Of a DNA stretch of 64,000 bases, positions 1 through 64,000 are shown piece by piece. The notes under the pieces were generated by a model, which saw only the letters and a list, made by a program, of their open reading frames with translations, did not search any database and was not told where the DNA came from. Position 1 is the first letter of the stretch. The number at the start of each line of letters is the position of its first letter. The position numbers and the translations under genes were made by a program. This DNA is from Vicinamibacterales bacterium (GTDB taxonomy: Bacteria; Acidobacteriota; Vicinamibacteria; Vicinamibacterales; UBA2999): positions 37,268 to 101,267 of the forward strand of contig CBDHFM010000012.1 of assembly GCA_965262505.1 (NCBI GenBank), in the 5' to 3' direction.

Positions 1-66
1 CGGCGCTTTCGCGCCGGGTCCCCACTTTGCCCGATTACCCCCCCGGGCTCTCAGGAACGATGGGCT

Positions 67-2082
67 CTACGAGCCCTGCCGCCGCCGCCGAAACAGCTGC
101 CGCGCGCCGCCACCCAGCAGGCCCAGCCCGAGCAGCCACTGCGCAATCAACGGCAGCGCTGGCACCGGCTCCGGCGCCGGCCCGTCGGTCACGGTCACCA
201 TGACCTGCATGAGGCCGCTGACGCCGCTGCCCGTAGCCACCACGGTCACCGACTCGTTGGCCGTCAACGTGGCGGAGCCGCTCATGTCGCCCATCGCGAT
301 CATGATCGACTCGGCATCCAGTGTGCCGTCACCAACCACGGTCAGAGCGATCTCGACCGCGCCGTCGTCAGCCGTGACGGCTCGGCTGGCCGTCGCGGTG
401 ATCATCGTCGTGCCGCCCGCCGCGATCTCCATGGGCTCGGCGCTCAGCGTGACCACCAGCGGCGTGTCGACCACCGTCACCGGGAACGTGAGTGAGGCGT
501 CATTCGACACGGTCTGAGACGGCATGAGCGAGGACCCCGGCATTCTCGCCGTCCCGCTGACGGTGATCTTGGACTCGCCAGCCATCATCGCGTTGATCGT
601 GATCGTCTCGCCCGACGCGGACGCACTGACCGAGGTGCCCTCCACGCCGACGCTGTAGGTGGCCGTGTAGCCCTCCATCACGTCGAACAGGTCACTCGTC
701 ATGAGCTCGACCGTTTCACCCGGGTTCAGGCCGTCTTCGCCAGCCCCCGCCGCAATCGCGGCCTTGATCCCATCGTAGTCGGCCTCCGTCGCCTTCGGCT
801 CGATCTTCTTCGCCGTAGCGTCCTCAATGTAGAGCGACAGCACGCCCGCGCTCGTGCTGGTCTCGGAGCCAATCTTGCTGTCACCCGACACCATGGCGTC
901 GAACATGAGCGATTCCATGCCGACGTCCTCGTCCGCCCTCACCTCGAGTTCGACTCGATTACTCATCGGCGCGCCGCTCTCGATGGTGAGCGCCCCGACC
1001 AACGTGTAGTCCGCCGCATCGGCCGTGCCGGTCGGCCGCAACGCGACCGTGAGTTTCTCGGCGGCCTCCATGGCGTCCCCGTCGTCGTCGACCGACATCA
1101 CCGCCACCATAACGGATTCGCCTTCCGGCACCGATGTGGGTTGCGGGTCAAGGGTCTTCCCGTCCTTGTCGACCACCATCGCCTCGACCGCAGGCAGCGC
1201 GTTAATGTCCGCTACGTCGATCGTGATCGAGGCCCGCTCCGTCGAGTTCCCCGCCGATCCAGAATACGCGGTCAGCGTAAACGAGTCCTCGACGCGGTTT
1301 CCGTCGCCGTTGGCGCCGGTGGGCGTGGTGACCACAAGCAGCGCGCCTGCCTGGCCTGTCCCGGCGCTGATGGTGACTGCGCCGTTAGTAAGGCCCGTCG
1401 TTATGGGGTATTTCTGATTGTCAGAATGCAGAGTCAGAGCTAACTCATCATTGACGTGCACAGGATCTGCCCTGAGGGTCACGTTGATAGGACTCCCCTC
1501 CTTGGGCTTGTCCGTCGTCACTTTGAACACGTAGGTCTGGGTCTCGTCGTCCTCGATCTCGAGGTCAATGTCATCGATGGTGGACGTGAGACCACCTGTG
1601 ACACCTATATCCAGAACGACGTTCTCGTCTTCCGCGTCTGGGTCATGGGTCGTTTGCAAGCTGATGGTTTTGGAGACGACCACACCGATCTTTGCTTCGG
1701 CATTCATGGCGTCATTCTGATCATTTGCTGCAAAGACCAGCACCACCGTAGACGTGTCGCCGCCGGGATTAAACGAGGCATCCTGAGCCTCGCGCGTGTC
1801 GTCGCCCTGACCCGCAGTCGGTAACATAACCTCAACGGTGACCGTTCTGTCGCTTTCGTTGGCATCGACGGCGACGTCTGCGCTCGCGCTGATGGTGATC
1901 GTCGCGCTGTTGCCTTCGGTGACCGACTCCGGCACCTCGACCTTGACGCCGCCTTCGCCAAAGTCATCTGTCGCCGTGAGCTGCGCTTGCGCCGTCCCAG
2001 GAGACGCCGCCAGCAGCACAATCGCGGCAAGAGCCGTGAGCCAGTAGCCCTTCCGCATAAAAGTTGATCTCGCTCCGTTCAT
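67..2082 (-). CDS. Secreted surface protein with IPTL-CTERM-like sorting signal, allele 1
   Basis: N-terminal signal peptide ending AQA; acidic, Thr/Val-rich beta-sandwich-like body; C-terminal PEPVPALPLIAQWLLGLGLLGGG followed by RRRR (motif, TM helix, basic tail); AAGGAG 8 nt before the ATG. Confidence 0.85.
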   Translation of the reverse strand: MNGARSTFMRKGYWLTALAAIVLLAASPGTAQAQLTATDDFGEGGVKVEVPESVTEGNSATITISASADVAVDANESDRTVTVEVMLPTAGQGDDTREAQDASFNPGGDTSTVVLVFAANDQNDAMNAEAKIGVVVSKTISLQTTHDPDAEDENVVLDIGVTGGLTSTIDDIDLEIEDDETQTYVFKVTTDKPKEGSPINVTLRADPVHVNDELALTLHSDNQKYPITTGLTNGAVTISAGTGQAGALLVVTTPTGANGDGNRVEDSFTLTAYSGSAGNSTERASITIDVADINALPAVEAMVVDKDGKTLDPQPTSVPEGESVMVAVMSVDDDGDAMEAAEKLTVALRPTGTADAADYTLVGALTIESGAPMSNRVELEVRADEDVGMESLMFDAMVSGDSKIGSETSTSAGVLSLYIEDATAKKIEPKATEADYDGIKAAIAAGAGEDGLNPGETVELMTSDLFDVMEGYTATYSVGVEGTSVSASASGETITINAMMAGESKITVSGTARMPGSSLMPSQTVSNDASLTFPVTVVDTPLVVTLSAEPMEIAAGGTTMITATASRAVTADDGAVEIALTVVGDGTLDAESIMIAMGDMSGSATLTANESVTVVATGSGVSGLMQVMVTVTDGPAPEPVPALPLIAQWLLGLGLLGGGARQLFRRRRQGS

Positions 2083-2123
2083 GAGTGTCGCTCCTTTGAG
2101 ACTAGGGGGTAACGGTTACTTCT
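2055..2123. repeat. Direct repeat copy 1 (gene start, RBS and leader), putative att core region
   Basis: gcataaaagttgatctcgctccgttcatgagtgtcgctccttt[g/a]agactagggggtaacggttacttct also at 14123-14191 and 48414-48482; identity stops abruptly at or within 2 nt after ggttacttct. Confidence 0.85.
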
Positions 2124-2186
2124 TCATTCGCTGGCACCCCCACACGTCATGATTGGAGAATGGTTTACAGACTTTTCTAACGTCCC

Positions 2187-2206
2187 CTCCCCTCAAGATA
2201 CCCATA
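2187..2206 (+). repeat. Putative integrase arm-type site pair, element A left end
   Basis: cccctcaagataccc (2189-2203) recurs exactly at 11921-11935; 12-bp period; about 60 bp from the repeat end across an AT-richer spacer. Confidence 0.6.
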
Positions 2207-2582
2207 CATCCGAGACGGATTCCGATGGACAAATGCGGCCGCTCGTGGACGCGATCCGGCGCGCGCGCCGTGCGGGGCTGATCTTTTTCCTTCTCGATGG
2301 AGACCGGCAGTAGAATGCCCGCCGGCACTCCAGTCGCTTCCGTGACAATCTCAGATGTGACTTCTTACGAGCTTTGGCAGGTTGCGGGAAGACCGTCGAG
2401 ACCGAGGCTTGGTGGGTGTTTGGCGATCTTAGGTCATCATGGGATACGTCGACATTGTCCGACCGGCGGATCCGGCTGTGCCAACACCATCGACCTCGGG
2501 GTTCACTGCGCTGCCTTGCCAGCAGGATCGACCGTGCGCGCTTGGATGAAACCTGCCGTCAAGGCCGGATGTTGGGGTTCTC

Positions 2583-3635
2583 TCAATGTCGGCCGGCCCT
2601 GCCGTTCAGGACTCGCTCGATCTGTTCGGCGGACGCCAGAATTTCCTCGAATGCGGGGGCTGCGCCAAAGATCATGGTCGTTGTATTGGCATAGTCGCGA
2701 CCGAGGGCGTCAATCATCGCGTTGGTGAGCGCGATTGCGAACGTGCCGTGGGCGGCGGACGCGAGATCGAGGTCGGGCCGGTCAAAGAACATGCGGGCAT
2801 GTCGGACGCAGTCACCGCCAAGGTCGCGGTCCGCCAGCGCCGCCTCGCCGACCTCTGAGCGGAGCAGGCAATGCAGGTCGTAGTAGTGCCGCGACACACG
2901 CTGTCCCGCCTGCCGGAGGACGCCGCGTCGCTCATACCAGCGGCGCAGGCCATGCGCGATCACGATCTTGTCCCAGAAGGTGCGGGTGGGGTCGATGGCG
3001 GTCACGCCGTCGATCGCCAGGTCGAGCTCTGCTGCATCCTCGCCGATATAGGGCCGGATTGCGACGAGGCGGTTGGGATCGAGCGCTGACTTCGCGCCGC
3101 CTTCGAGTCGCACGGCCGGCCGCACATAGGCTGCATCGCGTGGCTCTACCTCGGGATACCAGACGAGCAATGTCTGTCCGTCGGGATCGTCCTGGTCGAT
3201 CTCGACGCGCCCGACGCCGCCGGTGGCACCGGCGAGCTGCGCGCCGAGAAACGTTTGGAGTGGACCCGTGATGTAGGCGCGGCACGCGTCCCGGATCGCG
3301 TCGAGCCTCGTCCGGCGCTTCTTGTTCGACAGGGCCTCCAGTTCCTCGACCGACGCCGGCTCGTCGAGATCATCCCGGAACACGGTGATGTCGATATCTT
3401 CGGAGAAGCGCTGGATCAGGCCATAGGCTTTCGACAGCGACGTGCCGCCCTTGAAGAGGAGACGGGGTCCTCCGGCAGGGCGTTCGCGATAGAGCGCATT
3501 CAGGGTCCAGCAGACCCAGAAGTCCTTTTCGACATGGCCGACCGGGGCGCCGATCCGATTGGCGGTCGCGAGAAACAGATCGAGCCGGTCACGCGGCGTC
3601 GCGGCGATGATGCGGCCATAGGCACCGGTCGTCAT
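2583..3635 (-). CDS. abiEii: AbiEii/AbiGii-family nucleotidyltransferase toxin (type IV TA)
   Basis: VEKDFWV, FKGGTSLSK, RFSEDIDI and SRHYYDL motifs. Confidence 0.9.
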   Translation of the reverse strand: MTTGAYGRIIAATPRDRLDLFLATANRIGAPVGHVEKDFWVCWTLNALYRERPAGGPRLLFKGGTSLSKAYGLIQRFSEDIDITVFRDDLDEPASVEELEALSNKKRRTRLDAIRDACRAYITGPLQTFLGAQLAGATGGVGRVEIDQDDPDGQTLLVWYPEVEPRDAAYVRPAVRLEGGAKSALDPNRLVAIRPYIGEDAAELDLAIDGVTAIDPTRTFWDKIVIAHGLRRWYERRGVLRQAGQRVSRHYYDLHCLLRSEVGEAALADRDLGGDCVRHARMFFDRPDLDLASAAHGTFAIALTNAMIDALGRDYANTTTMIFGAAPAFEEILASAEQIERVLNGRAGRH

Positions 3636-4300
3636 CGCGGCACCTCGCCCACGTCAGCGGATCCCAGCAGATCGCGCAGGAATTCCTGCATCCAGATCGG
3701 CAGGGCGGAGAAACCCGCTCGCAGATCGTCGCGGATCGTCTGTCCGTGTCGGGAATCCGCGAGCAGGCGGCGCAACACGGCCTGGACGCGCCGACGCTCG
3801 CTGTCTTGGGACAGCATATCCTGCATCCAGTGCAGCGCCTGAACGACTCGCATGGCGGGCCGGCCGGCCCAATGGAGGCGACTGGGCGCCGCGAACTTGA
3901 AATGGATTTCCTGGCTGCCGAGCTTGATCGGCTTCAGTCGCGCGTCGATCAACACTTCGATGCGTGCCGGAACTGCGGTGGTGAGACCGAGGTCATTGGC
4001 GGCGGTCATGCCGTCGATGACGGCACGAACCTGGTCGCGGCGGGTGACGGCCCGGATGACGGCGCGATAGTCGGGTACGGTCTGGCGCCCGGTCAGCCCG
4101 CTCCTGCGGGGCCGATCGTACAGGCCCCGGTCGATGCGTCGCAGCTCGCCCGCGGCGGCGAGGCGCTGCAAGGTCTTGTCGACGGCGGCGCGGCTGCCAA
4201 GGTCGGCAAAATCGCTGGGCGCCCAGACCTCGTCCGGGCTGGCCGCCACGCGGGCCAGTAGGCGGGAGCGAAGATCCGTGTCTTGCGTCAAGGTTTCCAT
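3632..4300 (-). CDS. DUF6088/AbiEi-like antitoxin
   Basis: DFADLGSRAAVDKTLQRL...RIDRGLY and AANDLGLTTAVP; 4-bp overlap with the toxin gene; start reassigned to ATG 4300 because the longer ORF is fused to an IS remnant. Confidence 0.8.
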   Translation of the reverse strand: METLTQDTDLRSRLLARVAASPDEVWAPSDFADLGSRAAVDKTLQRLAAAGELRRIDRGLYDRPRRSGLTGRQTVPDYRAVIRAVTRRDQVRAVIDGMTAANDLGLTTAVPARIEVLIDARLKPIKLGSQEIHFKFAAPSRLHWAGRPAMRVVQALHWMQDMLSQDSERRRVQAVLRRLLADSRHGQTIRDDLRAGFSALPIWMQEFLRDLLGSADVGEVPR

Positions 4301-4359
4301 GTCCGAAGTATGATGCATTGTTTGGACGCAACACCACGGCGAGGTCACGGTGCCGGTCA

Positions 4360-4519
4360 CGCAGGCCACGCGGACTTTACCCGCATTCGCAACGTGCAGC
4401 TTGGCCGCTTCACCATTGACCGGCTGATGACCGTGCTCAACAAACTCGGCCAGCACGTAGACGTGCAGATCGACGTTCACCCGCGTCGAGCTGCTGACGA
4501 AGCGTCTCCGCGTCCGTGA
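4360..4519 (+). pseudogene. 3' fragment of an XRE/HigA-like HTH protein
   Basis: ADFTRIRNVQLGRFTIDRLMTVLNKLGQHVDV resembles the C-terminal half of HTH_37-type proteins; no N-terminus. Confidence 0.55.
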
Positions 4520-4599
4520 AGCATCGTGGGGCGGTGCTGGCGCTGTTGGCGGGCAGCGTGACCACGACGGCTCCCCCCAGCCATTCCCCACCGCGTCCG

Positions 4600-4808
4600 T
4601 GAGACGTGAATCGATGATCCCCCTGGAGGGATCCAGCCGCGGCGAGTCCTGCGCGCCACCTGTCGACAGGTCCCGGTCCAACTGACCGGTCTCGATCCAC
4701 TCGTGGATCGTCCGGCGGCGCACGCCGAAGCGTCTCGACACACTCTGCCTTCGAGACGCCCCGTTCCAGGTAGTGCTTCAGCAACATCCTCGTCTCCCAT
4801 CCGTGCAT
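4600..4808 (-). pseudogene. IS21-family istA N-terminal remnant
   Basis: MHGWETRMLLKHYLERGVSKAE, then a frameshift into SRRFGVRRRTIHEWIETGQLDRDL. Confidence 0.6.
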
Positions 4809-4996
4809 CCGTGCCCCGCTGTTGACGTCGCCAATCTCGCGGCGTGCGCCGCCGCGGAGTCGCACGCCGACAGGGAGGCAAGGGTTTTTAGTCGGGATCG
4901 GCTGGTGAGCGCGCCGCCCCTCACGGTGCACAACAGGGCCGATCAGGTCCTATTGCGTCCCAACGGGCCTGTTGAGGTCTACGTAGGTAAGAAATG

Positions 4997-5050
4997 GTAA
5001 TATCTCTTTATTACACAGTAGTTTACAAGTTTTATACACTGGGCTAGACT
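4997..5050 (+). promoter_or_regulatory. Palindromic operator plus sigma70 promoter of alpA
   Basis: GTAATATCTCTTTATTAC (4997-5014); TTTACA (5022-5027), 17 bp, TAGACT (5045-5050); conserved in element B. Confidence 0.65.
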
Positions 5051-5118
5051 GTCGCGGTAGGCCACCAAAACACAGACACGGCCCTGGTCACGGCCGGGCC
5101 ACCAACCAGGACGGAACC

Positions 5119-5319
5119 ATGACCACGAAACTGCTCACGCTCCGCGACGTGACGGCGCTCACCGCGCTGTCCCGCTCGACTGTCTACGTGATGATGGCCG
5201 AGTCCAGGTTCCCGAAGCCGATCCGCATCGGCAACCGGGCGGTCCGGTGGGTCGAACAGGAAATGCTCGACTTCATCGCCAGCCGCCCGCGCGGCGGCTC
5301 GGATCGGCCCACGGCATAG
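5119..5319 (+). CDS. alpA: AlpA-family regulator / probable recombination directionality factor
   Basis: LLTLRDVTALTALSRSTVY...FPKPIRIGNRAVRW. Confidence 0.9.
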   Translation: MTTKLLTLRDVTALTALSRSTVYVMMAESRFPKPIRIGNRAVRWVEQEMLDFIASRPRGGSDRPTA

Positions 5320-5342
5320 CCGGAATGATCGAAGACCGACGC

Positions 5343-5447
5343 ATCACCTTTCTCCCGACCGTTGAGCCGGAGCTGAGGATCGGCCACCCGTTGAGGACCA
5401 TCGTCACGTACGTGCGCGGCAACCGGGCATGGGTGACGGGACCATGA
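5343..5447 (+). pseudogene. virB8 3'-end remnant
   Basis: ITFLPTVEPELRIGHPLRTIVTYVRGNRAWVTGP* aligns with the C-terminus of 27491-28153 (FTFIETVEPELMIVNPMGILITYLRGDRALVTG*). Confidence 0.75.
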
Positions 5448-6430
5448 TCCCCCACGTGGAGGACCGCGCGGCGGCGCTCGCAGCGCTCGGCTGGACCGGC
5501 CGAGCGGCCGACTGGATCGCGCTGGTCTGTCTCCATAGCGGCGTCTTTACGCGGTCGCAGTGGTGTTATGTGTTCGAGGATCCGTACCGTGTGGCGGCCA
5601 CCCGGTTTGTCCGCACCCTCCTGGATCGCGGCGTGGCGGTGGAGGACGCGCGGGCCATCTTCCCCGGCGGCGGGCGGGCCGTCCACATCACGCACAAACC
5701 GATCTACCGGGCGCTCGGCATCGAGGACAGCAAGCACCGCCGGGGCGCGCAGGAAACGACAACCCAGGTGCTCATGCGGCGGCTGCTGTCGCTCGACTAC
5801 ATCATCGAGCGGCCGACCCTCGGATGGCTCCCAACCGAGGAGGAAAAGGTGCGCCGGTTTGACGCGCTCGGCATCAACCGGGCGATGCTGCCCTACCGGG
5901 TCTCTGGCACGGCGGGCAAGGGGCAGACACGCTTTTTTGCGCTCAAGTTTCCCGTCGCCGTGGACGAGAAGGCGGCGACGTTTGCCTACGTGGATCCGGG
6001 ACTGACCACAGACAGTGAACTCCGCGCCTGGGGAAAGACCCACGCGCCGCTCTGGGCCGCCCTACGGGCGCGGACATTCGCCGTGCAGATTGTCGCCATC
6101 GGCATAGGCGAGTCGGCCGCTGACCGGGCCGAGAAAGTGCTCCGTCCCTGGACGAGAGCGGGCGACCGGCAGGCCGAGGCGACCCCGGCCGGGAAGACCC
6201 AGGCCGACCCGGCAGTCCAGCACGAACTTGCGGAACTTGAGCGGGCCATTGTGCAGGTCGACCGGAAAGCCCTGCACGCGTTGGGGGGAATCGGCGCGGC
6301 ATCCAGGCGGGTCCTGACACTCCGACAACTCCCCACCGGAACCACTCTGAACGCGAGCCCGCGCGGCTCGATCGACCGCTATACGACGTGGAGCACGAGT
6401 CGGTTAATCAGTCCCGAGGGGGCGGGATGA
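5444..6430 (+). CDS. Conserved element protein of unknown function (possible atypical relaxase or Rep)
   Basis: Close paralog of 28150-29172 in the same virB8-ORF-structured DNA-virD4 synteny. Confidence 0.75.
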   Translation: MIPHVEDRAAALAALGWTGRAADWIALVCLHSGVFTRSQWCYVFEDPYRVAATRFVRTLLDRGVAVEDARAIFPGGGRAVHITHKPIYRALGIEDSKHRRGAQETTTQVLMRRLLSLDYIIERPTLGWLPTEEEKVRRFDALGINRAMLPYRVSGTAGKGQTRFFALKFPVAVDEKAATFAYVDPGLTTDSELRAWGKTHAPLWAALRARTFAVQIVAIGIGESAADRAEKVLRPWTRAGDRQAEATPAGKTQADPAVQHELAELERAIVQVDRKALHALGGIGAASRRVLTLRQLPTGTTLNASPRGSIDRYTTWSTSRLISPEGAG

Positions 6431-6465
6431 CGAACGTGACGGTGACCTGTCGGCTGGACTGTTCC

Positions 6466-6761
6466 GGGGTCGCGGTGGGGGTCGCGGTGGGGGTCGCGCA
6501 ACATGTTGCACCGACAGAGGGGGGGGTGCAACACAAAGAGGTGGGGGGGGTGCAACATCTCCCCCGTCCATGTTCCGCTGTGTCTGTTCGGGTTGTTCGT
6601 CCTACACCGTCTCGACCGAACCGCGCCAGCGGAGAGGGAAAAGACGGGAGCGACCCCCCCATTTTCGCCGCTGGCGCGGCTCGGCGAGTGGGGGGGTGTC
6701 ACACCTGGTGCAACACCAGGTGCGACACCCCCCGTCGCCACGGGTGGGGGTCGCTCCCGTC
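6466..6761. other. Structured non-coding region, candidate oriT/origin of element A
   Basis: 20-bp stem at 6691-6733, 16-bp perfect IR at 6643-6658/6746-6761, 12-bp tandem repeats; homologous to 29207-29503. Confidence 0.5.
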
Positions 6762-6832
6762 CGAAATCATCCCTGCGGGAAGGCGAAGACGCCCGCTAAC
6801 GGGCGCGCGCAGACGCGCCAAGGAGCCACGCG

Positions 6833-8875
6833 ATGCTTGACCGTTTTATCCGCATCTTCATCGTCATCGGCGGCGTGTCCAGCGTGTGCGCGCTCACCTG
6901 GCCGGGACTGTTCCCCGTCGATGATCCCGTGGCCGTGCTGGTCCGCTACCACACGCCCAACGTGTACCGGGCCGTCGTCGCCTGGTACTACGTCGCGCCC
7001 GGCGTCGCCGTGTTCCTCGTCGGCCAGCTCCTCGTCGGCACGTACCGGACCTGGTTCGCCAGATGGGGCGGCGGGCTGGGGCTCCACGCCACCCTCCCGA
7101 CGTGGCCACTTTCGCCGACGGCAGACGGCCCGGCGATCGTTATCGGCGAGGTCCACCACCCCGTCAAACTGACAGAGAGCCCGACCCCAAACTGGCTCGT
7201 CATCCCGGAGCGGGGGCTCTATACCGGCGTGGCGATCATTGGGGCCGTGGGCAGCGGTAAAACCTCCGCGTGCATGCACCCCTTCGCGCGGCAACTGTTG
7301 AGCTGGCAAGCGACGAACCCCGAGCGGCGTGTGGCGGCGCTGGTCCTCGAAGTGAAGGGGGACTTCTGCCATGACATCCGCCGCATCTTGGCCGAGTCGG
7401 GCCGCGAGGGCGACTACCTCGAATTGAGCATGGGCGGCGGCGTGACCTGGAATCCGCTCTCGGCCTGGTGGCTCGATTCGTACTCGCTCGCCTACACCGT
7501 CTCGTCGCTCCTCAATCAACTGTTCGGCAAGGGGAAGGAACCGTTCTGGCAGCAGGCGTACACCAATCTGGTCCGGTGGATCATCGAGCTGTACCGCGTG
7601 CTTCCCGGCCAGTGGGTGACGCTCCAAGACGTGTACCACTGCGCCATCGACAAAGACCTGTTTGCCCGAAAAATCAAACAGGCGCAGGCGTTCGCGGCCG
7701 ACTTGGTTGAGACGCGGGCGATCCTGTCCGGTCACGACTACTTCACGCACGTGGACGACCTGGAAGCATGGGGGTTTGAGGCGCACCCGGCACACCCGAC
7801 CGACATGATCGTGCGGGTCAATCACGACGTGATCGCGTTCCTCACAGACAAGCACATCACGCATCGGATCGAACGAATCGAGAGCGAGGGCGCGAAGGAG
7901 ATCCGGCTCCGCGTGGAGGCCGTCAACAGGTGGTATGTCCACGACTGGAACACCCTCGACCACAAGATCCGGTCGAGTATCGTCGAGGGGATATCCGTGT
8001 TCCTGTCGATGTTCGATCTGCCGTCCGTCGCGCGGGTCTTTTGCCCGCCCAGGCCCGAGACGCGGCCCTCCCGCACACGGCCTGCGACCGATGACGAGCG
8101 TCCACAGCATCAGCCCCTCACCACGTCGGCGCTCCGCCAGTCGTTGCCGCCACTCGACCAGCTCATCGACCAAGGGAAGGTGCTCGCACTGAACATGCCC
8201 GCCGGCACCAACCCAGCACTGGCCCGCGCGATCGGCGTCATGCTCAAGAACGCCTGGCTGCAGTCCCTCTTGCTGAGGCCGGCCAAGATGAAGGCCACGC
8301 CCACCCGGTACTTCCGGCCGGCCGTATTCATCTGCGACGAGTATCAGGCGTTCGCCAGCGTCGGCGAGGATGACCCGAGCGGCGACGAGAAAGCCTTTGC
8401 CCTCACCCGGCAATGCCGCGTCATCCCCATCGTCGCCACGCAATCGATCTCTTCCCTTCGGTCTGTGCTTGGCAGTTCCGAGGCGTGGCGGACGCTCCTG
8501 CAAACGCTCCGCACCCGGATCTTTTTGAGCTTGAGTGACGAAGCCAGCGCCGACATCGCCTCGAAGCTGTGCGGGCAGGTCGCCAAGATTAAAAGCTCGT
8601 ACACGATCAACGAAAGCGGGAAATCGAGCGGTATCAATTTTCTGTCCGCCCAGGCCGGCGGGGGCCGGGCCAGCGTCGGCGCGAGCAAGAGTTTCAAGGA
8701 GCAGCGCGAGGCGCTCTTTCAGCCGCGCGACTTCGCGCTCCTCGGCAACTGTCAGGCGATCTGTCTCCCCTACGATGGGGTACAGTCACTCCCGCCCCGG
8801 CGCGTGTACCTCAAGCCGCACTACCTCCCCGCCACGCTCCCGTACTGGAACGCGAAACGAGCCGGACAGCTCTGA
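6833..8875 (+). CDS. virD4: VirD4/TraD-like type IV coupling protein
   Basis: Two N-terminal TM segments, Walker A GAVGSGKT, Walker B FICDEYQ, VATQSISSL. Confidence 0.85.
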   Translation: MLDRFIRIFIVIGGVSSVCALTWPGLFPVDDPVAVLVRYHTPNVYRAVVAWYYVAPGVAVFLVGQLLVGTYRTWFARWGGGLGLHATLPTWPLSPTADGPAIVIGEVHHPVKLTESPTPNWLVIPERGLYTGVAIIGAVGSGKTSACMHPFARQLLSWQATNPERRVAALVLEVKGDFCHDIRRILAESGREGDYLELSMGGGVTWNPLSAWWLDSYSLAYTVSSLLNQLFGKGKEPFWQQAYTNLVRWIIELYRVLPGQWVTLQDVYHCAIDKDLFARKIKQAQAFAADLVETRAILSGHDYFTHVDDLEAWGFEAHPAHPTDMIVRVNHDVIAFLTDKHITHRIERIESEGAKEIRLRVEAVNRWYVHDWNTLDHKIRSSIVEGISVFLSMFDLPSVARVFCPPRPETRPSRTRPATDDERPQHQPLTTSALRQSLPPLDQLIDQGKVLALNMPAGTNPALARAIGVMLKNAWLQSLLLRPAKMKATPTRYFRPAVFICDEYQAFASVGEDDPSGDEKAFALTRQCRVIPIVATQSISSLRSVLGSSEAWRTLLQTLRTRIFLSLSDEASADIASKLCGQVAKIKSSYTINESGKSSGINFLSAQAGGGRASVGASKSFKEQREALFQPRDFALLGNCQAICLPYDGVQSLPPRRVYLKPHYLPATLPYWNAKRAGQL

Positions 8876-8921
8876 GCGAGGCGGATGGACTGGAACGCCT
8901 GAACCCGTGTCGCCCCGGCCT

Positions 8922-17549: not shown

Positions 17550-18640
17550 TGGCCTGGGGCCGTCGGACACCATCGGCGCAGACACCCGCGTGGAACCAGG
17601 ACGACTATCACACAGCGTTTGCCGGGAAGCTCAAAGAGCAGATCGCGCAGGGCGTCGCGCCGTGGCAGAAGCCGTGGACGCCCGGCGAGCGCCGACTCCC
17701 GGAAAACATCCAGACCAAGAAGCCGTACCGGGGCGGGAATTCGGTCTACTTGAGCGTCACCCAAACCGCGAAGGGCTACAGCGATAACCGCTGGGCCACC
17801 TACAAGCAGATCAAGGACATGGGCGGGCAGGTTCGCAAAGGCGAGAAGGCCACCCAGGTGCTCTTTTACAAGTTTGACGACGAGAAGGCGCAGCAGCAGC
17901 CCGGCGCGGCCGACCAGGGCCAGACCCCCGACGGCGCGCAGGAGCGCGAGCGCACCCGCCCGCCGATGGTCCGCTGTTACGCCGTGTTCAACGTCGAACA
18001 AGCGGATGGGTTGACGCTGGAGCGGCGCGACGACGACCGCGACAACGCGCCCGAGTGGAAAGCGCATCAGACCGCCGAGCGCGTCATCCAGGAGAGCGGC
18101 GTCCCCGTGCGCTACGAACGCGGGGACCGAGCGTACTACAACCTCCAGGCCGATCGCGTGACCCTTCCCGAACGTGAGCAGTTTGCCACCGCGAATGGGT
18201 ACTACCAAACCGCGTTGCACGAACTCGGCCATGCCACCGGTCACCCCTCGCGGATGAACCGCGACACGCTCACGACCGGCGTCGGTAATTTCGGCAGCAC
18301 CGAGTATGCCCGCGAAGAACTCCGCGCCGAAATGTCGGCCATGATGACCGGCGAGCGCGTCGGCGTCGGACACGACGGCAGCCGCGGCGCAGCGTACGTC
18401 GCCGGTTGGATCAAGGCACTGGAAGACGATCCGAAGGAAATCTACAAGGCCGCCGCCGACGCGCAAAAAATCTCGGATTACCTGCTGCGCCCGATCCGCG
18501 AGCGCGAAAAAACGACCGAGCAGGAACACGGCGCGCTGGCCGACACATACTCGGCCGCGCGCAGTCCGCAGATCAGCCACGCGCCGACACCGCAGCCCCA
18601 GGCGCCGCAACCCGAGCGGGAGTCAGGCATCAGCCGCTAG
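17549..18640 (+). CDS. ardC: ArdC-like ssDNA-binding / zincin anti-restriction protein
   Basis: PWQKPW, YRGGN, RWATYKQ, VRKGEKA, VFNVEQ, HELGH and YAREELRAE. Confidence 0.88.
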   Translation: MAWGRRTPSAQTPAWNQDDYHTAFAGKLKEQIAQGVAPWQKPWTPGERRLPENIQTKKPYRGGNSVYLSVTQTAKGYSDNRWATYKQIKDMGGQVRKGEKATQVLFYKFDDEKAQQQPGAADQGQTPDGAQERERTRPPMVRCYAVFNVEQADGLTLERRDDDRDNAPEWKAHQTAERVIQESGVPVRYERGDRAYYNLQADRVTLPEREQFATANGYYQTALHELGHATGHPSRMNRDTLTTGVGNFGSTEYAREELRAEMSAMMTGERVGVGHDGSRGAAYVAGWIKALEDDPKEIYKAAADAQKISDYLLRPIREREKTTEQEHGALADTYSAARSPQISHAPTPQPQAPQPERESGISR

Positions 18641-18649
18641 GCGGTCGCT

Positions 18650-19600
18650 ATGTTTGATCGACTGGATCTCTTTCGTGAGGACACCCCGACGCCCCGGCCG
18701 GCGCGCGAGGATACGCCGCGCGAAGACCAGGCGCGACCAGGCACACCGCGCCAGGACCGCCCCGCCCACGAGGACCGGTCCCGCGACGAGCCGCGGGCCG
18801 GCCATCGTCGAGAACACGACGCGCGACAGCCGGCGCGCACCATCGCCGCGCGCAAGCGCGCCGCCACCGCCGACGTGGGGATGTATCGCGCCGTGTCGTA
18901 CACAGACCTGTCCGACAAGCATTTTGACGGCCACCCGTACGCCACCCGGCGGGCGGTCGATCAGATGGTCCGCCGAGGGCTGGTCACGGAACACGACGCG
19001 AAGGGGCCGCAGGGCAACACCTTTACGGTGCTGACCGCCACGCCCGCCGGGGCGCGGTCGGCACAACGGGCCGCGCTGGACGCCGGCCACGCAGCCGGGC
19101 AACAGACGTGGAGCGGCATCGTCAAACCGGCTGAGCTGGCACACGACACGGCGGTCTATCGCGCCGCCGCCGTGGAACAGGCGCGCATCGAGGCCGACGG
19201 CGGACGGGTGACCCGCGTCCGCATCGACGCCGAACTCAAGCAGGTCGTCGCGCGCGCCACCGAGACGGCGCGCGCCCAGGGTGGACGGCGCGCGGCGGAC
19301 GAGGCGCGCCGCACGGCCGCACAGGAGCTCGGGCTCCCGATGCACGAGGACCGCGTGATGTACCCCGACGCGCAGCTCGACATCGAAGATAGCGAGGGGC
19401 GGAGCGGACGCGTGAATGTCGAAATCGCGTCCGAGCATTACCACGCGGCGGCGATCGCGGCGAAGGCCGGCGCCGGATTCGCCATGCACGGCAGCAGCGG
19501 CCGGGCCATGCGGAACATCGCCCGCGCGATTGACCAGAGCGGCGGCAGCGGCGGCGGCGGACCCGCACAGCCCGGCCGAGATGGATCGGTGGAGCTGTAG
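18650..19600 (+). CDS. wHTH plus restriction-fold protein, Replic_Relax/MOBC-like candidate relaxase
   Basis: wHTH-like region followed by LAHD, YPDA and NVEI motifs; lies at the head of the transfer operon. Confidence 0.5.
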   Translation: MFDRLDLFREDTPTPRPAREDTPREDQARPGTPRQDRPAHEDRSRDEPRAGHRREHDARQPARTIAARKRAATADVGMYRAVSYTDLSDKHFDGHPYATRRAVDQMVRRGLVTEHDAKGPQGNTFTVLTATPAGARSAQRAALDAGHAAGQQTWSGIVKPAELAHDTAVYRAAAVEQARIEADGGRVTRVRIDAELKQVVARATETARAQGGRRAADEARRTAAQELGLPMHEDRVMYPDAQLDIEDSEGRSGRVNVEIASEHYHAAAIAAKAGAGFAMHGSSGRAMRNIARAIDQSGGSGGGGPAQPGRDGSVEL

Positions 19601-19921
19601 ATGCAACCCATTACCGTTGCCGTCGGGTTGACCGTCACGATCCTGGCGCTCACCGCGTTGCTCGTCGGCCCACACGTCGCGTACCTCGCCCCGTACACCC
19701 GCGTCCTGGTCACCGCGTCCTGGCCGATCCTCACCGTGTACAGCACGCTCGCCGTGGTGACCCTCATCGTGGCGATCTACGCCACCGCCCGCACGTTGGG
19801 CCTCGCCGACCTTGGGCGCAAAGTGGATCTCGTGGAACGGTCGATCCGGCGCGGCGCGGGCGGCGATCCGGAGCTGGCCGAGCAGATGCAGCACCAGGAC
19901 CGTGGAGAGTTTGACGCATGA
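19601..19921 (+). CDS. Small two-TM membrane protein in the transfer operon
   Basis: Abuts the previous gene; two hydrophobic segments. Confidence 0.6.
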   Translation: MQPITVAVGLTVTILALTALLVGPHVAYLAPYTRVLVTASWPILTVYSTLAVVTLIVAIYATARTLGLADLGRKVDLVERSIRRGAGGDPELAEQMQHQDRGEFDA

Positions 19922-20004
19922 CGCACGGGCCCGAGCACGTCACGGGACGCGGCTCGAGCACCGTGCGTGAGCCCGCGCCCACGCACCACCAGAAGGAGGA
20001 CACC

Positions 20005-20301
20005 ATGCACCCGCACCGCTCACACTGGTTCACCGCCCTCGCGGTTCTGTTCGCCGTGGGGCTTGTCGCCGAGGTTCCCGTGTTCGCCCAGGGCGTGAGC
20101 CCGTGGCTAAACGCCGTGGACGTGCTGCAGCAAGCCTTCACCGGCCCCCTCGCGCGGGGCCTGTCGCTGATTGCGATCGTCATCGGCGGGCTGATGTTCG
20201 CCTTTGGTGAAGGCGGCAGCAAGAAGGCGCTCGCCGGGATCATCTTCGGCTTGGGGATGGCGATGGGCGCGGCGAACTTCCTGACGTGGTTGTTTTCATG
20301 A
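20005..20301 (+). CDS. virB2: VirB2/TrbC pilin
   Basis: AAGGAGG RBS; signal peptide, SPW, TGPLARGLSL and FAFGEG. Confidence 0.85.
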   Translation: MHPHRSHWFTALAVLFAVGLVAEVPVFAQGVSPWLNAVDVLQQAFTGPLARGLSLIAIVIGGLMFAFGEGGSKKALAGIIFGLGMAMGAANFLTWLFS

Positions 20302-20627
20302 CCATCGGCCACGGCGCGCGCGCGTGGGTCGCGTACCCGGCGCTGTCGGCCCCCCTCACGATGATGGGGGTCGAACGGCGCTGGTTTCTCTTGTCCGCGA
20401 CGATCGGCATGGCGATGTGGAACGCCATCAACAGCATCCTGATCGGCGCGGCGACCTTTTGCCTCCTGTACGGCGTGGGCTGGTGGGCCTGGCGGACGGA
20501 CCCGCACATGCTCACCATCCTGCGTGAGTCCGTCCGGTTCAAAACCCGGTACGACCCGGCGAAGTGGGCCGAGTCGCCGTGGTACATCCTCATCACCCAG
20601 GCCCGCCGGCAGAGCCGATCCTCATGA
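20298..20627 (+). CDS. virB3: VirB3/TrbD
   Basis: PLTMMGVER, two TMs, DP motif; ATGA overlaps at both ends. Confidence 0.8.
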   Translation: MTIGHGARAWVAYPALSAPLTMMGVERRWFLLSATIGMAMWNAINSILIGAATFCLLYGVGWWAWRTDPHMLTILRESVRFKTRYDPAKWAESPWYILITQARRQSRSS

Positions 20628-23056
20628 CCACCACCGATCGAGACGTCGCCGACCACCACGCCGCCGGCGCGCTGGCCGACGAGCTGCCGTATTGGGGCTG
20701 GCTCCCCGACGACCGGACGTGTCTCACCCGGCGCGGCGAGCTGGTGACGCTCGCCCGCCTGTCGCCGACCGTCGTCGACGGGCACACCCCCGAGCAGCTG
20801 GACGCCGTGCTCAATCGCTGGCAACGGATGCTCTCAGGCATCGACTCCCGGACCCGGCTGTACTTCTACCTGCTCCGCCGGCCAGCGACCTTCCCCGACG
20901 CGGACACCGGCCTCTCGGCCGTCGCCGACCTCGGGCAACGGAAGCGGCGCGCGTTCCTCGCGTCGCGCATCCAACAGATCGACACATACCTCGCATGGTG
21001 CTACGACCCGAAACTCTCGACGGCCGCAGCCGGCCAGCACAACGCGCCGTGGTGGAAGCACTACGTCCACACGTGGATGACGCGGCGGCGGAATCAGAAC
21101 GAGGCGATCTACTTCCGCGAGCAGATCGAGGACGCGACCGCGCGCTTTCGGCAACAGGTCGATGCCAGCCGGACGCTCGTCGCCGATCTGACGCCCCTCG
21201 ACATCCTCACGGCACACGAAGGCTCCCGCGTCCTCGCCGAGCTGGTGAACAAGCCCGGCCGCGCGCCGTGGGATGGGGCGACCGGCAGCGGGATGAACTG
21301 GCGACTGGCGACCAGTGAACTCGAAGCCGAACGCCGGCATCTTCGACTGGACGGCGAGCCCGTGATTCTCTATACGCTTCTGTCCCCGCCGGCCAGAGCC
21401 ACGGCGAATCTCCTCAATGACCTGTACCGCCTCGACAGCGTGATGACCGTCACGCTCGAATGGCGCCCGTGGGATCTGGACGCGGCGCGCCGCAAGATCC
21501 GCGGCGCACAGCGCCACTACTTTTCCAAGCGGTACTCGATGATGTCCCACGTCCAGGAAACCGAAGGCACGGCCAGCGCGATGGTGGACAGCGCGGCCGA
21601 CGTGGAATCCGGTCGCTTGGGGGATGCGCTCGTGGAGCTGGAAACCGAGGGCGTGGCCTACGGCGATCTCGCGCTCACCATTGCCCTGCACGGCGACCTG
21701 GAGCAGACCGAACGCCTCGACGGTGACGTGCTCCGCATCTTCGCGGCGCACGACGCGAAGGCCATCCGCGAGGGCTACGGCCAGCTCCCCGCGTGGTTTT
21801 GCCGCCTGCCGGCGCAGCCGCGCAAGCGGCAGGTCCGATCCGTGTTTGTCTCCGCGGGCGCGGCGGCGTGCCTGGCGCCCATCTACGGCCCGCCTGTCGG
21901 CGCGGCGCGCAGCCGGCATCTGGACCGGGCGGCGCTCGCCATCCTCGAAACGCAATGGCAGACGCCGTTTCACTACGACCTGTTTCACGGCGACGTCGGC
22001 CACACGCTGGTCCTCGGGGCAACCGGCACGGGGAAGAGTTTCACGCTCAATTTTTTACTCGTCCAGGCCCTGCAGTACAACCCGCGCGTGCTCATCCTCG
22101 ACCTCGGGGGCTCGTACCGCTGGATCACCCGGTTCCTCGGGGGCGGCTACCTGGAGCTGTCCCCCGACGACGCGACCGGGCACGGCGGTTTCCGGTTGCG
22201 CCCGTTCGCGCTCCCGCCCGCCGAGCGGACCTTGCAATTCCTCACCGGCTGGATCATGCGCTTACTCAGGATCGGCGGCTGGACCGTCACGGGCGCCGAC
22301 CCGTCCGAAATCCGCGCCCGCATTGAAGATCTCTACGCCTTTCCGCCGGCGCGCCGGACGATGACCGTCTTTGTCCACTCCTTGCCGGCCGCCATGTGGC
22401 CAGCGATGGGCCGATGGTACGGCACTGGCGCGTGGGGCCGGTACTTCGACAACCCGGCCGACGGGGACGATCTCGACCTGGCCGACTGGCAGGTGATCGA
22501 CCTCGCGGGCGCCGCCGAGCATGAGGATTTGTGCGAGGCCGCACTGTTCTATCTCCTGGAACGCCTCCGGCTCACGCTTGAGAACCCTGACGAAACCGCC
22601 CGGGTGAAATTGATGGTGGTCGATGAAGCCTGGCGCTACTTGCGCGACCCGGCCGTCCTCGCGTACCTCGCGGAAGCCGCCAAGACGTGGCGGAAGAAAA
22701 ACGCGGCGCTCATCATGGCGACCCAAAGCGCCGTCGACGTGACCGGCACGGTCGGCGCTGAGGCGCTCCTGGAATCCATGCCCACCAAGCTCTTTCTCGC
22801 CAACCCCGAGCTGCCCGAGAAGGCGGCTGACCTCTTTCGATTGAACCCGTCCGAAGTCGAGATCATCCGAGGGCTCGTCAGTAAACAAGAACTCTATGTA
22901 CGACGCCCGAACATGGCCGCGACCGTGCGGCTTGAAGTCGATCCCGAATCGTACTGGCTGTACACATCATCGGCGCGCGACAGTGCCCGCCGCGCCGAGG
23001 CCGTCAAACAGCACGGCCTCGAGGGGGCGCTCGCCCACCTCGCCGCCGGCCGCTGA
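20624..23056 (+). CDS. virB4: VirB4 ATPase
   Basis: GHTLVLGATGTGKS, VDEAW, RKKN and ATQS. Confidence 0.92.
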   Translation: MTTTDRDVADHHAAGALADELPYWGWLPDDRTCLTRRGELVTLARLSPTVVDGHTPEQLDAVLNRWQRMLSGIDSRTRLYFYLLRRPATFPDADTGLSAVADLGQRKRRAFLASRIQQIDTYLAWCYDPKLSTAAAGQHNAPWWKHYVHTWMTRRRNQNEAIYFREQIEDATARFRQQVDASRTLVADLTPLDILTAHEGSRVLAELVNKPGRAPWDGATGSGMNWRLATSELEAERRHLRLDGEPVILYTLLSPPARATANLLNDLYRLDSVMTVTLEWRPWDLDAARRKIRGAQRHYFSKRYSMMSHVQETEGTASAMVDSAADVESGRLGDALVELETEGVAYGDLALTIALHGDLEQTERLDGDVLRIFAAHDAKAIREGYGQLPAWFCRLPAQPRKRQVRSVFVSAGAAACLAPIYGPPVGAARSRHLDRAALAILETQWQTPFHYDLFHGDVGHTLVLGATGTGKSFTLNFLLVQALQYNPRVLILDLGGSYRWITRFLGGGYLELSPDDATGHGGFRLRPFALPPAERTLQFLTGWIMRLLRIGGWTVTGADPSEIRARIEDLYAFPPARRTMTVFVHSLPAAMWPAMGRWYGTGAWGRYFDNPADGDDLDLADWQVIDLAGAAEHEDLCEAALFYLLERLRLTLENPDETARVKLMVVDEAWRYLRDPAVLAYLAEAAKTWRKKNAALIMATQSAVDVTGTVGAEALLESMPTKLFLANPELPEKAADLFRLNPSEVEIIRGLVSKQELYVRRPNMAATVRLEVDPESYWLYTSSARDSARRAEAVKQHGLEGALAHLAAGR

Positions 23057-23074
23057 GAACAGGAGAGAGAACCT

Positions 23075-23917
23075 ATGACCATCCGCCGAATCGTCGCCCG
23101 TGTCTCGATGATCTGCCTCATCCCGGCGCTCGCCCTGGCGCAAGACACGCCCGCCGGCGCGTCCGTCCTGCAGGTACACGACGCGCCAGATCAGATCATC
23201 CACGTCAATACCCGCATCCGTCACACGACCGTGATCCAACTGCCGCCACGCGAGAACATTCTCGATTTCATTGTGGGCGACTCTGAATACTGGCACCTGT
23301 CCGGCGCCGCGAATCTCGCTTTCCTGAAACCGATCGGCGAAGGCGTCAACACCAACGTCGCGCTTGTCTGCGAGAGCGGCCGGATCTATTCGTTCCTTGT
23401 GGTCGAACGAGACGCCCCGCCGCATTTAATTGTCCGCGTCGGAGCCGACCCCACCACCACGACGCCGGCCGGCGCGCCGATCCCCGCGTTCGTCGCGCGG
23501 TCGCGCGTGGCCGAGTACCAGCTCATGGCCGAGGAAAGCCGCGCGGCCGTCCACGCGGCGCAGATCGACGCCGAGACGCAGATCGCCGCGATGCGCCAGA
23601 ACGCGACCGCGCAGATCAACGAGTTTCGTTCGAGCTATCCCACGCGCTTGGAGTTTCCCTATCGACTAGACGACAAGGCCGCGCGCTGGCCGTTCCTCGT
23701 ACAAGGCATGTGGCATGACGGCCAATTTACGTACGTCCGCTCGACGGCCCAGGAGACGCCCGCGCTCTACGAGAACCGCGACGGCGATCCGTCGCTCATC
23801 CCCTACGACCTCCAGCAAGACGGCCTGTTTATCGTGCGCCGGCTTATCGGGTCCGGCTGGCTGCAAATCGGCCGCGACCGCGCCGGATGGAAGATCGACC
23901 TAGACGACTTGGAATGA
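23075..23917 (+). CDS. virB9: VirB9/TrbG
   Basis: Signal peptide; GDSEYW, FLKP, TN, GRIYSF, HDGQFTY and PALY. Confidence 0.85.
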   Translation: MTIRRIVARVSMICLIPALALAQDTPAGASVLQVHDAPDQIIHVNTRIRHTTVIQLPPRENILDFIVGDSEYWHLSGAANLAFLKPIGEGVNTNVALVCESGRIYSFLVVERDAPPHLIVRVGADPTTTTPAGAPIPAFVARSRVAEYQLMAEESRAAVHAAQIDAETQIAAMRQNATAQINEFRSSYPTRLEFPYRLDDKAARWPFLVQGMWHDGQFTYVRSTAQETPALYENRDGDPSLIPYDLQQDGLFIVRRLIGSGWLQIGRDRAGWKIDLDDLE

Positions 23918-23921
23918 CCCT

Positions 23922-25256
23922 ATGCCCAACTGGACCCGACTGAGCGCCCCGGCTGCGGGCGCATTTTCAGCATCGTGGATCACCCGGATCGGGGCACTTC
24001 TCTTGGCCGTGGTTCTCGGCGGCGCGTTCCTGATGCAATCGTGTTTTTCGTCGGTCCCCACCGACCCCGAATCACTCATTGAGCCCGAGGGGATCGCCGG
24101 CGATCGCGCCGAGCTGGAACTCGGCCAGCGGGTACAGGACATCGAGCAACGCGCGGCGCTGGACGCCGCCGCCGCCGCGCGAACCCTTGCCGTCGAGGGC
24201 ACGCAACTGACCGGCGGGCACGTGACGCCCGCCTTTGACCCGACGACCGGCGAGACGTTGCCCGATGGCACCGCGCCCGGCATCGTCCCGCGAACCGAGG
24301 ACGAGGCGCAGCTCCGCGAACTCCTACGCCTTGAAGCTATCGAACGGCGTACCCGGTCGCTTCGCTCCCAGCCCGTGGTCATCACCTACCGACTCCCCGG
24401 CGGGCTCCCACCGGCAGCGGCGGCGACCGCCGCGGCCGAGCCCGCCCAGGCCGGCGGGCCGACCGCTACCCCCGCGAGCAGCGCCGACGTGGCGCAGCCC
24501 GTGAGCTTGGCTGAAACCGTCGCCGCCCTGGCCGCGCTCGATGTAGAGCAGACCGCCGGCTTGGACCCGACTTCAATGCTCCCGATCGGCCTACAACAGA
24601 TCCCCCCGCCGGACCCGTCCGGCTTGGGCGCACTCCCCGGCGCGGCCGTCGCGCAGGGCGACCCGTCGAACCCCGCCATCGTGCAGACTCCCAACGACCC
24701 GCCCGGATGGGATCGACTCTACGAGGGCTCGTTTATCGAGGGCGTACTCGTGACCCAGCTCAACGGCGACTTTCCCAGCCCGGTCCTTGCGGCTGTGTCC
24801 GTCCCGTTCTACTCGGCCGACCGCCAGCGGATTGTGATCCCGCGCGGCGCGCGGGTGGTCGGATCCGCGTCGGCCACCGTCGGCCAGGATCAAGAACGGC
24901 TCGCCGTCGGGTTTCACCGGCTCATCTTCCCCGATGGTCGATGGGTGTCGCTTGAGTTTCGCGGGCTGAATCAGGTCGGCGAGGGCGCACTCAAAGACCG
25001 CGTGAACCGCCATTACTTGTCGATGTTCGCGGCCGTCGGCGCGGTCGGCATCATCAGCGGCTTGACGTTGCGCGGATCGGACCCGTACGCGGGCGGGCGT
25101 CAGGGGTTCCAGGCGGGCGCAGGGCAAGGGCTCGCCCAGGGCGCGACGAGCATCCTCGACCGTTTCCTCAACCGATTGCCGACCATCACGATCCGCGCCG
25201 GCCACCGGCTACGGATCTGGCTGACGTCTGATGTGCTTGTGCCCCGTTCGATCTGA
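23922..25256 (+). CDS. virB10: VirB10/TrbI
   Basis: TM, Pro/Ala-rich linker, IPRGARVVG, RLIFPDG, VNRH and PTITIRAG. Confidence 0.88.
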   Translation: MPNWTRLSAPAAGAFSASWITRIGALLLAVVLGGAFLMQSCFSSVPTDPESLIEPEGIAGDRAELELGQRVQDIEQRAALDAAAAARTLAVEGTQLTGGHVTPAFDPTTGETLPDGTAPGIVPRTEDEAQLRELLRLEAIERRTRSLRSQPVVITYRLPGGLPPAAAATAAAEPAQAGGPTATPASSADVAQPVSLAETVAALAALDVEQTAGLDPTSMLPIGLQQIPPPDPSGLGALPGAAVAQGDPSNPAIVQTPNDPPGWDRLYEGSFIEGVLVTQLNGDFPSPVLAAVSVPFYSADRQRIVIPRGARVVGSASATVGQDQERLAVGFHRLIFPDGRWVSLEFRGLNQVGEGALKDRVNRHYLSMFAAVGAVGIISGLTLRGSDPYAGGRQGFQAGAGQGLAQGATSILDRFLNRLPTITIRAGHRLRIWLTSDVLVPRSI

Positions 25257-25380
25257 CAGGACCGGGACGGCGGAACCCGCCGGCCCATCACTGCCCCGGA
25301 CCGCGAAGGCTATCCGGGCTTTTTGACGCGGCTCGAGAATGTGTCTTGAGCCCGCGCCCACGGAGAGAAGGAGTCTACCG

Positions 25381-26274
25381 ATGAAACGCACGATCCTTTG
25401 GACCCTCGTACTATTCGCGCCCCTCCTGTGGACGACCACCGCACACGCGCTGTTCGGCGTCCCCGACTTCGCGGCGCTCGCGCAGCGCGTGACGATCATC
25501 GCGAATCAGGGCGTCCAAATAGCGCACAGCGTGACGCAAATCTCGAAAATCACCGAGCAGATGACCGAGATCAAGAACCAGTACGCACACCTGAAAAACG
25601 AAGCGCTCGGGCACGTCGGCGCGCTCACCGATCCCTTTGTGACGCTGGCCGCAGTGCCCGGTACGTATGTCTCTGACGGGCTTGCGTGGCGCACCGCCTA
25701 CACCGGCACCACCACCGCCGGCCTGATCGATGCGTTCGAGCTGTTCAGCGCCAGCGGTACGCCGATGACCGATTACTGGCAGACTCGGCTGGACGCTGCG
25801 CCCGACACGACCGAGGCGGACGTACTCGCCGAATACCACGCGTTCCCCGTGTCGCTCGCCGACCGTGCGGCAGCGAACTACCGCCGGCACCGCGACCACG
25901 GCGAACAGCGCACCGCGCAGAGTCAGATCGTCAACACCGCCGCGTCGTCCGCGACCGCGACTGTTCAATCAGCGCGGCTGTCGTACGCCGCGTTGCGCGG
26001 GCAAACCAACCAATCAGGCACGGCGCTCCAACAGGCCCAGGTCACAGGCACCATTACCGCCGGCGAAGTGTCCGCCGCCGTTCTACAACTTCACGCGCAC
26101 GAGGCGGCACGCCGCGCCGCCGAAGAACTTGAAGCCGAGGAACGACGCCGCGAACGCGAGGCGACACGCCTTGACGCCCTACGCGCGGGCCACGCCGATC
26201 ACAACCTGCGCCGGGGCGGTATCGAGCAGAGCCGCAACGGCGGCGACTCTCTCTTGTTTAGCCTTGTGCAATAG
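25381..26274 (+). CDS. VirB5/TrbJ-like protein
   Basis: Signal peptide, Gln-rich helical N-terminus; position before virB6. Confidence 0.6.
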   Translation: MKRTILWTLVLFAPLLWTTTAHALFGVPDFAALAQRVTIIANQGVQIAHSVTQISKITEQMTEIKNQYAHLKNEALGHVGALTDPFVTLAAVPGTYVSDGLAWRTAYTGTTTAGLIDAFELFSASGTPMTDYWQTRLDAAPDTTEADVLAEYHAFPVSLADRAAANYRRHRDHGEQRTAQSQIVNTAASSATATVQSARLSYAALRGQTNQSGTALQQAQVTGTITAGEVSAAVLQLHAHEAARRAAEELEAEERRREREATRLDALRAGHADHNLRRGGIEQSRNGGDSLLFSLVQ

Positions 26275-26285
26275 CCGGGTGTTCC

Positions 26286-27491
26286 ATGCCCGCCGCACCG
26301 CAACGAACGACTCCGCAGCGACCCTCTCACCGCGCGCCGCGCGCCGAGAGGGCCGCTGCTACTGGCGTGGTGGTACACGCCCTGCACGGGCGGCCGCCGG
26401 CCTCACGGGCGCACGCCTGGCGTGCCGCGAGGCGCGCGGCGTACGTCGCGCTCGTCGCGCTCATCGTGTGCGCGACGCCCGTCCTGGCGCAGCCGCCCCC
26501 ACGACAGCAGATCGATCCCCTCGTCCCCACCAACATTCCCGTTGCAGATCAACACGACTTCAAAGGCTTTCTCGATCAGGTTATGGAGGAGATTCAGCGG
26601 ACGAACGGGCCGGTCGTTCTCGCGGCCGGCAACACGCTGTGGCGAGGACTCGCGGCGATCGTCGTCGTCTGGACCGGCGTGAAAATCGCCATGTCCGGTA
26701 CGTTCTCGATGTGGGCCATCATCGAGCTCATTATCGGGCTCTGGATCCCGTGGGTCATGCTCTTGTTTTACGCGACGAACATCCCCGGTATGACCTTCAC
26801 GTTCCCCGGCATGATCGCCGGCGGCGGTAACTGGCTCCACTCGTTTTTTCTGTCCGACATCGTGCCCGCCGTGCAGATCGAACTCGGGAATCTCGTCACC
26901 ACGCAGACCACCGCCCTGTCCGATGCGTGGGCCGGGACATCCTGGTTTGACCTGACGACCGCCTTTGGCGACGCGATGAGTACGCTCCTCATCGGCACCA
27001 CCATGAGCGGGTTTATTTTTCTGTGTCTGGTGATCATCTACGCCGTCACGTACGCCCAGGTGATCTGGGCGCAGATGGCGATCATGATCCTGGTCTTCGT
27101 CGGCCCGATGATGATCCCCTGGCTCGTCTTTGAGCCGATGGCGTTTCTGTTTTGGGGCTGGTTCCGGTCGATGATCACGTTCGCGCTCTACGGCGCGATC
27201 GCGGGCGCGGTCATGCGCGTGTTTATGAGCGTGTCCCTCGGATTTTTGACCACGTTTCTCGATCAAGCCAACGTCGAGAATCCGTTGCAGATGGTGAGCT
27301 GGTTGCTCATTCTGTTGCCGTTGATGGTGGCCGGCGTGATGGCCTCACTGAAAGTCGGCGAGCTGGCCGGGATGCTCGTGAGCGGCGGCGGCGGCGGCGG
27401 CGCGGGGATGACAGGCGCGCTCATGATGGCCGCGACCGGCGGCAAGGCGGCGCTCGCCGGCAAGGCCGTCGGCGCGGCAGGAGCGAAATAA
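26286..27491 (+). CDS. virB6: VirB6/TrbL
   Basis: Polytopic membrane protein with GP motif and Gly/Ala-rich tail; true start uncertain. Confidence 0.8.
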   Translation: MPAAPQRTTPQRPSHRAPRAERAAATGVVVHALHGRPPASRAHAWRAARRAAYVALVALIVCATPVLAQPPPRQQIDPLVPTNIPVADQHDFKGFLDQVMEEIQRTNGPVVLAAGNTLWRGLAAIVVVWTGVKIAMSGTFSMWAIIELIIGLWIPWVMLLFYATNIPGMTFTFPGMIAGGGNWLHSFFLSDIVPAVQIELGNLVTTQTTALSDAWAGTSWFDLTTAFGDAMSTLLIGTTMSGFIFLCLVIIYAVTYAQVIWAQMAIMILVFVGPMMIPWLVFEPMAFLFWGWFRSMITFALYGAIAGAVMRVFMSVSLGFLTTFLDQANVENPLQMVSWLLILLPLMVAGVMASLKVGELAGMLVSGGGGGGAGMTGALMMAATGGKAALAGKAVGAAGAK

Positions 27492-28153
27492 TGCCACAGA
27501 CCGAGCAGGACAGCGGGAAGACGTACGCCGATATTTGGGGCGAAGCCGTGCACAGCAACCGGCACTTGCGGGTCCTCTCGATGGCGCTCGCCGGGCTGGT
27601 GCTGTTGCTCGTGGTGATCATCGTTCGGCTGTCGTCGGTCGAGCTGCCCAAGCCGATTGTCGTGCGCGTTGATGACGTGGGCCGCGCCGAGGCGCTCGCG
27701 TATGACACGGTTGAAGCCCAGGCCGATCCACTGGACCCGACGACCAAGTATTTCCTTAACAGATTCATTGACGACTATTACAGCCGGCGCGGGGCCACGG
27801 TCGAGCAGGCATGGCCGCGCGCGCTCCGCTTTCTGACGACCACGCTCGCCAATGAAGCGTTCCGACGTGAGGGCGAGAACGTCGCCATGCTTGCGGCCGG
27901 CGCCGCCCGCGACGAGCTGCAAGTGGAGCGGGTGACGCTGCGGATTCAGGCGAGCCCGGAACCCCCGCACGCGGCGGCGGCGGACTTCGATCTTGTGCGG
28001 CTTGTCGGCGGCGCGGAAGTGGGCCGCGACCGCTGGACGCTCTCACTTCAATTCACGTTTATTGAGACGGTCGAGCCCGAGCTGATGATCGTCAATCCAA
28101 TGGGCATCCTCATCACCTATCTACGCGGCGATCGCGCGCTGGTGACAGGATGA
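27491..28153 (+). CDS. virB8: VirB8/TrbF
   Basis: Single TM, PIVVRVDDVG and terminal NPMGILIT. Confidence 0.85.
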   Translation: MPQTEQDSGKTYADIWGEAVHSNRHLRVLSMALAGLVLLLVVIIVRLSSVELPKPIVVRVDDVGRAEALAYDTVEAQADPLDPTTKYFLNRFIDDYYSRRGATVEQAWPRALRFLTTTLANEAFRREGENVAMLAAGAARDELQVERVTLRIQASPEPPHAAAADFDLVRLVGGAEVGRDRWTLSLQFTFIETVEPELMIVNPMGILITYLRGDRALVTG

Positions 28154-38309: not shown

Positions 38310-39305
38310 CTACGACTCGCCGATCAACCGGAGTTGTGTGGGCGTGATGCGTGGGGTCGAGGGCGAGACGACGAGCCCACCCGTCACCGTGTGGTAGTTC
38401 AAGCCGGGCCACGCGGTTTTGATTTTTTTCAGCTCGCGCAAGACCTCCCCGCGGAAGCGGCTGACCGAGCCGGGCTTTGTAGCCTTCGCTGGGTCCGCCC
38501 CGAACTGGTAAAGGAGCTGTCGCCAGGAGAGCGTGAGCGGTGCCGACAACGCGAACGTCCGATAGACGAGCCAGAAATACAAATCCAACCCGAGCGGCGA
38601 CCGCTTGAGCGCCTTGAGGATGTGTAGGTCGAGCGGGATCGGGTGCCGGATGATCTCGTTGAAGAACTGCTCACCGAGCTGGATCGTGGATTCCCACAGG
38701 CCCGGCGTGTCCGGCCGCGACGACGAGTGCCACCAATACTCGGCGCGGTCAGCGATGAACGAATGTACCTGGACCTCATGATCGCTGTCCGCGTAGACGA
38801 GCTGGACCGAACAACGAAAGAGCCGGCGCATCTGATTTTTGAGTCGCGTCCGATCCCCTCGCTCGCCGCCGCTGTGACTCTTCATGCCAAGCTTATGCAT
38901 GAACTCATACAGTGACCGCCCGAGGACCAGTTGGCGGCGCTGCGTCCGTACCGCCTCTGAGCACACCCATGCCAGCAGCAGCCGCGGTAGGATACCGTAG
39001 GGCAGTCGCGCCGGCTGTCCGCCGGCACTCATGATCAGGGTGTATGGCCCGTTGCGCCGGACGTACTCTTTCCGGTCCCCTGGATTGGTGCGCGGCAGAC
39101 TGCACAGCGCGAGCAGCCGCGCCATGAAGCCGAGATCGGGCTCCGCTTCGCTCGCCTCGATGAGCTGATTGACCTGGCGCAGCGTGGTGAAGTGGTGCCG
39201 AGTTTGCGCCGACATTGCCCGCCCGCTCGGGACGACGCTAGGCAGCGTGCCGGCCACGTCGCCGATGGGCACAAACCCGCGAACTGGTCGAGAGGGGCCG
39301 CTCAT
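38310..39305 (-). CDS. repA: Plasmid replication initiator, RepA_C (IncW-like) family
   Basis: GFMARLLALCSLP, LPYGILPRLLLAW, LGRSLYEFM and SPLGLDLYFWL. Confidence 0.85.
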   Translation of the reverse strand: MSGPSRPVRGFVPIGDVAGTLPSVVPSGRAMSAQTRHHFTTLRQVNQLIEASEAEPDLGFMARLLALCSLPRTNPGDRKEYVRRNGPYTLIMSAGGQPARLPYGILPRLLLAWVCSEAVRTQRRQLVLGRSLYEFMHKLGMKSHSGGERGDRTRLKNQMRRLFRCSVQLVYADSDHEVQVHSFIADRAEYWWHSSSRPDTPGLWESTIQLGEQFFNEIIRHPIPLDLHILKALKRSPLGLDLYFWLVYRTFALSAPLTLSWRQLLYQFGADPAKATKPGSVSRFRGEVLRELKKIKTAWPGLNYHTVTGGLVVSPSTPRITPTQLRLIGES

Positions 39306-39405
39306 TGTTCAAAAATCAAGATCGACACGCCAATTTTCTCAGCTCACCATACCAAGTCAAAATCGCTGCATGATACGGGAAACCCTCGTGGATGGCGAAC
39401 CCGTG

Positions 39406-39460
39406 CTCGATGTTCGATCTCCAGGACGTGGCACGGGTGTTCTATCCTCCGCCGCCGGCC
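39406..39460 (+). pseudogene. Short virD4 fragment
   Basis: SMFDLQDVARVFYPPPP matches SMFDLPSVARVFCPP in both T4CPs. Confidence 0.55.
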
Positions 39461-39556
39461 GAGGCGACCGCGCGGGCCGCGTCAGCCGATAGGTACGAGC
39501 CGCTGAGCGTGGGCGCGGCGCTCCACCGGAGCGTGCGTGGCCCGCCCATCGCCAGC

Positions 39557-40231
39557 TCATCGAGTCGGGGAAGGGCGCTGGATACCCCCTACGGCGATTT
39601 CCAGGGTCTTATCCGCTCGCAGGTGCTGGTGATTGAACGCGTCTCTCACCTGCCGGTAGAGACTTCGAGATAGGTTGTTAACACGAGAGGGCGGTGTCTG
39701 GAACGTCGGCTCGTCATTCTCGCGCAAAGTGCGGATGGCCTTGACCGAACCGACCCACCCCATAGTCTTCTCAAGAGGAATCTGGCTCAGATATCGCCCA
39801 ACGTACTGACGCTCCATTGTGCTGGACGGGAAATTATTGATGAGGTATCGGACGTTTTGCGCACCTTGGGATTCAAGCACGTTCATCTGAACGAGCGCCT
39901 CTTTCACGTCTTCCGGGTCCGGCATGACCGGAATCAAAACAAGATCGACATATCGCGCAATCCATGCATCAAACTCCGGGCGGTTTCCGGCGCTATCAAT
40001 AATGCACAGGCCGTCCGTGTTGATAGCCGCGTTGACAAGCGTCTGGAGGGTTTCCGGTTCCCGTGCGTCGTAATACATGTACGGCCTGCCGTTCACCTTC
40101 AACGGCTCGCGATTGTCGGTGTGCATAAGATGGGCGGGCACGTTATCCCAGGACGCACCAAGAGCGAGCGCGTGAGAAAGCGCGGTTTTCCCGCTACCAC
40201 CTTTCCGTTGTGTCAGAGCCACGCCTCTCAT
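39557..40231 (-). CDS. parA: Short ParA-family ATPase
   Basis: QRKGGSGKTA, IIDSAG and DLVLIPV. Confidence 0.85.
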   Translation of the reverse strand: MRGVALTQRKGGSGKTALSHALALGASWDNVPAHLMHTDNREPLKVNGRPYMYYDAREPETLQTLVNAAINTDGLCIIDSAGNRPEFDAWIARYVDLVLIPVMPDPEDVKEALVQMNVLESQGAQNVRYLINNFPSSTMERQYVGRYLSQIPLEKTMGWVGSVKAIRTLRENDEPTFQTPPSRVNNLSRSLYRQVRDAFNHQHLRADKTLEIAVGGIQRPSPTR

Positions 40232-40473
40232 GACCCTGCTCTATCGTGATCCCGTCGAATAATGGCGCGTAGAGCTTCCGACGCATTCACGACCTTGCCC
40301 TGTTGCTGGGACATAGACACCGCAACGGCGTTGATCTGGTCTAAATCGCCTTGTCCCAAGCTGAAGGTTTTTCGTACAACGGCGGTGGCGCGGCCCTGAA
40401 TCTCAGCGACTTTCTTCTGAAACGGATCGCTAGAGTTGGTCTTCCGAAGGTCGACGAGGTTGGGTGATTTCAT
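40228..40473 (-). CDS. Small ParA partner (RHH-like)
   Basis: RKTFSL...NASEALRAII; ATGA overlap with parA; CATA/TATG repeats upstream. Confidence 0.6.
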   Translation of the reverse strand: MKSPNLVDLRKTNSSDPFQKKVAEIQGRATAVVRKTFSLGQGDLDQINAVAVSMSQQQGKVVNASEALRAIIRRDHDRAGS

Positions 40474-40514
40474 ACTATATGACGGTATGATACTCATACC
40501 ATATGATTATTATG
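40428..40514. repeat. 87-bp direct repeat including parS-like repeats
   Basis: Near-identical copy at 41562-41648. Confidence 0.85.
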
Positions 40515-40720
40515 GCGGTTGTTTTCGGTTCAAGTCAAGTGGTCGATCTAATTAGGAGACCTCACAAGATCAGCTCGTACGGGTGGGTGAACATCCACAA
40601 GGCGATGTCGAGGTGTTCACAGTTCTCGTTCACTTGGCCGCGATTGAGCGCTGGTTAGCTTGGGCGGCTTACGGCTGTTCCAGAGACTTTGTCGTCGTCC
40701 TTCCGTAGTGGGCCTATAAT

Positions 40721-40975
40721 ATGGCCATGAAGATTGCCAACATCGCCGAGTTCAAAAATCACCTGAGCGCGTACCTCGACGCCGTGGCGAATGGCGAAGA
40801 GGTCGAGGTGCGGAAGCGGAACACGCCGTTCGTGCGCGTCGTGCCGATCCGCACGTGGGCGCGGAATCGAACAGTGCTCGGATGCGGCCCGGGCACGGTT
40901 GTCGTTAAGTCGGATCTGATCGACCCGATGATTCCTCCAGAGGACTGGGACATGCTGGGAGATGCCCCCGCGTGA
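40721..40975 (+). CDS. Phd/YefM antitoxin
   Basis: NIAEFKNHLSAYLDAVANGEEV. Confidence 0.88.
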   Translation: MAMKIANIAEFKNHLSAYLDAVANGEEVEVRKRNTPFVRVVPIRTWARNRTVLGCGPGTVVVKSDLIDPMIPPEDWDMLGDAPA

Positions 40976-41382
40976 CGGTGGTGCTCGACACCTGTGCGGT
41001 CATCTGGGCCATCAGCGACCCCGCACAACTCCCGGATCAAGCCACGCGGCTCTTGGAGGCAGAGGAGACGGAGGTGTGCGTGTCCGCGATTAGTTGCGCG
41101 GAAATCGCGTGCGCGGCAGAACGCGGGCGCATCGAGATTGATCGGCATTGGCGTCTCTGGTTCCGCCACTATGTGGAGTTGAACGGCTGGACGGTCCTTC
41201 CGATCGAGCTTGAGTCCGTCGAGGAGGCGTACGCGTTGCCCGCGCCGTTCCACCGTGATCCGGCGGACCGGATTATCGTTGCGGAAGCCCGGCGGCTGTC
41301 TGCTGCCGTTGTCACGGCCGACGCACGGATCCTGAACTATCCTCACGTGAAGACCGTGTGGGGGACGCCACGGCCAGGCTAA
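40972..41382 (+). CDS. vapC: VapC/PIN toxin
   Basis: VLDTCAVIW, SAISCAEI, HRDPADRIIVA and TAD. Confidence 0.9.
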   Translation: MTVVLDTCAVIWAISDPAQLPDQATRLLEAEETEVCVSAISCAEIACAAERGRIEIDRHWRLWFRHYVELNGWTVLPIELESVEEAYALPAPFHRDPADRIIVAEARRLSAAVVTADARILNYPHVKTVWGTPRPG

Positions 41383-41669
41383 ACGCTCCGCTCGGTACGC
41401 TCGGAGATCCGTCCTTGGCAACCCCCTCAGGATGAGCGGCATCCACACGACACCGACGACGGCAGTCGAAATCTACTTAACTGATCTCGCGCTGGTGCTG
41501 GCCTCAGGTAGCGCGACGCGCACGCGGTCTGGTCCCCGTCGTCGAGTCGGCGCTGTTTTCCCGCTAGCGTTGGTCTTCCGAAGGTCGACGGGGTTGGATG
41601 ATTTCATACCATATGACGGTATGATATTCATACCGTATGATTATTATGTCTGGCGGGATGACGATGCGC

Positions 41670-41880
41670 CCTCTCGCGGCTGGCGAGCTGCGCCATGCAG
41701 GGCGGCGGCGATCTCCCGTGGGACGTCACCTGTAGGGGCGTCGTGGACGGGATCGCAATGGTGATCCACATGACCCGAGCGGATGGCCGACGCTTTGTCG
41801 AAGAAGCCGCCGTGGTCAACGGCTACGACGCCGGAAAGAATCAATGGGACATACAACGATTCGAACGAATGCCCGGCTGA
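41670..41880 (+). pseudogene. virB11 3' fragment
   Basis: LASCAMQGGGDLPWDVTCRGVVDGIAMVIHMTR is near-identical to the end of 31623-32582. Confidence 0.85.
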
Positions 41881-42218
41881 GTCTGAGTCGCGCGCGCATC
41901 CGCACCCTCGCCGTCCTCGCCACGCGGCTGACCGGCGGGCCTGAGGACCAGCGCGCGCCCGCCACACCACGCACCAGGAGACCCACCCCATGACCGATCT
42001 CAAGAGTGACGCCGCAGGAACACTCCATGCCACGGCGCGCAAACGCTTGGACACCAGGCGCGCGCCGCCAAGGTCGTCGACGCCGCCACGACCGCCGCCG
42101 CCGCCAACCGCATCGCGGCTGAGGCATGGACCGCCGTGGCGACCCACGCGGCGACACAGGCGATCGACTGCCAGCGCGGGGCAGAACTGGCCGACCACAC
42201 CAGGCGCCGCTGGGCGCG

Positions 42219-42479
42219 CTAGGCGGCGCCGGGGCAATCTTGAGGGGTGATTCCCGTAAAAGAGTCTGTTGGTCTGGTCTCGCTCGCGTGTCGGCCAATC
42301 CTTGCGGTTGGAAGCGACGCGGCGAGCGGCAAGCGGACGTACACGCGGCCGGAGGCCTCCTGTCTGGCTCGAATGTCCCTGAAGATTGCCTCACCGTCGT
42401 CGTCGAAGCGCGCGGCGGCCGCCTGCCGGATGGCCCGAACTTCAGCGATGATTGGGTCCGAGGGGTATGGAGATATCAC
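42219..42479 (-). CDS. Small hypothetical protein
   Basis: GAGG RBS; DPIIAEVRAIRQ...ARF motif. Confidence 0.5.
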   Translation of the reverse strand: MISPYPSDPIIAEVRAIRQAAAARFDDDGEAIFRDIRARQEASGRVYVRLPLAASLPTARIGRHASETRPTDSFTGITPQDCPGAA

Positions 42480-42493
42480 ACCTCGGTGTCGGG

Positions 42494-42721
42494 CTAGTTG
42501 GCGGCGTCGGCGTCGCGCTTGAGGACCTCGATCACGAGGGTGCGCAGTTCCGTGATGTCGTCGTGGACTTCAGTGAAGCGGGCGTTCATGTCTATGCGCA
42601 AGCCGTCGATGCGGGCGTTGACGTCGTCGATGCGCTTGCCCGAGTACCAGGCGCTGCCGGCCATCGTGAAGACGACGGCCGCGGCCGCCACGAAGATGGT
42701 GATGCGGTCGGTCGCATTCAT
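42494..42721 (-). CDS. Small membrane-anchored coiled-coil protein
   Basis: TM segment followed by RIDDVNARIDGLRIDMNARF heptads. Confidence 0.6.
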   Translation of the reverse strand: MNATDRITIFVAAAAVVFTMAGSAWYSGKRIDDVNARIDGLRIDMNARFTEVHDDITELRTLVIEVLKRDADAAN

Positions 42722-42747
42722 ACCTGCAGTGTACCACCCCTTCCACG

Positions 42748-42854
42748 GATGGGACATCGATCAGAGTGTCCAGAGTGTCCCGGTTGCGGCCGGGGGGAGT
42801 GACCTGATCTCCAACCTGCGACCTCTGCACTGGAGAGCCAACGTCGCTCGGTAG
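42748..42854 (+). pseudogene. HNH endonuclease 3' fragment
   Basis: GWDID...VPVAAGGSDLISNLRPLHWRAN, with a 9-bp tandem duplication where the His is expected. Confidence 0.5.
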
Positions 42855-42886
42855 CAGATTCGCTGTGATCGGTGCCACCCCCTCGT

Positions 42887-44017
42887 CTACCGGGAATCTG
42901 TCACCGCCGTCGCGCCATCGCCTCTGTGCTCCCCACTCAGATAGGTCGCCCACTCGTCCATCAGCCGCCGCCGGCGCTCGAACAGGTCCGACCGGGCGTA
43001 GGCCGCCTCGGTCTGGTTGGCCACCACGTGCGCGAGCGCCGCCTCGACCACCTCACGCGGATGATTCGTCTGTTCCGCGGCCCAGTCCCGGAACGATGAC
43101 CGGAATCCGTGCGGCACGGCGGCCACCTTCAGGTTCTGAAGCAGCCGCGGCAGCCGCGTGATGCTGATCGGCTTGCCGCCCTGGCTGGGGAACACGAGCG
43201 GCCCGCGGCCATCGCCGAGCGGCCGCGCCGCACGGAGCATCTTCACCGCCCGTCCGCACAGCGGGACCCGGTGCTCGCGCTTGGACTTCATACGCCCGGC
43301 GGGGATCGTCCACACGCCGGCCCGCAGGTCGATCTCGGCCCACCGCGCGCCGCGCACTTCGCCCGACCGCGCCGCCGTCAGCACCAGAAACTCGAACGCC
43401 AGCTTGACGACCGGTGTCGCCCCCGACTCCCCCATCGTTCGGATCGCCGCCGCCACCTCGCCGTGCGGGAGCGCGCGCATGTGCTCGACGAGGTCCTGTT
43501 GCGGGCCGAGGACCGGGCCGAGCCGGTCGCACGGGTTGTCGCTGCGGTACTCCATCGCCACGGCCCAGTCCAGCACGGCGCTGATCCGCTGGCGAACGCG
43601 GCGCGCGGTCTCGGGCCGGATGTGCCAGATGTGCCGCAGCGTATCCAGCACGTCGACGCTGCTGACGCTCGATACCGGCGTGTCGCCGATGTGCGGGAGG
43701 ACGTGCCGCGTCAGGCTCGACATCCAGTCATGAGCGTGCCGGGGGTGGCGCCAGCCGGGGTGCTTGTCCGTCCAGACCCGCTCAGCCGCGGCGGCGAAGG
43801 TGGGCACGGTGTCGGGACGCTGCCTGTCCGCGACCGGGTCGCCGCCTTGGCGCGCCGCCTTGCGGTTGGCGAACGCTTGGTCGCGCGCCTCCTTGAGCGA
43901 GACGAGCGGAAAGCCGCCGAGCCCCACGTCGCGGCGGCGGCCACGGATCACGATCCGCTGGATCCAACTTCGCGTGCCCGTGGGTTGCACGGTCAAGTAG
44001 AGGCCGTTGCCATCTCC
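42887..44017 (-). CDS. P4-like tyrosine integrase IntB, 3' part (lacks first 35 codons)
   Basis: Paralog of 8922-10040; frame reads *GRSGDGNGLYLTVQP with an in-frame TGA just upstream. Confidence 0.85.
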   Translation of the reverse strand, partial: GDGNGLYLTVQPTGTRSWIQRIVIRGRRRDVGLGGFPLVSLKEARDQAFANRKAARQGGDPVADRQRPDTVPTFAAAAERVWTDKHPGWRHPRHAHDWMSSLTRHVLPHIGDTPVSSVSSVDVLDTLRHIWHIRPETARRVRQRISAVLDWAVAMEYRSDNPCDRLGPVLGPQQDLVEHMRALPHGEVAAAIRTMGESGATPVVKLAFEFLVLTAARSGEVRGARWAEIDLRAGVWTIPAGRMKSKREHRVPLCGRAVKMLRAARPLGDGRGPLVFPSQGGKPISITRLPRLLQNLKVAAVPHGFRSSFRDWAAEQTNHPREVVEAALAHVVANQTEAAYARSDLFERRRRLMDEWATYLSGEHRGDGATAVTDSR

Positions 44018-44079
44018 ACTACGGCCTCACAGAATCCACCAACGTGTCGTATTGTGCTGTATGTAGCATAAACGTTGTA

Positions 44080-44161
44080 GTAATAACTATTTATGACACC
44101 TTACGAGCTTCCTGATCCGCTCACAACATCCTTTGCGGTCCATCAACATCCCCTATACAAT
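44080..44161 (+). promoter_or_regulatory. Operator and -10 box upstream of intA
   Basis: GTAATAACTATTTATGAC (44080-44097); TACAAT (44156-44161) 6 nt before the ATG. Confidence 0.55.
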
Positions 44162-44167
44162 GAGGGT

Positions 44168-45430
44168 ATGAATAGCGCGACACAGACGCTGCACCTGCCG
44201 CGACGGACCAAGCCCCGAGGCCGCCATCCCGACAAGCGGCTGACGGCAGGCTTCGTGCGGACCGTCGCGCCCGGACGATACTGCGATGGCCAGGGGTTGT
44301 ATCTCTACGTCCAGCCGTCCGGCACCAGGAGCTGGGTCCAGCGGCTCATGATCCACGGTCGCCGCCGTGACCTCGGGCTCGGCAGCGTGGCGCTGGTGCC
44401 GCTCGTCGAGGCCCGCGAGAAGGCGCGGGTCAACCGCAAGCTGGCCCGCGAGGGGGGCGACCCGCTCGCGGAGAAGCGCCGCGCGGAGGGGACGCCGACG
44501 TTTGCGGAGGCGGCCCGCCGCGTGCTGGACCAAAAACGGGCCGGCTGGCGGAACGGCCGGCACCCGCAGAGCTGGTGGACGAGCCTGGAGCGCTACGCCT
44601 TTCCCCGGATTGGCGCACGGCCGGTGTCCGACGTGACGAGCGCTGAGGTGCTGGAGGTGCTCACGCCGGTCTGGCACGTGAAGGCGCAGACCGCGCGGCG
44701 TGTGCGTGAGCGGATCCGGGCGGTGCTGGAGTGGGCCGTGGCGATGGAGTACCGCAGCGACAACCCGTGCGACCGCATCGGGCCAGTCCTCGGACCGCAG
44801 CAAGTAACGGTCGAGCACATGCGGGCGCTCGCGCACCAGGACGTGCCGGCAGCTCTCGCACGGGTGCGAGCATCCGGGGCGGCCGAGATCGTCAGGCTGG
44901 CGTTCGAGTTTCTCGTGCTGACGGCGGCGCGGTGGGGCGAGGTCCGCGGGGCCGCGTGGACCGAGATCGACGCCGCCGCCGCCGTGTGGACGATCCCCGC
45001 CGCGCGCATGAAGGCGAAGCGCCCGCACCGGGTCCCACTACCGGAGCGCACGGCGGAGATCCTCGAGGCGGCGCGGACGCGTGGCGACGGGCCGCTCGTG
45101 TTTCCCGGGCGGGACGGGGCGCCGCTGGCCGACAAACGGCTGCGCCGGCTCCTCCAGCAGCAGGGGATCGCAGCCGTGCCGCACGGCTTCCGGTCCACCT
45201 TCCGAGACTGGGCGGCCGAGGAGACCGACCATCCGCGCGAGGTCATCGAGGCGGCGCTGGCGCACGTCGTGCAGAACACGGTCGAAGCGGCCTATGCCCG
45301 CTCGGACCTGTTCGAGCGCCGGCGGCGGCTCATGGGCGACTGGGCGGCCTATTTGAACGGGACGCCTCGTCCGGCTGTGTACAATGGTTCCGTTCCCGGC
45401 ATCAGACGAGAGGAGGATCGACGGTCATGA
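44168..45430 (+). CDS. P4-like tyrosine integrase IntA, intact
   Basis: Paralog of 10191-11438; start placed at MNSATQ by alignment. Confidence 0.92.
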   Translation: MNSATQTLHLPRRTKPRGRHPDKRLTAGFVRTVAPGRYCDGQGLYLYVQPSGTRSWVQRLMIHGRRRDLGLGSVALVPLVEAREKARVNRKLAREGGDPLAEKRRAEGTPTFAEAARRVLDQKRAGWRNGRHPQSWWTSLERYAFPRIGARPVSDVTSAEVLEVLTPVWHVKAQTARRVRERIRAVLEWAVAMEYRSDNPCDRIGPVLGPQQVTVEHMRALAHQDVPAALARVRASGAAEIVRLAFEFLVLTAARWGEVRGAAWTEIDAAAAVWTIPAARMKAKRPHRVPLPERTAEILEAARTRGDGPLVFPGRDGAPLADKRLRRLLQQQGIAAVPHGFRSTFRDWAAEETDHPREVIEAALAHVVQNTVEAAYARSDLFERRRRLMGDWAAYLNGTPRPAVYNGSVPGIRREEDRRS

Positions 45431-45585
45431 CGCTCCCGACACACCCACGCGAACCGAGACCCCCAGGCCGGCGGCTTGAACATGCACTCACGCCAGCCTT
45501 CGTGCGCAACGTGGCCACGGCCGGCCGTTACGGAGATGGTCGCCGCCGATCGCGTGCAACTGCTTCAGAATACATGGCTTATTGA
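45427..45585 (+). CDS. 5' piece of IntB (arm-domain N-terminus)
   Basis: MTLPTHPREPRPPGRRLEHALTPAFVRNVATAGRYGDG-RRRS...; AGGAGG RBS; ATGA overlap with the intA stop. Confidence 0.82.
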   Translation: MTLPTHPREPRPPGRRLEHALTPAFVRNVATAGRYGDGRRRSRATASEYMAY

Positions 45586-46015
45586 CCAGCCCCAGCGTTC
45601 GCTTCCCTCGTTGTACCCCTCTCTCTGAACGGGACCCTGCCGGACCAAGAAAGCCGTCCGTGGACGGCCCCGGCCTGAGCGCCAGCGTGACCACCCCGGA
45701 ACCCGTCGTGACGCCGACGCCGATCCACTCGCGTCCCACCGCTGCCGTCGCGGCTCCCATGGCGGCGACGCGCCGCGGGATCGTGTGGCCTCCGGTGATC
45801 ACGTCGTAGGGCACAACCACGCCGGCAGCGCTGGCCAGCACGTCCCCGGCGTGGCGCGTCTCGACCAGACGGTCGCCGCCAGCTCAGGCGCGCGAATGAG
45901 GGAAGAACCCGCTGGCCTCGGCCTGCGTGACGCGGGAGGCGCCGTCGAGCCCGAGTTCGTCGCGGCGGCCGCGGATGGCGCTGCGCTCGATCGATCCGCC
46001 CCCGCCACGCCTCCC

Positions 46016-46038
46016 GTTACCCACAATCTTACCCACAC
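46016..46038 (+). repeat. Putative arm-type site pair, element B
   Basis: ttacccaca twice with 12-bp period; matches 14254-14276. Confidence 0.65.
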
Positions 46039-46255
46039 GTGGTGTCCGATGCCCCTGGACTCTCCCGGACGGCTTCACGCGTTCCTGGATCCGGGCGTGG
46101 CGGTGGAGCGGCCACTAAGCAGCCGATCTCCGTGAGGCGACCAGGGCCGGAAAGAGGACGAGCTGACCAGCAAGGCGGGACCGCCGTGGACACCCGCGGC
46201 ACCAGCCGGACCCCATCTGCGGAATCAACGCGGTGAGGGGGTCGTGGCTCCGAAC

Positions 46256-46293
46256 AAAAAAAAGGCGAGCGGACACCGGAGGCGCCGCTCGCC
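46256..46293 (-). terminator. Intrinsic terminator of surface-protein allele 3
   Basis: GC-rich stem plus T8; homologous to 12154-12191. Confidence 0.85.
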
Positions 46294-46440
46294 GAAAAAT
46301 CGCCGGTCACGAGCTGGGAGCACCGTTCCACGACCAGAACACTCGGGGACGCTCAGAAAAGCAAAGTGGGGATCCGGCGCAAACGCGCCGGGTCCCCCCC
46401 CTGCCCGATTACCCCCCCGGGCTTTCAGGAACGATAGGCT

Positions 46441-48441
46441 CTACGAGCCCTGCCGCCGCCGCCGATACAACTGCCGCGCACCGCCACCCATCAGGCCAAA
46501 CCCGAGCAGCCACTGCGCAATCAACGGCAGCGCTGGCACCGGCTCCGGCGGCGCTTCAGTCACGGTCACCATAACCTGCATGTGGCCGCTGACGCCGCTG
46601 CCCGTGGCCGTCACGGTCACCGACTCGTTGGCCGTCAACATCACGGAGCCGCTCGTCTCGCCCATCGCGATCGTGATCGAGTCGGCATCCAGTGTGCCGT
46701 CACCCACCACGGACAGATCAATCGTGGCCGCGCCGTCTCCAACCGTGACGGCTCGGTTGGCCGTCGCGGTGATCATCGTCGTGCCGCCCGCCTCGATCTC
46801 CATGGGATCGGCGCTCAGCCTGACCACCAGTTCCGTGTCTTCCACCGTCACGGGGAACGTGAGCTCGGCGACGTTCGACACGGTCTGCGACGACATGAGC
46901 GAGGACGATGCCATTCTCGCCGTCCCGGTGACGGTGATCTTGGCCTCGCCGGCCATCAGCGCGTTGATCGTGACCGTATCGCCCGACGCGGACGCACTGG
47001 CCGAGTCACCCTCCACGGAGACGCCGTAGCTGGCCGTGTAGCCGTCCATCACATCGAACAGGTCACTCGTCATGAGCGTGACCGTGTCACCCGGGTTCAG
47101 GCCGTCGTCGCCGCCCCCCGCCGTAATCGCGGCCATGAGCGCCGCGTAGTCGGCCTCACTCGCCTTCGGCGTAATCTTCTTCGTCGTCTCGTCCTCAATG
47201 TTCAGCGACAGCACACCCGCGCTCGTGCGGGTCCCTGGGCCGTTGGCGCTCTCACCGGACACCACGGCGTCGAACATGAGCGATTCCATGCCGACATCCT
47301 CGTCCGACCGCACCTCGATTTTTATGACAGCGCTCATCCCTTTGGCCATCTTGATGTCGGCCGACCCGACCAACGTGTAGTCCGCCGAATCGGCCGTGCC
47401 GGTCGGCATGAACGCCACCGTGAGGTTCTCTGCGGCGTTCATGGCTTTGCCCTTGTCGTCGACCACCATCACCGCCACCATGGCGGTTTCGCCTTCCTTC
47501 ACCGACATGGGTTGCGGGTCGAGGGCCTTGCCGTCCTTATCGACCACCATCATCGCGACCGCAGGCAGCGCGTTCTTGTCTTCGATATCGATGGACAATG
47601 CGTCAACCAACGTGGCATTCCCCGCCGAGCCCGAATACACGGAGACCGTGATCGTGTCTTCGACACGGTTCTTGTCGTTCCCGCCCAGGGTGATGGTGAT
47701 GTCCTCCGAACGGTTGTCCTCGTTAAGCGTGGGGACGGTGGCAGTCACCGGAGCGGTGATGCTGGCAAGAGTCGGCGGACTGTCAATTTGCACCGACAGA
47801 TCCGCGGAGCCGTTGACGTGTGCAGGGTTCGCGGTGACGGTCACCGTGATCGGATCGCCCCCCTCCTCGGGCTCCGCGTCGTCATCCAAGGTCAGGTCGT
47901 AGGACTGGGTCTCGTCGTCATCAATGGTGAGCGTCGTTGGGCTACCTGACGCTTCTGCGATGGTGTCGCCGTCCGCATCCTTAAGGCCACCGTCCACCAG
48001 AACGAAACTCCAATCGAAGACCTCATCCTCCGCGTCCAAGTCATGGGTCGTCTGCACCCGGATAGTGCGCGTTGCAGAGTACGAGACGGGGCTTAAGGTG
48101 GCGTTCGACGGAATTGCGAAAGTTGCGACGAGGCCTAGTTGCGCCGTGTTGATATCTTCTGTCTCACCCGCGGTGGCGGTGGCCGTGGCAGTTCCGGCGA
48201 CAATTTCCGCTGTCACGGTCGCCGTGGCCGCCGCGGTGGGAGTGTCCGCGTCCTGGGCGGCGTCGATCATCCCCTTGAGGGTCACGGTCACCGTGACGCT
48301 GTCGCCCTCGGCCACCGCTTTATCCGCCCTGATGGTGGCCTGTGCCGACGCCGTCCCCGCGGACGCCACCAGCAGCACAATCGCGGCAAGAGCCGTGAGC
48401 CAGTAGCCCTTTCGCATAAAAGTTGATCTCGCTCCGTTCAT
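46441..48441 (-). CDS. IPTL-CTERM-like surface protein, allele 3 (promoter-proximal)
   Basis: C-terminal half closely similar to allele 1, N-terminal half divergent; same signal peptide start and sorting signal. Confidence 0.85.
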   Translation of the reverse strand: MNGARSTFMRKGYWLTALAAIVLLVASAGTASAQATIRADKAVAEGDSVTVTVTLKGMIDAAQDADTPTAAATATVTAEIVAGTATATATAGETEDINTAQLGLVATFAIPSNATLSPVSYSATRTIRVQTTHDLDAEDEVFDWSFVLVDGGLKDADGDTIAEASGSPTTLTIDDDETQSYDLTLDDDAEPEEGGDPITVTVTANPAHVNGSADLSVQIDSPPTLASITAPVTATVPTLNEDNRSEDITITLGGNDKNRVEDTITVSVYSGSAGNATLVDALSIDIEDKNALPAVAMMVVDKDGKALDPQPMSVKEGETAMVAVMVVDDKGKAMNAAENLTVAFMPTGTADSADYTLVGSADIKMAKGMSAVIKIEVRSDEDVGMESLMFDAVVSGESANGPGTRTSAGVLSLNIEDETTKKITPKASEADYAALMAAITAGGGDDGLNPGDTVTLMTSDLFDVMDGYTASYGVSVEGDSASASASGDTVTINALMAGEAKITVTGTARMASSSLMSSQTVSNVAELTFPVTVEDTELVVRLSADPMEIEAGGTTMITATANRAVTVGDGAATIDLSVVGDGTLDADSITIAMGETSGSVMLTANESVTVTATGSGVSGHMQVMVTVTEAPPEPVPALPLIAQWLLGFGLMGGGARQLYRRRRQGS

Positions 48442-48482
48442 GAGTGTCGCTCCTTTAAGACTAGGGGGTAACGGTTACTTCT
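48414..48482. repeat. Direct repeat copy 3, right boundary of element B
   Basis: One mismatch to copies 1 and 2. Confidence 0.85.
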
Positions 48483-48654
48483 GCTGTGGGGGTAACGTTG
48501 CTTCTTTATATCTACGGTTTAACGGTTACTGCTTCTGTCCAGTGGGGCAAGAAATAGTGATCATCCTTCGGCGTAACTCAGCTACCTGCTGTGCCGTCAA
48601 CACCTGGATGTATGAGAGTGGTCCCTGCTTCTCATATCGAAAACTCACCGACAA

Positions 48655-48683
48655 ACTATAGAGGCTTTGTCGCGAAAACGCAA
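48655..48683 (-). promoter_or_regulatory. Predicted sigma70 promoter of the surface-protein locus
   Basis: TTGCGT (48683-48678), 17 bp, TATAGT (48660-48655) with AT-rich upstream sequence; implies a leader of about 200 nt. Confidence 0.55.
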
Positions 48684-48840
48684 AATGAAAGCCCTCTTTA
48701 AAAATTCGGCCCGGCCAGAGACCAAGCCAACCGGACGCAAACAAAAGGGAAACGAAACCCCATGACCGCGCTGGCGGCCGTGGCAGGGGGCGGTCCGGCA
48801 GGACGATAATTTGACCGACGGTCCGCCGTACAAACGGTTG

Positions 48841-49075
48841 GTGTACGTCAAGTTGTGCAAATTCAGATTCATGGCTGAGGCTGATGCCGTGATTGGTTAA
48901 GCCGCGGGCCGCAGTTCTTTCTTCTGCTCCTTCAGAAACTCCATATTCAGGTAGCGGTAATCTTCGAGCCACCCCTCGTGGACCTCAGCGCAGAGTGCGC
49001 GCACCAGACCGAGGCAGCTGGGCGGGTTCGGGAAGATGCGCACGACCCGCGTGCGACGCGTGATCTCTTCATTGA
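48841..49075 (-). pseudogene. IS256-family 3' remnant with terminal repeat
   Basis: Hand translation NEEITRRTRVVRIFPNPPSCLGLVRALCAEVHEGWLEDYRYLNMEFLKE; end motif tttgcacaacttgacgtacac. Confidence 0.75.
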
Positions 49076-49422
49076 TCCTGGAGGGACTCCTTCACCAGCC
49101 GTTTCAACAGCTCGCGGTCGCTGCCGATCAGGGCTTCAATCCGTTGGGACTTCGCGGGACGCTTGGCTTGAGTGGTCATGGTCTAGCTCCTTGTGAGTGA
49201 GGTCGATGTCAGCCAGCTATCAACCTCTTGCCATGACCGCTCGTCTTTCTCAAGCGCTTTTGCACACAGAACGAAACACTACCCGTACAAACTTGCGCGC
49301 CCAGCCAGAGACCAACCAACTGGGCGCGCAAGCCAAAGGAGGAAGCCCCCTGACCCCACACCAGTCTACCTGATCACATCCCACACGATCAACATCCCAA
49401 ATAATGGGATACGTCCTGCGCC

Positions 49423-50897
49423 CTAACAGGCTGTGGCAGAACTGCCTTCGTGCAGCCCTGGAAGAATGTGTGGCTGAGTCGGCGTCATCGAGCGAATCCA
49501 CGATGGAACGGTCCAATTTTCCGACACGAGCGCCGCGGAGCGCGATACGAGGCCCCAGAAGCGGCGCAATGCGAGCAGCAAGGCGTCGCCGAGGGCATAG
49601 GCGCGGCCCTGGAGGCCGCGCGGCGTCCCGACGCCGAGCAGTTGCCGCATGAGCAGCCCGAGATTCAAGCCGCAGACCTGCAGGAGCAGGCGCTTGAGGA
49701 TGTTGCCGTGTCCGCGCAGGTGCACGCGGCGCATCCCTCCGGTTGCGTAGAGATGCGCATTGGGACGTTCGAGGCGTTCACCGCGTCGACGCAGTAGCCG
49801 CTTACCGCGTGCGCCGCGAATCCGTCGCCGGTTGGCATACACCGCGTCACGGGCGACGTGCTTCCCGCGCCAGTTGCGCCGGCCCCGGTCGGGCTCCGAC
49901 ACGTAGCTGCGGATCTCCACCTCGGCCAACGTGACCAGTGTCTGGTTGCTGTGGTAGCCCTTGTCGCAGACCAGCTCCGCGATGCCGGGCCCCGCCGGCA
50001 GCACCGCGTCGACCTGCTCGGCGGCGGTAACCAGCGTCTCGAGCATCGTCTGGGTGTCGCCGGCATCCGCGGCCTGGACACTGACGCCGACCACCGCGCC
50101 CGTCTCCAGGTCCACGGCATGCTCGGCCTTGTGCGCCAGGCGGGTCCTGCCGTCCTTCATCTTCGTGATCTTCGCGTCCGGGTCCTTGGGATGCGTCCAG
50201 TCGTCGTTGGACCCCTTCTTCGGGCGCTTGCGGTCCAGGCGGGCCAACTCGGCGCGCGTCGGCGTGGCGATGCCCGAAGCCGCCGCCAGGTGGCGCAGGA
50301 ACGTCTCGTAACCCGCGCCCGTATCCCGGCGTACGATGCTTCGAAGCGCCGCATTGGCTTCCAGCGTCGTCGCGTCGATGCCGACCGTCTTGCCCCCGAC
50401 CAGGCCCGCGTCGGCCAGCCGCTGCAGCACCCAGGTGAAGACCGCCAGGTGCGTCTCGACGTCGATCCGTCGCCGCGTGCGCGACACCGTCGAGTGGTCC
50501 GGCGGCGCCGCGTCGAGCGACACGTCGAGGAACTGCCGCAGGCTCAGCGAATCGGCGGCCCGCCACGCAATCGCCCGTTCCGAGTCCAGCCCCTCGAAGT
50601 AGCCGAGCAGCAGCATCCGGAAGTAGCGGCCCGGCACCAGGCTCGGCCGACCGACCCCGTCGGCATAGAACTTGGCGCACTGCTCCTCGACGAAGGCGTC
50701 GAAGCCCGCCGCGTCGAGGATACGATTCAGGCGTTCGTAAAACGGATGGCCCGCGCTGCGCGGCAGGTCCGAACTGGACACCCACATCGACGGCTGCCGC
50801 CCGCCACGGCAGCGCTTGCCCATTGCCATGGAAGGAAGTGTCGTACGTCAGATCGACCCTGTCGATCCCGATCAGGGACTTTCACCACAGGCTGCTA
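49423..50897 (-). mobile_element. IS1182-family insertion sequence (transposase 49423-50829)
   Basis: GRPSL, SERAI, PDHSTVSR, IDATTLEANA, DPDA and DKGY; imperfect terminal IRs aggctgtggcagaa / agcctgtggtgaa. Confidence 0.8.
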
Positions 50898-51227
50898 GGG
50901 TTTTCTTGGACACTTGATTGCGAGAGAGTTCTCGCAGGAGGAGTGTCGAGATGAGAAAGCACGATCTATGGTTCGGGCGGTGGTGGAGGGCACCCGGCCG
51001 AAGCCGCCTTCATGACCGTGGGAACTGCGGCGATCGAGAACCGGACTGATACCCCGGCTGCCGCGCTGGACCGGTAGAGGGCGCACTACCGGGTGCGGCA
51101 GGCTGGAGCATCCCGATTGAACCGCTCCTGGATCGTATCCGGTCCGCGCCGGGCGTTCAGTCAGATATTGAATCAGCTGGACCTGCGGGATCGGTGAGCG
51201 AGATGGCTCCCGTACGCTGCCCAGGTC

Positions 51228-51980
51228 TTACTGAAACCGTTTCGCGTCCGCTGAGGCGTAGCTAGCCATCGCGCGGTCAAGCGAGACGGTCGACTCGAGT
51301 GCGTCGACGACTTCACTCAGCCGCCGGACAGGGATGGCACAGGTCATCTCTTCGGCCTTCATCCCGGTCCGCAAACGGCTGAGCGCACATCCGACGCTGG
51401 CAGCCACCGCCCCCTGCTCCTTGGCGATGGCAATGATGTGGCATTGGGGCTTCCCTTCGATCAGCAGATCAGGAAACGCATCCTTCAAGGTCATCATTGC
51501 CAGACCGTTGATCCGTAACAAGACGACGTCAGGCTCGGCCTGAGTTTCGGCCAGCGGACCATACACCACCGTCCCTGGTCTCGTGGTCACCACCGGGAGT
51601 TGTTCCACCGCCGCTATGTCGACCCAACCCGACTCCAGCACGGCTCCGACATCGTCTTTCGTCGCGGCCTCCTTGAGGGTGAGAAACCCATGGGTGAGGC
51701 TCCCGACCGAGCAGTTGGCATGGTCGGTGGCCGTGGTGGAAAACGATTCACTGGCGCCCCGAATCCAGAACACACATCCGGCCGGAACCTGTCCCGTTCG
51801 CCCACTCGCATTCGGCTCCGGGTAGCCGTCATCAAGCCTCGCCACCGGCGATGTCTGGCCCTCCGCCAGAAAAGAAATCGCGATGGGCGGCGCATAGGGC
51901 TTCAGTGTCGCCACCAGTCGATCGTTCAGCGACCGCCAGTGCCCTTGCCCGGTGGTCGTTCCGCTCTGGTCGTCATCCAT
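51228..51980 (-). CDS. DUF169-family protein
   Basis: PIAISF, AGCVFW, NCSVG, VVYGPL, PDVVL, SVGC and RTGM. Confidence 0.7.
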   Translation of the reverse strand: MDDDQSGTTTGQGHWRSLNDRLVATLKPYAPPIAISFLAEGQTSPVARLDDGYPEPNASGRTGQVPAGCVFWIRGASESFSTTATDHANCSVGSLTHGFLTLKEAATKDDVGAVLESGWVDIAAVEQLPVVTTRPGTVVYGPLAETQAEPDVVLLRINGLAMMTLKDAFPDLLIEGKPQCHIIAIAKEQGAVAASVGCALSRLRTGMKAEEMTCAIPVRRLSEVVDALESTVSLDRAMASYASADAKRFQ

Positions 51981-52263
51981 GTTCCGCTCCTGTTCGCCTG
52001 TGGGCCGTGATGCTCTGGGGCTGGCGCGAGTCGATCGTGAATCGACCGCATCGTTGCTCAACGCGCCACTTTGACGCAGTCGAACGACAAGCCACTATAC
52101 AGAAGAGAAGCGAAGGACGGCAGCAAAGCTCCCGTGGCGACCCGGGCTGTTGAAGTGTGACGAAGCCATCCCTTCATCGACTCCCGCCCTCCACCCAGAG
52201 CACCGCTCTGACATTTCATAATTGTAGTATTACATAATTGTGACATTACATAGTTCCATAATT

Positions 52264-52590
52264 TCACTTATACTTACGGTTCCATGCGGCAAGCAACGTT
52301 TCGAGTAAATCGGAAAAATCAGGCCGGTCGCTTTTCAGCCGCAGCTTGTCGAGGGCTTCGCGGTGCGTGACGGCTTTCAGTAAGACGGTGTATTGCTTGT
52401 AGTCGGGGTTTCCTCGCTTCCCGATCGGTCGTCCGGGGCCGCGTTTGTCACCCGGTTGAGAGACCCGGCGCGGCGCGGGCTTCGGCGTCGATTCTTCGCT
52501 ACCCTGCTCTTCCACGGCGGGCGGCGGCTGAGGGTCACGTAGGCCCTTGAGGGCATCGGCAATGCCTGTGTTGCGGCGAAACGTGCTCAC
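52264..52590 (-). CDS. Small ParA partner protein
   Basis: GRPIGKRGNPDYKQYT...DFSDLLETLL; overlaps the parA stop. Confidence 0.65.
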   Translation of the reverse strand: MSTFRRNTGIADALKGLRDPQPPPAVEEQGSEESTPKPAPRRVSQPGDKRGPGRPIGKRGNPDYKQYTVLLKAVTHREALDKLRLKSDRPDFSDLLETLLAAWNRKYK

Positions 52591-53192
52591 TGGACCATCT
52601 CCCGGCCGACGGCCTCATACGCATCCCATGCCCGCGCTGCGTAGGGATCACCCTTCACGGCACAGACGGGGACACCCTGCGCCACGGCCCGCTTGAACGC
52701 CTTGAGCAGCGGGATTTCAGCGGTGAACACGGGCACGTCGGCGGCGATGAGTTGCGCCCGGAGTTCTTCGGCTTCCTTCTCGCCTGTGGGAACCTTCACG
52801 ACCAAGACCCGGAAATTGACCGTGTCCATTTGGCGCAGTTCCTTGAGGGTGAGCATGAGCGCGTGGGTGTCGAGCGGATCGGGGGCCGCTGGAATCACCA
52901 GCAGATCGCAGCCCTCTGCCAGCGCCTTGAAGTCGTCTGGCCCGGGGCGGGCTTCGGTGTCGATGACAATATGGCCGCGCCCCCCGCTATAGTCGGCGGC
53001 GTGGTTCGCGCTCTGGAGGATGTCGGCCACTTTGAAGGGCATCTGGCCTGCGGTGTCCCAGACAAGGGCCTGGCGATTCGGGTCGCCGTCGAGCAACAGT
53101 GTCGGCGCAAGCCGTTGAAGGTAGGTGGCAAGGTGAACGGCGGTTGTCGTCTTGGCAATCCCGCCCTTGAAGCTGGCGACGGTAATAATCAC
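52587..53192 (-). CDS. parA: Short ParA-family ATPase
   Basis: SFKGGIAKTT, DGDPN and IVIDT. Confidence 0.88.
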   Translation of the reverse strand: MIITVASFKGGIAKTTTAVHLATYLQRLAPTLLLDGDPNRQALVWDTAGQMPFKVADILQSANHAADYSGGRGHIVIDTEARPGPDDFKALAEGCDLLVIPAAPDPLDTHALMLTLKELRQMDTVNFRVLVVKVPTGEKEAEELRAQLIAADVPVFTAEIPLLKAFKRAVAQGVPVCAVKGDPYAARAWDAYEAVGREMVQ

Positions 53193-53209
53193 ACGGGCGA
53201 GAATAACAG

Positions 53210-53272
53210 AATTTCATAATTATGAACTATGTAAGTTTGAAATTTCATAATTATGTATTTCTGTAAGTAATT
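53210..53272. repeat. parS-like AT-rich repeats; second cluster at 52213-52264
   Basis: Repeated TT(T/A/C)CATAAT units on both sides of the par operon. Confidence 0.6.
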
Positions 53273-53424
53273 TCTTGTACGGATTGGCCAATTCCTGGAG
53301 CGAGGATGACCGGTAGCATGGGTCGGTCAGGATTCCGTGTGCCTCGATTTCCGCCTACGCCCCCGCGCCGATCACCGTGGTCGTGGTCTGGATCACCAGC
53401 GCGAGCGTCAGGTTGGATCCCACC

Positions 53425-53820
53425 ACACATCGCGCCGCTCGTCGGCGCATCCAGTCGCGCGCCTTGGCGGGCGTCGGAGCCTTCCCGTAGAGATGCTTGC
53501 AGACGGAACGAACAACCGGACCAGCGACGGGAAAAACCGCCCGCCTCACGTCACCGACTCTGGACTGATGAGCCTGAGCGTGCGCCACGTCGAATAACGG
53601 TCGATCGAGACGCGTCGATGCTCTTTTGTGGGGGTGCCGTCGAGCAGTTGTTGGAGGAATCTACCTCGCTTCGATGCTACCCGAAACTCGCCAGCCGCTT
53701 GTAAATATTGCCCGTCGCCGTGCCGGATTTCCCCGCTCAATCCGCGCGAGTTCTTGGTGACTCTCCGGGTTGGTTTTGATGGGCGCAGCCGTCGGTCGTG
53801 CTGGTGTCCACGTTGAGCAC
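53425..53820 (-). pseudogene. Remnant of a third related element: 3' end of the conserved ORF plus deleted origin-like region
   Basis: SIDRYSTWRTLRLISPE*; cgggaaggctccgacg...gcgcgcgactggatgcgccgacgagcggcg matches 29518-29573. Confidence 0.7.
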
Positions 53821-53903
53821 GGGCTCGCCATTCACAAGGGTTTCACATATTATGCGGCGATATTGCTCCGGGAAACAAAGGGTTAAAACATACTCACTCA
53901 ACG

Positions 53904-54896
53904 ATGAGTCACCCCTCTCGACCAGTTCGGGGGTTCGTGCCCGTCGGCGACATAGCCGGCCGTCTTGGGTTGCCAGACGGGCGTGTCCTGATTCCCCGGC
54001 CGGCCACACTCGACGCGCAGCACCACTTCACCCAACTCGACCAGATAACGCAGCTCGTCGGCGCGAGTAAAACCGACGCCGACCTCGGCTTTATGGCGCG
54101 GCTGCTCGCGCTGTGCAGTCTGCCCCGCACCAATCCAGCCAATCGGAAAGAATACAAGCGCATCAATGGACCGTATACGCTCTACATGATTACCGGAGGC
54201 GGAAACAAACTCCCCTACGGCAACATCCCGCGTCTGCTCCTGGCGTGGGTCTGCACCGAAGCGGTCCGGACGCAATGCCGTGAACTGGTACTCGGTCGGT
54301 CGTTGTACGAGTTCATGCGAAAGCTCGGCATGGAGGATCGCAGCGGCGGCGCCCATGGCGAGCGGACGCGGCTGAAGAACCAGATGCGGCGGCTCTTTCA
54401 TTCCCAAGTGGAATTGATTTACGAGGACGAACAGGGCGAACGGTTCATCGCGTCGCGGATCGCGGATCGCGGCGAGTTCTGGTGGGACGCTAAACAGTCC
54501 ACCTCGCCGTCGTTATGGGACAGCACACTTCGGATCGGGGAAGAATTTTTCAATGAGATCGTCGCTCACCCGATCCCGCTCGACATGAACACCTTGAAAT
54601 CGCTCAAGCGGTCGCCACTCGGCCTCGACCTGTACTTCTGGCTCACGTACCGGACGTTCGCGCTCAAGTCCCCGCTGCGACTCTCATGGCGGCAACTCTA
54701 CCGACAATTCGGCGCAGACCAGACCAAAGCGAACGATAACGTCACCGTCCAAAACTTCCGCCGGAAGGTTCTCCGCGAGTTCAAGAAGATCAAGATGGCT
54801 TGGCCGGACCTGCACTATCGGACGGTCCAAGGGGCGCTGGTTCTCTCGCCCTCGCCCTCGCGTATCCCACCCTCGCAACTACGCGTCGTGGAATAG
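53904..54896 (+). CDS. repA: Plasmid replication initiator RepA_C, second copy
   Basis: Full-length paralog of 38310-39305. Confidence 0.85.
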   Translation: MSHPSRPVRGFVPVGDIAGRLGLPDGRVLIPRPATLDAQHHFTQLDQITQLVGASKTDADLGFMARLLALCSLPRTNPANRKEYKRINGPYTLYMITGGGNKLPYGNIPRLLLAWVCTEAVRTQCRELVLGRSLYEFMRKLGMEDRSGGAHGERTRLKNQMRRLFHSQVELIYEDEQGERFIASRIADRGEFWWDAKQSTSPSLWDSTLRIGEEFFNEIVAHPIPLDMNTLKSLKRSPLGLDLYFWLTYRTFALKSPLRLSWRQLYRQFGADQTKANDNVTVQNFRRKVLREFKKIKMAWPDLHYRTVQGALVLSPSPSRIPPSQLRVVE

Positions 54897-54971
54897 AAGC
54901 GCGCTCGGTGATGAGGTTGGTCCGTGGCGTGCGACCGTGGGCAGGGCCCCTCACACCTTGGGAGGCCGGGC

Positions 54972-56670
54972 CGTGTCAACGTCTTTGAGACAACCTGGTT
55001 CAGCATTTACTGTAGCGACTCCACGCCATCGACGCGGTGCAACGACGACCGATCGAGCGGCGGTCGCGGCCGGGCAACGACCGCATGCTGCGAGTCGTCC
55101 GGGGTGCCGGTCGTCGGTCCTGGGGCATCCTGGCGGGTCGTTTTCGCCGGCGGATTGATCCATACGGCGGTCGGCAAGGTTTCTGGGCGTGGTGGTCCGC
55201 TGACGAATCGCTCCGGATGCGCGGCGTAGGCCACGAGGCGGGTGCGGTGACGCAGGTCGAGGATCGCCGGCGCGCGGCCGTAATGCACGGCGGCCGGCGT
55301 GAGATAGCTGAGGCCGCTGTGGTGGTGGGCGTCATTGTACCAAGCCAAGAGGTCGTGGCAGATGGCGCGCGCGTGTTCGAGTGCGCCGAACCGCTTCGGA
55401 AACGCCGGCCGATACTTGAAGGTGCGAAACTGCGCCTCCGAGAACGGATTGTCATTGCTCACGCGCGGCCGCGAGTGGCTGGCCGCGATGCCGAGGTCGG
55501 AGAACAACAGCGCGACGAGCTTGCTGCGCATGGGCGCGCCGCGGTCGGCGTGAATCGTGAGCTGCTGCGGCTGGATGCGCTGCTTCGCGCAGGTCTGCTC
55601 GATCAAGCGCTCGGCCAGGTGGGCGCTCTCCTTGACCGCCACCATCCAGCCCACGACGTAGCGGCTGAAGAGGTCGAGGATCACATACAGCGAGTAGTAG
55701 AGATAGGGGACCGGGCCCTTCAGCTTGGTGATGTCCCAGGACCAGACCTGATTCGGCGCCGTCGCGACGAGCTCGGGTTTGACGTACGCCGGATGCCGCA
55801 CCTGGTCGCGGCGCTCCCGCACTTCGTCGGCCTCGGCGAGCACCCGATACATCGTGCGCGGGGAGCAGAGGTATGTCTGCTCCTCAAGCAACGTCGCATA
55901 GACTTCGGCGGGCGATTGATCGACAAACCGCGCGCTGTGCAACGTGTCGCGGACGGCTCGCCGTTCGGCAGGGACCAGCGCGCGCGGCGACGGCGCGCGG
56001 GGCCGCCGGGGCGGCGTGGGCCGGCGCCGCCGATAGAGCGACGCGCGGGACACACCGATGCTCTGACACAACGCCGACGTCTCGCCCTTCGCCGTGACGG
56101 CCTCGATCGCGCGCATCAGTCGGTCTCGTCGGTGTCGAGGGGTGTCAGGGGGATCTCCAGGATCTCGGCAACTTTTTTTTGGAGGGCGATGATCGTCTCG
56201 GCCCGCTGCAGCTTCCGCTGGAGCCTGCGGTTCTCGGCTTCCAACTGCTTCACACGCGGGTCGATCGGACGTGGGGTCGGGCCGCGCCGACGTCCCCGCA
56301 TGTCCAGCAGGGCGCCCTGCTCACGCTGCCGTCGCCAGTTCGCCAAGTGCGAGCTATACAAGCCTTCTCGGCGCAGCAGCGCCCCCAGCTCGCCAGGCCG
56401 CTTGCACGCGTCCGCCCGCTTGAGGATGCGGAGCCGATACCCCGCCGTGAACCGGCGGCGCTGGGCTTTCGCCGGCACTTCAGGATCGGGTGCCGTCGCG
56501 GCTGACGTAGCCGTGGGCCCGAAGGCTCCGGTCGCCCTACGGGCTCCCTCCGCCTTCGGCCCCACGACCACGTCCATCTCCACGGCTGGTGGCATGCGAT
56601 TCATCCATCAAACCCTCCCCGCCCCGACACTAATCTCAATAAGGAGGTTGTCTCATAGATCATTGGCACA
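54972..56670 (-). mobile_element. IS3-family insertion sequence (orfA about 56116-56604, orfB 55007-56116)
   Basis: IRs gtgtcaacgtctttgagacaacc / gtgccaatgatctatgagacaacc; WSWDITKL, HADRG and DNPFSE; A8 slippery run near the orfA end. Confidence 0.88.
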
Positions 56671-56761
56671 GGGGGGGCTCCCATCGGCTCTCTGCAGCCA
56701 CCGTAGCGCCTTTTACACGGGGAGATTTCCACAAAACCCTGTGATTTTAAAAGTTTTCCGG

Positions 56762-56836
56762 CGGGTAAACGGGACACAATGTCTATCGGGTAAACGGGAC
56801 ACAATGATCCTTGATCTATCGGGTAAACGGGACACA
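56762..56836. repeat. Iterons of the second replicon
   Basis: cgggtaaacgggacaca three times, AT-rich GTAC-repeat flank, DnaA-like ATTTCCACA nearby. Confidence 0.75.

Positions 56837-64000: not shown

What the first reader, a model, noticed from the sequence alone, without database searches (positions are those of the whole stretch)
67..48683. Integrative elements that swap the host's expressed surface protein
Seen: three full-length alleles of one IPTL-CTERM-like surface gene alternate with two elements. The shared 69-bp repeat ends about 40 nt upstream of the start codon. Beyond it, alleles 1 and 2 face element ends (spacer plus arm-like repeats), while only allele 3 continues into a leader with a predicted sigma70 promoter (48655-48683). 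Alleles 2 and 3 each have their own terminator. Established: elements that integrate into genes carry a replacement for the displaced part, normally a short fragment. Inference: the crossover here is in the 5' leader, so the replacement is the whole gene. Each integration would put the incoming allele under the host promoter and silence the previous one, and excision would restore it. That would be mobile-element-driven surface (possibly S-layer-like) variation with a stacked archive of silent alleles, relevant to phage-receptor switching, surface exclusion or host recognition.
Basis: partly seen in the sequence, partly recalled or inferred. Interest (0 to 1): 0.93.

Follow-up and report, generated by a model that had tools for sequence, protein, structure and literature searches.

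The report
Mobile elements stacked in a surface-protein gene
Related conjugative and mobilizable elements have inserted one after another just upstream of a highly variable surface-protein gene on a plasmid-like contig, each bringing its own complete copy, so every insertion or excision changes which copy sits behind the resident leader; whether the other copies are silent is untested.

Summary
The window has three intact alleles (671, 602 and 666 aa) with conserved ends and diverged middles. They alternate with a 12-kb mobilizable element and a 34-kb T4SS-bearing element. Each element has an AlpA-like gene and two tyrosine integrases.

Across 13 copies in this genome, upstream homology stops about 41-44 nt before the ATG. 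Nearly identical element ends abut different alleles. One pair places the crossover between -44 and -9, in the 5' UTR, so each unit carries a whole gene.

- The "host" flank is a RepA/ParA plasmid-like backbone. No copy lies on the 5.4-Mb chromosome, and 39 of 40 relatives lack the gene.
- The array has at least four alleles, and the genome has 11 distinct ones.
- The C-terminus matches no IPTL-CTERM or PEP-CTERM model. An exosortase-family gene does sit on 6 of the 7 allele-bearing contigs.
- A conserved TTGCGT-17-TATAGT lies in the leader, but silence of alleles 1 and 2 is unproven. Co-oriented toxin-antitoxin genes lie upstream of both, with no predicted terminator between.

Verdict: a new variant of site-specific tandem accretion. 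Expression switching is plausible and untested.

The parts
67..2082 (-). Allele 1 (671 aa): signal-peptide-like N-terminus, diverged middle, PEPVPALPL + hydrophobic helix + RRRR C-terminus
   Evidence: no Pfam or NCBIfam family
2083..2126 (-). Core copy 1: 5' UTR GAAGAAGTAACCGTTACCCCCTAGTCTCAAAGGAGCGACACTC with the ribosome-binding site. Upstream homology among copies ends here.
2127..14194 (.). Unit e1 (about 12 kb), mobilizable-type: AbiE toxin-antitoxin pair, AlpA-like gene, conserved ORF, coupling protein, integrase pair, allele 2. Boundaries are good to about 3 nt.
2583..4741 (-). AbiEii (2583-3635) and AbiEi/DUF6088 (3632-4741), co-oriented with allele 1 and directly upstream of it
   Evidence: no minus-strand terminator-like site between 2583 and 2082
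5095..5322 (+). AlpA-like gene of e1 (80% identical to that of e2 over 76 aa)
6833..8875 (+). Type IV coupling protein of e1. It is preceded by the conserved ORF 5429-6430, which has no known family.
8922..9974 (-). intA' of e1: tyrosine integrase lacking about 85 N-terminal residues of the arm-binding domain, catalytic motifs kept
10191..11438 (+). intB of e1: full-length P4/CP4-57-type tyrosine integrase, convergent with allele 2
12342..14150 (-). Allele 2 (602 aa), followed by a conserved hairpin and U-tract within 12240-12346
14151..14194 (-). Core copy 2
14250..14272 (+). Two inverted core-like copies (ACCGGTTACCC, CACCGTTACCC) at the left end of e2: candidate integrase-binding sites
14195..48485 (.). 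Unit e2 (about 34 kb), conjugative-type: AlpA, MazEF, S24 repressor, ArdC, VirB-type T4SS, coupling protein, VirB11-like ATPase, Sel1 protein, RepA_C, integrase pair, allele 3
14660..14980 (+). AlpA family protein (PF05930, 63 bits), divergent from allele 2; promoter-like site at 14648-14676 (+)
15406..16046 (-). MazF/ChpB-like toxin (15406-15738) and MazE-like antitoxin (15738-16046), co-oriented with allele 2
16180..16890 (-). HTH + peptidase S24 repressor
19918..32582 (+). T4SS block: VirB2 pilin, VirB4, VirB9, VirB10, weak VirB5, VirB6, coupling protein (29332-31626), VirB11-like ATPase
38310..39305 (-). RepA_C replication protein inside e2
42887..43996 (-). intA' of e2 (N-terminally truncated)
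44093..45430 (+). intB of e2 (full length)
46340..46440 (-). Conserved hairpin plus U-rich tract downstream of allele 3 (-53.7 kcal/mol for 106 nt, z = -2.45)
46441..48441 (-). Allele 3 (666 aa), the leader-proximal copy
48442..48485 (-). Core copy 3
48486..48740 (-). L-type leader: terminator-like hairpin (48736-48706), TTGCGT-17-TATAGT (48683-48655), and a UTR of about 170 nt with two more direct core-like copies (48490-48527)
49423..54896 (.). Plasmid-like flank: IS1182-family transposase (49423-50829), DUF169, ParA (52587-53192), RepA_C (53904-54896)

Best explanation
The window is part of a 112-kb plasmid-like contig. Related integrative units have joined head to tail on it by site-specific recombination. 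The recombination site is a short core (GAAGAAGTAACCGTTACCCCC...) in the 5' UTR of a hypervariable, exosortase-type surface-protein gene, 9-44 nt upstream of the ATG.

In each unit the order is: core, whole gene with its own terminator, about 1 kb of spacer, intB, intA', the unit's body, an AlpA-side end. The gene therefore occupies the position where such elements normally carry the short replacement for the part of the target gene that they displace.

Recombination between the core of a circular unit and the core of a resident replicon puts the incoming allele behind the resident leader. It moves the resident allele behind the incoming unit's far end. Recombination between two direct cores reverses this.

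Shown: the anatomy, the sharp shared breakpoint, and the same element ends next to different partners.

Inferred: that intB and/or intA', together with AlpA, catalyse the reaction. Also inferred: that the L-type leader holds the main promoter, so that the leader-proximal allele (allele 3 here) is the one chiefly expressed.
For: 1. Breakpoint. In 13 of 13 copies whose 5' end was read, sequence is shared from about -41/-44 to about +107. Upstream of that point the copies fall into unrelated classes: 5 L-leader, 5 AlpA/S24-end, 3 others.

2. The same end with different partners. 4 of 4 e2-like left ends compared (88.5-99.6% identical to one another per segment) abut alleles whose next 590 nt are only 40-45% identical in DNA (36-61% in protein). 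C4 and C10 are 99.6% identical from -1000 to -45, 89.0% from -44 to +110, and 44.9% after. Their first difference downstream of -44 is at -8.

3. The same allele with different partners. Allele 2 and its copy left of the window are 100% identical in protein and share DNA only from -44 to +2200.

4. One element in two arrays. Comparing the e2-like element on C12 with that on C22, allele and integrase DNA is 96.8-99.1% identical, while the leaders beyond the core are 59.7% identical.

5. Recombination module. Both integrases keep the R, K, HxxR, H and Y motifs. AlpA homologues lie beside 5 of 5 AlpA/S24-type ends and in e1.

6. The exact core occurs only next to these genes, genome-wide. It is also conserved in front of a 43%-identical homologue in another genome record.

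7. Leader. TTGCGT-17-TATAGT, preceded by a hairpin, is conserved in 4 of 4 L leaders, which otherwise differ. All four lie beside ParA/RepA genes.

8. Every allele has its own hairpin plus U-tract.

9. Surface reading. An exosortase/archaeosortase signature (46-49 bits against a cut-off of 23) is found at 6 places, all on allele-bearing contigs, which is 6 of 7 such contigs.

10. Diversification. Overall dN/dS is 0.72-1.00 in 6 of 6 allele pairs, and all 13 complete copies are intact. The family has 357 clusters at 50% identity with E <= 1e-30.
Against: - No excised circle, empty site or recombination product was observed. The public runs are kept only as contigs.
- No expression data resolve the alleles.
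- The promoter scanner calls no promoter in the leader.
- Alleles 1 and 2 lie downstream of co-oriented genes (AbiEi/AbiEii; MazEF and the S24 repressor gene), with no terminator-like site on that strand between them. Read-through could express them.
- The only related genome with the gene (1 of 40) has a single copy behind an element-type end, not an L leader. That genome gave no match to the exosortase-like protein, so the copy may be a relic.
- Alleles and flanks are also mosaic in ways that need homologous recombination. Allele 2 and the C4 allele share both flanks at about 95% but are 35% identical in protein.
- No relaxase family was recognised in the ORFs tested.
- The link between this contig and the 5.4-Mb chromosome rests on binning only. 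They share no segment of 500 nt or more at 97% identity or more.
Confidence: 0.6

Rival explanations
1. Accretion without switching. The gene is an accessory gene of the elements, for example a mating or surface-recognition adhesin. Each copy is transcribed in place from promoters of the neighbouring unit, by read-through from the AbiE, MazEF or S24 operons, or from unrecognised promoters. The array would then change the number of surface variants made, not which one.
For: Co-oriented upstream genes with no predicted terminator lie before alleles 1 and 2. All 13 complete copies are intact despite synonymous differences (pS) of 0.23-0.32 between the diverged alleles. The single copy in G038 sits behind an element end. 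Other large proteins with the same C-terminal signal lie next to T4SS genes on the chromosome and on other contigs.
Against: Chromosomal T4SS elements of the same family carry one integrase and no such gene, so it is not needed for transfer. A conserved promoter-like pair is seen only in the L leader. Each allele ends in its own terminator, which fits separate promoterless units.
Confidence: 0.3
2. Cassette exchange by homologous recombination. The conserved 5' block (148 nt) and the conserved 3' block (179 nt, continuing to 393 nt past the stop) serve as homology arms. The variable middle of the gene is swapped among copies through them. On this view the -44 boundary is only the edge of a conserved gene-family block.
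For: Allele 2 and the C4 allele share flanks at about 95% on both sides, but the middle 1.5 kb is unrelated (35% protein identity). Some 60-codon windows between alleles are almost free of differences, for example allele 3 against C4 at codons 421-480, where pN/pS is 0.04/0.02. The 393 nt after the stop are 85-93% identical in all copies compared.
Against: Homologous exchange needs homology on both sides of the breakpoint, but sequence upstream of -44 is unrelated between the classes. It also does not explain the integrase pair, AlpA and core-like repeats that flank the site. It probably acts in addition to site-specific recombination, not instead of it.
Confidence: 0.1
3. Assembly or binning artefact. 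Strain variants of one locus from a metagenome were chained together across the short conserved blocks, so the tandem array does not exist on one molecule.
For: The public runs that hold the stretch behave as mixed communities: many contigs at 90-95% likeness and uneven depth. The small contigs of this genome are partly redundant (C20 and C22 are 100% identical over 4.7 kb) and C20 has inverted duplicate ends.
Against: The four C12 units differ in gene content and order, not only in allele. Arrays recur on C22, C21 and C9 with different partners. C9 closes on itself with an intact 712-aa gene across the joint. In the protein search, at least 14 sets of two or more homologues share one longest-contig length, which suggests arrays elsewhere; equal length is only an inference of the same contig.
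Confidence: 0.07

Closest known systems
Site-specific tandem accretion of ICEs and IMEs (SXT/R391 arrays at prfC; ICESt1/ICESt3-related elements)
   Same: Several related elements with tyrosine integrases sit head to tail at one att site and are separated by direct att repeats. A unit without a T4SS sits next to one with a T4SS, which allows joint excision. Passages read in PMC5812530 state that tandem arrays of SXT/R391 members form at one site and are unstable. The accretion papers appear only in its reference list.
   Different: Here the att core lies in the 5' UTR of a gene and every unit carries a complete, highly diverged allele of it. The resident replicon is plasmid-like. Each unit has two integrase genes.
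[quoted passage not shown]
   Same: A tyrosine integrase targets the 5' end of a gene (passage read in PMC2791158).
   Different: From recall, not from a call: SXT supplies a new promoter and 5' coding end for the same host gene. Here the resident side would keep the promoter and the element would supply the entire coding sequence, in a different allele.
Integrons (attI behind the Pc promoter, promoterless cassettes)
   Same: A single leader or promoter beside a recombination site. Stacked units in direct orientation, with the first one nearest the promoter. Excision and re-insertion reorder what is expressed. This comparison is from recall.
   Different: The 'cassettes' here are 12-34-kb elements with their own integrases, transfer genes and replication genes. 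The integrases are P4/CP4-57-type with arm-binding domains, not IntI. No attC-like folded sites are seen. Each allele has its own terminator.
Expression-site surface variation (Mycoplasma pulmonis vsa; Campylobacter fetus sap S-layer genes)
   Same: Several full-length alleles share a conserved 5' end, there is one promoter-bearing site, and recombination chooses the expressed allele. This comparison is from recall.
   Different: Those systems use inversions among chromosomal silent copies. Here all copies are in direct orientation and each is cargo of a mobile unit. Switching has not been shown.
PEP-CTERM / IPTL-CTERM exosortase substrates
   Same: N-terminal signal-peptide-like region. Extreme C-terminus with a Pro-rich motif (PEPVPALPL), a hydrophobic helix and an Arg cluster. 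An exosortase-family gene is present on the same contigs.
   Different: No match to any NCBIfam sorting-domain model. The exosortase-like protein is 544-556 aa and scores below the cut-off of every named Xrt subfamily.

Membership tests
IPTL-CTERM / PEP-CTERM sorting domains (NCBIfam models) | Match to the curated HMM of the sorting domain | tested here: not met
   0 families for the three whole alleles. 0 families for the last 35 and last 59 residues at E up to 10.
IPTL-CTERM / PEP-CTERM sorting domains (NCBIfam models) | Three-part C-terminus: short motif, hydrophobic helix, basic cluster at the very end | tested here: met
   PEPVPALPL + IAQWLLGLGLMGGGA + RQLFRRRRQ is seen in the 12 copies listed and in the joined C9 copy, 13 in all. 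The same signal is found in about 17 other large ORFs.
IPTL-CTERM / PEP-CTERM sorting domains (NCBIfam models) | A cognate exosortase-family enzyme in the genome | tested here: inconclusive
   The TIGR04178 signature scores 46-49 bits (cut-off 23) at 6 places, all on allele-bearing contigs. The best named subfamilies are XrtH at 69.5 bits (cut-off 86) and XrtX at 65.6 bits (cut-off 170). The Pfam PF09721 genome scan found nothing, and the protein itself gives E = 0.0085, below the cut-off. Pairing with this substrate is inferred from co-location only.
Integrative conjugative / mobilizable elements with tyrosine integrase | Tyrosine recombinase with catalytic residues | tested here: met
   Phage_integrase, Phage_int_M and Arm-DNA-bind_3 domains are found in all four genes. 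The R, K, HxxR, H and Y motifs are invariant in the alignment.
Integrative conjugative / mobilizable elements with tyrosine integrase | Direct repeats (att) at both ends, with homology to other copies of the element ending there | tested here: met
Integrative conjugative / mobilizable elements with tyrosine integrase | Directionality factor | tested here: met
   AlpA (PF05930, 63 bits) at 14660-14980, with a homologue at 5095-5322. Its function as an excisionase is not shown.
Integrative conjugative / mobilizable elements with tyrosine integrase | Conjugation genes: mating-pair apparatus, coupling protein, relaxase | tested here: inconclusive
   VirB2, VirB4, VirB9, VirB10, VirB6, a weak VirB5, VirB11 and the coupling protein are found in e2. 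Only the coupling protein is found in e1. No relaxase family was recognised. The conserved ORF beside the coupling protein (5429-6430; 28150-29172) has no family.
Integrative conjugative / mobilizable elements with tyrosine integrase | Excised circular form and empty site | not testable with these tools
   The runs are held only as contigs, and one read-laying run was allowed.
Integron-like or expression-site variation system | One promoter beside the recombination site, promoterless units, and only the proximal unit expressed | tested here: inconclusive
   A conserved TTGCGT-17-TATAGT lies in 4 of 4 L leaders, but the scanner does not call it. No minus-strand promoter-like site was called upstream of alleles 1 and 2. 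There are no allele-resolved RNA data.
Shufflon / invertible expression switch | Recombination sites in inverted orientation | tested here: not met
   All four alleles and cores on C12 are on the same strand.

The most novel reading that the evidence does not exclude
A mobile-element-borne expression-site system. Plasmids of an uncultured soil or sediment lineage keep one promoter-bearing leader and their own exosortase. Each incoming conjugative or mobilizable element docks in the 5' UTR and installs its own full-length surface-protein allele behind that leader, archiving the previous one. The transfer history of a cell would then set, and could reversibly reset, its surface identity. That could bear on phage reception, recognition or exclusion. 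A second recombination point at the intB|intA' junction would let the units nest and permute.
Probability: 0.3. Interest if true: 0.85.

Novelty: new variant of a known kind. Interest (0 to 1): 0.68.

Why it matters
Integrative elements normally carry a short replacement for the piece of the target gene that they displace. Here the crossover lies ahead of the coding sequence, so the replacement is an entire allele of a fast-diversifying surface protein.

If the leader-proximal copy is the one expressed, conjugation and excision would act directly as a switch of cell-surface identity, and silent alleles would be stored as a stack. This joins two fields that are usually separate: ICE/IME accretion and programmed surface variation.

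The protein family is also large and unannotated. It has 357 clusters at 50% identity and no Pfam, NCBIfam or PDB relative. It is tied to a plasmid-borne exosortase-like enzyme in a poorly studied lineage.

Tried and rejected
The ESM Atlas did not hold allele 3 or the stored homologue P0008, which I tried as the tool's message proposed. A profile search of PDB sequences gave only signal-peptide-like matches to nanobody leaders. Scanning 40 family members against Pfam gave only weak Ig-like hits (PrkC PASTA-like in 11 of 40, best E = 0.0032). The fold remains unknown.

- More loci. The JGI metagenome scan with the alignment found none. A scan with the core pattern found two short contigs, L025 and L026. 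The PLSDB plasmids gave no protein match. The genome-contig scan gave one locus, L012.

- Public runs, all held as contigs.
  - Contigs from RNA libraries of two studies (X17, X18) lie on the conserved 3' half of the gene (pieces between 46254 and 47228) and on the 5' repeat bin, at 90-99% likeness. They therefore come from relatives' alleles as well.
  - DNA carry-over cannot be excluded, and depths cannot rank genes. I draw no conclusion on the expression of allele 3 or on the silence of the others.
  - One X18 contig leaves the window at 48488. By eye, its first 30 loose letters are the reverse complement of the sequence upstream of the core in L026, matching 29 of 30. That upstream region is of a backbone type with an AdoMetDC-like ORF. 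This is a weak hint that transcripts can cross the core from a backbone side.
  - An X4 contig matches allele 3 with 0 differences over 1668 nt. Another X4 contig leaves the window near 48492. Parts without cover are not interpreted.

- Mapping the crossover from SNPs inside the C12 array failed. Allele 2 and its second copy are identical from -41 to +125.

- A native terminal allele. The C10 copy has no integrase downstream, but its flank is a mosaic that is shared with other contigs from +746 onward. It cannot be read as an original site.

- Taxon. The 16S gene on C30 is only about 79-80% identical to the rRNA operons present in PLSDB. The only other genome record with a homologue is labelled Vicinamibacteria. 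The taxon is not established.

- Link of C12 to the chromosome. They share no segment of 500 nt or more at 97% identity or more.

- tRNA target. There are no tRNA genes in the window.

- Literature. Four keyword searches listed no description of an att site in the 5' UTR of a variable exosortase-type gene with whole-allele replacement. I saw listings and abstracts only. Passages were read in PMC2791158 and PMC5812530. Supplements were not opened.

This second call adds that field and this line and changes nothing else.

Full report
**What is there.**

The window is G000:C12:37268-101267. The genome record is 7.0 Mb, made of one 5.4-Mb contig and 29 contigs of 13-122 kb.

Three intact minus-strand ORFs lie at 67-2082, 12342-14150 and 46441-48441. 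Alleles 2 and 3 are 42% and 62% identical to allele 1. The first 35 or so residues and the last 35 or so are almost invariant, and the middle is diverged.

The repeat finder gives a 148-nt repeat at each 5' end and a 179-nt repeat at each 3' end. It also shows long homologies between the two intervening segments. There is no tRNA gene in the window.

**The intervening segments are integrative elements.**

Unit e1 (about 2127-14194) encodes:
- AbiEii and AbiEi;
- an AlpA-like protein;
- a conserved ORF of no known family;
- a type IV coupling protein;
- two divergent tyrosine integrases.

Unit e2 (about 14195-48485) encodes:
- AlpA (PF05930, 63 bits), MazEF and an HTH-S24 repressor;
- ArdC, VirB2, VirB4, VirB9, VirB10, VirB6, a weak VirB5, a coupling protein and a VirB11-like ATPase;
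- a Sel1 protein and RepA_C;
- the same integrase pair.

In each pair, intB is full length. intA' lacks about 70-85 N-terminal residues of the arm-binding domain. Both keep the catalytic motifs.

Beyond allele 3 lie an IS1182-family transposase, DUF169, ParA, a second RepA_C and an IS3-type transposase. This flank is a plasmid-like backbone, not a chromosome.

**The gene family in this genome.**

tblastn finds 14 copies on 7 small contigs (C4, C9, C10, C12, C20, C21, C22) and none on the 5.4-Mb contig. One of them is 7.5 kb left of the window and is 100% identical in protein to allele 2, so the C12 array has at least four alleles, all on one strand.

12 copies read as intact ORFs of 602-1019 aa. 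A 13th, which spans the two ends of contig C9, reads as an intact 712-aa ORF once the ends are joined. One more copy is cut by a contig end. After removing two identical pairs, there are 11 distinct alleles.

**The breakpoint.**

In all 13 copies whose 5' end was read, the sequence GAAGAAGTAACCGTTACCCCCTAGTCTCAAAGGAGCGACACTC-ATG is shared. Homology upstream of about -41/-44 then falls into unrelated classes:
- an L-type leader in 5 copies on 4 distinct contigs, each beside ParA/RepA genes;
- an AlpA/S24-type element end in 5 copies;
- three other ends.

Three comparisons show recombination at this point.
- 4 of 4 e2-like left ends compared abut four different alleles (36-61% protein identity). 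In those pairs, homology stops between +89 and +113.
- C4 and C10 give the sharpest picture: 99.6% identity from -1000 to -45, 89.0% from -44 to +110, and 44.9% after. The first difference downstream of -44 is at -8. This places the crossover in a 36-nt stretch of the 5' UTR.
- Conversely, allele 2 and its second copy share DNA only from -44 to +2200.

The e2-like element also occurs on C22 with an allele 93% identical to allele 3. There the allele and integrase DNA is 96.8-99.1% identical to C12, while the leader beyond the core is only 59.7% identical.

Genome-wide, the motif AAC(C)GTTACCCCC is found next to these genes, plus once elsewhere on C9, and never on the chromosome. The core is also conserved ahead of a 43%-identical homologue in another genome record, L012. 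In L012, six ordinary metabolic genes precede it and an integrase follows it.

**Consequence of the geometry.**

The order in every unit is: core, gene, terminator, about 1 kb of spacer, intB, intA', body, AlpA-side end. A crossover at the core therefore exchanges upstream partners. The incoming allele takes the resident leader, and the resident allele ends up behind the incoming unit's AlpA-side end.

The exchange is symmetrical. Units such as e2 and both halves of the circular contig C9 carry their own RepA_C. The process can therefore equally be described as cointegration of plasmid-like circles.

**Promoter and silencing.**

The L leader holds a hairpin with a T-run, then TTGCGT-17-TATAGT, then a UTR of about 170 nt with two extra direct core-like copies. 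This layout is conserved in 4 of 4 L leaders, which otherwise differ. The consensus scanner does not call the site, because it matches 8 of 12 positions.

No minus-strand promoter-like site is called upstream of alleles 1 and 2. That is weak evidence, because the same scanner also misses the leader site.

Against silence:
- AbiEi/AbiEii lie 0.5 kb upstream of allele 1 and read towards it.
- MazEF and the S24 repressor gene read towards allele 2.
- No terminator-like site on that strand lies between either pair.

Every allele has its own hairpin plus U-tract. Silence of the distal alleles is therefore an open question.

**What the protein is.**

It has no Pfam or NCBIfam family. A profile built from 40 family members finds no relative among PDB sequences. 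Scanning those members one by one against Pfam gives only weak Ig-like hits. Structure prediction and the Atlas were unavailable.

The C-terminus (PEPVPALPL, a hydrophobic helix, then RRRR) has the layout of a PEP-CTERM-type sorting signal. It matches no curated sorting-domain model, so 'IPTL-CTERM-like' is a resemblance and not a membership. The same signal ends about 17 other large ORFs, several of them on the chromosome.

A scan with Pfam's exosortase model found nothing. The exosortase/archaeosortase signature TIGR04178 hits six places at 46-49 bits (cut-off 23). All six are on allele-bearing contigs, which is 6 of 7 such contigs, and none is on the other 23 contigs.

The protein is 544-556 aa, follows a methyltransferase gene, and scores below the cut-off of every named Xrt type. 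One copy lies on C12, left of the window.

**Diversification.**

Overall dN/dS is 0.72-1.00 in 6 of 6 allele pairs compared, with no stop codon in any copy. Stretches of near-zero divergence sit among highly diverged ones, which points to mosaic recombination.

Allele 2 and the C4 allele share about 95% identical flanks on both sides, yet are 35% identical in protein. Homologous cassette exchange therefore acts as well.

**Outside this genome.**
- 418 proteins match at E <= 0.001 among the 8000 candidates scored. Nearly all come from metagenome assemblies, without names or Pfam domains. Several share one longest-contig length, which suggests arrays.
- A full HMM search gives 1068 proteins at E <= 0.001, 709 at E <= 1e-10 and 357 at E <= 1e-30, counted in a library of cluster representatives at 50% identity.
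- PLSDB plasmids give no match.
- Of 40 related genomes, one (G038) has the gene, as a single copy.

**The G038 copy.**

It lies in a 10.9-kb stretch with an IS on its left and a repeat on its right that is multi-copy in the C30 chromosome. The stretch is an exact circular permutation of a small unit: intA', ArdC, conserved ORF, coupling-protein fragment, core, gene, intB. It is opened precisely at the intB|intA' junction. G038 gave no match to the exosortase-like protein.

Short intB N-terminal remnants (residues 30-66) lie downstream of three alleles. Together with the permutation, this suggests a second recombination point inside the 5' part of an integrase gene. I did not resolve this.

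**Public runs.**

All the runs are held as contigs and look like mixed communities. They do not test expression or excision. Details are under Tried and rejected.

**Comparison with known systems.**
- Tandem arrays of ICEs at one att site are established (passages in PMC5812530).
- The logic of one leader with stacked units resembles integrons and expression-site surface variation (both recalled, not from a call).
- The new point here is that the att core lies ahead of the coding sequence of a hypervariable, exosortase-type surface gene. As a result, each element carries a complete alternative allele.
- Four keyword searches listed no such description.

**Verdict.**

I rate it a new variant of a known kind, with interest 0.68.

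The structural claim is well supported: site-specific stacking at a core in the 5' UTR, with whole-allele carriage. The functional claim is plausible and testable but not shown: one expressed allele and a silent archive.

Noticed in passing
window 9974-10191 and 43996-44093; L021:13935 and L022:4832 (G038:C3, about 3142934 and 3153831): The junction between intB's upstream region and the N-terminally truncated intA' looks like a second recombination point. In G038 a 10.9-kb unit is an exact circular permutation opened at this junction. intB N-terminal remnants (residues 30-66) lie downstream of three alleles. The junction sequence contains a core-like AACCGTTGCC.
   Followed up: partly
G000:C12 about 6.2-7.9 kb (left of the window); L028:1117-2751: A plasmid-borne exosortase/archaeosortase-family protein of 544-556 aa (489-aa open frame on C12), preceded by a class I methyltransferase. 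It occurs on 6 of the 7 allele-bearing contigs and nowhere else in the genome. It scores below the cut-off of every named Xrt subfamily.
   Followed up: partly
G000:C30 5122411-5134224, 5180893-5182059, 5288741-5294842, 801399-807262 and others: About 17 further large ORFs (up to 2033 aa) end in the same PVPALPL + helix + basic signal. Several lie near chromosomal T4SS elements. The only exosortase-like genes found are on the small contigs.
   Followed up: no
window 40428-40514 and 41562-41648: Two 87-nt direct repeats (93% identical) with AT-rich palindromic ends lie about 1-2 kb from the RepA_C gene of e2. They may be replication-origin or partition sites.
   Followed up: no
window 2583-4741 and 15406-16046: Toxin-antitoxin pairs sit at the left end of both units, next to the core and reading towards the neighbouring allele: AbiEi/AbiEii in e1 and MazEF in e2.
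   Followed up: partly
G000:C20 1-9116 versus 68141-77281: The two ends of contig C20 are inverted duplicates of each other and are 100% identical to part of C22. This may be a hairpin-type assembly artefact or redundancy among the small contigs.
   Followed up: no
G000:C12 18945-20584 (left of the window): A tandem array with a period of about 327 nt.
   Followed up: no
window 5429-6430 and 28150-29172: A conserved ORF of about 335 aa always lies just upstream of the coupling-protein gene in these elements. It has no Pfam or NCBIfam family. No recognisable relaxase is present, so it is a candidate for that role.
   Followed up: no
L012:1-14080: In a MAG record labelled Vicinamibacteria, six ordinary metabolic genes (NIPSNAP, ankyrin, DUF1592 family, DUF1552, OYE, PQQ dehydrogenase) run straight into the conserved core, a 723-aa homologue and an integrase. 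This is a chromosomal-looking context for the same module.
   Followed up: partly
window 45431-46440: The roughly 1 kb between each allele and intB is conserved. The first 393 nt after the stop are 85-93% identical in all copies compared. None of the ORFs tested there has a known family.
   Followed up: no

What the first reader, a model, noticed from the sequence alone, without database searches (positions are those of the whole stretch)
42887..45621. Second copy of the invertible integrase switch with a different overlap sequence (element B)
Seen: the split falls at the same codon. Sites are GGCCGTAGT-GGAGATG-GCAACGGCC (minus, around 44002-44026) and GGCCGTTAC-GGAGATG-GTCGCCGCC (45523-45547). 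Inversion yields a 411-aa ORF (35+7+369) whose ATG overlaps the intA stop (ATGA) and has an AGGAGG RBS. The 7-bp overlap is TGTGATG at both sites in A and GGAGATG at both sites in B. The motif cgcttccctcgNNgtacccctc starts 62 bp after the right-hand overlap in both elements (11702 and 45600). Inference: matched overlaps within each element, despite divergent flanks, imply ongoing selection for recombination. Different overlaps would insulate the two neighbouring switches from each other.
Basis: partly seen in the sequence, partly recalled or inferred. Interest (0 to 1): 0.9.

Follow-up and report, generated by a model that had tools for sequence, protein, structure and literature searches.

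The report
Integrase gene split by site-specific inversion
A bacterial mobile element carries two integrase genes, one of them cut in two at a recombination site inside its own reading frame and apparently rebuilt or broken by flipping a 1.5-kb DNA segment, something described so far only, in another form, for archaeal viruses and plasmids.

Summary
Element B holds the intB C-piece (42887-44026, minus), core L (44002-44026), a 141-bp spacer, intact intA (44168-45430), the intB N-piece (ATG 45427) and core R (45523-45547). The 17-nt inverted repeat alone is unremarkable (rank 8 of 59).

The comparative evidence is strong.
- The same architecture occurs 15 times in this genome in three overlap types, and in three other genomes of the order.
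- L and R overlaps match exactly in 8 of 11 lineages. Shuffling expects 1.82; 6 of 200000 shuffles reach 8.
- Both intB pieces are under purifying selection: C-piece dN/dS 0.2-0.3, like intact intA; the N-piece keeps its ATG.
- Copies have exchanged flanks within a 37-bp interval that contains core L.
- The spacer and the 100 bp after R look like the two arms of one attP.

No copy in the rebuilt state was seen here, and the read data were uninformative. Intact relatives do exist.

Best reading: a self-inverting intA/intB module, a bacterial analogue of archaeal suicidal integrases. Ongoing two-way switching is inferred, not shown.

The parts
42887..44026 (-). intB C-piece (element B): 379 codons, open from just after a TGA to the stop at 42887-42889. 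It lacks a start codon and the first 17 positions of the arm-binding domain.
   Evidence: Pfam: Arm-DNA-bind_3 profile positions 18-82, Phage_int_M and Phage_integrase. Aligns to residues 33-395 of an intact homologue. dN/dS 0.2-0.3, including the first 62 codons.
44002..44026 (.). Core site L: GGCCGTTGC-CATCTCC-ACTACGGCC. It consists of the arm from the intB C side, a 7-bp overlap and the arm from the spacer side.
   Evidence: Identical in 8 of 8 type-B copies. The exchange point between copies maps to 43996-44032.
44027..44167 (+). AT-rich spacer upstream of intA. Presumed P arm of attP and intA promoter region.
   Evidence: Its length of about 142 bp and its layout are conserved in 19 copies from 4 genomes. 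The only sigma-70-like match in 42700-46500 (44007-44035) straddles core L. That is a consensus match only.
44168..45430 (+). intA: intact P4-type tyrosine integrase, 420 aa.
   Evidence: Pfam: Arm-DNA-bind_3 profile positions 1-83, Phage_int_M, Phage_integrase. dN/dS 0.16-0.42 between copies.
45427..45585 (+). intB N-piece: ATG overlapping the intA stop. Residues 1-38 are a true integrase N-terminus. A 14-residue tail after the overlap is not conserved.
   Evidence: The ATG is kept in 14 of 14 N-pieces examined. Synonymous changes predominate.
45523..45547 (.). Core site R: GGCCGTTAC-GGAGATG-GTCGCCGCC. It consists of the arm from the intB N side, a 7-bp overlap and the arm from the right flank.
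   Evidence: 8 of 8 type-B copies carry it. In copies C21a/b divergence jumps directly after the overlap.
45548..45650 (+). Conserved right flank ('RF100'), presumed P' arm of attP. It includes the motif CGCTTCCCTCGTTGTACCCCTC at 45600-45621.
   Evidence: Same layout and constant spacing in 23 of 24 R flanks from 4 genomes. Motif. No Rfam family match and no unusual RNA fold, z +1.45.
46441..48474 (-). RF-ORF: 677-aa protein of unknown family that follows every R site. It also sits next to intact intB relatives in other genomes.
   Evidence: No hit in Pfam, NCBIfam or PHROGs and no Atlas lead. Homologues lie beside intB in G254, G284 and G038.
8922..11723 (.). Element A, the sister copy: C-piece 8922-10049 (minus), L 10025-10049, spacer, intA 10191-11438, N-piece 11538-11672, R 11625-11649, motif 11702-11723. 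Overlap TGTGATG.
   Evidence: (80.07% identity to element B over 2434 aligned positions).

Best explanation
Element B is one copy of a compact two-integrase recombination module carried by conjugative plasmid-like or integrative elements of a sponge-associated bacterium. The closest named database homologues are from Acidobacteria MAGs.

The ancestral, 'assembled' form reads: RF-ORF, attP, intA, intB. Its attP core (spacer-side arm, 7-bp overlap, right-flank arm) lies about 140 bp upstream of intA. A second, nearly palindromic core (GGCCGYTAC-N7-GCAACGGCC) lies inside codons 33-41 of intB, in inverted orientation and with the same 7-bp overlap. A tyrosine integrase recombines the two cores; IntA, IntB or both could do it, and which one is not known. 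This inverts the 1.5-kb segment that holds the spacer, intA and the first 35 codons of intB.

The result is the state seen in all copies. intB is cut into an N-piece behind intA and a start-less C-piece on the other strand. attP is cut into two hybrid sites, L and R. By analogy with attP x attB against attL x attR in lambda-type systems, the split state would be the easy, resting one. The return reaction would need a directionality factor or induction.

Shown: the anatomy; site identity and covariation; selection on both pieces; exchange of DNA exactly at L.

Inferred: the inversion itself; its reversibility; which integrase acts; the role of the flanks as arm regions.
For: 1. Anatomy. The two intB pieces abut at the same codons of an intact homologue. 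The C-piece lacks arm-domain profile positions 1-17, which the N-piece would supply.

2. Recurrence. The genome has 15 L and 17 R sites in types A, B and C, all in the same configuration. The same architecture is in G038, G188 and G284.

3. Overlap covariation. All 12 L/R pairs that flank a present intA in this genome match exactly: 8 of type B, 2 of type A, 2 of type C. Across 11 lineages 8 match exactly, with seven different L-side overlap sequences, against 1.82 expected; 6 of 200000 shuffles reach 8. Lineage G284_86 carries an unusual Asp-Ser version at both sites.

4. Selection.
- C-piece dN/dS is 0.20-0.36, against 0.16-0.42 for intA.
- The first 62 codons after the split give 0.09-0.39.
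- All 8 full-length C-pieces compared are open for 362-376 codons at dS up to 1.3.
- The N-piece keeps its ATG in 14 of 14 copies. Between types its dN is 0.14-0.23 and its dS 0.33-1.37.

5. Flanks. The 142-bp spacer and the 100-bp right flank keep length, spacing and motifs across types and genomes, as the arms of an attP would.

6. Activity at the core.
- Copy C12w equals C20a to the left of L: 100, 100, 100 and 99.7% in four bins, with no mismatch from -300 to +21.
- It differs from C20a at 13 positions in +22..+64.
- It equals C22a to the right: 2 mismatches in +16..+300 and none in +1300..+1800.
- C22b has the reciprocal combination.

7. Intact relatives with the same in-frame palindromic core exist. 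Within the database clade that holds the split forms, 9 of 77 rows are intact, at four nested places.
Against: - No assembled (flipped) copy was seen. There are 0 intact type A, B or C intB junctions and 0 spacer|right-flank junctions in the 7.0-Mb assembly, and none in the modules of G038, G188 and G284.
- The four public runs laid were short Logan unitigs. The opposite-strand joints listed lie between paralogous parts of intA and intB, not at the cores.
- Two lineages have one mismatch between L and R: G188 with its proximal R, and G284_86. One module has two mismatches, and there intA is deleted.
- Exchange at L between copies, and the G038 copy opened at L, show that the sites are also used for reactions other than local inversion.
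- In some database relatives an in-frame ATG in the spacer precedes the C-piece. Expression without rejoining therefore cannot be excluded in those lineages. In elements A and B a stop codon blocks this.
- dN/dS was computed with a simple Nei-Gojobori script on related, non-independent copies.
Confidence: 0.55

Rival explanations
1. One-way 'suicidal' inversion. The attP core and the core inside intB recombine once, for instance after transfer or establishment. This destroys intB and attP for good. The split copies are end products that persist and multiply by other means, and the return reaction plays no part.
For: - All copies are in the split state: 15 L and 17 R sites, and 0 rebuilt junctions.
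- Split copies have multiplied and moved between genomes as such. There are 8 type-B copies, and the G038 copy is 92-99% identical to copies here.
- Archaeal suicidal integrases set a precedent for self-disruption (PMC8371274, passages read).
Against: - Pieces without further use should decay. Instead both stay open and constrained at dS 0.4-1.3 between split lineages, and the N-piece keeps its ATG and mostly its ribosome-binding site.
- L and R overlaps covary after divergence: C9a against C9b, and G284_87 against G188 against type B.
- Intact forms are nested inside the split clade.
Confidence: 0.2
2. L and R are not partners of a local inversion. They are junctions left by integration of one element, through its attP next to intA, into the intB gene of another element. 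The arrays on the small contigs would be nested or serial insertions of elements that target each other's integrase genes.
For: - Integrase genes are integration targets in this genome. A 3.57-kb element with its own integrase sits inside intA on contig C20, between 16-bp direct repeats at the conserved DNPCD codons.
- Flanks have been reassorted exactly at L.
- In G038 the spacer-side and C-side halves of L are joined to unrelated DNA.
- Modules recur every 10-35 kb along contigs that carry conjugation and replication genes.
Against: - Simple insertion would leave the two intB pieces in direct orientation around the whole inserted element. Here they are inverted and 1.5 kb apart in every copy.
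- A nested-insertion series predicts modules in both orientations and a terminal intact intB and attP. All modules on a contig point the same way, and no intact junction exists.
- It also requires the cargo-bearing elements to have an attP type different from their intB type, while the intA-bearing ones have equal types. That is an ad hoc pattern (reasoned).
- C-piece, spacer, intA, N-piece and right flank are always of one type.
Confidence: 0.15
3. Relic of an old rearrangement. intB is a pseudogene in two pieces, and the similarity of L and R is left over from the conserved GRYxDGNGLY coding sequence.
For: - The inverted repeat alone is not exceptional in this G+C-rich DNA (rank 8 of 59).
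- Two of 14 C-pieces in the genome are truncated, at 70 and 179 codons.
Against: - dN/dS is 0.2-0.3 over the whole C-piece, and frames of 362-376 codons stay open in 8 lineages.
- The overlaps covary.
- The non-coding flanks are conserved.
- 33 database clusters have the same junction and 37 more are truncated gene calls.
Confidence: 0.03

Closest known systems
Archaeal 'suicidal' SSV-type integrases (SSV1, pTN3, pT26-2)
   Same: The recombination site lies inside the integrase's own reading frame. Recombination cuts the gene into an N and a C part, so that recombination itself controls the supply of integrase (PMC8371274, passages read; PMC7253208, abstract start seen in the listing).
   Different: [quoted passage not shown] Here a bacterial P4-type enzyme has Arm-DNA-bind_3, Phage_int_M and Phage_integrase.
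- There the gene is split by integration, and the parts flank the whole provirus in direct orientation. Here the parts are inverted, 1.5 kb apart, and flank a second, intact integrase gene.
- The review states that self-disrupting recombinases are found exclusively in archaea.
Invertible DNA switches run by tyrosine recombinases (fimS with FimB/FimE, Bacteroides invertons, Rci shufflons, pneumococcal hsdS inversions)
   Same: Short inverted core sites flank a segment. The recombinase is encoded next to or inside the segment. Gene ends are exchanged by inversion. The general features are recalled; examples appear in the listing.
   Different: - Those switches toggle promoters or variable ends of surface or specificity genes. 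Here the gene that is cut is itself an integrase, and the partner site appears to be half of an attP.
- Both orientations are documented for the known switches. Here only one was seen.
P4-family integrases of genomic islands and ICEs, with attP beside int and arm-type sites (lambda/P4 paradigm)
   Same: The domain architecture is the same. A core lies about 140 bp upstream of int and is flanked by conserved non-coding regions. Partners need an identical overlap (established knowledge).
   Different: - The usual targets are tRNA gene ends; no tRNA gene is in the window.
- Here the attB-like partner lies in cis inside a second integrase gene.
- attP is found only in two halves.
   Same: Two related tyrosine recombinase genes lie side by side on a mobile element. 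In tripartite ICEs, recombination between att sites rearranges the element before transfer.
   Different: None of these is known, to my recollection, to carry a recombination site inside one of the recombinase genes or to keep one recombinase gene in two inverted pieces.

Membership tests
P4-type tyrosine integrase (Arm-DNA-bind_3 + Phage_int_M + Phage_integrase) | All three Pfam domains above the curated cut-offs | tested here: met
   intA scores 62.5, 93.7 and 54.0 bits. The intB C-piece scores 61.6, 93.6 and 53.9 bits. Cut-offs are 27, 27 and 27.1. The NCBIfam PRK09692 domain model stays below its cut-off: 147 and 143 bits against 434.
P4-type tyrosine integrase | Complete arm-binding domain in one polypeptide | tested here: not met
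   This row concerns intB as it stands. The C-piece covers profile positions 18-82 of 83 only. The missing start is encoded 1.4 kb away on the other strand. intA meets the feature (positions 1-83).
P4-type tyrosine integrase | Catalytic residues (Arg, His-x-x-Arg, Tyr) | tested here: inconclusive
   Both translations contain TAAR.GEVRG, HGFRS.FRDW and EAAYARSD. Assigning these to the catalytic residues rests on recall, not on a structural alignment.
Suicidal (SSV-type) integrase | Recombination site inside the integrase's own reading frame | tested here: met
   The break and the 7-bp overlap fall in codons 36-38 of the frame defined by an intact homologue. Exchange between copies maps to the core.
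Suicidal (SSV-type) integrase | Gene split by integration, with parts in direct orientation at the two ends of the integrated element | tested here: not met
   The parts are on opposite strands, 1.5 kb apart, in all 12 complete modules of the genome.
Suicidal (SSV-type) integrase | Phage_integr_3 domain (PF16795), as named in PMC8371274 | tested here: not met
   This family is not among the Pfam hits at E up to 0.01.
Site-specific invertible switch | Inverted core sites that bound the segment and share an identical overlap | tested here: met
   17-nt inverted repeat, 82% complementary, 1496 nt apart. The overlap GGAGATG is identical at both sites.
Site-specific invertible switch | Both orientations present in a population or among close relatives | tested here: not met
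   There are 0 flipped junctions in the assembly, and none in the G038, G188 and G284 modules. Reads were uninformative. Only more distant intact relatives exist.
Site-specific invertible switch | Recombinase shown to act on the sites | not testable with these tools
   This needs an inversion assay.
attP with arm regions (lambda/P4 paradigm) | Conserved non-coding arms with protein-binding sites on both sides of the core | tested here: inconclusive
   Conserved spacer (19 copies) and right flank (23 of 24) with constant spacing. In every copy they lie on different hybrid sites. No binding data exist.

The most novel reading that the evidence does not exclude
This is a bacterial counterpart of the archaeal suicidal integrases, built differently. 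A P4-type integrase gene holds an attB-like core in its own reading frame, and the matching attP lies next door in inverted orientation. One inversion therefore locks or unlocks the integrase and the attachment site together.

The 7-bp overlap, which sits on synonymous codon positions, defines at least seven mutually insulated specificity types that coexist in one cell. The same sites let elements of one type swap halves, which would drive the modular evolution of a large plasmid and ICE population in sponge symbionts.
Probability: 0.45. Interest if true: 0.85.

Novelty: new variant of a known kind. Interest (0 to 1): 0.75.

Why it matters
- It would move self-disrupting integrases out of the archaea. 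A 2021 review states that they occur only there. It would also show a second way to build them: inversion in cis instead of integration.
- It would give a natural example of a recombinase that switches its own gene and its own attachment site in one step. That is a form of directionality control without, or in addition to, an excisionase.
- It offers a natural series of related integrase and site pairs that differ in the overlap. Such pairs are the raw material for orthogonal recombinase tools.
- The family is not rare. Among the 120 closest database clusters, 33 show the same junction and 37 are truncated in the way gene callers treat such a piece. They are currently annotated as ordinary integrases.
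- The module may help explain why this genome's mobile fraction assembles into 29 small, repeat-rich contigs. I did not test this.

Tried and rejected
- Reads. One run search found 11 runs from 5 studies that hold part of the stretch, among them sponge metagenomes. Four were laid. All are Logan unitigs of about 140-500 nt. The listed opposite-strand joints (for example 42993/45249 and 43537/44749) connect paralogous positions of intA and the intB C-piece, not the cores. 29 further joints were not shown. This gives no evidence for or against inversion.
- Plasmid collection. tblastn of the C-piece found 744 records, all below 60% identity. No related module was seen.
- Genome-contig scan with an alignment of three C-pieces. 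It returned 2 loci at 67% and 44% identity, which I did not pursue.
- Metagenome-contig scans. The pattern for a rebuilt type A/B core gave 0 hits. The control pattern for the split L core gave 1 hit, which has no integrase similarity and is a chance match. The collection does not hold these elements, so the zero carries no information.
- tRNA, RNA family or RNA structure at the right flank. None was found.
- RF-ORF function. There was no hit in Pfam, NCBIfam or PHROGs, and the best Atlas score was 0.77, below a usable level.
- Promoter and terminator scan. It gave one promoter-like site across L and one terminator-like site inside intA, against 0.2 and 1.4 expected. These are hints only.
- Simple SSV-like integration as the origin of the two pieces. 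Rejected, because the pieces lie on opposite strands.
- Nested insertion. Kept as a rival at low odds.
- Literature. Four searches found no description of a bacterial integrase gene split at an internal recombination site. Only titles and abstract starts of the listings were seen, plus passages of PMC8371274. Subscription journals are not covered, and supplements were not consulted.
- Tree. I left out 4 very short proteins (P0046, P0063, P0080, P0095) and 3 without the anchor motif (P0050, P0083, P0098). The clade of 77 rows has SH-aLRT 90, below the starred level.

Full report
WHAT IS THERE

The window is G000:C12:37268-101267. The genome is 7.0 Mb in 30 contigs: one of 5.4 Mb and 29 of 13-121 kb, all near 65% G+C.

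- On the minus strand, an integrase frame of 379 codons is open from 44026 down to the stop at 42887-42889. A TGA lies five codons before the conserved GNGLY. There is no usable start.
- A 141-bp AT-rich spacer follows (44027-44167).
- On the plus strand lies an intact 420-aa integrase, intA (44168-45430).
- Overlapping the intA stop (ATGA) is a 52-codon frame. Its first 38 residues are an integrase N-terminus.
- AGGAGG lies 10 nt before that ATG.

Pfam finds Arm-DNA-bind_3, Phage_int_M and Phage_integrase in both intA and the minus-strand piece. The minus-strand piece starts at profile position 18 of the arm domain.

Against an intact 406-aa homologue from genome G284, the small frame aligns to residues 1-38 and the large piece to residues 33-395. 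The two are therefore the halves of one gene, intB, cut within codons 33-38. The six shared codons are present on both halves: GRYGDG and GRSGDG.

The sites are L = GGCCGTTGC-CATCTCC-ACTACGGCC (44002-44026) and R = GGCCGTTAC-GGAGATG-GTCGCCGCC (45523-45547).

Element A (8922-11723) has the same anatomy with overlap TGTGATG. It is 80% identical to B over 2434 aligned positions. The 22-nt motif occurs only at 11702 and 45600, each 62 bp after the overlap, with none expected by chance.

IS IT MORE THAN CHANCE?

Taken alone, the 17-nt inverted repeat L/R is only the 8th longest of 59 in this G+C-rich stretch. The case rests on comparison.

The genome holds 15 L-type and 17 R-type sites.
- Type B (GGAGATG): eight complete modules.
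- Type A (TGTGATG): two complete modules.
- Type C (TGCCATG or TGTCACG): five L sites and three R sites.
- Three orphan R cassettes carry GGTGATG.
- One orphan R is of type A.

In all 12 modules where L and R flank a present intA, the overlaps are identical. The remaining type-C modules are damaged:
- one has intA precisely deleted and has mismatched overlaps;
- two have no R within about 2 kb.

The same architecture occurs in three other genomes of the order, in two other families.
- G038 has one copy.
- G188 has one.
- G284 has four, plus one orphan R.

In these genomes the overlaps are TGTGATG, GGCGACG, GGAGACG, TGCCATG and GCAGACA/GCGGACA.

Counting one entry per lineage, and conservatively using the mismatching proximal R of G188, 8 of 11 L/R pairs match exactly. 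Shuffling the partners expects 1.82, and 6 of 200000 shuffles reach 8. The lineages are related, so this is not a clean probability. The variable positions are mostly third codon positions (GGA/GGC, GAT/GAC, TGC/TGT, CAT/CAC), and they have changed at both sites together.

THE PIECES ARE NOT DECAYING

- Between types and genomes the C-piece has dN/dS 0.20-0.36 at dS up to 0.6 within this genome. intA gives 0.16-0.42.
- With the G284 and G188 copies added, dS reaches 1.3 in the first 62 codons. All eight full-length C-pieces stay open for 362-376 codons.
- Those first 62 codons, the remainder of the arm domain directly after the split, give 0.09-0.39. That is no weaker than the rest of the gene.
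- Two of 14 C-pieces in the genome are truncated.
- For the N-piece, 20 codons were compared. Between types dN is 0.14-0.23 and dS 0.33-1.37. Within types the changes are synonymous only. All 14 N-pieces keep an ATG, and most have a purine-rich stretch before it.
- The sequence after the overlap in the N-piece frame is unrelated between types. The constraint therefore ends at the overlap.

A protein that is read from the very first codon after the break needs an N-terminus. In elements A and B a stop codon closes the frame upstream.

THE FLANKS LOOK LIKE THE TWO ARMS OF ONE attP

The spacer keeps its length of about 142 bp and a recognisable layout in 19 copies from four genomes.

The 100 bp to the right of R are conserved in 23 of 24 R flanks, at constant spacing. 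They match no RNA family and fold no better than shuffles.

If the segment between the overlaps were inverted, three things would follow.
- The spacer and the right flank would become neighbours around the core GGCCGTAGT-GGAGATG-GTCGCCGCC.
- This composite would lie about 140 bp upstream of intA, the usual place of attP in this integrase family.
- intB would become a 411-aa gene translationally coupled to intA, with a nearly palindromic core (GGCCGTTAC-GGAGATG-GCAACGGCC) in codons 33-41.

I did not build that sequence. This follows from the coordinates.

THE CORES HAVE BEEN USED RECENTLY

Among the type-B copies, C12w is the one in the window. Positions are counted relative to window 44011.

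| Comparison with C12w | Left of L | Right of L |
|---|---|---|
| C20a | identical: bins of 100, 100, 100 and 99.7%; no mismatch from -300 to +21 | 13 differences in +22..+64 |
| C22a | 14 differences in -288..-15 | 2 differences in +16..+300; none in +1300..+1800 |

C22b combines the left variants of C22a with the right variants of C20a. All four combinations of two left and two right alleles therefore exist. The switch point lies in window 43996-44032, which contains L.

At R, the C21 copies are 96-98% identical to C12w through the N-piece and 82-84% identical in the 120 bp after the overlap. The mismatches begin at +1530, directly after the overlap.

In G038 the same type-C element is opened exactly at L. 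The C side is joined to one foreign sequence and the spacer side to another, sharing only CATG with the target. N-piece, R and right flank are unchanged. The copy is 92-99% identical to copies here, although the genomes belong to different families, so it was transferred recently.

These sites are therefore points of site-specific exchange, not only of a private inversion.

THE OTHER STATE

No rebuilt junction of type A, B or C exists in the assembly: 0 N|C junctions and 0 spacer|right-flank junctions, against 8 L and 8 R of type B. The reads I could lay are short unitigs and say nothing on this.

Intact relatives do exist.
- G284 has an intact gene, 78% identical to the C-piece, with GGCCGCTAC-TGCGACG-GCAACGG in frame. 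It is followed by a homologue of the RF-ORF.
- G254 has integrase, intact intB and RF-ORF in a row, and a second locus with two tandem intact genes.

I classified the 120 best database clusters (68-95% identity to the C-piece) by their N-termini.
- 50 are intact.
- 33 begin a few residues before xDGNGLY with unrelated sequence. This is the same junction.
- 37 are gene calls that start just downstream, as callers do when no start is available.

In a tree of 117 rows, one clade of 77 holds 35 split, 33 truncated and 9 intact rows. The intact rows sit at four nested places. Its neighbour clade of 29 rows is entirely intact. The label 'intact' needs 6 changes, of which well-supported branches force at least 3. 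The state has therefore changed several times in the history of the family. The direction of those changes cannot be read from an unrooted, quickly built tree.

SURROUNDINGS

The window carries these genes:
- type IV secretion genes (a VirB4-like ATPase, CagX, TrbI, TrbL and a VirB11-like ATPase);
- two coupling proteins;
- ArdC;
- a RepA_C replication protein;
- an AbiE toxin-antitoxin pair;
- an HTH-S24 repressor;
- two transposases.

Modules recur every 10-35 kb and all point the same way on a contig. C-piece, spacer, intA, N-piece and right flank are always of one type, while the cargo between modules is mosaic.

On contig C20 a 3.57-kb element with its own intact integrase is inserted in intA between 16-bp direct repeats at the conserved DNPCD codons. 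In this genome, integrase genes are targets of integrases.

MECHANISM, AND WHAT IS SHOWN

Shown:
- the split gene and its exact break;
- the paired sites and their covarying overlaps;
- constraint on both pieces;
- the conserved flanks;
- exchange at the cores;
- the existence of intact relatives.

Inferred: a tyrosine integrase recombines the attP core with the core inside intB on the same molecule, and so inverts the spacer, intA and the N-piece.
- By analogy with lambda-type systems, attP x attB-like gives the hybrid sites easily, and the return needs a directionality factor. That would explain why the split state is the one seen. This is analogy, not evidence.
- Which integrase acts is unknown.
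- The only sigma-70-like match in the region straddles L. That hints that intA transcription could depend on orientation. It is a consensus match only.

COMPARISON AND NOVELTY

It works like two known things at once: an invertible switch run by a tyrosine recombinase, and a suicidal integrase whose recombination site lies in its own gene.
- It is not a member of the SSV family. The domain, the host domain and the split geometry are all different.
- It does not meet the test of a proven invertible switch, because only one orientation was seen.
- A review of 2021 states that self-disrupting recombinases are found exclusively in archaea (PMC8371274, passages).
- My four searches found no bacterial case, within the limits of an open-access library.

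I rate it a new variant of known kinds, well supported as a family-wide architecture. The dynamic part is still to be demonstrated.

Noticed in passing
G000:C20:2993-7838 (loci L013, L019; outside the window): A 3571-bp element with its own intact 435-aa integrase and two further ORFs is inserted in a type-B intA gene. It lies between 16-bp direct repeats GACAACCCGTGCGACC at the conserved DNPCD codons. This is an integrase gene used as an integration target. A close homologue of that integrase is in G034.
   Followed up: partly
window 46441-48474, 12342-14183 and 67-2115 (minus strand): A 613-683-aa ORF of no known family follows every R site. It also sits beside intact intB relatives in G254, G284 and G038. 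It is probably part of the module, with unknown function.
   Followed up: partly
G000:C20:38021-38322, C21 around 8031, C22 around 31139: There are three orphan 302-bp cassettes made of N-piece, R core and right flank only. Their overlap is GGTGATG, one change from type B. There is no intA upstream, and a transposase-like ORF lies downstream.
   Followed up: partly
G000:C12:35614-36649 (about 650-1650 bp before the window start): A type-C module in which intA is precisely deleted from its start codon on. It is the only module here with mismatched overlaps (L TGCCATG, R TGTCACG).
   Followed up: yes
L089 (G188:C1:18000-37999), positions 9470 and 10669: Two N-piece/R sites lie in tandem behind one intA. 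The distal one matches L (GGAGACG). The proximal one differs by one base and lacks the conserved right-flank motif.
   Followed up: no
G000:C20, 1-14324 and 62934-77255: This contig has 14.3-kb inverted repeats near its ends (99.95% identical). Each holds a type-B module, and a further 3.8-kb inverted pair is present. Recombination between them could flip the middle of the replicon.
   Followed up: no
window 2583-4777, 16180-16890, 17537-18640, 20528-32582, 38310-39308: Gene content of a conjugative plasmid or ICE: an AbiEii/AbiEi pair, an HTH-S24 repressor, ArdC, a type IV secretion set with two coupling proteins, and RepA_C.
   Followed up: partly
window 44080-44095 and 10100-10125: The spacers of A and B share TAGTAATAA (three stop codons in a row) within an AT-rich near-palindrome upstream of intA. 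It may be an operator or a bending-protein site.
   Followed up: no
window 49423-50847 and 55007-56320 (minus strand): Two transposase genes (DDE_Tnp_1 with DUF772; rve) lie downstream of element B. An IS6-like transposase sequence also lies beside the G038 copy. I recognised it by eye in the translation; it was not tested.
   Followed up: no
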